Of a stretch of 64,000 nucleotides of DNA, positions 1 to 64,000 are shown piece by piece. Origin of the DNA: Armatimonadota bacterium. Lineage in GTDB: Bacteria; Armatimonadota; SYMT01. The stretch covers positions 32,001-96,000 of the forward strand of contig JBKBRF010000002.1 of the NCBI GenBank assembly GCA_046292385.1, in the 5' to 3' direction. Numbering within the stretch: the first letter of the stretch is position 1; each line of letters begins with the position of its first letter. The position numbers were made by a program, and so were the translations under genes. Below the pieces are notes generated by a model. The model worked only from the letters and a program-made list of their open reading frames with translations, did not search any database and had not been told where the DNA came from.

Positions 1-2689
1 TGACCTGCTCCACCGTTACCGACCGGTAGAGCTCCCCGAACCGGTCCAGGTAGTCCGGTCCCAGGTCGTAGAACTCCATCCGCCAGAGCGCGTCGGCCAG
101 GCCGTTGTTGGTGGCGAGAGAGACCGGGTAGCTGCCGGTGATGTAGGCGACCGCCTCCTCCACTTCCCGCTGGGTGACGCCCTGCTCCCGGATGCGGGCG
201 ATCTCCTTCTCCAGCCCTTCCAGCGCCCGGCTCGCGTTGGCGGGGTTGGTGCCAAGCGCGGCGAGCACCGGACCGGAGTAGAGGTCCGCGTCGTAGAAGC
301 TGTAGACGTCGTACACCAGGCCCTGCTCGTCCCGGATCGTGTTGCCGAGCCGGCTGTTGAGCGCCCCGCCGCCGCCCAGGATCATGTTCATCACCTGGGT
401 GGCGTAGAAGTCCGGATCGCTGCGGCGCAGGCCGCCGGCGTGACCCCACACGACGGAGGTCTCGCTCTTATCCGGCACCGGGATGGTGATCCGGTCGGCG
501 CGGGCGGCTGCCGGGAGGTCGACGTTCGGGATCGCCCGCGCGGAGGCGTTGCGAGCCCAGTCGCCCAGCCGCAGCCGGAGCTGCTCCCGCACCTGGTCCG
601 CCGTCACGTTGCCGACCACCACCAGGATCATCCGGTCCGGCCCGTACTGCTGCCGGTAGAAGTTGACGACGTCGTCACGGGTGATCGACCGCACCTGGCG
701 CGCCGCTTCCTCCAGCGTCTCCGGCCGGAGCGGGTGGCCCTCCGGGTAGACGGCGCGGCGGAAGGCGCGCATCGCCAGCGAGCTGGGGTCGTCCGCTTCC
801 TGCGAGAGACCGGCCAGGATCTGGCTCTTCAGCCGCTCGATCTCCTCCTCGCGGAAGGTCGGCTCCCGGAGCATGTCGCCCAGCAGGTCCATCAGCAGGT
901 TGAAGTGCTGGCTCTGCGCCTGGCCGCCCAGGTTCACCGCCAGGTTGCCGCTGCTGGCAGTCAGGCTGGCGCCCACGTTCTCCAGCGACGTGGCGAAGTC
1001 AAGCGGCGGGCGGTCTTCCGTCCCGCGGGTCAGCAGCGCCGCGGTGATGCCCGCCAGGCCCGCCTTCCCCTTCGGCTCGAAGACCCGGCCCGCCGGCAGG
1101 CTGCCGCGCAGCGCGAAGGTGGGGCTGCTGGTGTTGTTCTGGACCACCACTTCGATGCCGTTGTCCAGCTTGAAGCGGTCGACTTTCCGCGCGACCGCGG
1201 TGCTCTTCGACGGCTTCGGCAGCGGGATCGGCCGGTCGCCGCGTCCCGGCTTGTCGACGCGCGCGGAGCTCTCCGGCACGCGCGGCGCGGGCGGCTCCTC
1301 GCCGGCGCTCTCCGCCGGGATGAAGTGGCCCACCGTCTGCGTGTCCCGCACGAAGTACTTCTGCGCCACCCGCTGGAGATCGGCCGGGGTGAGGGCGCGG
1401 ATGCGGTCGAGGTAGGTGGTGAGGTACTTCCAGTCGACCGCCATCTGCCAGTAGCCGATCAGGTCGGCCAGCTCGGCCACGCTGTCGCTGCGGAAGACGA
1501 AGTCGGCCTCCAGCTTGGTCTTGGCGCGCTGCAGCTCCTGCGCCGTGACCGGCTCGTTCTTCACCCGCTCGATCTGCTCCAACAGAGCGGTCTCCAGCTT
1601 CTCCGCGGAGACGCCCGGCGCGGCCATCGCGTTGAACATAAAGAGGAACGGGTCCTTGAGGCTCGGGGCGCCGGCGCTGACGTCGGTGGCGAGCTGCGTC
1701 TCCACCAGCCCCTGGTAGAGCCGGCTGGTGCGGCCGTCGCCCAGGATCGTGCCGAGCGCGTCGAGCGCGTAGAAGTCCGGGTCCTTCGCCGCGGGGGTGC
1801 GATAGCCAATCATCGCCATCGGCAGGCTGCCGGCGCGGCGCACCGTCACCCGGCGCTCGCCCCGCTGCGGCGGCTCCTGCGTGTAGACCGGCGGCGGAGT
1901 GGGGATCGGCTTCAGCTTCCCGAAGTGCTTCCGCACCAGCTCCAGCGCCTCGTCGGTATCGAAGTCGCCGACCATCACGATCGTGGCGTTATTCGGGCCG
2001 TAGTAGCGCTTGTAGTAGTCGTAGATCTGGTCCCGGGAAACGTTCTCCACGTCGCTCCGGTAGCCGATGATCGGCCAGTGGTAGGGGTGCGCCGTGTAGG
2101 CGGTGGCCACCACCGCGTTGCGGAGCAGCTCGGACGGGTCGTTCTCCCCGCCCTCCAGCTCGCTGCGCACCACCGACATCTCGGAGTCGAGGTCGGCCTT
2201 GTCGATGCGGCTGTTGACCATCCGGTCCGCCTCGATCTGCATCGCCAGCTCGAGCCGGTCGGAGGCGAGCGTCTCCCAGTAGTTGGTCCAGTCGAAGTAG
2301 GTGCCGGCGTTGTAGTCGGCTCCGTTCACGAAGAGTGAGCGGGAGATCTCGCCCAGGCGGTACTTCTTCGTCCCCTTGAAGAGCAGGTGCTCCAGCAGAT
2401 GCGAGACCCCGGTGATGCCGGTGTGCTCGTTCCGGGAGCCGACCGCGTACCAGACGGAGAAGTGGGCCACCGGCGCGGTGCGCACCTCTTTGGTGAGCAC
2501 TCGCAGCCCGTTCGGGAGCACCGTCTCGCGGATGTCCCGGGTGATCGCCGCGGCCGGCGAAGCCGCCGCCTCCTGGGCCTGCGCCGCGCCCACCCCCGCG
2601 CCGCCCGCCAGCAGGGCGAGCATCGCCGAGAGCATCAGGCACGGCAGCCAGCGGAGCCTGGATCCGGATTTATGCATGGGCTTGTTCAT
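1..2689 (-). CDS. M16 family (pitrilysin-like) zinc peptidase, secreted; 3' end runs off the window
   Basis: Not in the ORF track because there is no stop in the window. Read by hand from ATG 2689 (alternative 2677): signal peptide, then RETVLPNGLRV...VGSRNE...SHLLEHLLFKGT (inverted zincin HxxEH). The same frame is still coding at base 1. Confidence 0.92.
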   Translation of the reverse strand, partial: MNKPMHKSGSRLRWLPCLMLSAMLALLAGGAGVGAAQAQEAAASPAAAITRDIRETVLPNGLRVLTKEVRTAPVAHFSVWYAVGSRNEHTGITGVSHLLEHLLFKGTKKYRLGEISRSLFVNGADYNAGTYFDWTNYWETLASDRLELAMQIEADRMVNSRIDKADLDSEMSVVRSELEGGENDPSELLRNAVVATAYTAHPYHWPIIGYRSDVENVSRDQIYDYYKRYYGPNNATIVMVGDFDTDEALELVRKHFGKLKPIPTPPPVYTQEPPQRGERRVTVRRAGSLPMAMIGYRTPAAKDPDFYALDALGTILGDGRTSRLYQGLVETQLATDVSAGAPSLKDPFLFMFNAMAAPGVSAEKLETALLEQIERVKNEPVTAQELQRAKTKLEADFVFRSDSVAELADLIGYWQMAVDWKYLTTYLDRIRALTPADLQRVAQKYFVRDTQTVGHFIPAESAGEEPPAPRVPESSARVDKPGRGDRPIPLPKPSKSTAVARKVDRFKLDNGIEVVVQNNTSSPTFALRGSLPAGRVFEPKGKAGLAGITAALLTRGTEDRPPLDFATSLENVGASLTASSGNLAVNLGGQAQSQHFNLLMDLLGDMLREPTFREEEIERLKSQILAGLSQEADDPSSLAMRAFRRAVYPEGHPLRPETLEEAARQVRSITRDDVVNFYRQQYGPDRMILVVVGNVTADQVREQLRLRLGDWARNASARAIPNVDLPAAARADRITIPVPDKSETSVVWGHAGGLRRSDPDFYATQVMNMILGGGGALNSRLGNTIRDEQGLVYDVYSFYDADLYSGPVLAALGTNPANASRALEGLEKEIARIREQGVTQREVEEAVAYITGSYPVSLATNNGLADALWRMEFYDLGPDYLDRFGELYRSVTVEQV

Positions 2690-2706
2690 CTTGAATAGGG
2701 CTTCTT

Positions 2707-2750
2707 TAGACACAGGGGGACACAGATTTCGACACAGAGCGGACACAGTG
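2707..2750. repeat. Fragment of the GACACAGAG repeat family
   Basis: agacacagggggacacagatttcgacacagagcggacacag matches the termini of the elements at 36281 and 38619. Confidence 0.6.
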
Positions 2751-3018
2751 GCAGCCTCGCCGGTACCGGGTAACCCTCCACGCAAAGGACGCAGACCCTT
2801 CGGTCTGGCCTGTGGAGTGCGGTGGCTTACCACTGCTTCCCGCAGCGCGGGAATGTGGTCCCCGCACGACAGAGTCTCCTCGCAAGGGACAATCAGTTCC
2901 GTGCGGCAGCCGTTTATGTCGGATTACAGCTCCCCCGTGCCGCGGCTCAGTATACCGGATCACTTCCGCCGCCGTCGTTGACCCGGAACTAACTGAACGG
3001 GGTGGAGCAACCAAGCTG

Positions 3019-3405
3019 TCACCAGCAGGCATTTGCCTCGGGGTACTGGTGAATCCGTTCGTCCGGAGTCAGGAGTCTGAAGCGCCGCTCCTGTGCGGTT
3101 GCCACCAGGATGCGATCGCATGGGTCGCGATGGTGATCCGGCAGCAGCGCGGAAGCGACGACAATCTCACGGGTGATGGGCGCTTCGATCAAGCCGTGGA
3201 TTTGAATGGCTCGCGTCAGCCATTCAGCGGGAGCGATCGGTAGAGACAGCTTTCCAGATCGGTGCTTCCAGGTAATCTCCCACGCAGAGATCGGTGAGAA
3301 GTAGAGCGCGTCCTTCTGCCGTGCCAGCCACTCTCTCGCGGCAGTGGAGAGCCGACTTTGATCGTCAGCCAGCCAGAGCATCGTGCACGTATCGAGAAGC
3401 AGCAT
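3019..3405 (-). CDS. vapC: PIN-domain (VapC-type) toxin
   Basis: LLLDT N-terminus, SPISAWE, HRDPxDRILVA motifs; 128 aa. Confidence 0.9.
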   Translation of the reverse strand: MLLLDTCTMLWLADDQSRLSTAAREWLARQKDALYFSPISAWEITWKHRSGKLSLPIAPAEWLTRAIQIHGLIEAPITREIVVASALLPDHHRDPCDRILVATAQERRFRLLTPDERIHQYPEANACW

Positions 3406-3409
3406 TTGG

Positions 3410-3664
3410 CTACTCGAAGGCTTCCGGCCAATCCGACGGCGAAATCGGCGCCGTTGGGTCCTCGTGGAACTGAATGCCCATCAGGAGCGGATCACGTCGG
3501 AACGGACGGTCCGGGGAGTCCGGCTCTTCGTGCGGAGATGGTATCTCTGGCTCGGCATTCAGGGCGGCGGCGATCAGGGCCTCGGCTAATTCGTCGACAC
3601 TCCTGCCTTCTCGGGCTGCTTTACGGCGCAGCCGGGCTTCAGTTTCCTGGGTGAGCGCTACCAT
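3410..3664 (-). CDS. Putative antitoxin (ribbon-helix-helix-like N-terminus)
   Basis: 84 aa, immediately upstream of the PIN toxin; LRRKAAREGRSVDELAEALI pattern and acidic tail. Confidence 0.7.
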   Translation of the reverse strand: MVALTQETEARLRRKAAREGRSVDELAEALIAAALNAEPEIPSPHEEPDSPDRPFRRDPLLMGIQFHEDPTAPISPSDWPEAFE

Positions 3665-3761
3665 GCTCCCACCTCCAGTCGCAAGTACTCTCTACGCGCC
3701 TCGTTACCTCTATTATGCCGAGCCAATCCGTGGCACCACAATGGTGACCAGGCGGTGATCG

Positions 3762-5324
3762 TCAGGGACTACCGCTCCCGGTGCGGCTGGTGATGAACCC
3801 CTCCCACAGCTGGTTCTCCACCCAGAGCTGCACCGTCACGCCGGGGCGGAGGCTGTGGAAGCCGGTCATGAAGTGGCTCTCGCCCAGGCGCTCCGTGAGC
3901 GGCTCGTCGAGGTCGGAGGAGGAGAGGACGATCGGCGTGCTCCGGAGGCGCGCCTCGTCCTCTGCCGGCAGGCCGGTCCAGTAGCCGACCCGCTCCAGCC
4001 GCCGCAGGTACCAGGGGAGCGGCCAGTAGTACTCGTCGGAGAAGACGACCTGCGCCACGGTCTGCCGCCCGGCCGAGCTGAAGGCGGCCAGCTCGTTCAC
4101 CCGCTGCTCGATCTCCCGCACGCCCCGCAGCGGCTGCGCGTAGACGTACGGCCCGGCGTGGTCGTCGCGGTAGCCGAAGGTGGCGCGCTGCGACTGCCAC
4201 GCCAGGTGTCCCGCTCCCGCGAGGAGCAGGAGCGCTACTGCGGCCTTAAGCGGTGCCGACCGCGGCAGCGAGAGGAGCGTCCCGGCGCCCAGCCCCGCCA
4301 GCAGCAGGAAGCCGAGGTAGAAGCTCAGCAGGTTCCACGGCGTCTTGTACGGGATCAGGCTGTAGGCGAGGGTGAGCGCGACGGTGTAGACGAGGGCGAA
4401 GCGGACGAAGCCGGGGTGCGCACCGGAGCGCTCTCGCAGCTTGCGGGAGAGAGCCGTGACGGCTCCCACCGCGGCGAGCGCGAGGACGAGCAGCTCCGTC
4501 CAGACCGGCCCATCGTGCGGGCGCTGCCAGGCGAGGAGCGAAAGGTAGTAGTGCCACGGGTGGCGGTGGAGCTCCGTCCCGCCGGCGCGGCGGAGCCAGG
4601 GGGTGTAGGTCTCGAAGTAGCCGAGCGGCCCGGCCGGGTGGGAGAGGAAGCCGGAGAGGAAGAGGTAGGCGACCGCCAGCGACGCGACCACCGCGAGCCC
4701 CAGCCGCCACTTTTCCACCTTCGCTGCGGGCAGCTCCGGACGGGCGGCGAGCCAGGCGAGCCCGAGGGCGGCGAAGGTGAGGACGGAAGTTTCCTTCGTG
4801 GCGATCACCAGCCCGGCCGCGACCGCCGCGCCGGCCAGCCAGGGCAGGCCTCCGGAGACGCGGTGCCGCCACCAGCAGCCGATCAGCGCCAGCGTGAAGC
4901 AGATGAGGGCTACTTCCTGGATGAAATAGCGGCTGTAGAAGACGAACGGCGCGGAGACGGCGGTGAGGAGCGCCGCCGCGAGCGCCCCGCCGGTGCCGAG
5001 GCCGTCCCGGAGCAGCAGGAAGAGCGGGACCATCGCCGCCCCGAGCAGTGCCAGGGCCAGGCGGTAGTCGGCCTCCTGCGTCGCCGCGAAGCTCTCCCGG
5101 CCCCGTGCGGCGAGCACCGGCAGGGCGGCGTAGTAGATCGTTGGGCCGTGGTACTCGTTCGGGTCGTACTCGTAGCGGCCATGCTCCCACAGCTCCCGCA
5201 GCTTGGCGGCGTGGACCGCCTCGTCGCCGTGGAACGGGCGGTCGCCCAGGCGCGGGAGCCGGAGCAGGAGCGCCGCCGCCAGGATGCAGAGCATGGCGGC
5301 GGCGTAGGAGAGCTTCCGGCGCAT
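3762..5324 (-). CDS. GT-C/PMT-like membrane glycosyltransferase (TIGR03663/Agl23-like)
   Basis: RPFHGDEAVH, YHGP, YSRYF, KTPW and YWPLPWY motifs; many TM helices. Confidence 0.75.
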   Translation of the reverse strand: MRRKLSYAAAMLCILAAALLLRLPRLGDRPFHGDEAVHAAKLRELWEHGRYEYDPNEYHGPTIYYAALPVLAARGRESFAATQEADYRLALALLGAAMVPLFLLLRDGLGTGGALAAALLTAVSAPFVFYSRYFIQEVALICFTLALIGCWWRHRVSGGLPWLAGAAVAAGLVIATKETSVLTFAALGLAWLAARPELPAAKVEKWRLGLAVVASLAVAYLFLSGFLSHPAGPLGYFETYTPWLRRAGGTELHRHPWHYYLSLLAWQRPHDGPVWTELLVLALAAVGAVTALSRKLRERSGAHPGFVRFALVYTVALTLAYSLIPYKTPWNLLSFYLGFLLLAGLGAGTLLSLPRSAPLKAAVALLLLAGAGHLAWQSQRATFGYRDDHAGPYVYAQPLRGVREIEQRVNELAAFSSAGRQTVAQVVFSDEYYWPLPWYLRRLERVGYWTGLPAEDEARLRSTPIVLSSSDLDEPLTERLGESHFMTGFHSLRPGVTVQLWVENQLWEGFITSRTGSGSP

Positions 5325-5328
5325 CGAG

Positions 5329-6033
5329 CTACTTCGCGGGAAGGCCGTAGACTTCCACCTCGGCGTACCGGTTCAGCGGGTCGCGGTAGGTGCTGCCGTT
5401 GCTGTACAGGCGCACGTAGCGGGCGGTGACGCCCTTGGCGTCGACCAGCTTCCCTTCCTGCGTCTCGAAGTACTCCCGGTCGCGGCCGAGGCCGAGGCCG
5501 GACGAGTTGTCGACGTCGTTGTTGAAGAGGGTGGTCACTCCGTCGAGGAAGTTCGGGTCGTTGGAGATCTGCACCACCACGTCGCGGAAGACGACCGGCT
5601 CGTGGTGGAAGTGCCAGAAGAGGATGTAGAAGAGCTTCGACGGCGCACCGAGGTCGATCTGAACCCACTGCGTGCGGGAGTAGAGCTCCAGCACCGAGCC
5701 GTCGACCGCTTCCTTATTGCCGTCGGTCACCAGCTCCACGCTCCCCTCGTAGGGGGCCTTGCTGGTGGTCACCTTCTTCTTCAACGCGAGATTGGTGGTC
5801 CCTTTGGGGACCAGCGGCACCGGCCGCGGGCGGCCGAGCGGCTTCTCCACGTTGGTGCCTACCGGGGCATTAGAGGGGGTGCCTGCGAACGCCGGCTTCG
5901 GCAGCGTATGCGGCAGTGGGACCATCTCGTTCTGCGCGGTTGCCGTTAGCGGCAGCACGCCGGCTCCAAAGACCGCGGCCGCCAGGAGTAGGTTACGTCT
6001 CACGAATCGTTCTCCCTGGCTCACACGCCCCAC
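5329..6033 (-). CDS. Secreted discoidin (F5/8 type C) domain protein; true start probably GTG ~6003
   Basis: Signal peptide; TNLALKK, VTDG, WVQIDLG, ARYVRLYS and EVEVYG motifs. Confidence 0.8.
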   Translation of the reverse strand: MGRVSQGERFVRRNLLLAAAVFGAGVLPLTATAQNEMVPLPHTLPKPAFAGTPSNAPVGTNVEKPLGRPRPVPLVPKGTTNLALKKKVTTSKAPYEGSVELVTDGNKEAVDGSVLELYSRTQWVQIDLGAPSKLFYILFWHFHHEPVVFRDVVVQISNDPNFLDGVTTLFNNDVDNSSGLGLGRDREYFETQEGKLVDAKGVTARYVRLYSNGSTYRDPLNRYAEVEVYGLPAK

Positions 6034-7343
6034 CCGCCGCGAGCATGGCGGGCGCGGAGGCGGTTCGCCTCGTCATCGTTCACGAACTGCTCGCGCTTGC
6101 CCTCCCAGGTGAGCGGGCGCCGGAGCTGCATCCCGATCGCGGCGATGGAGCAGAGGGTGGTGGCGCGGTGGGCGACCTCCACCGGCGCGCAGGTGCGGCG
6201 GCCCTTCCGAACGCAGTCGATGAAGTCGCCGGGCAGCGTCTCCCGCAGGCGCACCTTATCCCGCGGCCCGATGCGGACCTGCAGGAGGTGCTTCGGCTCC
6301 GCCTCCACCTGGTTGCGCCAGATGAAAACCTGGCCTTCCGTCCCCTCGAACGTCACGCCCATCCGGTGCTGGGGCCAATCGCTGCTCGCCGGAGAGCCGA
6401 AGCCGTCGCCGGCGCAGTCGGTCCAGTGCCAGGTGGGGCCGCCCTCGAAGGCGAAGCGCATCTGCCAGCGGTGGGGGTTGTCGAAGAGGCCGTCGGCGGG
6501 GAAGATCCCCTTCGCGTCGACCTCCACCCGGCCGGTGTAGTCGTCCAGGCCGGAGCCCTGCATGGCGCTGTCGCAGTGGTGCACGCCCCAGCCGGCGATG
6601 TAGCCGAGGCTGTAGTCGGAGATGTGGTACCACGGGTGCGACGCGATCCGGAGCGGCGTGAAGGGAGCCCACGGCGCCGGGCCGAGCCACATGTTCCAGT
6701 CGAGGCCCTCCGGCACCGGCTGCGGCGGCTGCGGGGGGCAGGTCGCGCCGGACGGGCTGCCGATCTTCACGTGCTTCAGTTCGCCGATGTAGCCGTTGCG
6801 CACCAGCTCGCAGCCGAAAAGCATCCGCTCGTCGTGCCGCTGCTGCGTGCCGTGCTGGAAGACGACTCCGTGCCGGCGGACGGCGTCGACCACGGCCTGC
6901 CCCTCCGCGATCGTCCGCGTGAGCGGCTTCTGGCAGTAGACGTGCTTGCCGGCCCGGGCGGCGGCGACTACGATGGGGGCGTGCCAGTGGTCCGGCGTGG
7001 CGATGTAGACCGCGTCGACGTCCGGCCGGGCGAGCAGCTCGCGGAAGTCGTTCACGGCGGCGCAGGTGCCCTTGCCCTGCTGCGCCTCCACCAGCGTCTT
7101 CGCTGCCTCGCGCCGCTGCCGCTGGACGTCGCAGACGCCGACGTACTGCACGTCCTCGCGCAGGAACATGTTCCACGCGAAGCCCATGCCGATCGACGCC
7201 ATGTTGATCCGGTTGCTGGGAGCGGTGTTCCCGTCCCGGCCGAGGGCGCGGGCGGGGATGAACATCGGAATCGCGAGCGCGGCCCCCGCCCCGCAGGCAC
7301 GGGAGAGGAGCTCTCTCCGGCTGGTCGTCTGTCTCTCCGCCAT
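6021..7343 (-). CDS. Tat-exported Gfo/Idh/MocA family oxidoreductase
   Basis: Start MAERQTTSRRELL (twin-Arg); DVDAVYIATPDHWH and GKHVYCQKP motifs. Confidence 0.92.
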   Translation of the reverse strand: MAERQTTSRRELLSRACGAGAALAIPMFIPARALGRDGNTAPSNRINMASIGMGFAWNMFLREDVQYVGVCDVQRQRREAAKTLVEAQQGKGTCAAVNDFRELLARPDVDAVYIATPDHWHAPIVVAAARAGKHVYCQKPLTRTIAEGQAVVDAVRRHGVVFQHGTQQRHDERMLFGCELVRNGYIGELKHVKIGSPSGATCPPQPPQPVPEGLDWNMWLGPAPWAPFTPLRIASHPWYHISDYSLGYIAGWGVHHCDSAMQGSGLDDYTGRVEVDAKGIFPADGLFDNPHRWQMRFAFEGGPTWHWTDCAGDGFGSPASSDWPQHRMGVTFEGTEGQVFIWRNQVEAEPKHLLQVRIGPRDKVRLRETLPGDFIDCVRKGRRTCAPVEVAHRATTLCSIAAIGMQLRRPLTWEGKREQFVNDDEANRLRARHARGGWGV

Positions 7344-7345
7344 CG

Positions 7346-10300
7346 CTACCTCCTCACCTGCGCCGCGCGGGCGCGCAGCTCCGTCGCCTGCGTCTTCAGC
7401 TCCGCGTTCTCTACGCGCGCCAGCACCTGGTCCATCGCCTCGATCACGAGCGCGGCGTGCTCCGGCAGCAGCTTCCCGGAGATCGCGACCACCGCCGCGC
7501 CGGCTTCTTCGGCCACCCCCTCCTGTGCCAGCAGCGGCAGTGCCGTCCGCAGCGCCTCCACCGCCGGCACTCCCGTCAGGGCGGCCAGCGCCAGCCGGCG
7601 CTCGTCGTCGCGCTGCGCCAGGGCCAGCCCCTGGCGAGACATCTCCAGCCGCCGCTCGGCCGGGACCGCCGGCAGCGCCGCCATGCGGAGGTAGCCGCGC
7701 AGGGCCAGCGTGCGGTGCGTCGGGTTCGCGCTCTGCGTCAGCGAGAGCAGCGCCTCCGCCGCGTCGGGGGTCGGCCAATCGGTGAGCAGCCCCAGCGCCT
7801 CGTTTTGCAGCTCCGGGTCCGGGTCGCCGACCGCCGCCCGCACCGCCGCCAGCGCCTTCGGCCCGCCGTGCAGGGCGAGCGACCGCAGCAGGGCCGCCTT
7901 CGCCTCGCCCTTCGCTCCGCCGAGGCCGGCCAGGAGCGCGTCGGCCCACCGGTCTTTCTCCCGGGTGCGGGCGTAGACCGTGGCGAGCGCCCGCTCCGCC
8001 GACTGGATCTCCCGTGGGTCGTCCGTGCCGGTCAGCAGCTCCACCAGCGCCGGCGTCTCCGCGGTCCCGGCGGTTTCTCCCAGCGCCCGGAGCGCGGCGA
8101 CCCGCAGGGCGGGCTCGTCTCCTCGGGCGGTCCGGAGCAGGAGGGGCCCCGCCGCGGCGTGGCCGCGCCGGCCGAGTGCCTCGACCGCGGCCGCGCGGCG
8201 CTTCACGTCTCCCTGTTCCACGGAGCGCAGCAGGGCGGCGTCCACCGCATCACCGGAGAGCGCGGCCAGGCTGCCGCGAGCGGCGGCGGCAAGCTCCGGA
8301 TCGGTCCCGCCGGCCTCCGCAAGAAGCATCGGCACGTCGGTCTCGTCTCCCAGCCGCCCCAGGGCCTGCGCGGCGGTGAGGCGCACCGCAGGATTGCCGA
8401 GCCGCAGGGTGTCCCGCACGGCGGGCGCGGCCGCGGGATCGCCGCGGTCGGCCAGCGCGGTGATCGCCAGGGCCTGTGCCTCCGCGGGGAGTCTCCCCAG
8501 GCGAGACGCGATGGCGGTGGTGACTTCCGGGCCCGGCAACTCCCGGATCAGGAGGAGCATGGCGGCACGGCCCTCGGGATCGCCCGCGTGGAGCTGCTCC
8601 AGCAGGAGCGGCACCCCGGCGGCTCCGCGGAGCAGGATCGTCGCCCGCACCGCCGCGCGGCGCGCCGGCTGCGGCACGTCGGGCCGGCGCAAGCGCTCGT
8701 AGAGGCGCGCCGCATCCTGTCCCTCGGACTGCTCCGCGCACTTGAGCAATGCTGCCGCGAGGACCGGCGCTTCAGAAGCGGGAGCCTGATCGAGGGCGGC
8801 GGAGAGGGCGGCCGCGGCCGACGGCCCGCCGATGCTCCCCAGCGCCACGATGGCGGCGCTGCGGACGGAGGCCTCCGCGTCCCGGAGCAGCGGCGCGAGG
8901 TGCGGCACCGCGCCGCGGCTCCCGCGGTGGCCGAGCGTCTGGATCAGCTCCACGCGCGCGCCAACCGGCGCCCGTTCCAGGGCCTGAATCAGGGCGCGCT
9001 CCGCTTCGGCGCTGGGGATCCGCTCCAGGGCAAAGCAGGCCATCGGGGTCAGGACCGGATCGCCGAGCAGCTTCGCCAGGGTGGGGACGCTCGCCGCGGA
9101 GCCGACCACCGCCAGCTGGCGGCAGACGAAGTCGCGAGCGGCCGCCGTGTTCGCCGGATCGCCGAGGACCTCGAGCAGCCGCGCTTCCAGCGCCTGGCGT
9201 GCTCTCCGGTCCGCCCCGGCCCGGGTAACCGCCTCTTCGATCGGCCCCAGCGGCCGGCGGGTCATGCCCCAGTCGTAGGCCGGCAGGTAGTCCCACGGGT
9301 CGAGCGCCACCGTCACCGGCGGCTGGATCGCCGGGCCGTACTTCTGGATCAGGTGCGCGGTGAGGCCGGCGCGCTGCGCTTCCGTGAGGGCGGTGCGGTA
9401 GATCAGTACCTCGGAGACGTCGCCGTGGAAGTGACCGCGCTCCTGGCCGAGGTAGAACCGCCCTCCCAGGCGCAGCTCTTCCATCACGGTGAGGGCGTCG
9501 CTCGCGCCGCGCGCTTCCTCTTCCTGGCCGTTCACCCAGAGCCGGGAGCTGCCGCTGCCGGTGCTGAGGACCAGCACCTGTCCGCTGCCGAACGGGGCCG
9601 CGCCGGTGCGCAGGTTCGTGGCGCCGCCGCCCTTGATCCCCTCGATGTTGACCGCGTTGAAGGCGGGGGTAGCGGTGGGGCCGAGGTCGAGATTGAACCC
9701 GGTTTGGAAGTCGTCCTGGCCGGGCCGGTTCGCCGCCAGGAGCGACCGGAACTGCCCGGCGTTGGAGCGCGGCGTCACCACGAGGGCGAGCGTCCACTCC
9801 TTCGAAGCCTGCCGGAAGGCGGTGTCCCGGAGCACGTCATCCATACCGTCGAAGCGGACCGCCGGCCGGCCGCCGAGCGCCTCCGCGGCGTAGACCGGCT
9901 GCCTCGCTCCCGTGCTGGTGAGGCGCGCGGTAACGCGGCCCGCTTTACTGGCCCAGGCGGAGACGCGGCCGTCCGCGCCGGTCGTCACGGTGGCGCGGTC
10001 CGCGGCGTCGAGCCAGAGCAGCAGGTCCGGATCGGCGGCGTTCGGCGCGACCGGCGCCGCGGGCTCCTGCGCCGTCTTCACCACCTCCGGCTTGCGCGTG
10101 GTGGTGCGCGCCCCGGAAAGCGCCAGTGGGTCGAACCGGTAGGGCGACTCGCCCGCCGCCCAGGCGGTGCCGCGCAGCACCAGGAGGCGGAAGTACGGAT
10201 CGTCGAAGGTCCAGGAGTAGTGGCCCGGGATCGAGTTGAAGACGCGCCCTTTGCCGACCGTGTGGGTCCAGAACATCGGGTGCGGCGCGAGCTGCCCGGT

Positions 10301-11047
10301 GCCGGGAGTCGCCTCCTCCGCGGTGGCGAGCACCTGCACGCGAGAGGCGTCGCCGATCAGCGGCCAGTAGCTCTCGTCTTCGAAGTGGATCCGCTCCGGG
10401 AGGCCGCGGGTGATCGGGTGGCTCGGGTCGGAGATCTTGAGGTCGAGCGGCCCGTGCCGGAAGAGGGTGCGGCCGCTCTCCCAGGCGAGGCCCAGCAGGT
10501 CGGCCAGCGGCTCCGCGTGCGGCTTCTCCGCGATGACGGCGGCGTGCAGCGCCACGAACCCGGCACCGCGGTCGAGCAGCGCCCGCAGGTCCCGCAGCTT
10601 CGCCTCGTTCCAGATCCCGCCGGTCCCCATGAAGGCGACCACCACGTCGGCCCGCCGGAGCTGCTCCGGAGTGGGCCAGTCGACCGCCGTCTCCACCCGC
10701 ACCTTCGGCGCGCCCGGCCGCGGACCCGGGGGGAGATCGGAGGTCGGGCCGTAGAGCGTCACCGGCGCCGACCCGGCCTGCTCTCCCCCCAGCAGCACCT
10801 TCCAGCGCTCCATCCAGCGGGGGTAGTCGTGCTCGTGGGCTCCGTGGTCCTTGCGGTTCGCCACCAGCAGCACGTTGAGCGCGCGCAGCTCCCGGGCGGC
10901 GGGCGGCTTCGGCGCCTGGGCCAGCACCGCCTTCACCTCCGCCAGCTCCCGCCGCGGCGGCGGAACGGCCGACCACGCCGGACTGAGACCGGCTCCCACC
11001 AGGAGCAGGAAGCCGGTCCACCGCTTGCACGCGCTGCTTACACTCAT
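7346..11047 (-). CDS. Secreted multidomain protein: ThuA-like + LamG-like + HEAT repeats
   Basis: Signal peptide; ThuA-like GKGRVFNSIPGH; LLLWLDAAD...FHGDVSEVLIY (LamG-like); ~600 aa of HEAT-like repeats. Confidence 0.8.
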   Translation of the reverse strand: MSVSSACKRWTGFLLLVGAGLSPAWSAVPPPRRELAEVKAVLAQAPKPPAARELRALNVLLVANRKDHGAHEHDYPRWMERWKVLLGGEQAGSAPVTLYGPTSDLPPGPRPGAPKVRVETAVDWPTPEQLRRADVVVAFMGTGGIWNEAKLRDLRALLDRGAGFVALHAAVIAEKPHAEPLADLLGLAWESGRTLFRHGPLDLKISDPSHPITRGLPERIHFEDESYWPLIGDASRVQVLATAEEATPGTGQLAPHPMFWTHTVGKGRVFNSIPGHYSWTFDDPYFRLLVLRGTAWAAGESPYRFDPLALSGARTTTRKPEVVKTAQEPAAPVAPNAADPDLLLWLDAADRATVTTGADGRVSAWASKAGRVTARLTSTGARQPVYAAEALGGRPAVRFDGMDDVLRDTAFRQASKEWTLALVVTPRSNAGQFRSLLAANRPGQDDFQTGFNLDLGPTATPAFNAVNIEGIKGGGATNLRTGAAPFGSGQVLVLSTGSGSSRLWVNGQEEEARGASDALTVMEELRLGGRFYLGQERGHFHGDVSEVLIYRTALTEAQRAGLTAHLIQKYGPAIQPPVTVALDPWDYLPAYDWGMTRRPLGPIEEAVTRAGADRRARQALEARLLEVLGDPANTAAARDFVCRQLAVVGSAASVPTLAKLLGDPVLTPMACFALERIPSAEAERALIQALERAPVGARVELIQTLGHRGSRGAVPHLAPLLRDAEASVRSAAIVALGSIGGPSAAAALSAALDQAPASEAPVLAAALLKCAEQSEGQDAARLYERLRRPDVPQPARRAAVRATILLRGAAGVPLLLEQLHAGDPEGRAAMLLLIRELPGPEVTTAIASRLGRLPAEAQALAITALADRGDPAAAPAVRDTLRLGNPAVRLTAAQALGRLGDETDVPMLLAEAGGTDPELAAAARGSLAALSGDAVDAALLRSVEQGDVKRRAAAVEALGRRGHAAAGPLLLRTARGDEPALRVAALRALGETAGTAETPALVELLTGTDDPREIQSAERALATVYARTREKDRWADALLAGLGGAKGEAKAALLRSLALHGGPKALAAVRAAVGDPDPELQNEALGLLTDWPTPDAAEALLSLTQSANPTHRTLALRGYLRMAALPAVPAERRLEMSRQGLALAQRDDERRLALAALTGVPAVEALRTALPLLAQEGVAEEAGAAVVAISGKLLPEHAALVIEAMDQVLARVENAELKTQATELRARAAQVRR

Positions 11048-11051
11048 GTCG

Positions 11052-11555
11052 CTACTCCGAGCCTTCGTATGCTTTCCGGATGCCTTCGATATCGATCTTC
11101 TTCATCGGGAACAGGGCGTTCATCGCTCGTTGGGAGCGCTCGTCGGTCGGGTCCGAGAGCATCTCCAGGACCGGCACCGGCGTCACCTGCCAGGAGAGAC
11201 CGAAGCGGTCTTTCAGCCAGCCGCACACCTGCGCCTGCTCGTCGCCGCCCGGGGTGAGGCGCTCCCAGTAGTAGTCGACCTCTTCCTGCGTCTCGCAGCG
11301 GATCTGGAACGAGACCGCCTCGTTGAACCGGAACTGCGGCCCGCCGTTCAGGGCGGTGAACTTCTGGCCGTCCAGCTCGAATTCCACGATCATCACCGAT
11401 CCGGGCTCCCGGCCGTGGATCTCGCGCCCCGCCTCGCCGTAGGGGACGATCGAGACGATCCGCGAGTTGGGGAAGATGCCGGTGTAGAACCGGGCCGCCT
11501 CCTCGGCTTCGCTCTCGAACCAGAGGCAAGGGGTGATGCTTCGACTCAGTGGCAT
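11052..11555 (-). CDS. VOC/PhnB-like (3-demethylubiquinone-9 3-methyltransferase family) protein
   Basis: ITPCLWF, FTALNGGP, CGWLKDRFGLSWQV motifs. Confidence 0.9.
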   Translation of the reverse strand: MPLSRSITPCLWFESEAEEAARFYTGIFPNSRIVSIVPYGEAGREIHGREPGSVMIVEFELDGQKFTALNGGPQFRFNEAVSFQIRCETQEEVDYYWERLTPGGDEQAQVCGWLKDRFGLSWQVTPVPVLEMLSDPTDERSQRAMNALFPMKKIDIEGIRKAYEGSE

Positions 11556-11640
11556 GACGCTCCTCCGCAATGACGTGACCGCGGCCGGATTTGGCCGGGC
11601 TCCGTAGTGAGTCGCGCGGCCGTTCCGGTTTTCGACAACT

Positions 11641-12855
11641 TCAACGGGCGACTGTCGATAACTGCCGAAGCAGCGTCTCCGCGCAGGTCTCCGCGAAGAT
11701 CGGGTCGTTAATGTTGCAGTCGAGCTCTACCACCTCCACGTTCGGGTTCAGTCCCGCCTTCAACGCCGCGTAGAGCGCCCCGTCCGCCTCGGGAGACCAG
11801 AACGGCCCGCCCGGGGAGTCGATCATGCTCACGCCGCGGGCGGGCAGGACCACCGTCACCGGCCCCGTGCTCGCGTTCAGCTTGCCGGCGATGATCTCGC
11901 CCAGGCGGCGGTTCTCCTCCGCGTCGGTGCGCATCAGCGTCACGTTCGGGTTGTGCGGGTAGAAGGTCCGCCCCTGGAAACGGGCCGGGACCGTCTCCGG
12001 CGCGCCGAAGTTGACCATGTCGAGGCAGCCGGGCGCCACCACCGCCGGCACCCCGCGCCGCGCGGCGGCCTCCAGGCGCGCGGGCCCCGCGGCGAAGACG
12101 CCGCCGACCAACTCGTCGGCCCACTCGGTCGTCGTGAGGTCGAGCACCCCCGCAACCTGCCCGGAGTCGATCAGCGCCTCCATGGTCCGGCCGCCCTGGC
12201 CGGTGCAGTGGAAAACGAGCACCTCGTAGCCGCGCTCCTCCAGGATCGCCCGGGCGCGCTCCACGGCCGGGGTGGTGTTGCCGAACATCGAAGCGGCGAT
12301 GAGCGGCCGGTCGGCGCCGCGGGGAACCTCCGTCTCGACCATCCCGCAGACCGCCCCCGCCGCGCGGGCGAAGACGCCGCGGCTGATCCGGTTGAGGCCC
12401 GCCACGTCGACGATGGACGGGATCATCACGATGTCGTGGACCCCGACGTAGCCGGAGACGTCGCCGCCGGCCACGGTGGAGACCATCACCTTCGGCACGC
12501 CGAGCGGCAGCGCGCGCATGGCGGCGCAGGCGACCGAGCTGCCGCCGCTGCCGCCGAGCGCGAGGACGCCGTCGAATCGGCCCTCCGCGTGGAGCTTCGG
12601 CAGCAGCGCGGCCGCGCCCCGGCTCATCACCGCCACCGCCTCACCGCGGTCCTTGCGCGCGGCCAGCTCCGATAGCTCCGCCCCGGCGGCCCGGGCCACT
12701 TCCTCGCGGGACACGTCCGGGGGAATCTGCGCGTCTCCCAGCACGCCGACGTCGATCAGGAGCGTCCGGTGACCGCGCGCCTCGATCTGCTCCTTGACGA
12801 AGCGGTACTCCGCGCCCTTGGTGTCGAGCGCGCCGATCAGGGCTACCGTCGCCAT
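11641..12855 (-). CDS. Tm-1-like ATP-binding protein (UPF0261)
   Basis: GALDTKGAE, LGGSGGS, VDVAGLN, SMFGNTT and DMVNFG motifs. Confidence 0.9.
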   Translation of the reverse strand: MATVALIGALDTKGAEYRFVKEQIEARGHRTLLIDVGVLGDAQIPPDVSREEVARAAGAELSELAARKDRGEAVAVMSRGAAALLPKLHAEGRFDGVLALGGSGGSSVACAAMRALPLGVPKVMVSTVAGGDVSGYVGVHDIVMIPSIVDVAGLNRISRGVFARAAGAVCGMVETEVPRGADRPLIAASMFGNTTPAVERARAILEERGYEVLVFHCTGQGGRTMEALIDSGQVAGVLDLTTTEWADELVGGVFAAGPARLEAAARRGVPAVVAPGCLDMVNFGAPETVPARFQGRTFYPHNPNVTLMRTDAEENRRLGEIIAGKLNASTGPVTVVLPARGVSMIDSPGGPFWSPEADGALYAALKAGLNPNVEVVELDCNINDPIFAETCAETLLRQLSTVAR

Positions 12856-12856
12856 C

Positions 12857-13702
12857 TCAGCCCTCCCTCCGCGCGCGCTGCAGCCGGGTAAAGCTGCGCG
12901 TCTGCTCCGTGATCGCTCGCTCCGCCGGCAGCCGCTCCATGGAGCTGGCGCCGTAGAAGCCGGCGACGCCGGGGCACCGCGCCAGGATGTAGGCGGCGTC
13001 GTCCGGCTCCGCTATCGGGCCGCCGTGGCAGAGGACCAGGATCTCGCCGCGGACCTCCCGCGCTGCGGCGGCGATCGCGTTGATCTCGGTGACGCACTGG
13101 TCCAGGCTCTTCGCCGTCTGCGCCCCGATCGTCCCGGAAGTGGTGAGCCCCATGTGCGCGACCAGGATGTCCGCCCCCGCCTCCGCCATCTGCCGGGCCT
13201 GGTCTGGATCGAAGACGTAGGGCGTGGTGAGGAGGTCGAGGTCCCGCGCCGCGGCGACGCATTCCACCTCCAGGCCGTAGCCCATCCCGGTCTCCTCCAG
13301 GTTGGCGCGGAAGGTGCCGTCGATCAGCCCGACCGTCGGGAAGTTCTGGATCCCCGCGAAGCCCATCGACTTCAGCTCCCGCAGGAAGTGGTCGCGGAGC
13401 ATGAACGGGTCGGTGGCGCAGACGCCCGCCAGCACCGGGGTGTGCTTTACCGCGGTCAGCACCTCGTATCCCATCTCCTTCACGATCTGGTTGGCGTTGC
13501 CGTACGGCATCATCCCGGTCAGGGAGCCGCGGCCCGCCATGCGGTAGCGTCCGGAGTTGTAGATCACGATCAGGTCGATGCCGCCGGCCTCCTCGCACTT
13601 GGCGCTGATGCCGGTGCCGGCCCCGCCGCCGACGATCACCTCTCCGCGGGCGGCCTTCTCCTGGAGACGATCCAGGATCTCTTCTCGGTTCGGGTGGGAC
13701 AT
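12857..13702 (-). CDS. TIM-barrel signal transduction / PEP-hydrolase-like family protein
   Basis: [31 protein letters not shown] and [12 protein letters not shown] motifs; start MSHPNRE follows an SD. Confidence 0.9.
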
Positions 13703-13987
13703 CCGGGTCCTCTCGCTTCCGGCGGGGATGCCGTCGTCGCCCCGCCGCATGGAGACCGTTCCACGGCCGGAGGGGAAGACTCCTCGTTCGGCTGCGGGCG
13801 GCGCCAAGTTCGGTATAGCACCCGACCACGGTGCGGGGGCCGGGTCTAAGGTCCCGGGTTCGCCTTGCAAACAGGCCTATCTTCGCTTGCCTCGCTGCTC
13901 ACGACGACCCCTTATCAGCTCCGGCGCTAGTGTGATACTATTGCGTTACCGGCAGTCGAGCGCGGTGCGAGTGGAGAGCGGAGCGGT

Positions 13988-14734
13988 ATGCCCGGGGGCG
14001 CCTCGATTGATGGAGCATTGGTGCTGCGCGCCGCTCTTCCGGTTCTCGCCGCTCTCGCAGGTGCATTGGCAGGGGCGCTGACCGCCCGCCGCGGCGGCTC
14101 CGTCGTCTCGCCTCTGGTCCACTTCGCGGCCGGCGCCTTCCTCGCCCTGGCGCTGCTCCTGCTGCTGCCGGACGGAGCCGCCCACGCCGGCTGGCCGGCC
14201 GCGATTCTCGCGGCGGTGGTGGGGGCCGGCGCCTGCCACCTTCTCGCACGCCGCACCGGCGCTTCCTGTCCCGCCTGCCCGACCGGCGTGGAGATGCTCA
14301 CGCACCAGGAGGTGGTGGTGCCGCTGCTCGCCTTCGTGGCGCTGCACAGCGTGCTCGACGGCCTCCCCCTCGTCTCCGGCGATCACCACCACCACGAGTC
14401 GCTCGTCGCCGCCGCGATCCTGCTCCACAAGCTGCCGGAAGGGCTGGCGGTCTCCGCCCTGCTCCGCGCCTCCGGCAGCTCCGCCGCCCGGGCGTTCCTG
14501 CTCACCGCGGCGGTGGAGGCGTGCACCTTCCTGGGGGTGCTGCTCGGCCTGGCGCTGGGTCAGGTCAGCAGCCTCTGGCTCGGCCTCGCGGTGGCCGGAG
14601 TCGCGGGCAGCTTCCTCTACGTGGCGGGGCTGGCGCTGGTCGACGTGGGCCGGTCTGCCCGACCGAGCCAGAACCGGGCGGCGGCGGCGCTGGGCGCGAT
14701 CGTCGTGATGGCAGCTCGCCTGGCGCTCGGGTAA
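13988..14734 (+). CDS. ZIP family metal (Zn) transporter
   Basis: LHSVLDG and LHKLPEG motifs, His-rich loop; start may be ~14021. Confidence 0.85.
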   Translation: MPGGASIDGALVLRAALPVLAALAGALAGALTARRGGSVVSPLVHFAAGAFLALALLLLLPDGAAHAGWPAAILAAVVGAGACHLLARRTGASCPACPTGVEMLTHQEVVVPLLAFVALHSVLDGLPLVSGDHHHHESLVAAAILLHKLPEGLAVSALLRASGSSAARAFLLTAAVEACTFLGVLLGLALGQVSSLWLGLAVAGVAGSFLYVAGLALVDVGRSARPSQNRAAAALGAIVVMAARLALG

Positions 14735-14757
14735 GCTTTCCCTGTGGCTCCATTCTC

Positions 14758-14851
14758 CCGCCCCTCCAGGGCGGGCCCCCGTGCTGGCGAGGAGTCCGGG
14801 GGCTGCGCTGCGCTGACCCCCGGCTACCGTCTCTCGCCCTTCCAGGGCGAC
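14758..14851. repeat. REP-like palindrome cluster
   Basis: cgcccctccagggcg ... ccgggggctgcgctgcgctgacccccgg ... tcgcccttccagggcga: two similar palindromes around a third. Confidence 0.6.
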
Positions 14852-14906
14852 GGGAAGTCGGAGTGGCCCGCGACGGATCGCCGGCTGGCGTGGAGTACTG
14901 CGAGAG

Positions 14907-16163
14907 GTGCCGATGGAGAAGCGCAGACGCAAGACCTGGCTGTGGGTGGGAGGCGGCCTGTTCGGGCTGCTGCTCGCCCTCCTCGTGGGTGGGTTTGGCT
15001 ACTGGCAGTACGCGGCCGCGGTCCCGGAATTCAGGCTTCCGCCGGATACCCTGCCGGCACCTCGCGGCTACCTCCAGGGCCGGGCCGCCTCCCAGGAGCT
15101 TCTCCGGAGCCGGTCGAGGGTTCCGAACACCTGGCCGAACGGCTCTACGACCGAGCTGGAGGCGGCAGTCGCTCCGGTCCGGCCGGCCCTGCAGCGGCTG
15201 CGGGCGTCGTTCGGCGAGGAGTGGCGCGTCCCAACTTCCATCCTTACCGCGGCGCGGTTTCAGGATTACGGCGCCTTTCGGGAAGCGGCGCGCTGCTTCA
15301 CCGTCGAGGCAATCCTCGCGGAGCGACGGGGGGATCACGATGCGGCGCTGCAGCACCGGATCGACGCGCTGGAGCTGGGGGTGCGTCTCCGCCGGGGCGA
15401 CGGCATCATGGGGATCCTGGTCGGGGGAGCAGTTAACGCTATCGGCGTCGCAGGTATCGAGACGCTGCCGGAGCGCGCCTCACCGGCTGCTCTGGAGACG
15501 GCGCTCACCCGGCTTCGCCGGATCGAGGCGGATTGGCCGTCCCTCCACCAGTCGCTGGAGATCGAAGCACTCGTCGCCCGCGCGGACCTGGCGCGGTACC
15601 TGCACGAGCTAAATGCCCGGTCGCTTCCGCAGCAGTGGCAGGCGCTGGACGACCTCGGTGACTTCGGGTCCGGCGAGAAGCTGCGGCTGCTCCTCACGCC
15701 GCGCCGGGCCGCGGCAGCCCGGGTCGACGCTTACTATCGGGCCAGCGTCGCGGAGCTGATGAAGCCGCCGGGCACCCGCGTAAAGGTGTCCGTCCCGGAC
15801 GATCCGTGGGTGAAACGCTTTTGCACCGTGCTCCCCGCAGCCTACGGCACCCGCGACCGGTCCCAGGTCGCGCTGCTCGTCGGGGCGCTCGCGGTGGAGC
15901 GGTGGCAGCGGGAGCACGGTCGCTACCCGCGCTCTATGGAGGAGCTGAGCGGGAAGTGGCTTCCGGAAGCGCCGGTAGACGCGTGGGAACGCCCGCTGGT
16001 CTACCGCCTGCGGAACGGCCGCCCGCTCCTCTACAGCCTGGGGCCGGACGGTATCGATGACGGCGGGCGCAGCCTGCCGCCCGGCGGGCACCTGGATGAC
16101 GGTGCCCGCGGCGACCTCGCGTGGGGACAGCTCTCGCCGCGCCGGGGTGGATCCGGTTCTTAA
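14907..16163 (+). CDS. Membrane-anchored hypothetical protein with a GspG-like C-terminal motif
   Basis: N-terminal TM helix; C-terminal GRYP...DAWERPLVY...LYSLGPDGIDDGG. Confidence 0.65.
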   Translation: MPMEKRRRKTWLWVGGGLFGLLLALLVGGFGYWQYAAAVPEFRLPPDTLPAPRGYLQGRAASQELLRSRSRVPNTWPNGSTTELEAAVAPVRPALQRLRASFGEEWRVPTSILTAARFQDYGAFREAARCFTVEAILAERRGDHDAALQHRIDALELGVRLRRGDGIMGILVGGAVNAIGVAGIETLPERASPAALETALTRLRRIEADWPSLHQSLEIEALVARADLARYLHELNARSLPQQWQALDDLGDFGSGEKLRLLLTPRRAAAARVDAYYRASVAELMKPPGTRVKVSVPDDPWVKRFCTVLPAAYGTRDRSQVALLVGALAVERWQREHGRYPRSMEELSGKWLPEAPVDAWERPLVYRLRNGRPLLYSLGPDGIDDGGRSLPPGGHLDDGARGDLAWGQLSPRRGGSGS

Positions 16164-16254
16164 CCCCAGACAGCACGGGCGGAACGAGCTCGCTGAAGAA
16201 TGGTGCGAGCCCACCCCGCCCGTAGAGGCTGCGAGGAGCAGTGTGGACCGGGTC

Positions 16255-16764
16255 CTAGCCCAGCAGGTCGTCGTCCGCGTAGAGGCCCTTGCCGCCCGGC
16301 TCTACCTCGTCCTCGTCCGCGATGATGATGTTCGCGGGGGTGAAGAGGAAGACTTTGTCCCCCACCCGCTCGTAGAAGCCGTTCAGGGCGTAGGTGACGC
16401 CGCTGATGAAGTCGATCACGCGGCGCGCCAGCTCGTCGTCCGCCTTCTCCAGGTTCACGATCACCGGCCGGCGCTCTTTCAGGTCTTCCGCGGCGCGCTG
16501 GGCGTCCAGCAGCGTGCGGGGAGCCCGCTTGGAGATCTGACTGCCGCGGTGGGCGTGCACCTGCAGCAGCGTGCCGTTCGGCTGCGCCTTCTGGCTGCGG
16601 TTCACGCGCGGCGCGGCCGGCTCGTGGCGAGACGGAGGCGCGGGCGCGAAGCCTTCCTCTTCCTCCTCCTCGACCTCTTCGCCGAACCACTTATCGCGCA
16701 GCCGCGCGATCCAGCTATCCTGCTCTTCGTACTCTTCTTCTTCGACTTTCAGCCTTCTGCTCAT
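16255..16764 (-). CDS. sepF: Cell division protein SepF
   Basis: VIVNLE...RRVIDFISGVTYALNG...VFLFTPAN; overlaps the yggS stop. Confidence 0.92.
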   Translation of the reverse strand: MSRRLKVEEEEYEEQDSWIARLRDKWFGEEVEEEEEEGFAPAPPSRHEPAAPRVNRSQKAQPNGTLLQVHAHRGSQISKRAPRTLLDAQRAAEDLKERRPVIVNLEKADDELARRVIDFISGVTYALNGFYERVGDKVFLFTPANIIIADEDEVEPGGKGLYADDDLLG

Positions 16765-17447
16765 CCCGCACTCCTCCTGGGACCGAAAATGCCGGTCCCG
16801 ACCCGGACCATGGTGGAGCCTTCTTCGATCGCCGTCTCGAAGTCGCCGCTCATCCCCATGGAAAGCGTCTGCCGGCACTCTTCCGGCAGCTTTCGGAACA
16901 GCTCCGCCAGGAGCCGGAAGCTCGCGCGCGCGGCGTCCGCGTCTCCGGTGAGCGGTCCCATCCCCATCAGGCCTCGCAGGCGCAGCCCGGGAACGGGGGC
17001 CACCTGCTCCGCCAGCGCCAGCGCCTGCGCCGGCTCCACTCCAAACTTGCTCGCCTCGCCGGCGGCGTTCACTTCCAGCAGCACGTCCAGCGTGCGCCCC
17101 AACGCCTCCGCCCGCCGTCCCAGCGCCTGCGCCAGCGCCAGGCTGTCGACGCACTGCACCACCTCGAAGAGCGCGGCGGCCTTGCCCGCCTTGTTGCGCT
17201 GCAGGTGCCCGATGAAGTGCCGGACCGCGTCGATCTCTCCCAGGGCGGCCCACTTCGCCTCGGCTTCCTGGACGTAGTTCTCTCCCAGGTGCCGCACGCC
17301 GGCCGCCAGCGCCTGCCGGACCGCCTCCGGCGGCTGCGTCTTGGAGACCGCCACCAGGGTGATGCCGGCGGGGTCCCGGCCGGCCCGCTCCGCGGCGCGC
17401 GCGATGCGCTGCCGCACGACGTTAAGATTCTCGGCAACAGTCGTCAC
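16761..17447 (-). CDS. yggS: PLP homeostasis protein YggS
   Basis: LVAVSK, GENYVQE, HFIGHLQRNK and LSMGMSGD motifs. Confidence 0.95.
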   Translation of the reverse strand: MTTVAENLNVVRQRIARAAERAGRDPAGITLVAVSKTQPPEAVRQALAAGVRHLGENYVQEAEAKWAALGEIDAVRHFIGHLQRNKAGKAAALFEVVQCVDSLALAQALGRRAEALGRTLDVLLEVNAAGEASKFGVEPAQALALAEQVAPVPGLRLRGLMGMGPLTGDADAARASFRLLAELFRKLPEECRQTLSMGMSGDFETAIEEGSTMVRVGTGIFGPRRSAG

Positions 17448-17650
17448 AGGCGTCAGACCAGTTCGTGTTTGATTCCGGACAGAAGCTCCGGCGGGGGTGA
17501 AAGGGACGATTCCGCCCGGATTATACGGGGCGGGGCAGGCGCTCACAAGCGCCCTGCCGCCGCCCCGGCGGGCAGCGTCGCGGGTGCCGCGGGGAGAGAT
17601 TGACGCAACCCCCGGGTGAATTCCGGGTTAATAAGGGTAGAGGGAGGCCT

Positions 17651-18934
17651 ATGAGCAGCATTGCGGAACGCGGTAGTGGCACGGGTGGGGACGCACAGAA
17701 CGTTTTCGAGATGGCGCAGTCGCAGCTGGACCGGATCGCGGACACGATCCGGCTCGACCCCGACATGCGGGAGGTGCTGCGCCACCCGCGGCGGGAGCTG
17801 ACGGTCAACTTCCCGGTGCGGATGGACGACGGCACGATCCGGATCTTCACTGGGCACCGGGTGCAGCACAACTTCAGCCTGGGGCCCAGCAAGGGCGGCA
17901 TCCGCTACAGTGCGGAGGTCGACCTGGACGAGGTGCGCGCGCTGGCGATGTGGATGACCTGGAAGTGCGCCATCGTCGGGCTGCCGTACGGCGGGGCGAA
18001 GGGCGGGGTCAAGGTCGACCCGCGGACGCTCTCCCAGCGGGAGCTGGAGAACCTGACGCGCCGCTTCGCCAGCGAGATCTCGATCGTGATGGGGCCGGAG
18101 GGCGACATCCCGGCGCCGGACATGGGCACCAACTCGCAGGTGATGGCGTGGATGATGGACACCTACTCCATGCACCGCGGCTACAGCGTCACCGGCGTGG
18201 TGACCGGTAAGCCGCCCTCCATCGGCGGGAGCGAGGGCCGGGTAGAGGCGACCGGCCGCGGGGTGACGCTCATCACCGGCATGGCGTGCCGCAAGCTGGG
18301 CCGCCCGCTCGCCGGCGCCACCGTGGCGGTGCAGGGCTACGGCAATGTCGGCTCGGTCGCCGCCCGGCTGCTGGCGCGCTCCGGCGCCCGCGTGGTGGCG
18401 GTCAGCGACGTCACCAACGGCCTCTACCGCCCGACCGGCCTCGACCTGGAGGAGGTCGACGCCTACCGGGTCGACCACCAGGACCTGGCCGGCTGCCCCG
18501 CCGGGGACACGATCTCCAACGAGGAGCTGCTGGAGCTGCCGGTCGACATCCTGGTCCCCGCCGCCACGGAGCGGCAGATCACGGAAGCGAACGCGGACCG
18601 TATCCGCGCGCGGCTGGTCGTCGAAGGGGCGAACGGCCCCACCACCCCGGCGGCGGACCGCATCCTGCAGGAGAACGGCATCTTCGTGGTGCCGGACGTG
18701 CTGGCGAACGCGGGCGGCGTGATCGTGAGCTACTTCGAGTGGGTGCAGGACCTCTCCGCCTTCTTCTGGAGCGAGAGCGAGGTGAACCAGCGGCTGGAAG
18801 AGCTGCTGAACCGCGCCTTCGCCGTGGTGTGGGATGCCACCGAGCGCTACGGCACCGACATGCGCATGGGCGCCTACGCCGTCGGCGTCAGCCGCGTCGC
18901 GGAAGCGACCCGGATCCGAGGGATCTACCCATAG
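17651..18934 (+). CDS. gdhA: Glu/Leu/Phe/Val dehydrogenase (glutamate dehydrogenase)
   Basis: KGGIRY, GGAKGG, PAPDMGT, QGYGNVG and EGANGP motifs. Confidence 0.93.
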   Translation: MSSIAERGSGTGGDAQNVFEMAQSQLDRIADTIRLDPDMREVLRHPRRELTVNFPVRMDDGTIRIFTGHRVQHNFSLGPSKGGIRYSAEVDLDEVRALAMWMTWKCAIVGLPYGGAKGGVKVDPRTLSQRELENLTRRFASEISIVMGPEGDIPAPDMGTNSQVMAWMMDTYSMHRGYSVTGVVTGKPPSIGGSEGRVEATGRGVTLITGMACRKLGRPLAGATVAVQGYGNVGSVAARLLARSGARVVAVSDVTNGLYRPTGLDLEEVDAYRVDHQDLAGCPAGDTISNEELLELPVDILVPAATERQITEANADRIRARLVVEGANGPTTPAADRILQENGIFVVPDVLANAGGVIVSYFEWVQDLSAFFWSESEVNQRLEELLNRAFAVVWDATERYGTDMRMGAYAVGVSRVAEATRIRGIYP

Positions 18935-18990
18935 AGAGCAGCGGCGAGGCGTAGGGGCGCCCACTTGCGCCCGAGGGGCGGTAACTACCT

Positions 18991-19875
18991 TCAGGAGTTC
19001 CTTGCCTCCGCCGCCTGTTGCAGCGCCTGGATGGCCGACGCGATGTAGGAGTCGAATCCTTCCCGCTCGTCATCCAGGCGCCGCCATCGCTCGGCCGCAC
19101 GAAGCACGGCGGGCAGGAGGCCGGGGTCCCCCAGCTCCTCAGCAGCGATGAAGTAGCACGGCGAGATCTGCGGATCGTTCCGCAGCAGCTCATCCAGTCG
19201 CGGTGCCAGGTCCGGGTCGCCCAGGAGCGCGAGCCCTTCTGCGGCTTCACCGCGCACGTCGGGGTTCGGATCGTCGAGCGCCTCCCAGAGGCGCCTTCGG
19301 ACTTCCGGGGTGTCGTGGCCGCCCTGGTGCAGTCCGAAGGTAGCCCAATCGCGCACGTCGTCGGCCGGATCGTCCATCAAGCGCAGCAAGGTCTGGCAGA
19401 CCTGGCCCCGGTAGGCAGCAGCTTCCGGATCTTCCCACCCGGACTCGTAGAACGAGCCGAGGGCAAACGCCACCCCGTGGCGGATCTCTTCCGAAGGATC
19501 GAACGCTGCCCGGCAGAGCGCCGGGATGGTGGAGGGCACTGCCTGGTGGCCCAGGGCATAAGCCGCCGCCGCCCGCACCTCTTCCGTCGGGTCGGACTGC
19601 AGGAGCTGGACCAGGAGCGGCACTCCGTCCGGTTAGGGCCCCGGGTGGGACTCGCCCTCCGCCGGGGGCCGGTCGCCCACCTGTCCCAGCACGCAGCAGG
19701 CCATCTCCCGAATCCGGGGATGGGGGTCGCGCGCGAGCTCCAATGCGCTCTCCAGGGCGGGTCGTCCCAGCCGGTGGAGTGCGGACGCCGCCTCGTACCG
19801 GCGGTCTTCATCCTCCTCCATCAGCTGGGCGACCCACCGTTGCAGCGTCTGCTCGTCGTCAGTCGGATCGCTCAT
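18991..19875 (-). pseudogene. HEAT-repeat protein interrupted by an in-frame TAA (19633-19635)
   Basis: ORFs 19633..19917 and 18991..19623 share a frame: ...ESHPGP*PDGVPLLVQLL...; HEAT motifs lie on both sides. Confidence 0.7.
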
Positions 19876-20068
19876 CGGCCTCCATCCTGTTCTTCCGAAG
19901 CGTCTCCTCCCTCTCATTATGCAAGTCAGGGCATGGCGGGGGAAGATCGCCCCTCTGGAAGGGAGCGGCGAGGCGCCGCGGGAACCTTCAGCCTGATCCG
20001 GGCAGGACGGGGTGAGACCCCACCGCCGGGCGGGAGACGGACCCGACTACAGGGGGGAGAGACGACCC

Positions 20069-20512
20069 ATGTTCACGCGCTACGAGCCCCGGCCGCTGGC
20101 CTTCCTCGGAGTGGAGGAGGTCGCCGGGTACCGCCTCAAGCGGTACGGCATCCGCTGGGGGGAGGCGCCGCTGGAGTGGGCGAGGTTCGAAGACGGCTGG
20201 CGCCAGGCGATCGCCGTTCTGCCGCAGCCGGCAGTGACGGAGGCCCGGCCCGGAGTGGGGTTCGCGATCCTGCACCAGGGGCGCACCGGCGACTACCTGG
20301 TGCTCGGCTGGTGGGACCACGAGAACGATCTGCCGGTGCGCGTCTTCGTGCGGGACGCGGAGGGCTGGAGACCGGCAGCCGGCGAGTCGTTCTGCGTCTG
20401 GGACCTGCGGGTGCTCTGGTGGGAGCGCGAAGCCTACGTCGCCACGCTCCTCTCGGGCCGCCGGAACAGCCTGGACGACTACCTCCGGATGACGCTAGAC
20501 GGCGACGCCTGA
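20069..20512 (+). CDS. Conserved hypothetical protein
   Basis: Good SD (gggaga); protein-like composition (GFAILHQG...WWDHEN...FCVWDL). Confidence 0.75.
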   Translation: MFTRYEPRPLAFLGVEEVAGYRLKRYGIRWGEAPLEWARFEDGWRQAIAVLPQPAVTEARPGVGFAILHQGRTGDYLVLGWWDHENDLPVRVFVRDAEGWRPAAGESFCVWDLRVLWWEREAYVATLLSGRRNSLDDYLRMTLDGDA

Positions 20513-20568
20513 CGCCACCGCCAATCCGTGTCAACTAAGGGGTACGCTGGATTGATGGGCCGCTTTCG

Positions 20569-20711
20569 CCTCGGACTAAAGTCGAGGTTACACGGAGCGA
20601 AGCCCGCCTGCGCGGGCTGAGAACTCCACTGAAAAACGTGTCAGTGACTTCCTGCAACCCCTTAGCATGCCAGGCGACCCCCTAGACCCTAACCCCTAGA
20701 TCCTAACCCTG
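20569..20711. repeat. REP-like palindromes plus short CCCTAGA/CCCTAAC heptamer repeats
   Basis: ctcggactaaagtcgag, agcccgcctgcgcgggct and ccctagaccctaacccctagatcctaaccct between convergent genes. Confidence 0.5.
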
Positions 20712-20712
20712 G

Positions 20713-21666
20713 CTACGCCAGCCCGATCTCCCGCAGGCGCTGGAGCAGGTAGTCGCCGGCGGTGATCTCCGGATAGCGCCGCTCGCCGCCGCTGCGGGCG
20801 ATGCAGCCGGGGAGGGGGCCGACGCTCACTTCCGGGCGGGCGTGGGCGAAGAACGGCATGGACAAGCGCCGCTCCCGGGAGCTGCCCGGGTTCACCACCC
20901 GGTGGGTGGTGCTGCGCAGCACCCCGTTGGTGGCGTTCTGCAGCATGTCGCCGGCGTCGACGATGATCTGTCCCGGCACCGCCTCCACCGCCAGCCACTC
21001 TCCCTCGCGCGTCAGGAGCTCCAGGCCGCCGGCGGTCGCCTCGCAGAGGAGCGTGATCAGGTTGATATCCTCGTGCGGCGCGGCGCGCATGCTGGCGGGG
21101 TCGGCGTCCGGCGGGACCGGCGGGTAGTGGATGATCCGGAGGATCGAGTTGCCGTCTCGCGCCATCTCCCGGAAGCGGTCCCGCGGCTCGTCCAGGTAGA
21201 GCGCCACCAGCTCGAGCAGGCGCAGGGCGCAGGCGTCGATCTGCCGGTACAGCTCTCGCAGGGCGGCGTCGAACCCGGGTGCGTCTTCCGGCGTGGGCCA
21301 GATGTTGGCCGGATAGACCGTCTCCAGCGGGTGTCCCGGCGGGAGATCGCGGCCCACGTGCCAGAACTCCTTCAGGTCGGGCGCCGGGTGGTCTCTGGCG
21401 TGCTCCCGGCCGAAGCTGGTAAAGCCCCGCTGGCCCTTTCCCTGCGGGTCCTCATAGCGGCGCTTCCGCTCTTCCGGCAGGGTGAAGAACGCCTCCACGG
21501 CCGCGTAGCTGCGGCGGATCAGCTCCGAGTCGACTCCGTGCCGCTCCACGGCGAAGAAGCCGAGCTCGGTGAGGGCCCTGCCGGCGAGCTCCGCCAGCCG
21601 GCGCTCCTCCGCGGAGCCGGGCACGGCGGCGGAGAGGTCGAGGAGAGGAAGGCTCTGCGGCGGCAT
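20713..21666 (-). CDS. 2OG-Fe(II) oxygenase, isopenicillin N synthase family
   Basis: HxD (PHEDINLITLL), distal H (STTHRV) and RxS (RLSMPFF). Confidence 0.92.
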   Translation of the reverse strand: MPPQSLPLLDLSAAVPGSAEERRLAELAGRALTELGFFAVERHGVDSELIRRSYAAVEAFFTLPEERKRRYEDPQGKGQRGFTSFGREHARDHPAPDLKEFWHVGRDLPPGHPLETVYPANIWPTPEDAPGFDAALRELYRQIDACALRLLELVALYLDEPRDRFREMARDGNSILRIIHYPPVPPDADPASMRAAPHEDINLITLLCEATAGGLELLTREGEWLAVEAVPGQIIVDAGDMLQNATNGVLRSTTHRVVNPGSSRERRLSMPFFAHARPEVSVGPLPGCIARSGGERRYPEITAGDYLLQRLREIGLA

Positions 21667-21779
21667 GGGGCTCCGGGAATCTGCGGCGTAATGGCGGAGG
21701 GGGGAAGCCGTTGTTAATCTGAGACTAACGGTCCGCCCTCGGAAGGCTTTCCGGGGAGACGCGGTCGAGAGGAAAGCTG

Positions 21780-22190
21780 ATGCGCCTGCGGCTCTTTCCG
21801 GTATTGACGGCCCTCTTCGTGGGGCTGCCGCTGATCGACGTGGTCGTGCTCGTCTTCCTGGGTCAGTATCTCACCTTCTGGCCCACGGTAGCGTCGGTGC
21901 TGCTGAGCGGAGTCCTGGGGGCGTGGCTGGCAAAGCAGCAGGGGCTCTCCGTCTGGCGCGGCATCCAGCGCGACCTCTCCGCCGGGCAGGTGCCGGCGCA
22001 GGGGCTGATCGACGCCGTCTTCATCCTGATCGCCGGCGGCATGCTGATGACGCCGGGCTTCCTCACCGACATCGTCGGCCTCGCCCTCCTCCTCCCCCCG
22101 GTGCGCCAGCCGCTCAAGCGCTACCTCCGCGCCCGCCTGGAACGAGCGGTCACCGTCCGCTACATCGGCCCCAACCTACCGGGGGTCTGA
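21780..22190 (+). CDS. fxsA: FxsA family membrane protein
   Basis: GMLMTPGFLTDIVG motif; TM helices. Confidence 0.9.
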   Translation: MRLRLFPVLTALFVGLPLIDVVVLVFLGQYLTFWPTVASVLLSGVLGAWLAKQQGLSVWRGIQRDLSAGQVPAQGLIDAVFILIAGGMLMTPGFLTDIVGLALLLPPVRQPLKRYLRARLERAVTVRYIGPNLPGV

Positions 22191-22197
22191 GGCGCGA

Positions 22198-22396
22198 GTG
22201 TAAGAAAAGGGGATAGGGGGATGGATTGGAGATATGGGGATGAAGATGATGGGTGCGCCTGACGCAGCGCTGCTGCGGCCCCGTATCTCAACATCGACCG
22301 CGGGATCGCCTCACAAGTTTGCGCTGGGGCTGTAGAAGCGGATTGGACTAAGACATCCCCTTATCCCCCTAAATCCCCTTATCTCCTTTCTTACAC
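22198..22396. repeat. MITE-like element with GTGTAAGAAA(A)GG terminal inverted repeats
   Basis: Left gtgtaagaaaaggggata and right tatctcctttcttacac; related ends at 48347-48704. Confidence 0.6.
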
Positions 22397-22397
22397 A

Positions 22398-22844
22398 TCA
22401 CTCCTTCAGATCGGCGAGCGCTTCCGGGAGGGTGCGGTGGAGGAGGAGGCGGCGCGAGAGGCCGGTGGCCTGGAAAAGGCGGACCAGCCGTTCTTTGGGG
22501 GTCACCACCGCCAGGCGGTTCGGGAGGCGGCCGGAGGCCTGCAGCAGGATCCCCATGCCGCGGGAATCGATGTAGTCCGCGTAGGAGAGATCGACGACCA
22601 GCGCGGACGGGCTGCGGGCGAGCACTTCGTCCATTCGCGCCTGGAGCTCCGGGGCGGTGCTGACGTCCAGCTCTCCCTCCACGCGCAGGACCGGGATGCC
22701 CTCGCGCTCCTGAACCCGTACCGCGAGCGGCGAGTCGCCGATGCCGGCGATGCTGTTTAGCAGCTCCTCTTCCCGCGCCTGGACCGGATCGTCTTCTTCC
22801 GGCAGCGCGCGCATCTCTTCCATCAAGCGGCTCAACGGGTCCAT
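22398..22844 (-). CDS. STAS-domain anti-sigma factor antagonist
   Basis: VEGELDVSTAPEL and VVDLSYADYIDSRGMGIL motifs. Confidence 0.88.
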   Translation of the reverse strand: MDPLSRLMEEMRALPEEDDPVQAREEELLNSIAGIGDSPLAVRVQEREGIPVLRVEGELDVSTAPELQARMDEVLARSPSALVVDLSYADYIDSRGMGILLQASGRLPNRLAVVTPKERLVRLFQATGLSRRLLLHRTLPEALADLKE

Positions 22845-23098
22845 AGGGAGGGTCCTCTCTCGGCGGAAATAGGAGTCGGGCGGCGGGGGTGCTGCTCGGC
22901 CGCCGGCCCGGCACCCGGGCGGGCAAGCAGCGGGGTCGGCATCAAGTCTTTTTCCCGCGGCTCCGCACACTCAATCCAGAAATCTCGCGCAGGGCGCCTT
23001 CTCCGGCCCGGGGAGTGGTAAACCGGCGGCGCCTGGGTATCTCGGTAGCAGAGGGGCGAGCACGAGAATCACGACCTGGAGTGCGGAGGGAGACCGGA

Positions 23099-24265
23099 AT
23101 GAGAACGATGCGCAGGGAGCTGGACGAGCGGCTCAGCCGGGCCGCCGCGCGGTCGGAGAGCGAGGAAGCGAACCCGCCCGCGCCGCAGGGCTGGAAAGAC
23201 CTCTTGAAGGGGCTTCTGGCAGTCCACGTCGCCCGGTCGGCGCAGCGGGTCCTGCACGCTCAGGCAGAGCGCCCGCTGGCCGGAAGGCGCGGCGGCGCCG
23301 CGAGCAGCGTCATCGCGCCGCCCACCATCGTGCAGGCGCCGGTGGACGGCCGCGCCCGCGGGGAGGACGGAGCCGCCCGCGAGGCACGCCGCGGCGACCG
23401 CGCCGGGGCGGCGGCGGAGGGCGCGCCGCAAGGAGTTTTCGCCATCGCCAAACGGACCTGGAGCGAGTTCACGGCAGACAACGGGACGCTGATGGCCTCC
23501 TCGGTGGCGTTCTGGCTGGTGCTCTCCCTGATTCCGCTGGTGGCGGTAGCGGTGGCGATCTTCGCCTACGCCATGGGAGAAGCCCAGGCGCGGCAGTCGG
23601 TGCTCGAGTTCACCTCGCAGTTTCTGCAGGGGCAGCGGGAGCTGGTTTCCAACGCGATCGACGGGGTCTACGAAGCGCGGCAGACGATCGGGATCGTCGC
23701 CATCGCCACGCTGCTCTTTACCGCCTCCTCCGGGTTCGCCACGCTGGAGACGGCGATCAACGCCACCTGGCAGACGCCCAACCGCAGCTTCCTCATGAAC
23801 AAGGTCTTCGCGTTCGGGATGATGCTGCTCGTCGGCGCGCTCTTCGTCACCTCGCTGGCGATCACCGCCGCCGTGCAGTGGGCCGGGGACGTTTCGTGGC
23901 TGGCCTGGCTGGAGCAAAGCTACGCGCTCAGGGCGGTCGGTCTGCTCCTGCCGATCGCGATCTCCGGCCTGATGTTCACCTTCATCTACAAGCTCTATCC
24001 GAACGCGAGGGTGGGCTGGAAGCCGGCCCTGATCGCCGGCTTCGTCACGGCGGTGCTCTGGGAGGCGTTCAAGCTCGGCTACGCCTGGGTCAACTCCGGG
24101 GACAACACGGCGACCTACGGCACCCTCGCCGGCGTGGCCGGTCTCATTCTCTGGATCTACTACTCCAGCATGCTGGTGCTGCTCGGCTCGGAGCTCACCT
24201 GGGTGCTGGCCGGCTGCCCGCGCAGCGAGGAGAAGGCGGCGGCTCGCCCCCATCCGAAGGCGTAG
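23099..24265 (+). CDS. YihY/BrkB family membrane protein with an N-terminal extension
   Basis: ASSVAFWLVLSLIP, YKLYP and YGTLAG...LWIYYSS...GSE motifs. Confidence 0.88.
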   Translation: MRTMRRELDERLSRAAARSESEEANPPAPQGWKDLLKGLLAVHVARSAQRVLHAQAERPLAGRRGGAASSVIAPPTIVQAPVDGRARGEDGAAREARRGDRAGAAAEGAPQGVFAIAKRTWSEFTADNGTLMASSVAFWLVLSLIPLVAVAVAIFAYAMGEAQARQSVLEFTSQFLQGQRELVSNAIDGVYEARQTIGIVAIATLLFTASSGFATLETAINATWQTPNRSFLMNKVFAFGMMLLVGALFVTSLAITAAVQWAGDVSWLAWLEQSYALRAVGLLLPIAISGLMFTFIYKLYPNARVGWKPALIAGFVTAVLWEAFKLGYAWVNSGDNTATYGTLAGVAGLILWIYYSSMLVLLGSELTWVLAGCPRSEEKAAARPHPKA

Positions 24266-24336
24266 CGAGGGAGAGGGAAAGGGAGAGGGAGAGGGATGAA
24301 CGATGAGGGATGAGGGATGAATCCGAACCTCTCGGG

Positions 24337-24444
24337 ACGGGCACTCCTACTCCTTCTCGTTCTCGTTCTCCTTCTCGAAAGCTCGCCGGGTCAGCCGCTG
24401 CTTCGACCGAAAGAGCAACGCTCGGTGGGCGCTTTCTCCCACTC
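24337..24444 (+). repeat. ~110-bp dispersed repeat, copy A
   Basis: Near-identical reverse complement at 26771-26879. Confidence 0.85.
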
Positions 24445-24484
24445 TCCCTTGCCCCATTCTCCCATTCAGTCCCCGCAGCGGCGG

Positions 24485-24982
24485 CTACTCTCCGCCCGCG
24501 CCCGGAGCGCCCGGAGCGCCGGGGCCGCCGAAACCGGGCTGCGGGCCCGGGGGCTGCGGATGCGGCAGCTCCGCGGTCGCCTTCAGCTTCAGCGACCCCG
24601 CGTCGAAGGCGAACAGCGTGTTGCCGCGGAGCACGTAGACGGTGTTGCCGGTCGCCGTCATCTGGGTGGCGGGACCGCCCATCATAAACGGCGGCGGGAA
24701 TCCGGGTCCGCCCGGCCCGCCCGGGCCGAAGCCGCCCCCACCGCCAAAACCGCCGCCGCCACCGCCGAAGCCGCCGCCGCCGGGCGGCCTCCCGGGAGCG
24801 CCGCCGCCGCCGAAAGCTCCGCCCGGTCGCGGCGGGTTCTGCGCCGCCTGCTGATCGGCCTGGCTCGCGCTTCCCTTCGCGCTCTGCGCCATGGCCTGGT
24901 AGCTGACCGCCATGGAGCCGCCCAGCAGCACCGCCGTGCCGATTCCGGCGGCCACCCAGCGGGAAAGTCCGGTCTGTCTCAT
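24485..24982 (-). CDS. Secreted Gly/Pro-rich hypothetical protein
   Basis: SD, signal peptide, Gly-rich tract, short globular end (VYVLRGNTLFAF). Confidence 0.75.
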   Translation of the reverse strand: MRQTGLSRWVAAGIGTAVLLGGSMAVSYQAMAQSAKGSASQADQQAAQNPPRPGGAFGGGGAPGRPPGGGGFGGGGGGFGGGGGFGPGGPGGPGFPPPFMMGGPATQMTATGNTVYVLRGNTLFAFDAGSLKLKATAELPHPQPPGPQPGFGGPGAPGAPGAGGE

Positions 24983-25255
24983 CGCTTCTTCCTTTCGCAG
25001 CGGTCCGCAGCCGGCTGACCTGGGCCTCTCTGGCCGCTTCCGGCGCGGAGCGTCGTCCCTTCACTTCCATAGGACGCGGCGGAGCAGGGCAAGTTTGTGG
25101 CGCCCGTCAAAGATTTCCAACCGGGAACTGTAGGAAGCGCCGTGTCGTCCCGTATAGAGCCCGGGCCCGGCAGCCACCTGGGCCGGTTCGGGGGATAATT
25201 GCAGCGGGCCGGTGAGGAGCGAGCCGGCGCTCCCGCTGCGGCCCCGGAGATCTCG

Positions 25256-26737
25256 ATGACGCGGTTCTATGCCTGGTTCCTGGTGCTGCTGGCGGCGCTC
25301 GCGACCGGAGGGGTGGCCTGGAGCCGCGGCGAGCCGGCGCCGCCCGCGCCGGAGCCCGGGGTGACGCGGCACCTCATTTTCTGGCAGGGCGCCCGGGTGG
25401 GATCGATGGAGAGCCGCACCTTCTCCGTCACTCACCAGGACAAGCCGGCGTTGCGGTCCGAATCGCACATGCGGATCAAGATGACCGCGCTCGACCAGGT
25501 GATCGAGCAGGACGTGCGGACCACCCAGCTGACCGACGAGAGCGGCCGGCCCGTCACGACGCACCTGGTAATGAGCTCTTCCGGGCGGACCACCACCATC
25601 CGCGCCCGGTTCGAGGCGGACCGCGTGGTCTGCGCCGTCGACGCGGGCGGGCAGGAGTCGACCACCACCCTGCCGATCCCCCGGGGCGCCAACCTGATCG
25701 TCGATCCGCAGGGAACCAGCGGCCGCGGGGAGTCGCTGACGGTCGGGCGCAAGGACCGCTTCCACTTCTTCGAGCCGATCACGCTCACGCTGCCGGAGAT
25801 GACCTCCGAGGTGCTGAAGCAGCAGCAGCGGGAGATCGGCGGGCGCAGCGTGCCGACCTGGCTCGTGCGCACCGAGGCGAGCGTGCTGGGAGTGACGGAG
25901 AGCTGGGTCGACAGCGCGGGCGAGCTGCTCGAGAGCAGCTCCAGCGGCGGCATCCGGATGGTGCGGGACGACCTGCTGGAGGTCTTCCCGGCGACCGGCG
26001 AGCCGTCGCCCGCGCTCGACCTGGGCGACGCCACCTCCGTAAAGACGGAGGTCCGGATCCCCGACCCGCGCCGCACCCGCTCGCTGCGGCTCCGCATCAG
26101 CGGCATCCCGGAGGCGCGGCTCGTCCTCTCCGACTCCCGGCAGCAGGTGACGCACCGGGAGGGACCCGACGGCGCGCTGAAGGTGACCTACCAGCTCGCC
26201 GCGCGCCCGCTCCCGGAGACGGGCCTGCCGCTGGTCAAGCCGGGGACCGGCGGGCCGCACCTGGACGACGCGCCGTACCTGGGGCTGGACGATCCCGCCA
26301 TCCGACGCCAGGGCGAGGCGCTCGCGGCCGAGGGGGGAGACCGGGTGGCGGTCGCCCGCTGCATCCGGGCCTGGGTCTACGGGCACCTGAAGCCGTCGAA
26401 CATCGGCACCCTCCGCTCCGCCCCGGAGATCCTGCGGTCCCGGGACGGGGTCTGCCGGGACTACGCCACCCTGGCCGCGGCGCTCGCCCGCGTGGCCGGC
26501 ATCCCCGCGCGGGTCTGCAGCGGGATCGTCTACCACGACGACGGCTTCTACTACCACGCCTGGGTGGAGCTGCAGCTCACCGAGGGGGAGGAGGGCTGGC
26601 ACCCGCTCGACCCGACCCTGGAGCACGACTTCGTCGACGCCACCCACGTCAAGTTCGCGCAGGGGGACCCGGCGGAGATGTTCGCCTCCGTGCGCCTGAT
26701 CGGCCTGATCCAGGCGGAGATCCTGGACCACCGGTAG
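25256..26737 (+). CDS. Secreted transglutaminase-like (Cys-His-Asp) domain protein
   Basis: Signal peptide; GVCRDYA, YHAWVE and LDPT motifs. Confidence 0.88.
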   Translation: MTRFYAWFLVLLAALATGGVAWSRGEPAPPAPEPGVTRHLIFWQGARVGSMESRTFSVTHQDKPALRSESHMRIKMTALDQVIEQDVRTTQLTDESGRPVTTHLVMSSSGRTTTIRARFEADRVVCAVDAGGQESTTTLPIPRGANLIVDPQGTSGRGESLTVGRKDRFHFFEPITLTLPEMTSEVLKQQQREIGGRSVPTWLVRTEASVLGVTESWVDSAGELLESSSSGGIRMVRDDLLEVFPATGEPSPALDLGDATSVKTEVRIPDPRRTRSLRLRISGIPEARLVLSDSRQQVTHREGPDGALKVTYQLAARPLPETGLPLVKPGTGGPHLDDAPYLGLDDPAIRRQGEALAAEGGDRVAVARCIRAWVYGHLKPSNIGTLRSAPEILRSRDGVCRDYATLAAALARVAGIPARVCSGIVYHDDGFYYHAWVELQLTEGEEGWHPLDPTLEHDFVDATHVKFAQGDPAEMFASVRLIGLIQAEILDHR

Positions 26738-26770
26738 CCGGTGGCGTGGCCAGGTCCTTCTGAAGAGTTG

Positions 26771-26879
26771 GAGTGGGAGAAAGCGCCTGCGGGAGCGTTG
26801 CTCTTTCGTCCGAAGCAGCGGCTGACCCGGCGAGCTTTCGAGAAAGAGAAGGAGAACGAGAAGGAGTAGGAGTGCCCGT
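26771..26879 (-). repeat. ~110-bp dispersed repeat, copy B (inverted)
   Basis: Reverse complement of 24337-24444. Confidence 0.85.
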
Positions 26880-27008
26880 GCCGCGAGGCCTGGAGAAGCG
26901 ATGGGCGCGGTAGGCCCGGTCGCTCTGGCCCCTTCCGAAGCAGCGTCAGCTCCTGCGGAGGGAGGTGTCCGCGCGCCCGGGTTGCAACAGACAGCGAGAA
27001 ACCGCTCC

Positions 27009-27767
27009 ATGAGCCTGGAGGAACGCCTTTTGAAACTCGCACCTGTCGTTGTGATTGCGCTGGCGGCGGGGTTGCTGTGCCCGTCCGGCGCGGGCGCGCA
27101 GCAGCCCGGCAAGCAAACTGCCGCCGTGCTGAACCGGCAGATCACCCGCACCGTCCGGCTGGATTACCTCGCGTACTTGCCCGCGGACTACGGCAAGGAC
27201 AAGGAAAAGAAATGGCCGCTCATGCTCTTCCTGCACGGCTCCGGGGAGAGCGGCTCGGACGTGGAGAAGGTGAAGGTACATGGGCCTCCCAAGCTGATCG
27301 CCGCCGGCCAGCAGATGCCGTTCATCGTCATCTCCCCGCAGTGCCCGAATGCGCGGGAAGGCTGGGACCCGGAAGCGCTGATGGCGCTGCTGGACGAGGT
27401 GAGCGAGAAATACTCGGTGGACGCGGACCGGGTCTACCTCACCGGGCTCAGCATGGGCGGCTACGGCACCTGGGCCCTGGCCACGGCGCACCCGGAGCGC
27501 TTCGCGGCCATCGCGCCCATCTGCGGCGGCGGCCGTCCCCGGGCGGCGGGCCGCCTCAAGGCGCTGCCGATCTGGGTGTTCCACGGCGCCAAGGACGCGA
27601 CCGTACCGCTTTCGCAGTCCCAGGAGATGGTGGACGCGCTCAAGACCGCGGGCGCGGACGTGCGCTTCACGATCTACCCGGAAGCGGGCCACGATTCCTG
27701 GACCGAGACTTACAACAACCCGGAGCTGTACTCCTGGCTGCTCTCCCACAAGCGCGGCGCGAAGTAG
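27009..27767 (+). CDS. Secreted alpha/beta hydrolase (phospholipase/carboxylesterase-like)
   Basis: FLHGSGE, GLSMGG nucleophile elbow, HGAKD and GHDSW. Confidence 0.9.
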   Translation: MSLEERLLKLAPVVVIALAAGLLCPSGAGAQQPGKQTAAVLNRQITRTVRLDYLAYLPADYGKDKEKKWPLMLFLHGSGESGSDVEKVKVHGPPKLIAAGQQMPFIVISPQCPNAREGWDPEALMALLDEVSEKYSVDADRVYLTGLSMGGYGTWALATAHPERFAAIAPICGGGRPRAAGRLKALPIWVFHGAKDATVPLSQSQEMVDALKTAGADVRFTIYPEAGHDSWTETYNNPELYSWLLSHKRGAK

Positions 27768-27937
27768 CACGCCGGTGCGGTAGAGTGGTGAGCTTTGCGT
27801 GAGGCGCGGACGCCGTATCCCGCGCCTCACGCAGCGCATGTCGAGCGACCTCTCCGAAAGCTTCCGCCGCCACGTCTGCCAGACCTCGCACTCTCCGCTC
27901 GGCCTGCAAGTCGTCTCCGCGCGCGGCGCTACCCTGC
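27768..27937 (+). repeat. Copy 1 of aminotransferase upstream region + first ~33 codons (truncated)
   Basis: Matches 31141-31310; ATG 27838 gives MSSDLSESFRRHVCQTS...SARGATL, then diverges. Confidence 0.92.
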
Positions 27938-28033
27938 TCTCGCTGCTCTACTGCACGCGCGGGGGTCTCGACGTGCGTCCGGACGTCGCCTTCAGCGTCA
28001 AGCGGCCGGAACATCAGCGGGCGGTGCAGCGGG

Positions 28034-29023
28034 CTATTCCCGACGCTCCGGGCGGCCTGCCGAGACGGTCTGCAGGGAAGGGGCCGGTGACTCGGCAGCG
28101 GCGGCGGTGACGACCGGGCGACTGTCGAGGGCTGCCAGCTCCTCGCGGGCGGCGGCCAGGCGGACCGCCTCGGTAGCGACATCCCGCGCCGAACCGGCTA
28201 GCTCCGCAAACCCCGCGGCATCGAGCGTCTGCGTGTGCAGCGCCATCAGTCCTTCCCGCATGGCGGTGATCTGCGCTTCGATCTCGCTGCGCAGCGCCGT
28301 GGCGCGACGGAACATCAGGGCAGAGTGCTCGTGAGTCTGGGCGCTGTAGAGAAGGGCGCGGGCGCGGCGCTCGAGCGACTCCGCGGTGACGCGGTCCGGC
28401 TCTGTCGCCGCCTGCTGCTCCAGCGCCCGTGCCTCCTCCCGCAGCGCGGTGGTATCGAGCGGCGTCGTCTCAATCGGCGGCAGTCGCTCGATCGCCGCGG
28501 CCAGGCTGCCCAGCGCCTCCCGCACGTTCTGCTCGGCGGCTGCGGGTCCCTGCTGGCGAACCGCGTCGCGCACCAGCTCGAGAAAGCGGCGCTCCATCGA
28601 CCCCGTGGTCTTCTCCAACAGCCGGTCCACCTCTTCGGCGGCGAGCGGCGCTTCGAGCAGCCGGCGGAAACGCGCCCGCGCCCAGCCGATGCCGATCGAC
28701 GCGAACGTGAGACCCACGGTCCCCACGTAGAGCGGGAGGAGCGCGGCCGGCGCGTGCATCGGGATCATGAGCACGATGGAGCCGAGGACCGACACCGGAA
28801 TGGCGGGAAGCAGCGGGACAAACCAGTTGCTGATCGCTTGCCGGGCCGCTGGAACGAGGGCGGCGGCGCTGCTCTCGTCCAGATCCATTCCCTCGCTGCA
28901 GAAGCGGCCGACGACGCCGAGGTGCGGCGCCGGCGCCTCCGCGCCCACCTTCTCGGCCGAGTCACGGGCCAGCAGGAACCGCACGTGCCAGGCGAGCCCC
29001 AGATCCTTCGGAACGATGCGCAT
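28034..29023 (-). CDS. Hypothetical membrane protein with a helical/coiled-coil C-terminus
   Basis: 329 aa, two TM segments, Ala/Glu/Arg-rich helical tail. Confidence 0.7.
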   Translation of the reverse strand: MRIVPKDLGLAWHVRFLLARDSAEKVGAEAPAPHLGVVGRFCSEGMDLDESSAAALVPAARQAISNWFVPLLPAIPVSVLGSIVLMIPMHAPAALLPLYVGTVGLTFASIGIGWARARFRRLLEAPLAAEEVDRLLEKTTGSMERRFLELVRDAVRQQGPAAAEQNVREALGSLAAAIERLPPIETTPLDTTALREEARALEQQAATEPDRVTAESLERRARALLYSAQTHEHSALMFRRATALRSEIEAQITAMREGLMALHTQTLDAAGFAELAGSARDVATEAVRLAAAREELAALDSRPVVTAAAAESPAPSLQTVSAGRPERRE

Positions 29024-29151
29024 CGAAGACCTCTAACGCCTCCCATCTCTATCTAGGCACATGCATGGGAGCTATTCCTCCGCGAAGCTACGCACGATGT
29101 CCCGCGAGCGCTCCAATGCCGCTTAACGCGCAGAGTGCCACGCGACCCCTC

Positions 29152-29375
29152 GGCTCGCGGCGCGATCCTGCCACGGGGTAGCGGCCCCGGGTCCGGTCCC
29201 GCGTCACGGCGGGTGGGCGCCCGTGCGCGGGGAGCCACGCCGGCGCGGTGGGGTGTTAAGCTTTGCGTGAGGCGCGGCCGCCGTCCCCCGCGCCTCACGC
29301 TGCGCATGTCGAGTGATCTCTCCGAAAGCTTCCGCCGGTACGTCTGCCAGACCTCGGACTCTCCGATCAGGCTGC
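29152..29375 (+). repeat. Copy 2 of aminotransferase upstream region + first ~23 codons (truncated)
   Basis: Near-identical to 31058-31280; ATG 29306. Confidence 0.92.
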
Positions 29376-29403
29376 GCGGTGCGCGAGGAAGTAAGCGACA
29401 TAC

Positions 29404-30204
29404 TTAAACCCCGCTGGCACCTCGCTGCGTCAACTCCCGTTCCGCAGCACCGATCGCGATGAACTCGAAGGCCGTTGCGTAGTAGGTCTCCAGTTCATCA
29501 AGCACACGAGCATCTGTGCCGGCATCTGCCTGCTCTCTCACCCAGTTGGCGAAGATGCGCATGAGCGCTGCCGTATCGGTGCTGTTCATCAGTTCGCTGG
29601 CCAGGAGCAGGTAGTTCCAGTTGAACTGCTCCGAATCTTCCCTGGGTCGGAATTGCCGACGCGTGCAGAACTGCGTGTAATCACTTCGGAAGGCGCCGGG
29701 ACGCCTGGGCCTACCCCACAAGACGCTCTGCCATACCACCGCGCCGTCGTAGATTGGAATGAGCCGCGGGTTGAAGAAGTGAAGGAACTTCGCTACAGCC
29801 ATGTGGGGATATCGGGTGGTCTGCTTCAGGCTCCGCAGTAGCCTCAAGCACCCGAGGACCCTCGCCTCGTCGCGGGGAGGACGCGCGCTCAGCAGGGTCA
29901 TACTGGAGCGTGACACCGGTCCACAAGCACTCACAAGCGTCTGATAGACCGTAGCCGAATCCCAGTAGCCACCTCCCGGATTACGGAACACGCCCCAGTA
30001 GCTCCGCAGTTCCTCATAGATGAGGTCGAACGCCTGGACCCGCTGCTGTTCCCCCAAGTTGGAGTCGAAAGCGTCCTTGGCAAAAGCGTACAGGGCCAGC
30101 TTTCGCGGGATCGGCCAGTTCAACCGGTCTGTAGAGGTAGCGGCCGCGTACGCGTCGAGCGCCACGCTGACGTTTTCAGGGCGGAAATAGTCTTGAAGTG
30201 ACAC
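29404..30204 (-). CDS. Hypothetical protein with an HhH-GPD/glycosylase-like motif (AKFLHFFNPRLIPIYD)
   Basis: 266 aa, lower GC; SD gagagac before GTG; family call is inference. Confidence 0.6.
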   Translation of the reverse strand: MSLQDYFRPENVSVALDAYAAATSTDRLNWPIPRKLALYAFAKDAFDSNLGEQQRVQAFDLIYEELRSYWGVFRNPGGGYWDSATVYQTLVSACGPVSRSSMTLLSARPPRDEARVLGCLRLLRSLKQTTRYPHMAVAKFLHFFNPRLIPIYDGAVVWQSVLWGRPRRPGAFRSDYTQFCTRRQFRPREDSEQFNWNYLLLASELMNSTDTAALMRIFANWVREQADAGTDARVLDELETYYATAFEFIAIGAAERELTQRGASGV

Positions 30205-30257
30205 GCTTGTCTCTCCGGGTCAACCGATGACGGCATTTGGGCTGCGCAGGTGGCGGA

Positions 30258-30728
30258 CTAACTGCCCAGCTTCTCCAAGACTGCGAGCACGGCTGCTGCC
30301 TGCCCCTCGGACATCGAGTAGCTCATCCGCGCCCCATCCCAGAATTCTTCGAACACCTTCACGTGCGTTGAGAGCTCGCCGTTGCGGATCAGGCGGTTCT
30401 GGGACCGCTTCATCACAGATCGGAGCCCGGCAATTGAGCGCGGCTCGGGATGATTGAGCATCTGCGCGAGATCGGCAGCGGTCAAGACCTCCGGGGCATG
30501 CTCGGCGAGCATCCGCAGGAACGCACGGACGTTGGTCGTCGCATCGCGGATGACAGCTTCCAACTCCGGACCAGCTTCGCGGGCTGGCGCGGAAGCATGC
30601 GTCGCCAAGCTGATGGGTGCCTGCGCGTCGCCCCACCGGGCGTTCAAGTCGCTGATGACCTTCGAAACGTCATCGAGCGGTACGCCCGAATACTGGATCT
30701 GGATGGACACGGTAACGGTGGGGATCAT
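30258..30728 (-). CDS. Putative winged-HTH DNA-binding protein
   Basis: FLRMLAE...LTAADLAQML...RSIAGLRSVMKR helix pattern followed by a wing-like beta region; SD agagga. Confidence 0.6.
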   Translation of the reverse strand: MIPTVTVSIQIQYSGVPLDDVSKVISDLNARWGDAQAPISLATHASAPAREAGPELEAVIRDATTNVRAFLRMLAEHAPEVLTAADLAQMLNHPEPRSIAGLRSVMKRSQNRLIRNGELSTHVKVFEEFWDGARMSYSMSEGQAAAVLAVLEKLGS

Positions 30729-30775
30729 GGGGGGTCCTCTTGAATGAACGGGTGCTCTACCTTCAGCACAAGCAG

Positions 30776-30820
30776 AGGATAGCGTATTGTTTAAGGGCCG
30801 TCAAGAATTCTTAAACAATA
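30776..30820 (-). promoter_or_regulatory. Sigma70-type promoter with an overlapping inverted-repeat operator
   Basis: Minus strand TTGACG-17 bp-TATCCT; perfect 11-bp inverted repeat TATTGTTTAAG (30785-30795) / CTTAAACAATA (30810-30820). Confidence 0.75.
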
Positions 30821-31157
30821 GCGCTCATACGACGAAGGCTTTGACGAACGCAGCCTGAGAGGGTCTGCAGGTTAATCGTGCTGCGGGTCGGAGAGCCTCT
30901 ACCCAAAGTGCGGGAAAGAATCCGAAGGCGCTGGCACCAAGACATGCCGATGGCCACCGCTCGGCCCATTAAGGCAACTCACACAACCCGCGTGCCTAGA
31001 TCGCGCTGACGCTCCTGTTTGATGAGGCCGAGGAGGTTCTCTCCAGCCGATCCGCCGGGTTCGCGGAGCGATCCTGCCACCGGGTAGCGGCCCCGGTCCG
31101 GTCCCGCGTCACGGCGGGCCGCCGCCCGCGCGCGGGGAGCCACGCCGGCGCGGCGGG

Positions 31158-31205
31158 GTGTTAAGCTTTGCGTGAGGCGCGGCCGCCGTCCCCCGCGCCT
31201 CACGC
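31158..31205 (+). promoter_or_regulatory. Extended -10 element (TGnTAAGCT) followed by a 13-bp stem hairpin just before the aminotransferase ATG
   Basis: gtgttaagct followed by GCGTGAGGCGCGG-10 nt-CCGCGCCTCACGC. Confidence 0.55.
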
Positions 31206-31210
31206 TGCGC

Positions 31211-32421
<1,211 letters not shown>

Positions 32422-32425
<4 letters not shown>

Positions 32426-33537
32426 GCGCGCTGGAAGCCGAGCTGCTGGCGCTCTGCGGGCGGGGGGTCGACGCTCCGCTCCCGGACGTGGAATTCAACC
32501 GGCTGGCGCTCGCCGTCTTCGCCTACCAGTGGGAGCGGAACGCCCCTTACGGCGCCTACTGCCGCGCCCGCGGCGCTTCACCGGAGACGGTCTCATCCTG
32601 GCGGGAGATCCCGGCGCTGCCGACCGCCGCCTTCAAAGAGGCGGAGCTGACCACGGAGCCGGGGGCGGTGCGGGTGGTCTACCAGACGAGCGGCAGCACC
32701 CGCGGGGAGACGAAGCGCGGCCGCCACCCCCTGCCGGATACTCGCCTGTACGACGCCTCCCTGGAGCCGAACTTCCAGGCTCACCTGCTGCCGGACCGGG
32801 ACCGCATTCGGATACTCGTCTGCGGCCCCAGCGCGGAGCAGTTCCCCCACTCCTCGCTGGGACACATGCACAGCCGCGCGATCGAACGGTTCGGCGCCCC
32901 GGGGAGCGGGATCTACTGGAATGCGGAAGGCCCGCGCTTCCGGGAGCTGGCTGCCGCGCTCGAGGCGGCGGAGGCGGAGGGCGAGGCGGTCTGCCTGCTC
33001 GGGACCGCGTTCGGGTTCGTCCACTTCCTCGACTGGCTCGCGGAGCAGCGCCGGACGTTCCGCCTGCCCCCCGGCTCCCGGCTCATGGATACCGGCGGCT
33101 ACAAGGGCCGCTCGCGGGAGGTGCCGCGCGAGGAGCTGTACGCCCTTTACGGCGAGAGGCTGGGAGTGCCGCTCACCCACGTGGTGAACGAGTACGGCAT
33201 GACGGAGCTCGGAAGCCAGTTCTACGACACCGTCCTTCGGGATCTCTGCGCGGGCACGCCGGGACCGGCCGACGTCGCGCACCGCCGCAAGCTCCCGCCG
33301 CCCTGGGTGCGCGTGGAGGTGGTCTACCCGGAGACCCTCTGCCCCGTCGCGGACGAGGAGGTCGGTCTGCTGCGCTTCTACGACCTCGCCAACCTCCACT
33401 CGGTGCTGGCGGTGCAGACCGACGACCTGGGCCAGCGGCGCGGGGCCGGCTTCGAGATCCTCGGCCGCGCCGCCGGCGCCGAGCCCCGCGGCTGCTCGCT
33501 GGCGGCGGAAGAGTTCATGTCGGCGCAGGACCGGTGA
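32422..33537 (+). CDS. luxE: LuxE-like acyl-protein synthetase
   Basis: YQTSGST P-loop, TGGYKGR, NEYGMTE, QTDDLG and C-terminal GR...RGCS; ATGA overlap with the upstream gene. Confidence 0.88.
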
Positions 33538-34970
33538 CCGAGATGGAGCCCCTCCCCGCCGCCGAGTGGCTCCCCGAGGGCCTGCAGCCGTCCGCAGCCC
33601 CCGCGCCGCTGGAGGTGAGCGGCGTCGCGCTCACCCGGAGGCCGCTCGACGCTGACTCTGCCGCGGCGCTGGCGCGAGGGCTGCGGGACCGCGCTCCCGA
33701 CTTCAAGAAACTGCCGATCCAGGAGATCCTGCGCGGGCTCACGCGCGCGCACCGCGCCTGGACCCTCCCCCGCAGCCCTCATCGGTTGGAGGCAGCGGCG
33801 CTGCTGGCGCGGGTGACCGGCTACCCGGAGCTCCTCGTCGAGCAGCACCTGCGGCGCCTCTTCCAGAGCCTCAGCGGCGGGGAGATGCTCTCGTGGCTCA
33901 GCCAGGCCTCCGTGCCCTGGACGAAGCCGCACGAGTTTGTGGCCCTCCCCATGGTGACCGGTCCGGCGCTGACCGTCGTCGTCTCCAGTGGGAACATCCC
34001 CGGCGCGGCGGTACCCTCCGTGGCGCAGGCGCTCCTGCTGAAGTCGCCCTGCCTGGTGAAGAGCAGCTCGGAGGAGCCGTCGCTGCTGCCGCTCTACGCC
34101 CGCTCCCTCGCGGAGCTGGCGCCGGAGCTGGCGCCGTTCCTCGCCGTCACCGGCTGGCGCGGCGGCGACGCGGCCGTGGAAGAGGCGGTGCTGCGCGAGG
34201 CGGAGGCGCTGATCGCCTACGGCGGCGACGAGGCGCTCCTGGCGCTGCGCTCCCGGCTGCCGCTGCGCGCGCGGTTTCTCCCCTACGGCCACCGGATCAG
34301 CTTCTCCGCGGTCGCACGGGAGTCGCTGACCCGTCGTGCCGCCTCCGGCACGGCGCGACGCGCGGTGCGCGACCTCACCACCTTCGACCAGCAGGGCTGC
34401 ATGTCGCCGCAGGCGCTCTACGTGGAAGAAGGGGGCGAAGTCTCGCCGGCGGGCTTCGCGGAGCTGCTGGCGCGCGAGTTGGAGCGGGCGGAACGGAAGC
34501 TGCCGCGCCGCCCGCTCTCCCCGGCGGAGGCGGCGGCGATCCACCAGTTCCGCGCCTCGCTGGAGATGCGGTCGTTCTCCACGCCCGGCCTGCGGCTCTG
34601 GCAGAGCCCCGGGGGGACGCAGTGGACCGTCGCGCTCGATCCGGATCCCACTCTCCGGCCCTGCCCCCTCAACCGGACTGCGGTGGTCCACCCGCTGCCG
34701 GACCTCTCGGCGCTCCCCGCGCTGCTGGAGCCGGTCCGGAGCGTGCTCAATACCGCCGTTCTGGCGATTCCCCCGGAGCGAAAAGGGGAGCTGGCGACGC
34801 TGCTCTCGTCGGCCGGCGTGACCCGGCTCGCGGTGGTGGGGACGGCACAGGAGCCGATCTTTCACGACCCGCACGATGGGGTGCGCTCGCTCTCCCAGCT
34901 CGCCCGCTATACCTCGCTGGAGCTGTCGGATCCTGCCTACTCGGTGGAAACCTCCGGGGCCCAGAGCTAG
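33534..34970 (+). CDS. luxC: LuxC-like acyl-CoA reductase
   Basis: SGNIP, KSSS, AYGGDE, YGHRISFS, FDQQGCMSPQ (catalytic Cys) and HDG; GTGA overlap. Confidence 0.88.
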   Translation: MTEMEPLPAAEWLPEGLQPSAAPAPLEVSGVALTRRPLDADSAAALARGLRDRAPDFKKLPIQEILRGLTRAHRAWTLPRSPHRLEAAALLARVTGYPELLVEQHLRRLFQSLSGGEMLSWLSQASVPWTKPHEFVALPMVTGPALTVVVSSGNIPGAAVPSVAQALLLKSPCLVKSSSEEPSLLPLYARSLAELAPELAPFLAVTGWRGGDAAVEEAVLREAEALIAYGGDEALLALRSRLPLRARFLPYGHRISFSAVARESLTRRAASGTARRAVRDLTTFDQQGCMSPQALYVEEGGEVSPAGFAELLARELERAERKLPRRPLSPAEAAAIHQFRASLEMRSFSTPGLRLWQSPGGTQWTVALDPDPTLRPCPLNRTAVVHPLPDLSALPALLEPVRSVLNTAVLAIPPERKGELATLLSSAGVTRLAVVGTAQEPIFHDPHDGVRSLSQLARYTSLELSDPAYSVETSGAQS

Positions 34971-35038
34971 AGCCGGCAGGTTCTCGCATCCGCTGCTCTT
35001 GAAGAAGGAGGGAAACAGCGCGCGAGCAGCTAAAAGAT

Positions 35039-35082
35039 ACTTAATAAATGGCGCTGCATAAGTGGCGGCAACCTGCTACACT
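35039..35082 (+). promoter_or_regulatory. Putative ROK/XylR-type operator and extended -10 promoter
   Basis: 25-bp ACTTAATAAATGGCGCTGCATAAGT (ACTTA-N15-TAAGT) in an AT-rich patch; TGcTACACT at 35074-35082. Confidence 0.6.
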
Positions 35083-35113
35083 GGAGTCAGTCGCCTTCCT
35101 CCCCCCACCCGCC

Positions 35114-36283
35114 ATGGCCCAGCGCTCTCCGATCCAGCCGGTCATCCTCAGCAAGATCAACGAGCGGCAGGTGCTCCGCACGCTGCTGCTGCAGGGCCCG
35201 CTCTCGCGCGCGGAGCTGGCGCGGCTGACCGGTATGACGCACCCCACCGTCTCCAAGGCGGTCGAGACGCTGCTCCTCGCCAACCTGCTGGAGGAGCGGG
35301 AGCCGGCGGCCAGCTTCGGACGTCCCGCGCGGAAGCTGGGGCTGGCGGCGCGGGCGCGGGTGCTGGGGCTGGTGATCGACGCCGGCTGGTGCCGGGTCGT
35401 CTCCGCGAGCCTGGACGGCCAGATCGACCCGGCGCTGACGCGGGAGTTCCCCACGCCGGAGAGTTACGAGGAGCTGATCGAGCGAACGGTCGAGTGTGCC
35501 GTGCCGCTGGTGGCGCTCGACGGCGTCACCACGCTCGGCATGGGGGTGAGCGTGCCGGGACTGGTCGACTACCGCCACCAGCGCAGCCTCCTCTCCCCGA
35601 ACGTGCCGATCACCAATGGCCGGTGCCCGGCGGCCGACCTGAAGAGCCGCCTCGGCATCGAGTGCGTGCTGATCCAGGAAGAGCACGCGCTCTGCCTGGC
35701 GGAGCGCTCCTTCGGGAGCGCGCGCGGCCTGGAAGACTTCGCGATCCTCGACGTCAGCACCGGGGTCGGTCTCGGCGTGATGAGCAGCGGACGTCTCCTC
35801 ACCGGCCGGAGCGGCCTGGCGGGCGAGATCGGCCACGTCACGGTAGAGCTGCGAGGCCGGCCGTGCGGCTGCGGCAACTGCGGCTGCCTGGAGACGGTCG
35901 CCTGCGACAGCGCCCTCGCCCGGATGGTCTCCGAGCGGCTCGGCCGGCGCATCTCGATCGACGAGATCCTGGCCCTGGCCGCCCGCGGCGAGCTCTCGCT
36001 GGAGCCGGAGCTGGAGCTGCTGAAGGAGTACCTCGCCGTCGGGATCGCCGCGGTGATCAACCTCTTCAACCCCGCCTCCCTCTTCGTACACGGCCGCCTC
36101 TTCGAGCTGGACGAGCGGATCTTTCCGGAAGTGGTGGAGCGCACGCGCGAGCGCGCCCTCTCCCCGTCTTTCGCCGACTGCGAGATCGTCCAGGCGCGCG
36201 GCAGCAAGCGGCAGGGAGCGGTCGCGGCGATGATCGAGCACCGCATCGACTCGCTTGTTCCTTCGGAGGTCGGGATTCTCTGA
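35114..36283 (+). CDS. ROK family transcriptional repressor
   Basis: HTH SRAELARLTGMTHPTVS; GEIGH...CGCGNCGCLE. Confidence 0.93.
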   Translation: MAQRSPIQPVILSKINERQVLRTLLLQGPLSRAELARLTGMTHPTVSKAVETLLLANLLEEREPAASFGRPARKLGLAARARVLGLVIDAGWCRVVSASLDGQIDPALTREFPTPESYEELIERTVECAVPLVALDGVTTLGMGVSVPGLVDYRHQRSLLSPNVPITNGRCPAADLKSRLGIECVLIQEEHALCLAERSFGSARGLEDFAILDVSTGVGLGVMSSGRLLTGRSGLAGEIGHVTVELRGRPCGCGNCGCLETVACDSALARMVSERLGRRISIDEILALAARGELSLEPELELLKEYLAVGIAAVINLFNPASLFVHGRLFELDERIFPEVVERTRERALSPSFADCEIVQARGSKRQGAVAAMIEHRIDSLVPSEVGIL

Positions 36284-36541
36284 CACAGAGGGACACAGAG
36301 GAACCAACAGAGGGGACACAGATTAGATCGAACTGCGCAGCACGGCCGCATCCATATTCCCGCCCCAGCCATCCTGAACGTCAGTGAAGGATCTCGGCAG
36401 CCGTGCTGGGACGGGAAACGCATTAACGTGGCGAGGGGCTGGTCTGCCGTGGATTAGCGGCCAGCGGGCAAGGAGCAGAGCCCAGAATGGCTGCCCTCTG
36501 TGGTCCTCTGTAAGTTCTTCTGTGTCCCTCTGTGTCGAAAA
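36281..36541. repeat. MITE-like element, copy 1 (GACACAGAGGGACACAGA termini; internal CATCCTGAACGTCAGTGAAGGATCT)
   Basis: Inverted termini; homologous in the opposite orientation to 38619-38983. Confidence 0.8.
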
Positions 36542-36559
36542 GAAAGCTCGTAAAGAACG

Positions 36560-37600
36560 ATGAGCACCTGGGAGCAGCGCTGGCATCCGCTGCGTGAGGA
36601 ATGGGTGATCGTGGCGGCCCACCGGCAGAACCGCCCCTGGATCGGGGAGACGGTGGGGGGCGACGAGCGGCCGACGCCGTCGTACGTGCCGGACTGCTAC
36701 CTCTGCCCGGGCAACTCCCGGGTGAGCGGGGCGCGGAACCCGGAGTACGCGTCGACCTACGTCTTCGACAACGACCACCCGTGCGTCGGCCCGCTCGCCC
36801 CGCGCGACCTGCCGCAGCCGGCAGGGATCCTGCGGAGCCGGCCGGCGGAGGGGATCGCCCGCGTCGTCTGCTACAGCCCGCTGCACAACGTCACCCTGGC
36901 GGAGCTGGAGCCGCCGCAGATCGAGGAGCTGCTGCGGGTCTGGCAGGAGCAGTACCGGGAGCTGGGTGCGCGCGACGAGGTGGCGCACGTCCTCGTCTTC
37001 GAGAACAAGGGCGAGGTGGTCGGCGTCTCCAACCCGCACCCGCACTGCCAGATCTACGCCACCAACTTCGTCTTCAAGACGATCGAGACGGAGGCGAAAG
37101 CGGGCGAGCGCCACCTGGCGGAGACGGGCCGCGTGCTGTTCCAGGACGTGCTCCAGGCGGAGCGTCAGGACGGACGCCGCATCCTGGCGGAGAACGAGAC
37201 CGCCATCGCCTTCGTCCCCTACTTCGCGCGCTACGCCTACGAGGTCTACGTCGCGCCGAAGGCGACTCATCCGAGCCTGGCGGGCCTCTCCGGCGAGGAG
37301 CTGCGCGGCTTCTCCGAGGTGCTGAAACGGGTGCTGGTGCAATTCGACAACCTCTGGGGGATGCCGTTCCCCTACGTGATGGCGCTCCACCAGGCGCCGA
37401 CCGACGGCCGCAAGTACCCCGGCTTCCACTTCCACCTCGAGTTCCACCCGCCGCTGCGAAAGCCGAACCTGCTGAAGTACCTGGCCGGGCCCGAGATCGG
37501 CGGCGGAAGCTTCCTGGCCGACACGGCGCCGGAGGAGAAGGCGGCGGAGCTGCGCTCGCAGCCGGAGATCCACTACAAGCGGCGAGGACTGGAGGCGTGA
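36560..37600 (+). CDS. galT: Sugar-1-phosphate uridylyltransferase (GalT family)
   Basis: RWHPL..EW...HR..RPW, CYLCPGN, FENKG and SNPHPHCQ (HPHxQ). Confidence 0.93.
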
Positions 37601-38742
37601 TGGCGGACCGACAGGCCGACGCGCGGGCGCTGCTGGAGCCGATCCGGCGCATCCACGAGGAGATCCGCGCCGCCGTGGTCGAGGCGTGCGAGGCGGCGGA
37701 GCGGGAGCAGTCCGACCACCTCTCCGGCGTGGCCGAAGAGGCGGAAGGCGACACGATCTACGCGGTTGACCGCGTCAGCGAGGAGCGGCTCGTCACCCTC
37801 TTCGAGCGGGAGATCGCCCCGACCGCGCCGCTGGTCCTGATCGCGGAGGGCCTGCCCGGCGGGAAGATGGTCCTCCCCCGCGGCACCTCGGAGGAGGACG
37901 CGGTCTGGCGGGTGATCGTCGACCCGATCGACGGCACGCGCGGCGTGATGTACCAGAAGCGCTCCGCCTGGATCCTCACCGGCGTGGCGCCGAACCGCGG
38001 GCCGGAGACCGACCTGCAGGAGATCGTCCTGGCGATCCAGACCGAGATCCCGCTGGTGAAGCAGCACCTCTCCGACACCGCCTGGGCCCTCCGCGGCGAA
38101 GGAGTGGGGGCGGAGCGGTTCAACCGCCTGACCGGCGAGCGGACCCCGCTGCGGCTGCGGCCGTCCCGCGCCGCCACCATCGAGCACGGCTACGCCGGGC
38201 TGACCCGCTTCTTCCCCGGCGCCCGCGAGGAGCTGGCCGCGATCGACGAAGAGATCGTCCGCGGCGCGCTCGGCCCCGTCCGCCGCGGGAAGGCTTCCTG
38301 CTTCGAGGACCAGTACGCCTCCACCGGCGGCCAGCTTTTCGAGCTGATGTGCGGCCACGACCGCTTCCAGGCCGACCTGCGCCCCCTGATGGAGCCGCTC
38401 CTCGCCCGCCGCGGCGTGGCGCTCGGGATCTGCTGCCACCCGTACGACCTCTGCACGGAGCTGATCGCCCGCGAGCTGGGCGTCCTCGTCACCGACCCGT
38501 CCGGAGAGCCGGTGCGGGCCCGGCTCGACGTGGAGCCGGACGTGGCGTGGGTCGGCTACGCGAACGCCGCGATCCGCGAGCAGATCGAGCCGCTGCTGCG
38601 GGAGGCGCTCTCCCGGCGTTTTTCGACACAGAGGGACACAGAAGAACTTACAGAGGGAACACAGATGGAATTCCCCGGTGAACTGTCGTCGTCACCGCGT
38701 CCCCGCCGCAGTCATCCTGAACGGAGTGAAGGATCTACGTAA
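37600..38742 (+). CDS. Inositol monophosphatase/FBPase-family phosphatase; C-terminus extended by a repeat element
   Basis: VDRVSEE, IAEG, VDPIDGT and HPYD motifs; last ~40 codons are element sequence. Confidence 0.85.
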
Positions 38743-38983
38743 CTAAGCTTGTTCCGAAGCGTGAGACCACCCGGACGGCCGAAATCCGCTTGCAGTGCCC
38801 TCATCCCCTGCCTGCGTATCCCGTCCCGGAGCGGCTGCCGAGATCCTTCACTGACGTTCAGGATGACTGGGGTTGGGGTCGGATGCGGCCGCGGATTAAC
38901 GTTCCAACCAACAGCGAATACCCGAGCCGGTTCCAATTCTGTGTCCCCTCTGTCCGTTCTTCTGTGTCCGTCCGTGTCGAAAA
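38619..38983. repeat. MITE-like element, copy 2
   Basis: TTTTCGACAC...GTGTCGAAAA termini; internal inverted GTCATCCTGAACG..GTGAAGGATCT pair. Confidence 0.8.
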
Positions 38984-38986
38984 GAC

Positions 38987-40414
38987 ATGCTCTTCTCACC
39001 TGAACTACAGCCAGCCGTAGCGAGCGCCCGGGATACCCTGTTCCGGGCGGGGGAGCCGCTCGTCGTCACGCGGGCGCCGGGGCGGCTCGACGTGATGGGC
39101 GGGATTGCGGACTACTCCGGCTCCCTGGTGCTGCAGCTTCCGATCCGGGAGGCGACCGTCGCCGCGCTGCAGCGGGATCCGGAGCCGGTGCTGCAGATCG
39201 TCAGCCTGGGGGCGGAGGCGAACGGCCGCAGCGCGGCGTTTACCATGCCGCTGTCCGACTTCCTGGACGCTGCGGGGGAGCCGGTCTCCTACCACGCGGC
39301 GCGGCGCTACTTCGGCGCCGATCCCCGGCAGGCGTGGGCGGCCTACGCCGCGGGCGCGTTCCTGGTCTTGATGCGGGAGCGCGGCGCGCGCTTCCCGGGC
39401 GGCGCGCGCATCCTCATCGCTTCCGAAGTGCCGGAGGGGAAAGGGGTCAGCTCCTCGGCGGCGATCGAGGTCGCGGTGATGCAGGCGATCGCGGCGGCAT
39501 TCGAGATCCCGCTCTCGCCGCGCGACCTCGCCCTGCTCTGCCAGCGGGTGGAAAACCGGGTGGTCGGCGCGCCGTGCGGGGTGATGGACCAGATGACCTC
39601 CGCCTGTGGGGAGGCGGCTCACCTGCTGGCGCTGCTCTGCCAGCCGGCGGAGATCGAGGGGACGGTGGCCGTGCCGGAGGAGATGGAGCTCTGGGGAATC
39701 GACTCGGGCGTGCGCCACTCCGTCTCCGGCGCGGACTACGGCTCGGTGCGGGTCGGCGCGTTCATGGGCTATCGCATCCTGGCGGAGGCCTGCGGCTTCG
39801 CGGTGGAGCGCACGGAGCAGGAGCAGCTCGTCCGCGTTACCGATCCCCGCTGGCACGGCTACCTGGCCAACGTCACCCCCTCCGAGCTGGAGCAGCACCT
39901 GCTCCGCCACCTGCCGGAGCGGCTGACCGGCGAGGAATTCCTCGCCCGCTGCGGCGGGACCACCGACCCGGTGACGCGCATCGATCCGGACCGCTCCTAC
40001 GCGGTGCGGGTCCCCACCTGCCATCCCGTTTACGAGAGCCACCGGGTGCGGACCTTCGCGGAGCTGCTGCGCGGTGCCCCCGGCGAGCGGCGGCTGGAGC
40101 TGCTGGGCGAGCTGATGTTCCAGTCGCACGCCAGCTACTCCGCCTGCGGCCTCGGGTCGCAGGCAACCGACCGGCTGGTGGAGCTGGTCCGGGCGGCGGG
40201 ACCGGCGGCGGGGCTCTACGGCGCCAAGATCACCGGCGGCGGCAGCGGCGGCACCGTGGCGGTGCTGGGACGCCGCGGCGCGGAGCCGGCCGTGCGGGAG
40301 ATCGCGGAGCGGTTCGCGGGCGAGGCCGGTCACCGGCCCTATCTCTTCTCATCCTCGTCGCCCGGCGCGGCGGCGTTTGGATCTCTCACCCTGGAAAGGG
40401 AGCACCTGGTTTAG
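38987..40414 (+). CDS. GHMP kinase resembling plant L-arabinokinase (ARA1)
   Basis: RAPGRLDVMGGIADYSGSLVLQ, PEGKGVSSSA, VGAPCGVMDQM and GAKITGGGSGGTV motifs. Confidence 0.85.
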   Translation: MLFSPELQPAVASARDTLFRAGEPLVVTRAPGRLDVMGGIADYSGSLVLQLPIREATVAALQRDPEPVLQIVSLGAEANGRSAAFTMPLSDFLDAAGEPVSYHAARRYFGADPRQAWAAYAAGAFLVLMRERGARFPGGARILIASEVPEGKGVSSSAAIEVAVMQAIAAAFEIPLSPRDLALLCQRVENRVVGAPCGVMDQMTSACGEAAHLLALLCQPAEIEGTVAVPEEMELWGIDSGVRHSVSGADYGSVRVGAFMGYRILAEACGFAVERTEQEQLVRVTDPRWHGYLANVTPSELEQHLLRHLPERLTGEEFLARCGGTTDPVTRIDPDRSYAVRVPTCHPVYESHRVRTFAELLRGAPGERRLELLGELMFQSHASYSACGLGSQATDRLVELVRAAGPAAGLYGAKITGGGSGGTVAVLGRRGAEPAVREIAERFAGEAGHRPYLFSSSSPGAAAFGSLTLEREHLV

Positions 40415-40416
40415 CG

Positions 40417-41916
40417 ATGCAGCAAGCGACTCTCACCCTCGACCGGGACTTCGTCGTCTCGGAGGTCGACCCGCGCCTCTTCGGCGGGTTCGTGGAGCAC
40501 CTCGGGCGCCACATCTACACCGGCATCTACGAGCCGGAGCACCCGACGGCGGATGAGCACGGCTTCCGCCAGGACGTGGTGGAGCTGGTCCGCGAGCTGC
40601 GGATGCCGATCATGCGCTATCCCGGCGGCAACTTCGTCTCCGGCTACCGCTGGGAGGACGGCGTCGGGCCGCGGGAGCGGCGGCCGAAGCGGCTCGACCT
40701 CGCCTGGGGCGGCCTGGAGCCGAACCTGATCGGCACCAACGAGTTCGCCGACTGGTGCAAGCAGGTCGGCTCGGTCCCGATGCTCGCCGTCAACCTCGGC
40801 ACGCGTGGCCCGGAAGAGGCACAGGCGCTGGTGGAGTACTGCAACCACCCGGGCGGGACCTACTACAGCGACCTCCGCCGGGAGCACGGCTACCTGGAGC
40901 CGCACGGCATCAAGGTCTGGTGCCTGGGCAACGAGATGGACGGCCCCTGGCAGATGGTCCAGAAGACCGCCTGGGAGTACGGGCGGCTCGCCAACGAGTC
41001 GGCGAAGCTGATGAAGTGGACCGATCCGACGATCGAGACGGTCCTCTGCGGCTCCTCGGGCCGGACGATGAAGACGTTCGGGAGCTGGGAGTGGGAGTCG
41101 CTCCAGCAGGCGTACGAGACGACCGACTACCTCTCGCTCCACACCTACTACGGCAACACCACCGACGACACGGCGGCCTTCCTCGCCAAGCCGGAGGAGA
41201 TGGGCGACTTCATCCGCGAGGGGATCGCGCTCTGCGACGCCGTCCGTGCCCTGAAGCGGAGCAAGAAGTTCGTCCACCTGAGCTTCGACGAGTGGAACGT
41301 CTGGCGCCAGACCCGCGACCTGGTGACTCCGGGCGAGAAGTGGACCGCCGGCCGGCCCCAGCTCGAGCAGCAGTACAACATGGAAGACGCGCTGGTAGTC
41401 GGCGGCATGCTGATCACGCTGCTCACCCACGCGGACCGCGTGCGGATCGGGTGCATCGCGCAGGTGGTGAACGCGATCGCGCCGATCATGACGGAGCCGG
41501 CCGGACGCATCTGGAAGCAGCCGACCTACCACCCGTTCCTGGCCGCCTCACACCTGGGGCGCGGCACGGTGCTGCAGTCGCTGGTCCACGCGCCGGGCTA
41601 CGAGTGCAGCCACCGCGACGACGTGCCGGTGGTCCAGCTCGCCTCCGTGGCGGACGAGTACGGCCTGACGGTCTTCGCGGTGAACCGGGAGCCGAACGGG
41701 CAGCCGGTCCGGCTCTCCGCCGCCCTGCGGCGCTTCGACCGGATCCGCACGGCGCGGCACCAGGTGCTGACGCACGCCGACCTGAAGGCGACCAACTCCG
41801 CCGACGAGCCGGAGAAGGTGGCGCCGCGGATGGTCGACGCCCCCACCCTGGAGGGCGACGGCTTCACCGCCGAGCTGCCGCCTTACTCCTGGAACGTGCT
41901 TCGCTTTGAGCACTAG
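40417..41916 (+). CDS. abfA: Alpha-L-arabinofuranosidase GH51 (cytoplasmic)
   Basis: FVEHLGR, RYPGGNF, LGNEMDG and SFDEWNVW motifs; no signal peptide. Confidence 0.92.
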   Translation: MQQATLTLDRDFVVSEVDPRLFGGFVEHLGRHIYTGIYEPEHPTADEHGFRQDVVELVRELRMPIMRYPGGNFVSGYRWEDGVGPRERRPKRLDLAWGGLEPNLIGTNEFADWCKQVGSVPMLAVNLGTRGPEEAQALVEYCNHPGGTYYSDLRREHGYLEPHGIKVWCLGNEMDGPWQMVQKTAWEYGRLANESAKLMKWTDPTIETVLCGSSGRTMKTFGSWEWESLQQAYETTDYLSLHTYYGNTTDDTAAFLAKPEEMGDFIREGIALCDAVRALKRSKKFVHLSFDEWNVWRQTRDLVTPGEKWTAGRPQLEQQYNMEDALVVGGMLITLLTHADRVRIGCIAQVVNAIAPIMTEPAGRIWKQPTYHPFLAASHLGRGTVLQSLVHAPGYECSHRDDVPVVQLASVADEYGLTVFAVNREPNGQPVRLSAALRRFDRIRTARHQVLTHADLKATNSADEPEKVAPRMVDAPTLEGDGFTAELPPYSWNVLRFEH

Positions 41917-42011
41917 GCAGGGTTAGCAGGTTGGCAAGTTGCAGGTTGCCAGGTTCCGAACCGGCCTTCGGGCGATCGGCAACCTGCCAACCTGCAACCT
42001 GTGAACCTGAA
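41917..42011. repeat. Inverted cluster of short CAGGTTG/CAACCTG repeats
   Basis: gcaggttggcaagttgcaggttgccaggtt ... caacctgccaacctgcaacctgtgaacctg. Confidence 0.7.
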
Positions 42012-42055
42012 ACAGTCAGCCCCGGACAGCAAACGCCGGCCTTCGGACCGAAAGC

Positions 42056-43381
42056 ATGCCAAACGCCCAGATCCACAACCGCATGACTCGCCGCAAGCTG
42101 CTCGCCTCCGTGCCGCTTGCGACCGCGGTGCTGGGCAGCACGGGCTGCGGCGTGGTGGGCGGGAAGACCCCGGTGCGGTTCTGGAACGGCTTCACCGGGC
42201 CGGACGGCCGTACCATGCTGCGCATGGTGAAGCGGTTCAACCAGGAGAACCCGGACGTCCACGTGGTGATGCAGCGGAGCGAGTGGGCCACCCACTACAA
42301 CAAGGTGTTCGTGGCCGGCCTCGGCAAGCGGGCTCCGGAGGTTTTCGTCGTCCACACCCGCACCATGGAGCGGTTCGTCCGCGCGGGGCTGGTCCGCCCG
42401 AACGACGACCTCGTCTCCGGCGCCGCGGCGGGAGAGCCGCTCGACGTCTCGGACCTCGACACCAACGTGTGGGAAGGGGTGGAGTTCGACGGCCGGCATT
42501 ACGCGTTGCCGATCGACGTCCACGCGATGGGTATGTACTTCAACCGCGCGCGCTTCCGCGAGGCGGGGCTGGTCGGCGCCGGGGGGGAGCCGGTCCTGCC
42601 GACCGACCGGGAGGGGCTGCTCGACGCCTGTCACCAGATGACGCGCCCCGCCCGCGGCGGCGAGCCGCCGCGGTGGGGGTACGTCTTCCACAACTGGGAG
42701 GGGCACCTCTACACCTTCATGCGCCAGTTCGGCGGCGAGTTCTTCACGTCGGACCACCGCCGGTGCCTGCTGCACAACCCGGAGAACGTCGCCGCGCTGC
42801 AGCTCTGCGTCGACATGATCCGCCGCTACCAGGTGGCGCCGCCCCCCGAGAACTTTGACTCCTGGATCGGGTTCCGGCAGGGGAAGGTTGGCATCACCTA
42901 CGAGGGGATCTACATGCTGGCCGACCTGCAGAAGCAACAGGACCTCGACTACGGCGGCGCGCCGGTGCCGCTGGTCGGCACCGAAAAGGCGGTCTTCGCC
43001 GACTCGCACAACCTCTGCCTCCGCGCCGACCTCGAAGGCCCGCAGTTGGAGGCGGCGTGGCGGTTCCTGCGGTTCCTCTCGGACCACAGCCTCGATTGGG
43101 CGGAGGGCGGGCAGATCCCGGTGCGGCAGAGCCTGCGCGCCACCCCGCGCTTTGCGAGCATGACGGTCCAGTCCGCCTTCGCGCGTCAGATCCCGTACGT
43201 CACCTACTTCCCCCGGATGACCTACATCCTGGAGTTCCTGCGAGAGTACAACCTGGCGATCGAGCTCGCCACGCGCGGGCGCGCCTCCGCGAGCGACGCG
43301 CTCCGGGGCGCGGAGGAGCGGGTGAACCGGATCATCCAGCGGGAGCGGTCCGCGCAGCGGACGGGTGAGGTGTGGGTATGA
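42056..43381 (+). CDS. Sugar ABC transporter substrate-binding lipoprotein
   Basis: TRRK Tat/lipobox GC; FWNGFTGPDG and YALPID motifs. Confidence 0.9.
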   Translation: MPNAQIHNRMTRRKLLASVPLATAVLGSTGCGVVGGKTPVRFWNGFTGPDGRTMLRMVKRFNQENPDVHVVMQRSEWATHYNKVFVAGLGKRAPEVFVVHTRTMERFVRAGLVRPNDDLVSGAAAGEPLDVSDLDTNVWEGVEFDGRHYALPIDVHAMGMYFNRARFREAGLVGAGGEPVLPTDREGLLDACHQMTRPARGGEPPRWGYVFHNWEGHLYTFMRQFGGEFFTSDHRRCLLHNPENVAALQLCVDMIRRYQVAPPPENFDSWIGFRQGKVGITYEGIYMLADLQKQQDLDYGGAPVPLVGTEKAVFADSHNLCLRADLEGPQLEAAWRFLRFLSDHSLDWAEGGQIPVRQSLRATPRFASMTVQSAFARQIPYVTYFPRMTYILEFLREYNLAIELATRGRASASDALRGAEERVNRIIQRERSAQRTGEVWV

Positions 43382-44250
43382 GCCGGGCGCGTGGGCGTGA
43401 GAACGCCTCCAAATACCTCTTCGCGCTGCCGTTCCTGGTGCTCTTCGGCGGCTTCGTGGCGCTGCCGCTCGTCTACGGCCTGGTGCTCAGCCTCTTCCGC
43501 TGGGACATGCTCTCCGCCCTGCCGCCCCGCTTCATCGGGCTCGACAACTACCGCGAGGCGCTCGGCGACCGCTACTTCTGGATGGCGCTCGGCGCCACCG
43601 GCCGGTTCGTCGGCATGGCGGTCCCGCTCACGGTCTGCGTGGCGCTCGCGGTGGCGGTCGGCATCAACGGCGTCCCCTCCCGCTACCAGGCGTTCTACCG
43701 CGCCGCCTACTACCTGCCGACCGTCATCACCATTACGGTGGCCGGCCTGCTCTGGCGCTGGTTCTACAACAGCGAGTTCGGGCTGTTCAACGCTTACCTG
43801 GGCCAGGTCGGGATGAAGGTGCCCTGGATCACCGATCCGCGGTGGGCGATGCTCTCCCTGGTGCTGATGACGGTCTGGTGGACGGTCGGCGGCCCCATGG
43901 TGGCGCTGCTCGCCGGCCTGCAGAACATCCCGGCGGCGTACTACGAGGCGGCGGCACTCGACGGCGCCACCGGCTGGAACCGCTTCCGCCACGTCACGCT
44001 GCCGCTCCTCCGGCCGGTGCTGCTCTTCGTGGTGGTAATGAACGTGATCGGCGCGTTCCAGGTGTTCGGGCAGGTCTACATCATCACCCGCGGCGGCCCG
44101 GAGATGAGCACGCGGACGATGGTCCAGTACATCTACGAGACCGCCTTCAACAACTACCGGATGGGGTACGCCGCGGCGCTGAGCTGGCTGCTCTTTGCGG
44201 TGATCGCGCTTTTCTCGCTGCTGCAGTTTCGGTTGATGAGGGAGCGATGA
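43378..44250 (+). CDS. Sugar ABC transporter permease
   Basis: FIGLDNY and EAA loop YYEAAALDGA. Confidence 0.93.
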   Translation: MSRARGRENASKYLFALPFLVLFGGFVALPLVYGLVLSLFRWDMLSALPPRFIGLDNYREALGDRYFWMALGATGRFVGMAVPLTVCVALAVAVGINGVPSRYQAFYRAAYYLPTVITITVAGLLWRWFYNSEFGLFNAYLGQVGMKVPWITDPRWAMLSLVLMTVWWTVGGPMVALLAGLQNIPAAYYEAAALDGATGWNRFRHVTLPLLRPVLLFVVVMNVIGAFQVFGQVYIITRGGPEMSTRTMVQYIYETAFNNYRMGYAAALSWLLFAVIALFSLLQFRLMRER

Positions 44251-44339
44251 GCTTCGTTTTCTTTCCAGAGCTGAAGGACGTGGTGTTCTGCTGCTCGTCG
44301 CACAGCAGCAAACATCCCGAGCGTCCGACCCCGCGCCCT

Positions 44340-44910
44340 TGTGCCGGGAGGCAGCCCTCCCGCGGCGGGTGCCCTCCGCGGCCTTTTCACGCTCCGGCTT
44401 CGCCTCCGCTAGCAGGCCGCTCCGGGAGTGCGCTCCGGTTCGCTCTTCCCGCGTCACAGACGGGATCACCCCAACAGCCTGGTTCACGGGCTGCCTCCCG
44501 GCCCTTCGAGCGAACCCCCCTACGCCCAGGGGGGTTCACAGGTGCCGCCCTTCGGGCGCCCTGGTTTCTGGCTGCGGCGCAACCGGTACCGCGCTTCATC
44601 CTGCGATCAGACATCCCAGACGCTATGGGGCCAGAAACTATCGGAGCCTGGAGGCGCTGCCGCAGGCAGAGCCGGAGGGATCCCTTTGTGACCACCCCTA
44701 GCGGGGGTGGTTGCTTGAGCCGGGCGGGGCGGCCCGTGAATCGCGGTGCCGGTTCAGCCGCAGCTTGCGAACGCGGAGCGCAGCCTTCCGCCGCGCACGC
44801 CCGGACCAGCCCGCTAACGGAGCGGAGCGGAGTGTGAAAGGGCTGAGGAAGGGCCACACACGCGGGAGGGCCGCCCCGCCCGGTGAGGGCACGGGGTGGA
44901 ACCCCGGTGA
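44340..44910. repeat. Palindrome-rich intergenic element with imperfect terminal inverted repeats
   Basis: gccttttcacgctccg..ctccgctagc (~44380) versus gctaacggagcggagcggagtgtgaaagggc (~44813); several internal hairpins. Confidence 0.5.
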
Positions 44911-44988
44911 GAAGCCGGTCCCGCCCAGCAAAGACCGCCTACGACAACAGCCTGAACCAAGAACCCCATCTCACCGAGGAGAACCCGG

Positions 44989-47445
44989 ATGCGCCGAAGA
45001 CGCTCTCACCTCACGTCATCCTTAATCGTCACCTCCGCCCTGCTCGCCCTCACCGCCTGGCAGGCGCACCACGGCCAGGCGCAGGAGGCGCCCGCGGCGG
45101 CGGAGCTGGTGGTGCACGCCGACCGGCCCGGGCCGCGGGTCAGCCCGCTGATGTACGGGGTCTTCTTCGAGGAGATCAACCACGCGGGCGACGGCGGGAT
45201 CTACGCGGAGCTGGTGCGGAACCGCTCGTTCGAGGACGGCACCGCGCCCGAGGCATGGAGCGCGGTGGCGCGGGAGGGTGGGCAGCCGGTGCTGGCGCTC
45301 GATACCGACCGGCCGCTGAACGCGGCGCAGGGGAAGTCGCTGCGTGTGGAGCTGCGCGGCCCGGGCGCGGCCGGGGTCGCGAACGACGGCTACTGGGGCG
45401 TGCCGGTGCGGAAGGGGGCGGAGTACCGGCTCTCGCTCTTCGCGCGCGCCTCCTCCCGGCTGCGGACGCCGCTGGTCGCCTCGCTGGAGGGGAAGGACGG
45501 CCGGGTCTACGCCCGCAGAGAGCTGGGCGGGCTGAAGGAGGAGTGGACGCGCCTGACCGGCACGCTGCGCGCGAGCGAGAGCGACCCCGCCGCGCGGCTG
45601 GTCCTCACCACGCCGGGCACCGGGACACTGTGGCTCGACGTCGTCTCCCTCTTCCCGGCGGACACCTGGAAGGGGCGGGCGAACGGGCTGCGGCGGGACC
45701 TGGCCGAGAAGGTGGCAGGGCTCGCCCCCGCGTTCGTGCGGTTCCCGGGCGGCTGCTTCGTGGAGGGCTCCCGGCTGGAGAACGCGGTCCGCTGGAAGCG
45801 GACGATCGGCCCGATCGAGGAGCGGCCGGGTCACCCGAACGCGAAGTGGGGTTACCGCTCCAGCGACGGCCTCGGCTACCACGAGTACCTGCAGTGGTGC
45901 GAGGACCTCGGCGCGGAGCCGATCTTCATCATTAACTGCGGGATGGCGTGCGGCTTCGACGGCGGCGAGTGCGTGCCGCTGGAGGAGCTGGGCGAGTGGA
46001 TCCAGGACGCGCTCGACGCGATCGAGTACGCGAACGGTCCGGTCACCAGCCGCTGGGGCGCCGTGCGGGCGAAGAACGGGCATCCGAAGCCGTTCAACAT
46101 GAAGCTCCTGGGGGTCGGCAACGAGAACGGCTGGGGCCAGTACCTCCCGCAGTATGAGGAGCGGTACGCGCGCTTCTACGACGCGATCAAGAAGCGCTAC
46201 CCGGAGATGCAGCTCATCGCCACCACGCCGGTCCGCTCCCGGCCGATGGACATCCTGGACGACCACTACTACAACAACCCGCAGTGGTTCTGGGCGAACA
46301 CCGGCCTCTACGACCGCCGCGACCGCAAGGGGCCGAAGATTTACGTCGGCGAGTTCGCCGTCACGCAGAACGCCGGCACCGGCAACCTGGCGGCGGCGGT
46401 GGCGGAGGCGGCGTTCATGACCGGCCTGGAGCGGAACGCCGACCTGGTGCAGATGGCCTCCTACGCGCCGCTATTCGTGAACGTGCGGGACCGCAAGTGG
46501 AACCCGGACGCGATCCCGTTCGACACCAGCCGCAGCTACGGCACGCCGTCGTACTACGTGCAGAAGCTGTTCGCGGAGAACCGGCCCGACGTGGTGCTAA
46601 ACAGCGAGCTCTCTCTGCCGCCGGCGACGGTAGAGAAAGGCGGGATCGGCCTCGGCACCTGGCTCACGCAGGCGGAGTTCAAGGACGTCGAGGTGATCCG
46701 GGACGGCAAGACGGTCTACTCTTCCCGCTTCCAGGATGACGCGCCGGAGTGGCGGCGGCAGGGCGGGGAGTGGTCGGTGCGGAACGGCGCCCTCCGGCAG
46801 AGCGCCGCGGGCGAGGACCGGCGGATCGTGCTGGCGGAGCCGTCGCTGGCGGACGCCTCCGACTACACCCTCCGCCTGAAGGCGCGCAAGCTGGGCGGCG
46901 CGGAAGGCTTCCTGATCATGTTCCGGAACCGCAGCCGCGGCGACTTCTACTGGTGGAACATCGGCGGCTGGCAGAACCGGGAGCACGCGATCGAAAAGGG
47001 GGTCGGCGGCGGAAAGGTGACCCTGGGGCCGCGCGTGCCGGGCAGCGTGGAGACGGGCCGCTGGTACGACATCCGGATCGAGCTGCAGGGTCCGCGGGTC
47101 CGCTGCTACCTCGACGGCAAGCTGATCCACGACGAGATCGATCGCGGCACGCCGGACCTGGCGGCGGTGGCGGGACGGGTCGACCGCACCGGCGAGATCA
47201 TCCTGAAGGTGGCGAACGGCGCGGAGACCGCCCGCCCGATGACGCTGCGGCTGAACGGCGCCGGCTTGCTGCGGGGGACCGGCACCGCCACCGTGCTCAC
47301 CTCCGGCTCGATGGCGGACGAGAACTCGCTCGACCAGCCGGAGCGGGTGGCGCCGCGCACGGTGCCGGTGGAGGGGGTGAGCTCCCGGTTCACCTACACC
47401 TTCCCGCCGCGCTCCGTGACGGTGCTGCGGCTGAAGAAGCGCTGA
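44989..47445 (+). CDS. Secreted alpha-L-arabinofuranosidase GH51 with an inserted beta-sandwich domain
   Basis: Signal peptide; FFEEINH, RFPGGC, GVGNEN, YVGEFA and SYAPL motifs. Confidence 0.9.
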   Translation: MRRRRSHLTSSLIVTSALLALTAWQAHHGQAQEAPAAAELVVHADRPGPRVSPLMYGVFFEEINHAGDGGIYAELVRNRSFEDGTAPEAWSAVAREGGQPVLALDTDRPLNAAQGKSLRVELRGPGAAGVANDGYWGVPVRKGAEYRLSLFARASSRLRTPLVASLEGKDGRVYARRELGGLKEEWTRLTGTLRASESDPAARLVLTTPGTGTLWLDVVSLFPADTWKGRANGLRRDLAEKVAGLAPAFVRFPGGCFVEGSRLENAVRWKRTIGPIEERPGHPNAKWGYRSSDGLGYHEYLQWCEDLGAEPIFIINCGMACGFDGGECVPLEELGEWIQDALDAIEYANGPVTSRWGAVRAKNGHPKPFNMKLLGVGNENGWGQYLPQYEERYARFYDAIKKRYPEMQLIATTPVRSRPMDILDDHYYNNPQWFWANTGLYDRRDRKGPKIYVGEFAVTQNAGTGNLAAAVAEAAFMTGLERNADLVQMASYAPLFVNVRDRKWNPDAIPFDTSRSYGTPSYYVQKLFAENRPDVVLNSELSLPPATVEKGGIGLGTWLTQAEFKDVEVIRDGKTVYSSRFQDDAPEWRRQGGEWSVRNGALRQSAAGEDRRIVLAEPSLADASDYTLRLKARKLGGAEGFLIMFRNRSRGDFYWWNIGGWQNREHAIEKGVGGGKVTLGPRVPGSVETGRWYDIRIELQGPRVRCYLDGKLIHDEIDRGTPDLAAVAGRVDRTGEIILKVANGAETARPMTLRLNGAGLLRGTGTATVLTSGSMADENSLDQPERVAPRTVPVEGVSSRFTYTFPPRSVTVLRLKKR

Positions 47446-47458
47446 GAGGCGGTTCCGG

Positions 47459-48322
47459 ATGCAGACGGTGATCCCACGCAAGCGGACCGGAAGGCGGCCG
47501 GGGACCCTGAGCTGGGCCCTCGGTCCGCTCCTGCTCGCGCTTGGCGCGCTGCTCTTCCTGGCGCCGGTGGCGATCATGCTGCTGACCGCGCTCAAGCCGG
47601 ACGCGGAGATCGTCCACTTCCGCAGCATCTGGCCGGAAGACGCGACGCTGGCCAACTTCCGGGAGATCCTGGGCAGCGCGGAGGAGATCCCGATCTTCCG
47701 CTGGCTGGGGAACAGCCTGCTGATCTCCTCCAGCGTCGCCGCGCTCGTGGTGACGGTCAGCTCGCTGGCGGCCTACGCCTTCGCGCGGCTCGACCTGCCC
47801 GGGAAGCGGTGGCTCTTCCCGCTGGTGGTCGGCACGCTGATGGTGCCCGGCCAGGTGCTGCTGGTGCCGGTCTACATGATCCTCAACCAGCTCGGCTGGA
47901 TCGATACGCCGCTGGCGCTGATCGTACCCGCGGGCGGGAGCGCCTTCGGCTTCTTCATGCTGCACCAGTTCTTCCTCGGCATCCCGCGGGAGCTGGAGGA
48001 GGCGTCCGAGCTCGACGGCTGCTCCCGCCTCGGCACCTTCCTGAACGTGGTGCTCCCGCTCTCCCGGCCCGCCCTGGCGGCGCTGGCAATCTTCGTCTTC
48101 GTCGGCTCCTGGAACGACTTCCTCGGCCCGCTGGTCTTCCTCGACTCGGTGGAGCGGTACACGCTGCCGGTCGGCGTCGCCCTCTTCCAGAGCTCCTACG
48201 CTACGGAATACGGCCTCACCCTCGCCGCCGCCGTGATCTGCACCTTCCCGGCCGTCGCCGCGTTCCTGCTCTTCCAGCGCCAGATCATCCAGGGGATCGC
48301 GGTGACGGGGCTGAAGGAGTGA
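47459..48322 (+). CDS. Sugar ABC transporter permease
   Basis: AAYAFAR, IPRELEEASELDG and WNDFL motifs. Confidence 0.93.
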   Translation: MQTVIPRKRTGRRPGTLSWALGPLLLALGALLFLAPVAIMLLTALKPDAEIVHFRSIWPEDATLANFREILGSAEEIPIFRWLGNSLLISSSVAALVVTVSSLAAYAFARLDLPGKRWLFPLVVGTLMVPGQVLLVPVYMILNQLGWIDTPLALIVPAGGSAFGFFMLHQFFLGIPRELEEASELDGCSRLGTFLNVVLPLSRPALAALAIFVFVGSWNDFLGPLVFLDSVERYTLPVGVALFQSSYATEYGLTLAAAVICTFPAVAAFLLFQRQIIQGIAVTGLKE

Positions 48323-48346
48323 TCAGCCAAGGGAACCACCCGAACT

Positions 48347-48704
48347 GAAAGGGGATAGGGGGATGGGGAACGGAGATGATGGGGATGGGCAGCCAACCAA
48401 ACTTAGTTCCTACTGCTCTGAAAACAGCCTTCCAGGGCGTAGGAGACAGGCTGACGCTCCGGCACGGCCTAACCCCCCAACCCCCTTCCCTAAAGTGGAA
48501 GGGGGAGCAGGCTAGCTTTCCACCGATAGCTTCCCTCTCCTCTCAGGAGAGGGACCGAGGGTGAGGCCCCGTGAGAGGGCTTCAGCCCCCCGCGCATAGG
48601 CGGCCCGTCCACGGTCAAGGAACGGTCGGACTTTAGCCTTTTGCCTTTAGCCTTTTGCCTTTTGCCTTTTGCCTCTTACGTCTCCTCATCTCCTTTTCTT
48701 ACAC
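48347..48704. repeat. Composite intergenic repeat region
   Basis: Ends related to the 22198 element; ccccttccc..ggaaggggg and ccctctcc..ggagaggg palindromes; TTTTGCC heptamers at 48631-48674. Confidence 0.6.
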
Positions 48705-48721
48705 TTTTGCGGAGGCCCGGA

Positions 48722-49825
48722 ATGATCCACCATAGACGCCCCAGCTTTCGCATCGCTGTCGCCATGGCGGTGGGGGTGGGGCTGCTGTTTGGGGCGGCGG
48801 GGCTGACGCGGGCGCAGCGGGCGCCGGAGCCGGCGGCGGGGGCGATCCGGCACGTGCACGACCCGTGCCTGATCAAGCAGGGCGACGCCTACTATCTCTT
48901 CTCCACCGGCCACGGGATTCCGATCCGGAAGTCGAAGGATCTGGTTCGCTGGGAGCTGGTGGGACGCGTCTTCAAAGAAGACCTGCCCACGTGGGCCAGG
49001 GAGGAGATCCCCGGCAGCGTCTTCCCCTGGGCGCCGGACATCGCCTACCTCAACGGGCGGTACCATCTCTACTACTCCGTCTCCTCGTTCGGGAAGAACC
49101 GCTCGCTGATCGCGCTCGCGACGAACAAGACGCTCGACCCGCAGAGCCCGGACTACGCCTGGAAGGACGAAGGGAAGGTGTTCGAGTCGCACCCCGGCGA
49201 CGACCACAACGCGATCGACTCGAACGTGCTCCTCACGAAGCAGAGCGACCGGGAGCGGCTGGCGTTCACCTTCGGCTCGTTCTGGTCCGGCCTCAAGCTG
49301 ATCGAGATGATGCCCACCACCGGCAAGCTGCCGGACAGCGGGGCGCCCGTAATCCGGATCGCCAGCCGCCCCCGCCCGGGCGCCGTGGAGGCGCCGTTCC
49401 TGATCGAGCGGGACGGCTACCACTACCTCTTCGTGTCGTTCGACTTCTGCTGCCGGGGCGTGCGGAGCACCTATAACATCCGGGTCGGGCGCTCGAAAAA
49501 GCTGGAGGGGCCGTACCTCGATCGGGAGGGCAAGTCGCTGCTGGAAGAAGGCGGGACGCCGGTGCTGGCGACAAAAGGGCGGGAGATCGGACCCGGGCAC
49601 TGCGCGGTGCTGCGGGAGCCGGGCCGCGACCTGCTGGTCTACCACTTCTACGACGGCATGGCGAACGGCATCCCCACGCTGCAGATCCGCCCGCTGAGCT
49701 GGGACGCGGACGGCTGGCCGACGCCCGGCGAGCCGCTCGTGCCGCTGCCCGATCCGGGCGTGAAGCCGGACGACGCGCCCGCCCGGCCGGACGACGGCTG
49801 CGCCGGCTGCGGGTCGGAAGACTGA
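48722..49825 (+). CDS. Secreted GH43 arabinan endo-1,5-alpha-L-arabinosidase
   Basis: VHDP, WAPD, NAIDSN, FGSFWSG, VEAPF, FDFCCRG and GPGH motifs. Confidence 0.9.
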   Translation: MIHHRRPSFRIAVAMAVGVGLLFGAAGLTRAQRAPEPAAGAIRHVHDPCLIKQGDAYYLFSTGHGIPIRKSKDLVRWELVGRVFKEDLPTWAREEIPGSVFPWAPDIAYLNGRYHLYYSVSSFGKNRSLIALATNKTLDPQSPDYAWKDEGKVFESHPGDDHNAIDSNVLLTKQSDRERLAFTFGSFWSGLKLIEMMPTTGKLPDSGAPVIRIASRPRPGAVEAPFLIERDGYHYLFVSFDFCCRGVRSTYNIRVGRSKKLEGPYLDREGKSLLEEGGTPVLATKGREIGPGHCAVLREPGRDLLVYHFYDGMANGIPTLQIRPLSWDADGWPTPGEPLVPLPDPGVKPDDAPARPDDGCAGCGSED

Positions 49826-49856
49826 TCGGAACGCGAGAGGAAGAAGGAAGCGACAG

Positions 49857-50828
49857 ATGATCCTGGTGACCGGCGGCGCCGGCTACATCGGCAGCCACTA
49901 CGTTCTCTACGAGCGGGCCCGCGGGAGCGAGGTCGTGGTGCTCGACAACATGGTCTACGGCCACCCGGAGGCGGTGCTCGACGCGCCGCTGGTGGTGGGC
50001 GAGCTGGGCGACCGCGCCACGCTCGACCGCGTCTTCACGGAGTACCAGGTCGACGCGGTGGTCCACTTCGCCGCGTTCGCCTACGTGGGCGAATCGGTCA
50101 CGAAGCCGGAGAAGTACTACCACAACAACGTGGTCGCCACCCTCGGCCTGCTCGACGCGATGCGGGACCACGGGATCCGGCACTTCATCTTCTCGTCGTC
50201 GTGCGCCACCTACGGCAACCCGCAGTACGTCCCGATGGACGAGCAGCACCCGCAGGACCCGATCAACCCGTACGGGGAGAGCAAGTTCATCTGCGAGAAG
50301 ATCATGAAGGCGTATGACCGCGCCCACGGTCTCCGCTTCGCGGCGCTGCGCTACTTCAACGCCGCCGGCTGCGATCCGGAAGGCCGCATCGGCGAGAGCC
50401 ACGATCCGGAGACCCACCTGATCCCGCTGATCCTGCAGGCGGCCCAGGGGAAGCGGGACGCGATCACCGTCTTCGGCACCGACTACGACACGCCGGACGG
50501 CACCTGCATCCGGGACTACATCCACGTCCTCGACCTGGCCCAGGCGCACAGCCTCGCGCTGGAGCGGCTGCGCGGCGGCGGCGAGAGCGGCTTCTTCAAC
50601 CTGGGGACGGAGACGGGTCACTCCGTCCGCGAGGTGATCCGCGTCTGCGAAGAGGTCTCCGGCCGCCCCGTCCCGGTGCAGGAAGGCCCCCGCCGGGAAG
50701 GCGACCCGCCGCGACTGGTCGCCAGCGCAGCCAAGGCCCGCGAAGTGCTCGGCTGGCGCCCGCAGTACCTCGACCTGCGGGAGACGATCGCCACCGCCTG
50801 GAAGTGGGAGGAGAGCCGGCGGTACTGA
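49857..50828 (+). CDS. galE: UDP-sugar 4-epimerase (GalE / UDP-xylose 4-epimerase type)
   Basis: TGGAGYIGSH, HFAAFAYVGES, FSSSCATYG, YGESK and RDYIHV motifs. Confidence 0.92.
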   Translation: MILVTGGAGYIGSHYVLYERARGSEVVVLDNMVYGHPEAVLDAPLVVGELGDRATLDRVFTEYQVDAVVHFAAFAYVGESVTKPEKYYHNNVVATLGLLDAMRDHGIRHFIFSSSCATYGNPQYVPMDEQHPQDPINPYGESKFICEKIMKAYDRAHGLRFAALRYFNAAGCDPEGRIGESHDPETHLIPLILQAAQGKRDAITVFGTDYDTPDGTCIRDYIHVLDLAQAHSLALERLRGGGESGFFNLGTETGHSVREVIRVCEEVSGRPVPVQEGPRREGDPPRLVASAAKAREVLGWRPQYLDLRETIATAWKWEESRRY

Positions 50829-50850
50829 GGGGGCTCATTCCGAACCGGGA

Positions 50851-51134
50851 ATTCACCGCAGAGACGCGGAGAGCGCGGAGAGAACCCGAACTTGAGGAAA
50901 GGGCCTGCTGCGCGTCTCGAGTTCCGTACAGCGGCCCCGACCCGAACCTCTTTCACCGCAGAGGACGCGGAGAGCGCAGAGGGGGGAACCAGAGATTTGT
51001 CCTGGTTCCGCTTCACGAGTGCCGTACAGCGGCCCCGGAGTTTCTCCTTCTGTTCCCCTCTTTGCGTCCTTTGCGTTCTTGGCGGTGAATCAGGTTCGGG
51101 TTCTCTCCGCGTCCTCTGCGTCTCTGCGGTGAAT
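50851..51134. repeat. Nested inverted-repeat element (TTCACCGCAGAG...CTCTGCGGTGAA)
   Basis: Two forward and two reverse copies of CACCGCAGAG(G)ACGCGGAGAGCGC between convergent genes. Confidence 0.75.
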
Positions 51135-52006
51135 CAGGTTCGGAGCGGCTTGAAGCCGTCGGAAGTGACGCGGACGGGGCGATCTAGCAGGCGGGCATGG
51201 CTGCCGCATTCGAGCATGCGCATCGCGTCGCGCAGCGTCTCGGGGCTCCCAGCGGCGTCGGGGGGCAGCAGCACCAGCGCGTGGGTGTGCGGGGCCAGGG
51301 CGACCAGCTCCTGTCCCGGCTTCAGCAGCCCGGGGACCACCAGGAGGCGGGCCCCGTCGAACCCATCCTGCAACTGCACCGCCGAGACCTCGCCTGCCAG
51401 CGCGGCAGCGACCATCTCGCGCGGGAAACCCTTCCGCAGGTTCTCGAGGGCAGTCTGGTGGAGCTCTTCCGGGGTGAGGCCCAGATCGGTGAGATCCTGT
51501 CGAGCGAGAACGCACCACCCCTCGGGGATGCCGTGCATGTAAACCACGCTCAGTCCGAGATCCGGCAGCGGTCGGTGGAACGGATCCGCCTCGCGGGGGA
51601 ATTCCCGCAGCGCCTCCGGGCGCATGAGCTGCGGCCGCAGCCCCTGGGTGGCCTCTGCGGCGGAGATCGGCGCCGAGGCGGGGTCCATTAGCAGGGCAAT
51701 TGCCTGCTGGCAGAGCGCGGCGCGCGCGGCGGGGTCCCGGCCCAGGCCCGGCAGGCGCCCGACGGCGACGTAGAGATCCTCCATCTCCCACACGCGCTGC
51801 CTCCCATCCGGCATGCGGAGCAGCAGGTTGCCCTGCTCCTCGCCGAGCACCTCGACCTCCGGATGGCGCTCCTTCAGAAGCTTCGGCAGCTCCTCCCGCA
51901 CGGTGCGGCACATCGCCCGGAAACGGTTGTAGTGAGAGCGCGCCGCGAGAGCAAGGAGCAGCACGACACCGATGACAATCCAGAGCCAGGGCGGCAGAGC
52001 CGGCAT
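51134..52006 (-). CDS. Membrane-anchored hypothetical protein (DUF1444-like C-terminus)
   Basis: N-terminal TM helix; LGLTPEELHQTALENL...DGFDGARLL. Confidence 0.65.
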   Translation of the reverse strand: MPALPPWLWIVIGVVLLLALAARSHYNRFRAMCRTVREELPKLLKERHPEVEVLGEEQGNLLLRMPDGRQRVWEMEDLYVAVGRLPGLGRDPAARAALCQQAIALLMDPASAPISAAEATQGLRPQLMRPEALREFPREADPFHRPLPDLGLSVVYMHGIPEGWCVLARQDLTDLGLTPEELHQTALENLRKGFPREMVAAALAGEVSAVQLQDGFDGARLLVVPGLLKPGQELVALAPHTHALVLLPPDAAGSPETLRDAMRMLECGSHARLLDRPVRVTSDGFKPLRT

Positions 52007-52083
52007 CTTCGCGCCTCGCGGGAGTCACTTTGGAGTCACTTTCTAAGCCTTTTCGACCGGGGCGGCCCGAAGCTCCTCTTCCG

Positions 52084-52440
52084 TCAGCGGAGATGACGCC
52101 AGTAGTAGACCCACCACAGCACGCCGCGGTAGCCCTCAAGGTAGAAGCCGGGCACGCGCTCCGCCAGCTCGTCTACCAGCGCCTCGGTCACGAAGTCGTC
52201 CAGATTCGGAAGCCCAGCGCCGCTAGCGAGTTGGCGTTTCACTACCTCGCCCGCCGCGTCCAGCACCCGCAGCGCCAGGTGGAAGGCCTCCCGGTACTCC
52301 TCCGGAGCGAAGCCGGGCACCCGGCGCCGGAGGGCGCGGCACGCCTTCTGCTCCGAGCCGTAGGAGCCGAAGTCGACGAACCGCCGCGCCACGTCCCAGG
52401 CGGTATCGAGCAGCGTCTCCCGCGAGGCAGGCACCGACAT
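52084..52440 (-). CDS. Hypothetical protein
   Basis: 118 aa, SD ggag, protein-like composition. Confidence 0.6.
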   Translation of the reverse strand: MSVPASRETLLDTAWDVARRFVDFGSYGSEQKACRALRRRVPGFAPEEYREAFHLALRVLDAAGEVVKRQLASGAGLPNLDDFVTEALVDELAERVPGFYLEGYRGVLWWVYYWRHLR

Positions 52441-52492
52441 AGCTTATAGCTCCCGAAGCGGTAACGGCGGAACTGTTCCGGCGGCAGCCCGC

Positions 52493-54736
52493 CTAACGCG
52501 CCGTGCCGCTCATCGGGATGTTCACCATGGGGCGCTTCGCGTCATCGCTCTGGACCACCAGCCTGGCCCGGTGCTTGCCCCGCACGGTGGGCGCGAAGGT
52601 GACCGTCAACTGCAGCTTCCCCTGGGGGGCGAGGACGTGGGACCCCGGCGCAAGGGTGAACGGTCCTTCCGGAGCCTGGAACGACACCGTGAGCGGTCCG
52701 GCACCCGCATTTCGCAGCAGCACCTTCTGTACCGCACGCTTGCCGCGGCGAGTGGTGGGAAACTGGAGCCTGGACGGCTTCACCACCAGTTTGCCGCTCG
52801 CGCCGGCACGCACCCGGTCGGAGTAGGGCCCGGCGTTCCGCGCCGTCACCGCGCGGACCCGGTAGAACTCTCCGATCTTGAGACTCCAGTCCAGCGTCTC
52901 GACGGTGACCTGCTCCGTATTTGCGGGCACGGTCCGGACCGTAAAGAAGCCGCCGTGGTAGAAGGCCTTCTCCACCTCGAAAGCGGTCTCGTTGTCGCTG
53001 GTATCGGTCCACCGGAGCGTCACCATGTTCTTGCCGGCGGTGGCGGTGAGAGCTGCCGGCGCGGTGGGCAGCCGCTCCGGGAACGCGGTCACCTCGTTCG
53101 AGGGGTCGGTGGAGCCCGCCGGCAGGAGCGCACGGATGCGGTACGTGCAGAGCCGCTCGGTCGGCGCCTCCAGGTCGGAATACCCCGATTGGCCCGCCTC
53201 CACGGTGCCGATCTGGGAAAAGGGCCCATCCTGCGTGCGGCGCTCCACCACGAAGCCGGTCGCCTCCGTAGGGTTGCGGGTCCAGGCCAGATCGACCCGC
53301 GTGGCGCCCGCTACCGTAGAGCGGAGGTCATCCGGGGGCAGCGCCGAAGCACCGGTGGTGATCTGAACGGTGCAGCCGGTGGCGGTTTCCCCGACCACCC
53401 GCACGGAGAGTCCGTTTGCCCGGTCCACGAACAGCTCTCCCGGCACCCAGACCGTGCCCCCATCGCCGGCGAAGCCGTTGCCGTCGCCGTCCACCACCTG
53501 CGCCAGGCGGTCGGTCCCCTGCCGCGTCGGGTCGACCAGATGGATTACCACGCCTTCGCTCGGGAGCGTTTCGTCGTAACCGACTTTCTTCCGCGCCTCG
53601 ACCGTGTAGAAGCGCGGGGAGCCGCCGGGGAGCGGAATCTGCGCCATCAGGTAGGCGTCATTCGCCGCGGGCTGGTTCAACCGCTCCAGCTCGACCGTTT
53701 GCTGCACTCCTGCCGGCACCACCAGCTTTCGCTCGGCGGGGATCCACCCCAGCTGATCCTGGTGATAGCTGATGCCGCCGGTGCCGATGAGCCCGTACTC
53801 CCCTCCGGAGGGGATCTGCCCGCCGCTCATGTAGTCCCAGGGCGAGTCGTAGGTCGCCTCGTAAGGACCGGACGAGTGGAAGAGACCCAGATTGTGGCCG
53901 ATCTCGTGCACCGTGGAGCTTTGGTGGAACGTGGTGGTGTTGATGGTCGGCTCCATCCACGAGAGACCGTAACTCCGGGTCTCGCCATCCACCTCGACCG
54001 GCCTCGTCCCGACGGTCCCCAGGGCATAGGTCAGGGCCCCGGGGGTAACCGAAACGTTGCTGACGACCAGGATGCCGTCGTAAGCCGGGAAGTAGACGTC
54101 CGCATCGGCAGCGGCGACCGCATCCTGGATGATCTGGTCGAAGTCGAAGAGCTCCGGGGTGGCATAGTCGGTGCTCGGCCTCGGCAGCGTGTACCAGCCG
54201 AACACGTCCCCCGAGACGTGGAGCCGTCCGTCCGAGATCTCCCGGTAGAAGTGGCCGGCGCCCGGCTTCTCGTCACCCAGCAGCCGCTCGAAGTACTCCG
54301 TGGGCCGGGGGGTCACGCTCGCCTCGTCCGCATACCGGACCAGCAGGGTGGCATACCGCTTCTCGCCGGTGGCCGCGGCAGCCGCCCGCGGGGCCGCTCC
54401 CGGAACACGACGGAGAGTAGCGATGCGGAACCGGCGGCGCCCCACGCCGGGGAGGAGCTGACCGGTCACTTCCACGCGCTGTCCGGCGGCGGAGGTGAGC
54501 CCGTGCTGAGAAGCGAGCGCGGCGCCGGGCAGCAGCTCGATGCTGCCGCCTCGACCGTCGACCAGGGACAGGTGGATCCTGCAGCCGGCAGCGCTGCACT
54601 GCGAGGTCACCGCCAGCCAGCCGGAGAGCTGCTGCGAGGCGGAGGCGCGGCCCGCGAACGGCAGCGCCAGGACGAGGACGAGGAGCGCCGCAGCGTGCGG
54701 GAGCCGGCGCGCGGCAAGACGGAGTAAAGCCAACAT
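52493..54736 (-). CDS. Secreted zinc metalloprotease (M6/M11-like) with FN3 and C-terminal Ig-like (ASH/choice-of-anchor D) domains
   Basis: HEIGHNLGLFH, WDYMS Met-turn, two FN3-like repeats, LLRNAGAGPLTV. Confidence 0.85.
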   Translation of the reverse strand: MLALLRLAARRLPHAAALLVLVLALPFAGRASASQQLSGWLAVTSQCSAAGCRIHLSLVDGRGGSIELLPGAALASQHGLTSAAGQRVEVTGQLLPGVGRRRFRIATLRRVPGAAPRAAAAATGEKRYATLLVRYADEASVTPRPTEYFERLLGDEKPGAGHFYREISDGRLHVSGDVFGWYTLPRPSTDYATPELFDFDQIIQDAVAAADADVYFPAYDGILVVSNVSVTPGALTYALGTVGTRPVEVDGETRSYGLSWMEPTINTTTFHQSSTVHEIGHNLGLFHSSGPYEATYDSPWDYMSGGQIPSGGEYGLIGTGGISYHQDQLGWIPAERKLVVPAGVQQTVELERLNQPAANDAYLMAQIPLPGGSPRFYTVEARKKVGYDETLPSEGVVIHLVDPTRQGTDRLAQVVDGDGNGFAGDGGTVWVPGELFVDRANGLSVRVVGETATGCTVQITTGASALPPDDLRSTVAGATRVDLAWTRNPTEATGFVVERRTQDGPFSQIGTVEAGQSGYSDLEAPTERLCTYRIRALLPAGSTDPSNEVTAFPERLPTAPAALTATAGKNMVTLRWTDTSDNETAFEVEKAFYHGGFFTVRTVPANTEQVTVETLDWSLKIGEFYRVRAVTARNAGPYSDRVRAGASGKLVVKPSRLQFPTTRRGKRAVQKVLLRNAGAGPLTVSFQAPEGPFTLAPGSHVLAPQGKLQLTVTFAPTVRGKHRARLVVQSDDAKRPMVNIPMSGTAR

Positions 54737-54884
54737 TCGTGAAGCAGCCGGACGGCGCCCGGACAGAAGCCAGACGCACGGAGAGGAGGCGTGGGGAGCA
54801 GAGCCGCCTTTCGTTCGCACTTCCAGGGGCGTGCTCCTCCCGATCTGCGCTGGAGGAACCCGCAGGCCGGGCCGGGGTGCCGGC

Positions 54885-56153
54885 TCACCGCTTCAGGTAG
54901 AGCTGCACCCGGCCGGCGTCTTCCCGGCCCTCCGGGTCTCCCAGGCGTGCGCCCACCAGGATCCCGCTCGCGGCGCGCCCCGGCGCTCGGAGGCCGGCGA
55001 GCGTCATCCCGTAGAGATCACCGAGGGCGGGCACTTCCAGGAGCTGCAGCCGCTTCCCGGTGCGGCCGGAGAAGATCCAGACCCGCTCCGACTCTGCCTT
55101 CACCGGGACGGTGCCCTGGATGCCGCCGACTACCACCTCCGGCACCCGGTCGCCGTCCAGCGGTACGCAGGCGACGGTCTGGCCCATGTGGTTGCCGACC
55201 GCGTGGCCGTCGAAGCGCCGGATCAGGGCGCCGGTGCGGCCGGAGTGGACGAAGACGCTTCCTGCATCCGTGCGGCCTTCCGGGTCGGCCAGCGGGGAGG
55301 AGATCACCGCGTCGGCGCGGCGGTCCCGGTCGAAGTCCGCCAGCGCCACTCCCGACGCGAAGTGCTGCAGCGGCGAGGCGGCGTCGAAGCGCCGGATCAG
55401 GCTTCCGTCACGACCGGAGAAGAGGTAGCCGCTCCCTCCGTCGGGACCGGCTTCCGGGTCGGCCAGCGGCGCGCCCACCAGAATGTCGGCGCGGCCGTCG
55501 CGATCGGTGTCCGCGGCTGCTACGGCGTGTCCGAACTGCTCTCCCGACTCCGAGCCGTCGATCCGGAGCAGGCGAGAGCCGTCCCGGCCGGAGAAGACGA
55601 GGACGCTCCCGGTGCCGTCCTCCGCCACGCCGACGTTCGGCGCGCCGGTGACGATGTCCGGAAAGCGGTCGCCGTTCACGTCCGCGCAGGCGAGCGAGTA
55701 CCCCATCTGAAAGGTGCCCGGCTGCCGCTCGAGCTGGTGCAGGAGCCGGAAGTCCCGCCCGGAGTAGACGAAGACCCGGCCCTGGTTCGGAGCGCCGACG
55801 AGCACGTCGTCCCGGCCGTCGCGGTTCACGTCGCTGCAGAACACGGAGTACCCGAAGACGCCGTAAGGCACCAGTCCGTCGAGCCGGCGGACGAGCCGGC
55901 CGGTGCGGCCCGAGTAGACGTAGACGCTGCCGGCATCCGTGACCCCGTCCGGATCGGTGTCGCGAGCCCCGACGATGATCTCCGGACGGCCGTCGCGGTC
56001 GAGGTCGCCCGACGCCAGGCTGACGCCGAACTGATCGCCGGCGGTCTCTCCGGAGAGCGCCGGGCGCTCCCGCAGGAGCGGGCGGCGAGCGGCGGAGCTA
56101 TCGGAGAGAGCGAGCAGGCTGACGAGGAGGCCGGTGGCGAGAGCGATCCGCAT
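54885..56153 (-). CDS. Secreted FG-GAP (integrin-alpha-like) beta-propeller protein
   Basis: Repeated FG.S...D.N.DG..D..VGAP...G.V.VFSG units. Confidence 0.9.
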   Translation of the reverse strand: MRIALATGLLVSLLALSDSSAARRPLLRERPALSGETAGDQFGVSLASGDLDRDGRPEIIVGARDTDPDGVTDAGSVYVYSGRTGRLVRRLDGLVPYGVFGYSVFCSDVNRDGRDDVLVGAPNQGRVFVYSGRDFRLLHQLERQPGTFQMGYSLACADVNGDRFPDIVTGAPNVGVAEDGTGSVLVFSGRDGSRLLRIDGSESGEQFGHAVAAADTDRDGRADILVGAPLADPEAGPDGGSGYLFSGRDGSLIRRFDAASPLQHFASGVALADFDRDRRADAVISSPLADPEGRTDAGSVFVHSGRTGALIRRFDGHAVGNHMGQTVACVPLDGDRVPEVVVGGIQGTVPVKAESERVWIFSGRTGKRLQLLEVPALGDLYGMTLAGLRAPGRAASGILVGARLGDPEGREDAGRVQLYLKR

Positions 56154-56282
56154 GGGGAGGGTCCTGGAACGGCAAGTGCAGTTTCTTACGATGTTCCGCC
56201 GTAAGGTCGCTTGCTCCTTCCCGAAACACCGAAGAGCGCCCACCCCACTCCCGCGAGTGGGCTCCGGGGCCGGCTTCTGAAC

Positions 56283-57806
56283 CTACAACTGCCGGTCGAG
56301 GCTGCGGTACTGGATCGCTTCCGCTACGTGGGGGACGCCGATCGTCTCCGAGCCGGCCAGGTCCGCGATGGTGCGGGAGAGCTTGAGGATGCGGTCGTAG
56401 GCCCGGGCGGAGAGGCCGAGGCGGGTGATGGCGGCGCGGAGCAGCTCTTCCGCTCCGCTCTCCGCGCGGCAGAAGCTCTTGAGCTGGCGGCTGGTCATCG
56501 CGGCGTTGCAGTAGACCCCGGTCCCCGAGAAGCGCGCCTGCTGCAGCTCCCGGGCGCGGGTCACCCGCTCCCGGATCGCCTTGCTCGGCTCGCCCTGGCC
56601 GGGGGAGAGCAGCTCGTCCTGCTTCAGGCGGGGGACCTCGACGTGGATGTCGATGCGGTCGAGGAGCGGACCGCTGATCCGGCCCATGTAGCGGCTGATC
56701 TGGACCTCCGTGCAGGAGCACTCCCGGATCGAGTCCCCCCGATAGCCGCAGGGGCACGGATTGGCCGCCGCGACGAAGATGCAGCGCGCGGGATAGGAGA
56801 GCGAGGCGGCGGCACGGGCGATGGTGACGTGCCCCTCTTCCAGCGGCTGGCGCAGCACTTCCAAAACGGTCCGCTGGAACTCCGGCAGCTCGTCCAGGAA
56901 GAGCACCCCGTGGTGGGCCAGGCTGATCTCCCCCGGCTTCGGGACGCTGCCGCCGCCGATCAGGCCGGCGTCGCTCACCGTGTGGTGCGGGGAGCGGTAC
57001 GGCCGCTGCGTCACCAGCGCCCGCTCCCGGCCGAGCTGACCGGTGACGCTGTAGAGCTTGGTGACTTCGAGCGCCTCCTCGAACGCGAGCGGCGGGAGGA
57101 GGGTCGCCAGCCGGCGCGCGAGCATCGTCTTGCCGCTGCCGGGCGGACCGATCATCAGGACGTTGTGCCCGCCCGCCGCCGCCACTTCGAGCGCGCGCTT
57201 CACGTGCTCCTGGCCGCGGACGTCGCCCATGTCGATGTCCCACTTCGGGTCTTCCAGCGTGGCGGAGAGGTCCTCCGGCGTCATCGGCCGGCCCTCGCCC
57301 GCCAGCGCCGCCGCCGCCTCGCGGATGGTGCTGACCGGGTAGACCTCCAGCCCACGGACCACCGCCGCCTCCCGCGCGTTCTCCGCCGGCAGGATGATCC
57401 CGCGCTTGCCCGCGTCCCGCGCCGCCAGCGCCATCGGCAGCACGCCCGCCACCGGCCGGAGCGTCCCCTCCAGCGAGAGCTCCCCCGTGAGCAGGAACTC
57501 CGCCAGCGGCTCCGCGGGGATCTGCCCGCTGCCGGCGAGGATGGCGACCGCGATCGGGAGGTCGAAGGCGGGGCCTTCCTTGCGGATGTCGGCCGGCGCC
57601 AGGTTCACCAGCACGCGGGTGCCGGGCATCTTGTAGCGCTGGCTCCGCAGCGCCACCGCCACCCGCTCCGCGCTCTCCTTCACGGCGGCGTCCGGAAGCC
57701 CCACCACCACGAACTTCGACATTCCCCCGCGGGCGACGTCGACCTCCACCTCGACCAGGTAGGCGTCGACGCCCAGGACGGCACTGGAGTAGGCGGTGGA
57801 GAGCAT
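56283..57806 (-). CDS. comM: YifB/ComM Mg-chelatase-like AAA+ ATPase
   Basis: VGLPDAAVKES, GPPGSGKT, LFLDELPEF and NPCPCG motifs. Confidence 0.95.
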   Translation of the reverse strand: MLSTAYSSAVLGVDAYLVEVEVDVARGGMSKFVVVGLPDAAVKESAERVAVALRSQRYKMPGTRVLVNLAPADIRKEGPAFDLPIAVAILAGSGQIPAEPLAEFLLTGELSLEGTLRPVAGVLPMALAARDAGKRGIILPAENAREAAVVRGLEVYPVSTIREAAAALAGEGRPMTPEDLSATLEDPKWDIDMGDVRGQEHVKRALEVAAAGGHNVLMIGPPGSGKTMLARRLATLLPPLAFEEALEVTKLYSVTGQLGRERALVTQRPYRSPHHTVSDAGLIGGGSVPKPGEISLAHHGVLFLDELPEFQRTVLEVLRQPLEEGHVTIARAAASLSYPARCIFVAAANPCPCGYRGDSIRECSCTEVQISRYMGRISGPLLDRIDIHVEVPRLKQDELLSPGQGEPSKAIRERVTRARELQQARFSGTGVYCNAAMTSRQLKSFCRAESGAEELLRAAITRLGLSARAYDRILKLSRTIADLAGSETIGVPHVAEAIQYRSLDRQL

Positions 57807-58115
57807 GCGGAGAATTCGACGGTAGAGCGGCAGGCAGGCGAGGACCCGTTCCCCGGGACGGCGAGGGGTTCCTGCGTCAAGACCTTGGGTTGCCAGCCGG
57901 GAAAGGTGGCGGGGCTCCGTGCAGCGAGCGGCGCGATGCTCCGGGTCCCGGAGCAAGTTGCGGAGCCTGCCTGTCGATTGCTCATCCGGACGCTATCATA
58001 AAAGCTGGCTCTCCCCCGATGTGGGAGTGTGCTTTATCCTCCGACGACATTTATCTGCCGCGTGACTCACTTCTGCGTCGTGGCGTCGGGATGTTTCTAG
58101 AGCAAAGGAGCGGCT

Positions 58116-58772
58116 ATGAGCCGAATTGGATGGGTCGCCGTGGCGGCGACGATCGCCCTGGTGGGGGTCGGCGTACGGGTCGCCGGCGCCGTCGATCATG
58201 AGAACGAGCAGGGCTTCAAGGTGATCTTCGACGGCAAGTCGCTGGACGGCTGGAAGATCGCGGAGAACCCCAGCAGCTTCAAGCTGCAGGACGGTGCCCT
58301 CGTGGCGCACGGGCCGCGGGCGCACGCCTTCTACGTGGGCGACGAGAAGCCGTTCCGGAACTTCGAGCTGAAGGCCGACGTGATGACCAGGAAGAACGCC
58401 AACGGCGGCATCTTCTTCCACACCAAGTACCAGGACCGGGATTGGCCGAACCAGGGCTTCGAGGCGCAGGTCAACAACACCTTCCAGCCGGACCCGCGCA
58501 AGACGGGCAGCCTCTACAACGTGAAGGACGTGCTGAACACCTCGCCGGTGGGGGATGACGTCTGGTTCACGGAGCACGTCATCGTGCAGGGGCCGAAGGT
58601 CACCATCAAGGTCGAGGGCAAGACCGTGGTGGAGTGGACCGATCCCGAGGGCACCGCTCCCGGCCAGGGCCTGAAGAACCGCGTGGGCGAAGGAACCTTT
58701 GCGCTGCAGGCGCACGATCCGGAGAGCGTGGTCTTCTACAAGAACATCCGCGTGAAGCGGCTGCCGAATTGA
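58116..58772 (+). CDS. Secreted DUF1080 (3-keto-disaccharide hydrolase-like) protein
   Basis: FDGKSLDGW, NGGIFF, EAQV, TGSLY and LQAH...YKNIRVK motifs. Confidence 0.9.
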   Translation: MSRIGWVAVAATIALVGVGVRVAGAVDHENEQGFKVIFDGKSLDGWKIAENPSSFKLQDGALVAHGPRAHAFYVGDEKPFRNFELKADVMTRKNANGGIFFHTKYQDRDWPNQGFEAQVNNTFQPDPRKTGSLYNVKDVLNTSPVGDDVWFTEHVIVQGPKVTIKVEGKTVVEWTDPEGTAPGQGLKNRVGEGTFALQAHDPESVVFYKNIRVKRLPN

Positions 58773-58825
58773 TCGGCTCCCAGAGCCGCCCCACCCGCGG
58801 GTGGCGACTAGCCTGATACCGAAAG

Positions 58826-58851
58826 GGGCCCGCCGAAGATTCGGCGGGCCC
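58826..58851. terminator. Hairpin between convergent genes (probable terminator)
   Basis: GGGCCCGCCGAA-ga-TTCGGCGGGCCC, 12-bp stem. Confidence 0.6.
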
Positions 58852-58948
58852 TCTTCGCGAGAGTTGGGGAGATCTCAAGAGTACGTGTGAGTCGGCGCTG
58901 CCGATGCTGGGCGGGCTCTCGGGCCGGAGTTCGAGGAGCAGCGCGGGA

Positions 58949-59383
58949 TCAACTCTCCCGCACGCCAACCGCTTGGAGGAACTGCTCCCACGCCTCTTCC
59001 GTCAGCGCCCCTTTCGAGAAGTGGGTTGGCGAGGTGCGGTCCACTGCTACCAGAGCGCTGGGTTCTTGCGGCCAGGCATATCCATAGCCGGTACTTCGGA
59101 GCAATCTCCACGCTGCCCGCTCGGCATCCATTCCAGCTGCAAGCTCCTCGTGCCACCGGAGCAGTGCTTCCGGGACGAGCTCTCTGGATTCGGTGGTAAC
59201 GTAGAAGAGCGTCGTCCCTTCGGAGAGTTCCGACCTGACCACGCGCACTTCCGCATCGGCAACGAGCTGCGCCCTCTCGGCCCAGCGGTCGTACGCCGCG
59301 CTCGCGTCTTCGGCGGAGAGACAGACATCAAGAATGTAGGTCCCGCGAGCGCGATCGAGTTCTTCCATCTGAATCACCCTCAT
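58949..59383 (-). CDS. Hypothetical protein (start possibly 59368)
   Basis: Lower GC; protein-like composition. Confidence 0.5.
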   Translation of the reverse strand: MRVIQMEELDRARGTYILDVCLSAEDASAAYDRWAERAQLVADAEVRVVRSELSEGTTLFYVTTESRELVPEALLRWHEELAAGMDAERAAWRLLRSTGYGYAWPQEPSALVAVDRTSPTHFSKGALTEEAWEQFLQAVGVRES

Positions 59384-59384
59384 T

Positions 59385-59418
59385 CGAGCCCGCCGGAGGG
59401 CGCCCTCCGGCGGGCTCG
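59385..59418. terminator. Perfect 16-bp stem hairpin downstream of the tipA-like gene
   Basis: CGAGCCCGCCGGAGGG-cg-CCCTCCGGCGGGCTCG. Confidence 0.55.
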
Positions 59419-59421
59419 GGC

Positions 59422-60183
59422 TCAGGCGTCAGGGCTCTGGTCGTTCAGGGCGGCCAGCGCCTTGCCGATATACTCGGCGACTTCCGGCTCGTAGGCGGTC
59501 TGGTGCTGGGCCGCGATCTGCTCGCCCTGCTCCGCCCAGAGACGGTTCAGCGATTCCCGGATGCCGGGGTCGCCGCCGGTGAACTCCTCGATCAGGGCGT
59601 TCCACCTCCGCGCCAGCGCCAGCGCTTCGGGCGCGGTTGGGTCGGTGCCTTTCGCCATCTCCGCCTTCACGTCGGCGGTCAGGTCGGCCCAGTCCTGCGG
59701 GGCCTGCCGCATCCGCTCCTCGCCGGCTGCCTGCCGGCGCTGCTCCAGGTACGCCAGCTGCTCCGGCGTGTAGTAGCTCTCCACCATCGTCATCTCCTTG
59801 ATCGTGCGGAGCAGCTCGTCCGTGGGGACCTTCTCCTCCGCGTGGAAGTGCGCCGCCAGCGCCTCCAGGCGCTCGCAGAGCCCGCGCTGCCGCTCCATCT
59901 GCTCCCGCAGGCGAGTGACGTGGAGCCGGATCACCTCCACGGGTAGGTAGCGCCGGTGGTGCAGGCAGTCCCGGATCTCCTCCAGGGAGAGGCCGAGCCC
60001 CCGCAGGGAGAGCACCTGCTGCAGCCGCGCCACGTCGTCCGGGGTGTACAGCCGGTACCCCGCCTCCGTGTGCCGCGACGGCTTCAGCAGGCCGATCTCG
60101 TCGTAGTGGTGCAGCGTCCGGATCGTCAGGCCGGTCCGCCGCGCCAGCTCCCCCACCTGCAGCGCCCCGCTCGCTTCGCTCAT
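59422..60183 (-). CDS. tipA: MerR family regulator with a TipAS antibiotic-recognition domain
   Basis: VGELARRTGLTIRTLHHYDEIGLL; C-terminal GTDPTAPEALALARRW. Confidence 0.88.
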   Translation of the reverse strand: MSEASGALQVGELARRTGLTIRTLHHYDEIGLLKPSRHTEAGYRLYTPDDVARLQQVLSLRGLGLSLEEIRDCLHHRRYLPVEVIRLHVTRLREQMERQRGLCERLEALAAHFHAEEKVPTDELLRTIKEMTMVESYYTPEQLAYLEQRRQAAGEERMRQAPQDWADLTADVKAEMAKGTDPTAPEALALARRWNALIEEFTGGDPGIRESLNRLWAEQGEQIAAQHQTAYEPEVAEYIGKALAALNDQSPDA

Positions 60184-60222
60184 CCCGGCTCCTCCGCCCG
60201 CGGGACCGCGGGCTACGGAGAG

Positions 60223-60253
60223 ACGATAAAGCCTCACGTTACGTAAGGCTCAA
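60223..60253 (-). promoter_or_regulatory. MerR-type promoter with a 19-bp spacer and operator palindrome
   Basis: TTGAGC-19 bp-TATCGT; AGCCTCACGT-T-ACGTAAGGCT dyad with 1 mismatch. Confidence 0.85.
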
Positions 60254-60340
60254 GGGGCATTTTGCCCCGGGCCGCCGCCCTTTCGCCACCGGCGGAACGT
60301 CTCCCGGCTGGGCGTGCGGCCTGGACAGCCTCGCGGCGCG

Positions 60341-60727
60341 CTAATGCTGCTGCGCGATCTGGATGAGGTTGCCGCAGGTGTCGTCGAACACGGCGGTGGT
60401 GACCGGTCCCATGTTCACCGGCGGCTGGGTGAACTGCACGCCGGCGGACCGGAGGCGGTCGTACTCCGCCTGCACGTCCCCCACGCCGAACGAGGTGTAC
60501 GGAATGCCGTCCTGCACCAGCGCCTTCTTGAAGACCCCTGCCGCGGGATGAGCATCCGGCTCCAGCACCAGCTCCGTGCCGTCCTCATGACCGGGCGAGA
60601 CCAGGGTCAACCACCGGTACTCCCCCATCGGGATGTCGTGCTTCTTCACGAACCCGAGAAGGTCCGTGTAGAAGCGCAGCGCCTTTTCCTGGTCGTCCAC
60701 GAGGACGCTCGTCACGACGATCTTCAT
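60341..60727 (-). CDS. VOC/glyoxalase family protein
   Basis: VDDQEKALRFYTDLLGF and FDDTCGNLIQI motifs. Confidence 0.92.
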   Translation of the reverse strand: MKIVVTSVLVDDQEKALRFYTDLLGFVKKHDIPMGEYRWLTLVSPGHEDGTELVLEPDAHPAAGVFKKALVQDGIPYTSFGVGDVQAEYDRLRSAGVQFTQPPVNMGPVTTAVFDDTCGNLIQIAQQH

Positions 60728-61011
60728 TCCTTGCCTCCGTCTTTGGGATCGAGCCAGCGCCTGGCGATGGCTTCCAACGGTGCCGTGTCGAGATAGTGGT
60801 ACTTGTACCGCCCCTCGCGCCGGGTGGTAAGCAGCCCGGCAGCTTCCAGTACGTCGAGGTGCTGGGAGATCGCCTGCCGGGTCAGCGTGATGCCATGCTG
60901 CATCGCCAGGCGCGCGCAGATCTCGAACAACGTCTGGCCGTCCCGCTCCCGCAGGGCGTCCAGGATCGCACGCCTCGCCGGCGCGGACAGGGCTTCGAAC
61001 ACGTCAGCCAT
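60724..61011 (-). CDS. ArsR/SmtB family transcriptional regulator
   Basis: VFEALSAPARRAIL, TRQAISQHLDVLE and RREGR motifs. Confidence 0.92.
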   Translation of the reverse strand: MADVFEALSAPARRAILDALRERDGQTLFEICARLAMQHGITLTRQAISQHLDVLEAAGLLTTRREGRYKYHYLDTAPLEAIARRWLDPKDGGKE

Positions 61012-61168
61012 AGCCAGTTATAGGCAAGTCATCACTTGCATGTCAGGAGACCGATTAAAACTCGTGCCGGCGCGCTCTTCCCCGTCTCTAGCAGCTCCAG
61101 GACCGGGCCGAGATCGTAGATGCAGCCCCAGCTGCCGGCCGCCGCGCGCCTTCCCGCCGGGCACCCGC

Positions 61169-62311
61169 TCAGCCGGACAGCCCGGGAGCGCCGGAGCTCT
61201 TCCCGTCTCGGCGCGCCGCCCGCCTGCGCCTGCCGCTCATGCGGTTCCACCACATCAGCCCCCCGGTAACGAACAAGATGGCGGGGGTCAGCCCCACGAG
61301 GACGTGTACCAGCCGGCTGAAGAGGCCGCCGTACCTGCCGATGTGCACCGGATAGCGCAAGTTGAGGAGCCGGGGGGCCGCCGGCGCGAGCAGCGCGTTG
61401 TCGGCACGGAGCACCGCTCCCGTGTACTGGTCGAGGTAGACGAAGCTCATGCCGTTGGGGTGCAGCTCCTGGGGCAGTCGACCGCGGACCACCACCGCGG
61501 CCTCCGGCTTTGCGGCCGGCGTGATCCGCGTCGGGATCAGCCCTGGCAGTGCCGCGCGGGCGGCGCGCACCAGTCCGTCGAGGGGAAGCGGCCGCGCTCC
61601 CGGTCGAGGGGTGGAGGAGGGCCGGGGCGGGGGCGGCGGCGTGCGGGTCAGCCGGTAGGCAGCCTCGGTGAAGAAGGTGCCGAACACGAGCGCCGCCCCG
61701 GTGAGGGCGATGAGGAGCAGCAGCGGAACCGCCAGGATGCCGCCGACCCGGTGCAGGTCGAAGTTCACTCGCTTCCAGCTGGCCCGCCACTGGACCGTGA
61801 GCCCCTGGCGGAGCTGCTTCGGCCACCAGAGCACCACTCCGGTCACGCCCAGGAAGATCAGCAGCAGCCCGCCGGTGCCGACCACCGTCTCGCCGGCGTC
61901 ACCAGCGAGCAGATGTGCGTGAAAATCGAAGAGGAAGCTGACCGGGTCACCCCGCAGGGAGCGGGTGCCCAGGATTGCTCCGCTGGCCGGATCGACGTAG
62001 ACCCGCAGCTCGCGGCCGTTCAGCCAGATCTCGTAGGTCTCTTCCGGCGTGCCGGGCGGCAGGATCTGCTGGAGGCGGTGCTCCGGATAGGCGCTCCGGA
62101 CCGTGCTCAGGACCGCGTCCAGCGAGACCGCCGGGCTGTTTTGCCGTGCCGTCGACGGAGCGCTCGCGCGGAGCAGCCGCGGGTGAAGCAGGGCGTCGAT
62201 CTCGGGACTGAAGACGAGCAGGCTGCCGGTGAGGCCCGTGAGCGAGACCAGCAGGCCGACCGCGAGCCCGATGTACAGATGCAGATTGAAGAGGAGCCGG
62301 CGCAGCTTCAC
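61169..62311 (-). CDS. PepSY-associated TM helix protein (iron-regulated reductase type)
   Basis: LHLYIGL..G, VYVDPASG, FHAHL, DLHRVGG and VHIG His-bearing TM motifs. Confidence 0.9.
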   Translation of the reverse strand: MKLRRLLFNLHLYIGLAVGLLVSLTGLTGSLLVFSPEIDALLHPRLLRASAPSTARQNSPAVSLDAVLSTVRSAYPEHRLQQILPPGTPEETYEIWLNGRELRVYVDPASGAILGTRSLRGDPVSFLFDFHAHLLAGDAGETVVGTGGLLLIFLGVTGVVLWWPKQLRQGLTVQWRASWKRVNFDLHRVGGILAVPLLLLIALTGAALVFGTFFTEAAYRLTRTPPPPPRPSSTPRPGARPLPLDGLVRAARAALPGLIPTRITPAAKPEAAVVVRGRLPQELHPNGMSFVYLDQYTGAVLRADNALLAPAAPRLLNLRYPVHIGRYGGLFSRLVHVLVGLTPAILFVTGGLMWWNRMSGRRRRAARRDGKSSGAPGLSG

Positions 62312-62363
62312 CGCGGCACTCCGGGAGGAGCCGGTGGCTGCGCCGGCTCCTCCCAATATCGGA

Positions 62364-63125
<762 letters not shown>

Positions 63126-63314
63126 TCCGAAAACTACTCCTATTCGGGGATCGCTGAGCGATGATCCGCGCCAGGCCGTAAGCTCGGCCGGCTGGCGCTC
63201 GCAAACCGGAGCAGCGCCCCGCGCTCTACCTTGGTGACCGATGAAGCCATCGGGTGCGCCGAGCGGGATCTTATCACCTCTTAACTCGCGATGGCCGGTC
63301 CGGGTGGAATATTT

Positions 63315-63330
63315 TTTAATCTAGACTAAA
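63315..63330. promoter_or_regulatory. Putative metal-repressor (DtxR/MntR-like) operator
   Basis: TTTAATCTAGACTAAA near-perfect palindrome in an isolated AT-rich patch upstream of the DUF1559-PepSY pair. Confidence 0.5.
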
Positions 63331-63485
63331 TCCTCGACCGGCGCTGAGCGCTCTCGCTCTTCGCGCGCAGGGCTTCGACCGGCGCCGGGGATCCGTTCAC
63401 CCCGGCAGGCATGGGGCGACGCGGCGGAAGCACTCCTCGCCGTCGTCCACGGCGTCGTTCTCACGCCGTCGGAAGCAGCTTCGCG

Positions 63486-64000
63486 CTACGGTGCGGGCGG
63501 GCCGGAGAGTCCCAGCTCCGCGCGGATCACCTGCCGAAGCGCCCGGTGAAGCCACTCCGCGCTCCCCTCCAGCTTGAGCCCGCGTCCCTGGAGCACGACG
63601 GAGCCCCCACCGGCCTGGCGCGCCAGTACCGACTTGAGGCGGGTGCCGCTCGCCCGGCGCAGGGTGACGGTGACGCGCTGCCGTCCGGGGGAGACCGTCT
63701 CCACCGGCACGTCCAGCTCCCGGATCAGCTCGAGCAGCTCCTCCGTTCCCTCCCGACCGACCACCCGCAGCTCGTGCGCGCCTCCGATCCGGAGAATGCC
63801 GTCGATGCCGTACGGCACCAGTGAGTCCCGCGCATCGGGACGGGCGGAGCGGGGGACGTGGGAGTTGCCGGGGTACTGCTCCCGCCCGAACAGCGCGATC
63901 AGCTCCGCGGCGGTGCGGTGCTTCAAGCGCAGCGTGTGCGGCGCGGAGGGGGGCGCCCCCTGCGAGCCGGTGTGGGCCCGCGCCGGCAGTCCCACCCCGA
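63486..64000 (-). CDS. Hypothetical protein with a secretin-N (NolW-like) domain; 5' end probably outside the window
   Basis: LRLKHRTAAELIALF...LVPYGIDGI...LRVVG...LLELIRELDVP. Confidence 0.5.
   Translation of the reverse strand, partial: GVGLPARAHTGSQGAPPSAPHTLRLKHRTAAELIALFGREQYPGNSHVPRSARPDARDSLVPYGIDGILRIGGAHELRVVGREGTEELLELIRELDVPVETVSPGRQRVTVTLRRASGTRLKSVLARQAGGGSVVLQGRGLKLEGSAEWLHRALRQVIRAELGLSGPPAP

Follow-up and report, generated by a model that had tools for sequence, protein, structure and literature searches.

A gene cluster of an Armatimonadota bacterium, conserved across several phyla, that most likely breaks down L-arabinose to xylose through UDP-sugar intermediates

Eleven genes, all on the plus strand, span positions 35048–50828 of the window, by which we mean the whole 64,000-nucleotide stretch of Armatimonadota DNA that was analysed. 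The window has a GC content of 70%; genes were chosen by third-position GC content and then named with Pfam and NCBIfam. The gene order and coordinates of this same-strand cluster agree with the initial annotation, which had also stated that araA, araB and araD are absent from the window; a scan of 22 further ORFs of the window found none of the three. The features are as follows.

35048–36283, plus strand: ROK/MarR regulator (PF00480, 149.5 bits; PF12802)
36560–37600, plus strand: GalT-like uridylyltransferase (TIGR00209, 286 bits, cut-off 102)
37597–38742, plus strand: IMPase/FBPase-like phosphatase (PF00459, 31.2 bits, cut-off 27)
38987–40414, plus strand: ARA1-type GHMP kinase (TIGR00131, 146 bits, below the cut-off of 227)
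40411–41916, plus strand: cytoplasmic GH51 ArfA (NF051901, 724 bits, cut-off 625)
42056–43381, plus strand: solute-binding lipoprotein (PF01547)
43372–44250, plus strand: ABC permease 1 (PF00528; UgpA/MalF-like)
44251–44988, no strand: non-coding spacer with a dispersed repeat; no frame passes the third-position GC screen
44989–47445, plus strand: secreted GH51 with CBM4_9 (PF22848, PF06964, PF02018, PF06439)
47459–48322, plus strand: ABC permease 2 (PF00528; UgpE/MalG-like)
48641–49825, plus strand: secreted GH43 AbnA-like endo-arabinanase (PF04616, 148 bits)
49857–50828, plus strand: GalE-type UDP-sugar 4-epimerase (TIGR01179, 436 bits, above cut-off)

The regulator belongs to the ROK family and carries an N-terminal winged-helix (MarR_2) domain; it is NagC/Mlc-like but scores under the cut-offs of those models, and it is likely the repressor of the cluster. 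In related loci, a DeoR regulator takes the place of the ROK protein. Of the two GH51 enzymes, ArfA has no signal peptide, whereas the second combines a signal peptide and CBM4_9 with an inserted 3-keto-disaccharide-hydrolase-like domain. The GH43 protein has a hydrophobic N-terminus and reaches 276 bits with NF053747, under the cut-off of 480. The solute-binding protein begins with a lipoprotein-signal-like N-terminus, and the CUT1-type ABC importer probably carries arabino-oligosaccharides. Separately, and not mentioned in the initial annotation, the 738 bases between permease 1 and the secreted GH51 contain a dispersed repeat and no gene, and lie outside the pathway discussed below. This hairpin-forming repeat of about 630 nt (minimum free energy of −381.5 kcal/mol for 635 nt) is matched at 112 sites across 45 contigs of this genome and had no match in an Rfam scan.

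By sequence, the kinase is a relative of ARA1-type arabinokinases, far closer to the plant enzymes than to any GalK. Along its whole length, it aligns with residues 465–945 of an Arabidopsis ARA1-type arabinokinase at 51% identity (E = 3e-155), and plant proteins named L-arabinokinase show about 50–54% identity over 94–99% of its length. Identity drops to 26% with the genome's own GalK and to about 23% with human GALK1, and the galactokinase model falls short of its cut-off. PDB entries 9ULX/9ULY (‘AbGHMP’, 498 aa) clearly belong to the same family, as judged by molecule name and alignment only, with 9ulx scoring 646 bits against kinase residues 18–470; no publication mentioning ‘AbGHMP’ was found in the literature searched. 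ARA1 phosphorylates L-arabinopyranose at C1, as described in the sections consulted of PMC5897480, and over-expression of its kinase domain alone raises UDP-L-arabinose in arabinose-fed plants, according to the part consulted of PMC12281597. This homology leads us to propose L-arabinose as the kinase substrate.

The GalT-like protein belongs to a family in which the H-P-H active site, the equivalent of Gln168 and the Zn ligands are kept in all members (49/49). The cluster protein shares 41% identity with the second GalT of the genome and 59–77% with cluster-linked copies in other phyla. In the sugar-binding loop, neither the GalT-like family nor this second GalT matches the E. coli enzyme, so the loop gives no signal of specificity. 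We propose from context that the GalT-like enzyme converts L-arabinose 1-phosphate and UDP-xylose to UDP-L-arabinose and xylose 1-phosphate. The cluster GalE is one of two copies in the genome and is 54% identical to the other; context likewise points to interconversion of UDP-L-arabinose and UDP-D-xylose as its proposed reaction, and UDP-xylose 4-epimerase activity is documented for GalE-type enzymes (PMC5897480, in the sections consulted). We compared the cluster with 80 related loci from Acidobacteriota, Planctomycetota, Chloroflexota, Gemmatimonadota, KSB1, Latescibacterota and Myxococcales; a GalE gene is present in 25 of them, mostly directly 3′ of the kinase.

Both GalT and GalE pass the cut-offs of galactose-pathway models, so the cluster might instead be an additional Leloir set that handles D-galactose, or a different sugar of galacto configuration (e.g., D-fucose), released from arabinogalactan, with an incidental phosphatase; in locus L044, genes for GH42 and GH2 do adjoin the module. 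We regard this as highly improbable: the kinase does not reach the galactokinase cut-off, and plant arabinokinases are far nearer to it than any GalK is; a canonical galK–galT pair is encoded elsewhere in this genome, the module has a canonical GalK as its neighbour in L034, L054 and L065, and the hydrolases in the window are of arabinan-specific families.

The phosphatase-like enzyme is divergent. Its PF00459 match covers the N-terminal part only, yet D109-P-I-D112-G-T114, E84 and D284 are invariant across 32 sequences of the family. An AF2 model (pLDDT 84.7) finds class I FBPases as its best matches in a Foldseek search of the PDB (E = 1e-13), suggesting that the protein is a divergent member of the IMPase/FBPase fold; residues 348–380 form a low-confidence tail absent from homologues. 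The Foldseek PDB copy ends at 2026-04-08 and does not include 9ULX/9ULY. No close solved relative of the phosphatase was found. From context only, we infer α-D-xylose 1-phosphate as the substrate, which is the weakest inference of the pathway.

Conservation of this gene set extends to soil bacteria from several phyla in which the textbook arabinose genes are missing. Of the 55 loci with all three genes, 50 keep the order galT-like, phosphatase, kinase on a single strand; the loci span at least seven phylum-level groups, and galE comes next in many. Upstream sequence of 2400 nt or more is available for 69 loci: the GalT-like gene is present in 59 of these and the phosphatase in 55, the two occur together in 51, and 6 have neither of them. 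The enzymes also occur as natural fusions, both GalT–kinase (833–850 aa) and phosphatase–kinase (844 aa), and in L080 the phosphatase and kinase share one ORF of 828 aa. At the genome level, we sampled 201 genomes of one class, and the phosphatase family was found in 73/73 kinase-positive and 15/128 kinase-negative genomes. The corresponding counts for xylA are 69/73 and 39/128, and, of 44 genomes bearing the kinase, 41 gave an xylA match. Because related genomes are not independent, a Fisher test overstates this co-occurrence, and the association with xylA could mirror a general plant-polymer lifestyle.

These distributions bear on what the phosphatase does. With the kinase, GalT and GalE acting as proposed, it could serve as a safety valve for excess sugar 1-phosphates, or hydrolyse some other phosphate ester, while carbon exits elsewhere. 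Its proposed substrate comes purely from context, and in eight loci GalT is followed immediately by the kinase and no phosphatase adjoins them. Ten genomes without a kinase-adjacent phosphatase gene were searched, and the family was not found in four of these genomes, of uncertain completeness; in some genomes, such as G103 and G111, family matches of lower score (about 405–450 bits) lie at a distance from the kinase. We nevertheless judge such a role unlikely, given that the family accompanies the kinase in every kinase-positive genome of the sampled class, that a fused phosphatase hydrolysing the product of its own kinase would be futile, that the loci examined show no recurring alternative exit enzyme, and that xylB–xylA stands directly 3′ of the module in several loci.

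A xylose-forming exit is consistent with the sugar genes of this genome (98.45% completeness). The initial annotation had called for a genome-wide search for araABD and xylAB: araA gave no match, the best araD match reached 31 bits with none over the cut-off, and xylA and xylB are both present with scores above cut-off, encoded away from the cluster. An araB-type ribulokinase passes its cut-off (693 bits) as an orphan amid unrelated genes, which may leave room for a non-canonical isomerase or epimerase. The lack of araA is not discriminating, as the gene was found in 0 of the 201 genomes of the sampled class, kinase-bearing or not.

The neighbours of the module speak to the direction of flux. 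In a further check proposed by the initial annotation, the gene set proved to be linked to arabinosidases elsewhere, with GH51 or GH43 adjoining it in 21 of the 80 loci; XylA or XylB occurs in 15, and GH127 in L037. An unbroken galT–phosphatase–kinase–galE–xylB–xylA array is found in L044 and L073, and in L024 the order is DeoR, GH43, GH51, galT–phosphatase–kinase–galE, a pentose-type ABC transporter and then xylB–xylA. Alternatively, the enzymes might perform a plant-like salvage, converting free L-arabinose to UDP-L-arabinose and UDP-xylose for the cell's own glycans. Plant ARA1 proteins, the sole relatives of the kinase to have been characterised, act in salvage (PMC5897480, in the sections consulted), and in some loci, e.g., L083 and L055, the kinase lies in unrelated surroundings. 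This seems very unlikely to us, as the operons that hold the module also encode arabinosidases, both secreted and cytoplasmic, along with sugar importers, ROK/DeoR regulators that respond to sugars, and xylB–xylA, and no glycosyltransferase was found among 69 neighbour ORFs scanned (picked from 128 ORFs of 11 loci). Moreover, salvage needs no dedicated phosphatase, and a GalT-type exchange yields zero net UDP-sugar.

We therefore favour catabolism and consider it reasonably probable that this locus serves arabinan utilisation and has a Leloir-like pentose pathway as its cytoplasmic arm, with all substrates assigned by homology and context. Outside the cell, the GH43 endo-arabinanase and secreted GH51 would cleave arabinan, and the ABC transporter would import the oligosaccharides, from which the cytoplasmic GH51 would free L-arabinose. 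The ARA1-type kinase would convert the sugar to β-L-arabinose 1-phosphate, which would gain UMP from UDP-xylose through the GalT-like enzyme, producing UDP-L-arabinose and α-D-xylose 1-phosphate. The GalE copy would then epimerise UDP-L-arabinose at C4 to regenerate UDP-xylose, while the IMPase/FBPase-fold enzyme would release free xylose from xylose 1-phosphate. Xylose would enter the pentose phosphate pathway via XylA and XylB, whose genes lie elsewhere in this genome but belong to the operon itself in some relatives. The route would cost two ATP per arabinose instead of the one spent in the isomerase route, which we count against it. Each computational check that was run supports the Leloir-type arabinose-to-xylose interpretation put forward in the initial annotation as a candidate; no description of such a route was found in the literature searched, and the term ‘undescribed’ is valid for that literature only.

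The proposed route would fill the same role as the AraBAD and oxidative L-arabinose pathways, through which arabinan-derived arabinose reaches central metabolism, and its GH51, GH43 and ABC importer genes resemble those of classical arabinan loci; its enzymes, however, have no homology to either pathway, and araA/araD were not found in this genome. Plant L-arabinose salvage (ARA1 and UDP-sugar pyrophosphorylase, with the epimerases MUR4 and UGE1/UGE3) has L-arabinose 1-phosphate, UDP-L-arabinose and UDP-xylose in common with the proposed route but is anabolic and uses a pyrophosphorylase in place of the GalT exchange. Plant ARA1 also carries an N-terminal glycosyltransferase-like domain (PF13528) that the bacterial kinases lack, and we know of no linked phosphatase or xylAB in plants. 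The bifidobacterial GNB/LNB pathway (LnpA–D), a Leloir variant for N-acetylhexosamines, likewise places a paralogous kinase/GalT/GalE set for a galactose analogue in a glycan-utilisation operon. It differs in handling hexosamines with an APH-type kinase (NahK) and a phosphorylase and, to our knowledge, has no phosphatase exit. A further parallel is the Leloir D-galactose pathway (GalK, GalT, GalE and phosphoglucomutase), which draws on these three enzyme families as well, where an anomeric kinase, a uridylyl exchange and a donor-regenerating C4 epimerisation follow in the same order, and whose curated galT and galE cut-offs the cluster's enzymes pass. Here, the proposed substrate is a pentose and the kinase comes from the ARA1 branch rather than GalK; a phosphatase exit would replace the mutase, so the first ATP would not be recovered, and the product would feed XylA/XylB rather than glycolysis, in a genome that keeps a separate galK–galT pair.

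The arabinose cluster comprises eleven genes on the + strand. Genes were chosen by third-position GC content, because at ~70% GC the raw ORF lists fill with spurious frames, and named with Pfam and NCBIfam; the gene order, coordinates and single strand reported in the initial annotation were all recovered in this way.

35048-36283, + strand, ROK/MarR regulator
36560-37600, + strand, GalT-like transferase
37597-38742, + strand, IMPase-like protein (the phosphatase-like protein of the text)
38987-40414, + strand, GHMP kinase
40411-41916, + strand, GH51 ArfA, cytoplasmic by its N-terminus
42056-43381, + strand, solute-binding protein, a lipoprotein by its N-terminus
43372-44250, + strand, first permease
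44989-47445, + strand, GH51 with CBM4_9, secreted by its N-terminus
47459-48322, + strand, second permease
48641-49825, + strand, GH43 endo-arabinanase, secreted by its N-terminus
49857-50828, + strand, GalE

Outside the cluster, none of the other 22 ORFs scanned in the window is an arabinose gene, as the initial annotation had it. The secreted GH51 (44989-47445) has its CBM4_9 at the N-terminus; residues 586-743, within the C-terminal domain region, are an inserted 3-keto-disaccharide-hydrolase-like (DUF1080-type) domain. The gene at 58101-58772 encodes another member of this DUF1080-type family as a free-standing protein. The C-terminal half of an 813-aa ORF directly upstream of the ROK regulator (32529-34970) carries, at residues 394-794, a LuxC-type acyl-CoA reductase domain, and a class III aminotransferase at 31088-32425 precedes this ORF; the ORF failed the third-position GC screen, so its true start is uncertain.

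The 738 nt that separate the first permease from the secreted GH51 (44251-44988) contain a GC-rich repeat of ~630 nt, folding as a single long hairpin whose halves match each other in reverse (minimum free energy -381.5 kcal/mol, 635 nt). Across the genome, 112 places on 45 contigs have sequence resembling it, 25 of them at least 500 nt long, and an Rfam search of the region 44100-45100 gave zero matches. In appearance the repeat is a large palindromic element of the MITE or REP type. The 276-nt ROK-GalT spacer (36284-36559) is bounded by the inverted repeats CACAGAGGGACACAGA ... TCTGTGTCCCTCTGTG and ~60 nt of it recur inverted in the phosphatase-kinase spacer at 38743-38986 (36343-36403 versus 38832-38891). 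The spacers after the cytoplasmic GH51 (41917-42055) and after GalE (50829-51133) are internally palindromic. The loose packing at the ROK-GalT and phosphatase-kinase spacers is due to insertions; the corresponding genes of other phyla lie end to end or almost so.

The candidate pathway would begin with an ARA1-type kinase converting arabinose into Ara-1-P, from which the GalT-like enzyme, using UDP-Xyl, would generate UDP-Ara and Xyl-1-P. GalE would restore UDP-Xyl from UDP-Ara, and the phosphatase would hydrolyse Xyl-1-P, with XylA and XylB acting next. The kinase contains GHMP N- and C-terminal domains and a galactokinase-type sugar-binding signature, with Pfam matches all over cut-off (PF00288, 72 bits; PF08544, 34.5 bits; PF10509, 24.6 bits), and scores 146 bits against the galactokinase model TIGR00131, under the 227-bit cut-off. 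It is 51% identical to residues 465-945 of an Arabidopsis arabinokinase-type protein (E 3e-155), including one stretch of 21 identical residues, and a search among longer proteins recovered plant L-arabinokinases of ~990 aa that align over 94-99% of the query at roughly 50-54% identity. Identity drops to 26% with the genome's own GalK and to ~23% with the nearest solved galactokinases. Compared by fold with PDB structures (copy to 2026-04-08), the kinase model has human GALK1 as its top matches. Sequence comparison thus places the kinase nearer to the characterised plant arabinokinases than to galactokinases.

The strong homology to a characterised enzyme points to an ARA1-type L-arabinokinase (EC 2.7.1.46), with putative phosphorylation of L-arabinopyranose at C1. 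A review describes phosphorylation of L-arabinopyranose at C1 by ARA1 (PMC5897480), and a study of arabinose-fed Arabidopsis reports that over-expression of the ARA1 kinase domain alone raises UDP-L-Ara (PMC12281597). In a word-indexed search, kinase relatives of ~490 aa number in the thousands, the 120 listed sharing 64-78% identity; JGI automatic annotation calls many of them 'L-arabinokinase', and others carry the name 'galactokinase'. A very close homologue, 'AbGHMP', has been solved (PDB 9ULX/9ULY, 646 bits).

The GalT-like protein matches TIGR00209 with 286.5 bits (cut-off 102.1) and both PF01087 and PF02744. The protein was aligned to 1hxq, and the zinc ligands, the catalytic H-P-H and Gln168 were checked. 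C52, C55, H115, H164-P-H166, Q168, N153, K311 and E317 (E. coli numbering) are present in 49 of 49 members, the window protein included. The sugar-binding loop departs from E. coli at Y316 (P) and Q323 (L); the genome's other GalT, 41% identical to that of the cluster, is likewise unlike E. coli there, which makes these residues uninformative as a specificity signature. GalE scores 436.4 bits against TIGR01179 (cut-off 262.3), has 8wxk as its closest solved relative (418 bits), and is 54% identical to the genome's other GalE. We know of no sequence signature for UDP-Xyl/UDP-L-Ara 4-epimerase activity. For the plant GalE-type enzymes UGE1 and UGE3, UDP-Xyl 4-epimerase activity is documented in the review (PMC5897480). 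The GalT and GalE steps are based on intact catalytic machinery, context and fusions, and their pentose specificity is putative.

The phosphatase-like protein matches PF00459 weakly (31.2 bits, cut-off 27) and over residues 26-123 only. In an alignment of 32 family members, E84, D109-P110-I111-D112-G113-T114 and D284 are invariant, and an alignment to 1vdw places the region around D284 at that protein's second IMPase motif. The motif D-P-[IL]-D-[GS]-[TS], together with an upstream Glu and a downstream Asp, we take to be the metal ligands of IMPase/FBPase enzymes. A PDB profile search gave a best E of 0.002 and no close solved relative. The AlphaFold (AF2) model (pLDDT 84.7) has class I fructose-1,6-bisphosphatases as its best Foldseek matches (E 1e-13, TM 0.5-0.7, 12-16% identity). 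The protein is a divergent member of the IMPase/FBPase superfamily of Mg-dependent sugar phosphatases. Among 1.84 billion representative proteins, 440 clusters match the profile of this family at E 1e-30 or better, and the clusters resembling it carry only the automatic name 'inositol monophosphatase family protein'.

The genome (7.04 Mb, 91 contigs, 98.45% complete) lacks a complete araABD set and encodes both XylA and XylB, in line with the route put forward in the initial annotation. The N-terminal AraA domain PF02610 has 0 matches in the genome (the control was positive in 5 of 14 reference genomes, as expected), and the best genomic match to the AraD model TIGR00760 reaches 31.3 bits (cut-off 389) and contains a stop codon. 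A lone AraB-type ribulokinase at 30002-31606 of contig C7 scores 692.6 bits against TIGR01234, well over cut-off; its neighbours are an anti-sigma-factor-like gene and rsmE, and no ara genes lie nearby. XylA (568 bits) and XylB (593 bits) lie on contigs other than that of the cluster. A canonical galactokinase (365 bits, over cut-off) adjoins the second GalT on contig C5, and the second GalE lies on C1, so that the GalT, GalE and kinase of the cluster are extra copies. The alternative that the module is a second galactose-type Leloir set is rated lower than the arabinose route. In three related loci, a canonical GalK homologue stands beside the module, which identifies GalK and the module kinase as separate kinases.

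At least 454 kinase relatives were found in species-representative genomes, and 80 loci were retained from Acidobacteriota, Planctomycetota, Chloroflexota (including the isolate Dictyobacter aurantiacus), Gemmatimonadota, KSB1, Latescibacterota and Myxococcales. Neighbouring genes were located by tblastn with the window proteins, to which the locus proteins are 47-77% identical across phyla. A GalT-like gene is present in 63 loci, the phosphatase in 60 and GalE in 25; among the 69 loci with enough upstream DNA (at least 2400 nt), 51 have both GalT and phosphatase and six have neither. Where all three genes occur, the order is GalT-phosphatase-kinase on one strand in 50 of 55 loci and phosphatase-kinase-GalT in the remaining five. 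GH51 or GH43 homologues accompany the kinase at 21 of the 80 loci and XylA or XylB at 15 (raw counts), so the linkage to arabinosidase genes seen in the window recurs elsewhere. Two loci (L044 and L073) contain galT, phosphatase, kinase, galE, xylB and xylA unbroken, and another (L024) reads DeoR, GH43, GH51, galT, phosphatase, kinase, galE, pentose-type ABC transporter, xylB and xylA; a fourth, L048 of Dictyobacter aurantiacus S27, has deoR, galE, galT, phosphatase and kinase.

A Pfam scan of 69 neighbouring ORFs in 11 loci, chosen from 128 ORFs called there, identified DeoR regulators, GH51, GH43, GH42, GH2, GH127 and DUF2961, and no glycosyltransferase among them. Salvage of UDP-arabinose for glycan synthesis is a reading we rate below catabolism of arabinose to xylose. 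In a Candidatus Marinacidobacterales MAG (L037:8100-9922), the locus of the kinase seems to have been broken up: all that is left of the phosphatase gene, just upstream of the kinase, is a C-terminal fragment adjoining an IS66 transposase and a DruA-like gene, and a fragment of a GH127 beta-L-arabinofuranosidase lies downstream.

Several proteins join the steps covalently. GalT-kinase fusions of 833-850 aa have the GalT-like part at the N-terminus, 71% identical to the window GalT in one Gemmataceae record. A phosphatase-kinase fusion of 844 aa has a phosphatase-like domain 55% identical to that of the window, and locus L080 encodes phosphatase and kinase in a single 828-aa ORF. The profile search with the phosphatase family likewise turned up long members of 767-824 aa. 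Because a fused phosphatase cannot sensibly attack the product of its own kinase, the favoured substrate is a sugar 1-phosphate other than the kinase product. We infer alpha-D-xylose 1-phosphate from pathway logic, from the constant operon position of the phosphatase, and from the fusions and co-occurrence.

Co-occurrence was analysed in 201 genomes of the acidobacterial class that contains locus L020, a sample of related genomes with shared lifestyles. The kinase is present in 73 of them. The phosphatase family occurs in 73/73 kinase-positive versus 15/128 kinase-negative genomes, and a xylose isomerase match in 69/73 versus 39/128 (counted with TIGR02631; TIGR02630 at E 1e-30 was dropped, class I XylA scoring near 1e-31). 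The two Fisher p-values (1e-20 and 3e-40) make the evidence look stronger than it is, because the genomes are related and share lifestyles. Among 44 kinase-bearing genomes from the loci, 41 have a xylA match, over cut-off in 33. araA is found in 1 of these 44 and in 0 of the 201 class genomes, kinase or not; its absence offers no contrast and is consistent with the route, not discriminating. In the family of the window organism, 2 of 7 species genomes carry the kinase.

Within the class sample, the phosphatase family apparently falls into two score groups, one of ~520-617 bits, usually beside the kinase, and one of ~405-450 bits, elsewhere in the genome (as in G103, G111 and G144). Most of the 15 kinase-negative genomes that have the family carry the latter group too; it may be a paralogous subfamily whose role is related yet distinct. 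In ten genomes without a phosphatase gene beside the kinase, the family occurs elsewhere in six (in one as a truncated copy by an IS66 transposase) and was not found in the other four. A different role for the phosphatase of the module, for which these four genomes and the lower-scoring group away from the kinase leave room, is rated lower than Xyl-1-P hydrolysis, with which its presence in every kinase-positive genome of the sample and its fusion to the kinase are consistent.

Taken together, the evidence fits the arabinose-to-xylose scheme proposed in the initial annotation. On balance, we lean slightly towards a further, widespread form of bacterial L-arabinose catabolism, in which a kinase/uridylyltransferase/epimerase module would epimerise arabinose to xylose at the UDP-sugar level and an uncharacterised IMPase/FBPase branch would provide the exit as alpha-D-xylose-1-phosphate phosphatase. 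Acidobacteriota would have in it one of their principal arabinose pathways, also present in Chloroflexota, Planctomycetota and other soil phyla without araA. L-arabinose is among the main pentoses of plant cell walls, and the carriers of the module are abundant, poorly cultured soil phyla. If the reading is true, reconstructions of metabolism in which araBAD or oxidative genes decide whether arabinose is used overlook these carriers, and a phosphatase family now known only by its inositol monophosphatase label would gain a function. Standalone bacterial enzymes would become available to make Ara-1-P, UDP-L-Ara, UDP-Xyl and Xyl-1-P, and arabinose could be channelled through xylose-pathway hosts.

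The full-text literature, outside which most subscription journals lie, yielded no bacterial catabolic route via Ara-1-P, UDP-Ara and Xyl-1-P and no paper on 'AbGHMP'; the only papers that came up deal with plant salvage or chemo-enzymatic work. The deposition of PDB 9ULX indicates that the kinase family is already studied by someone, and the route may already be described somewhere. As a biochemical principle, what would be new here is the known Leloir cycle operating on a pentose and leaving by hydrolysis into the xylose pathway.
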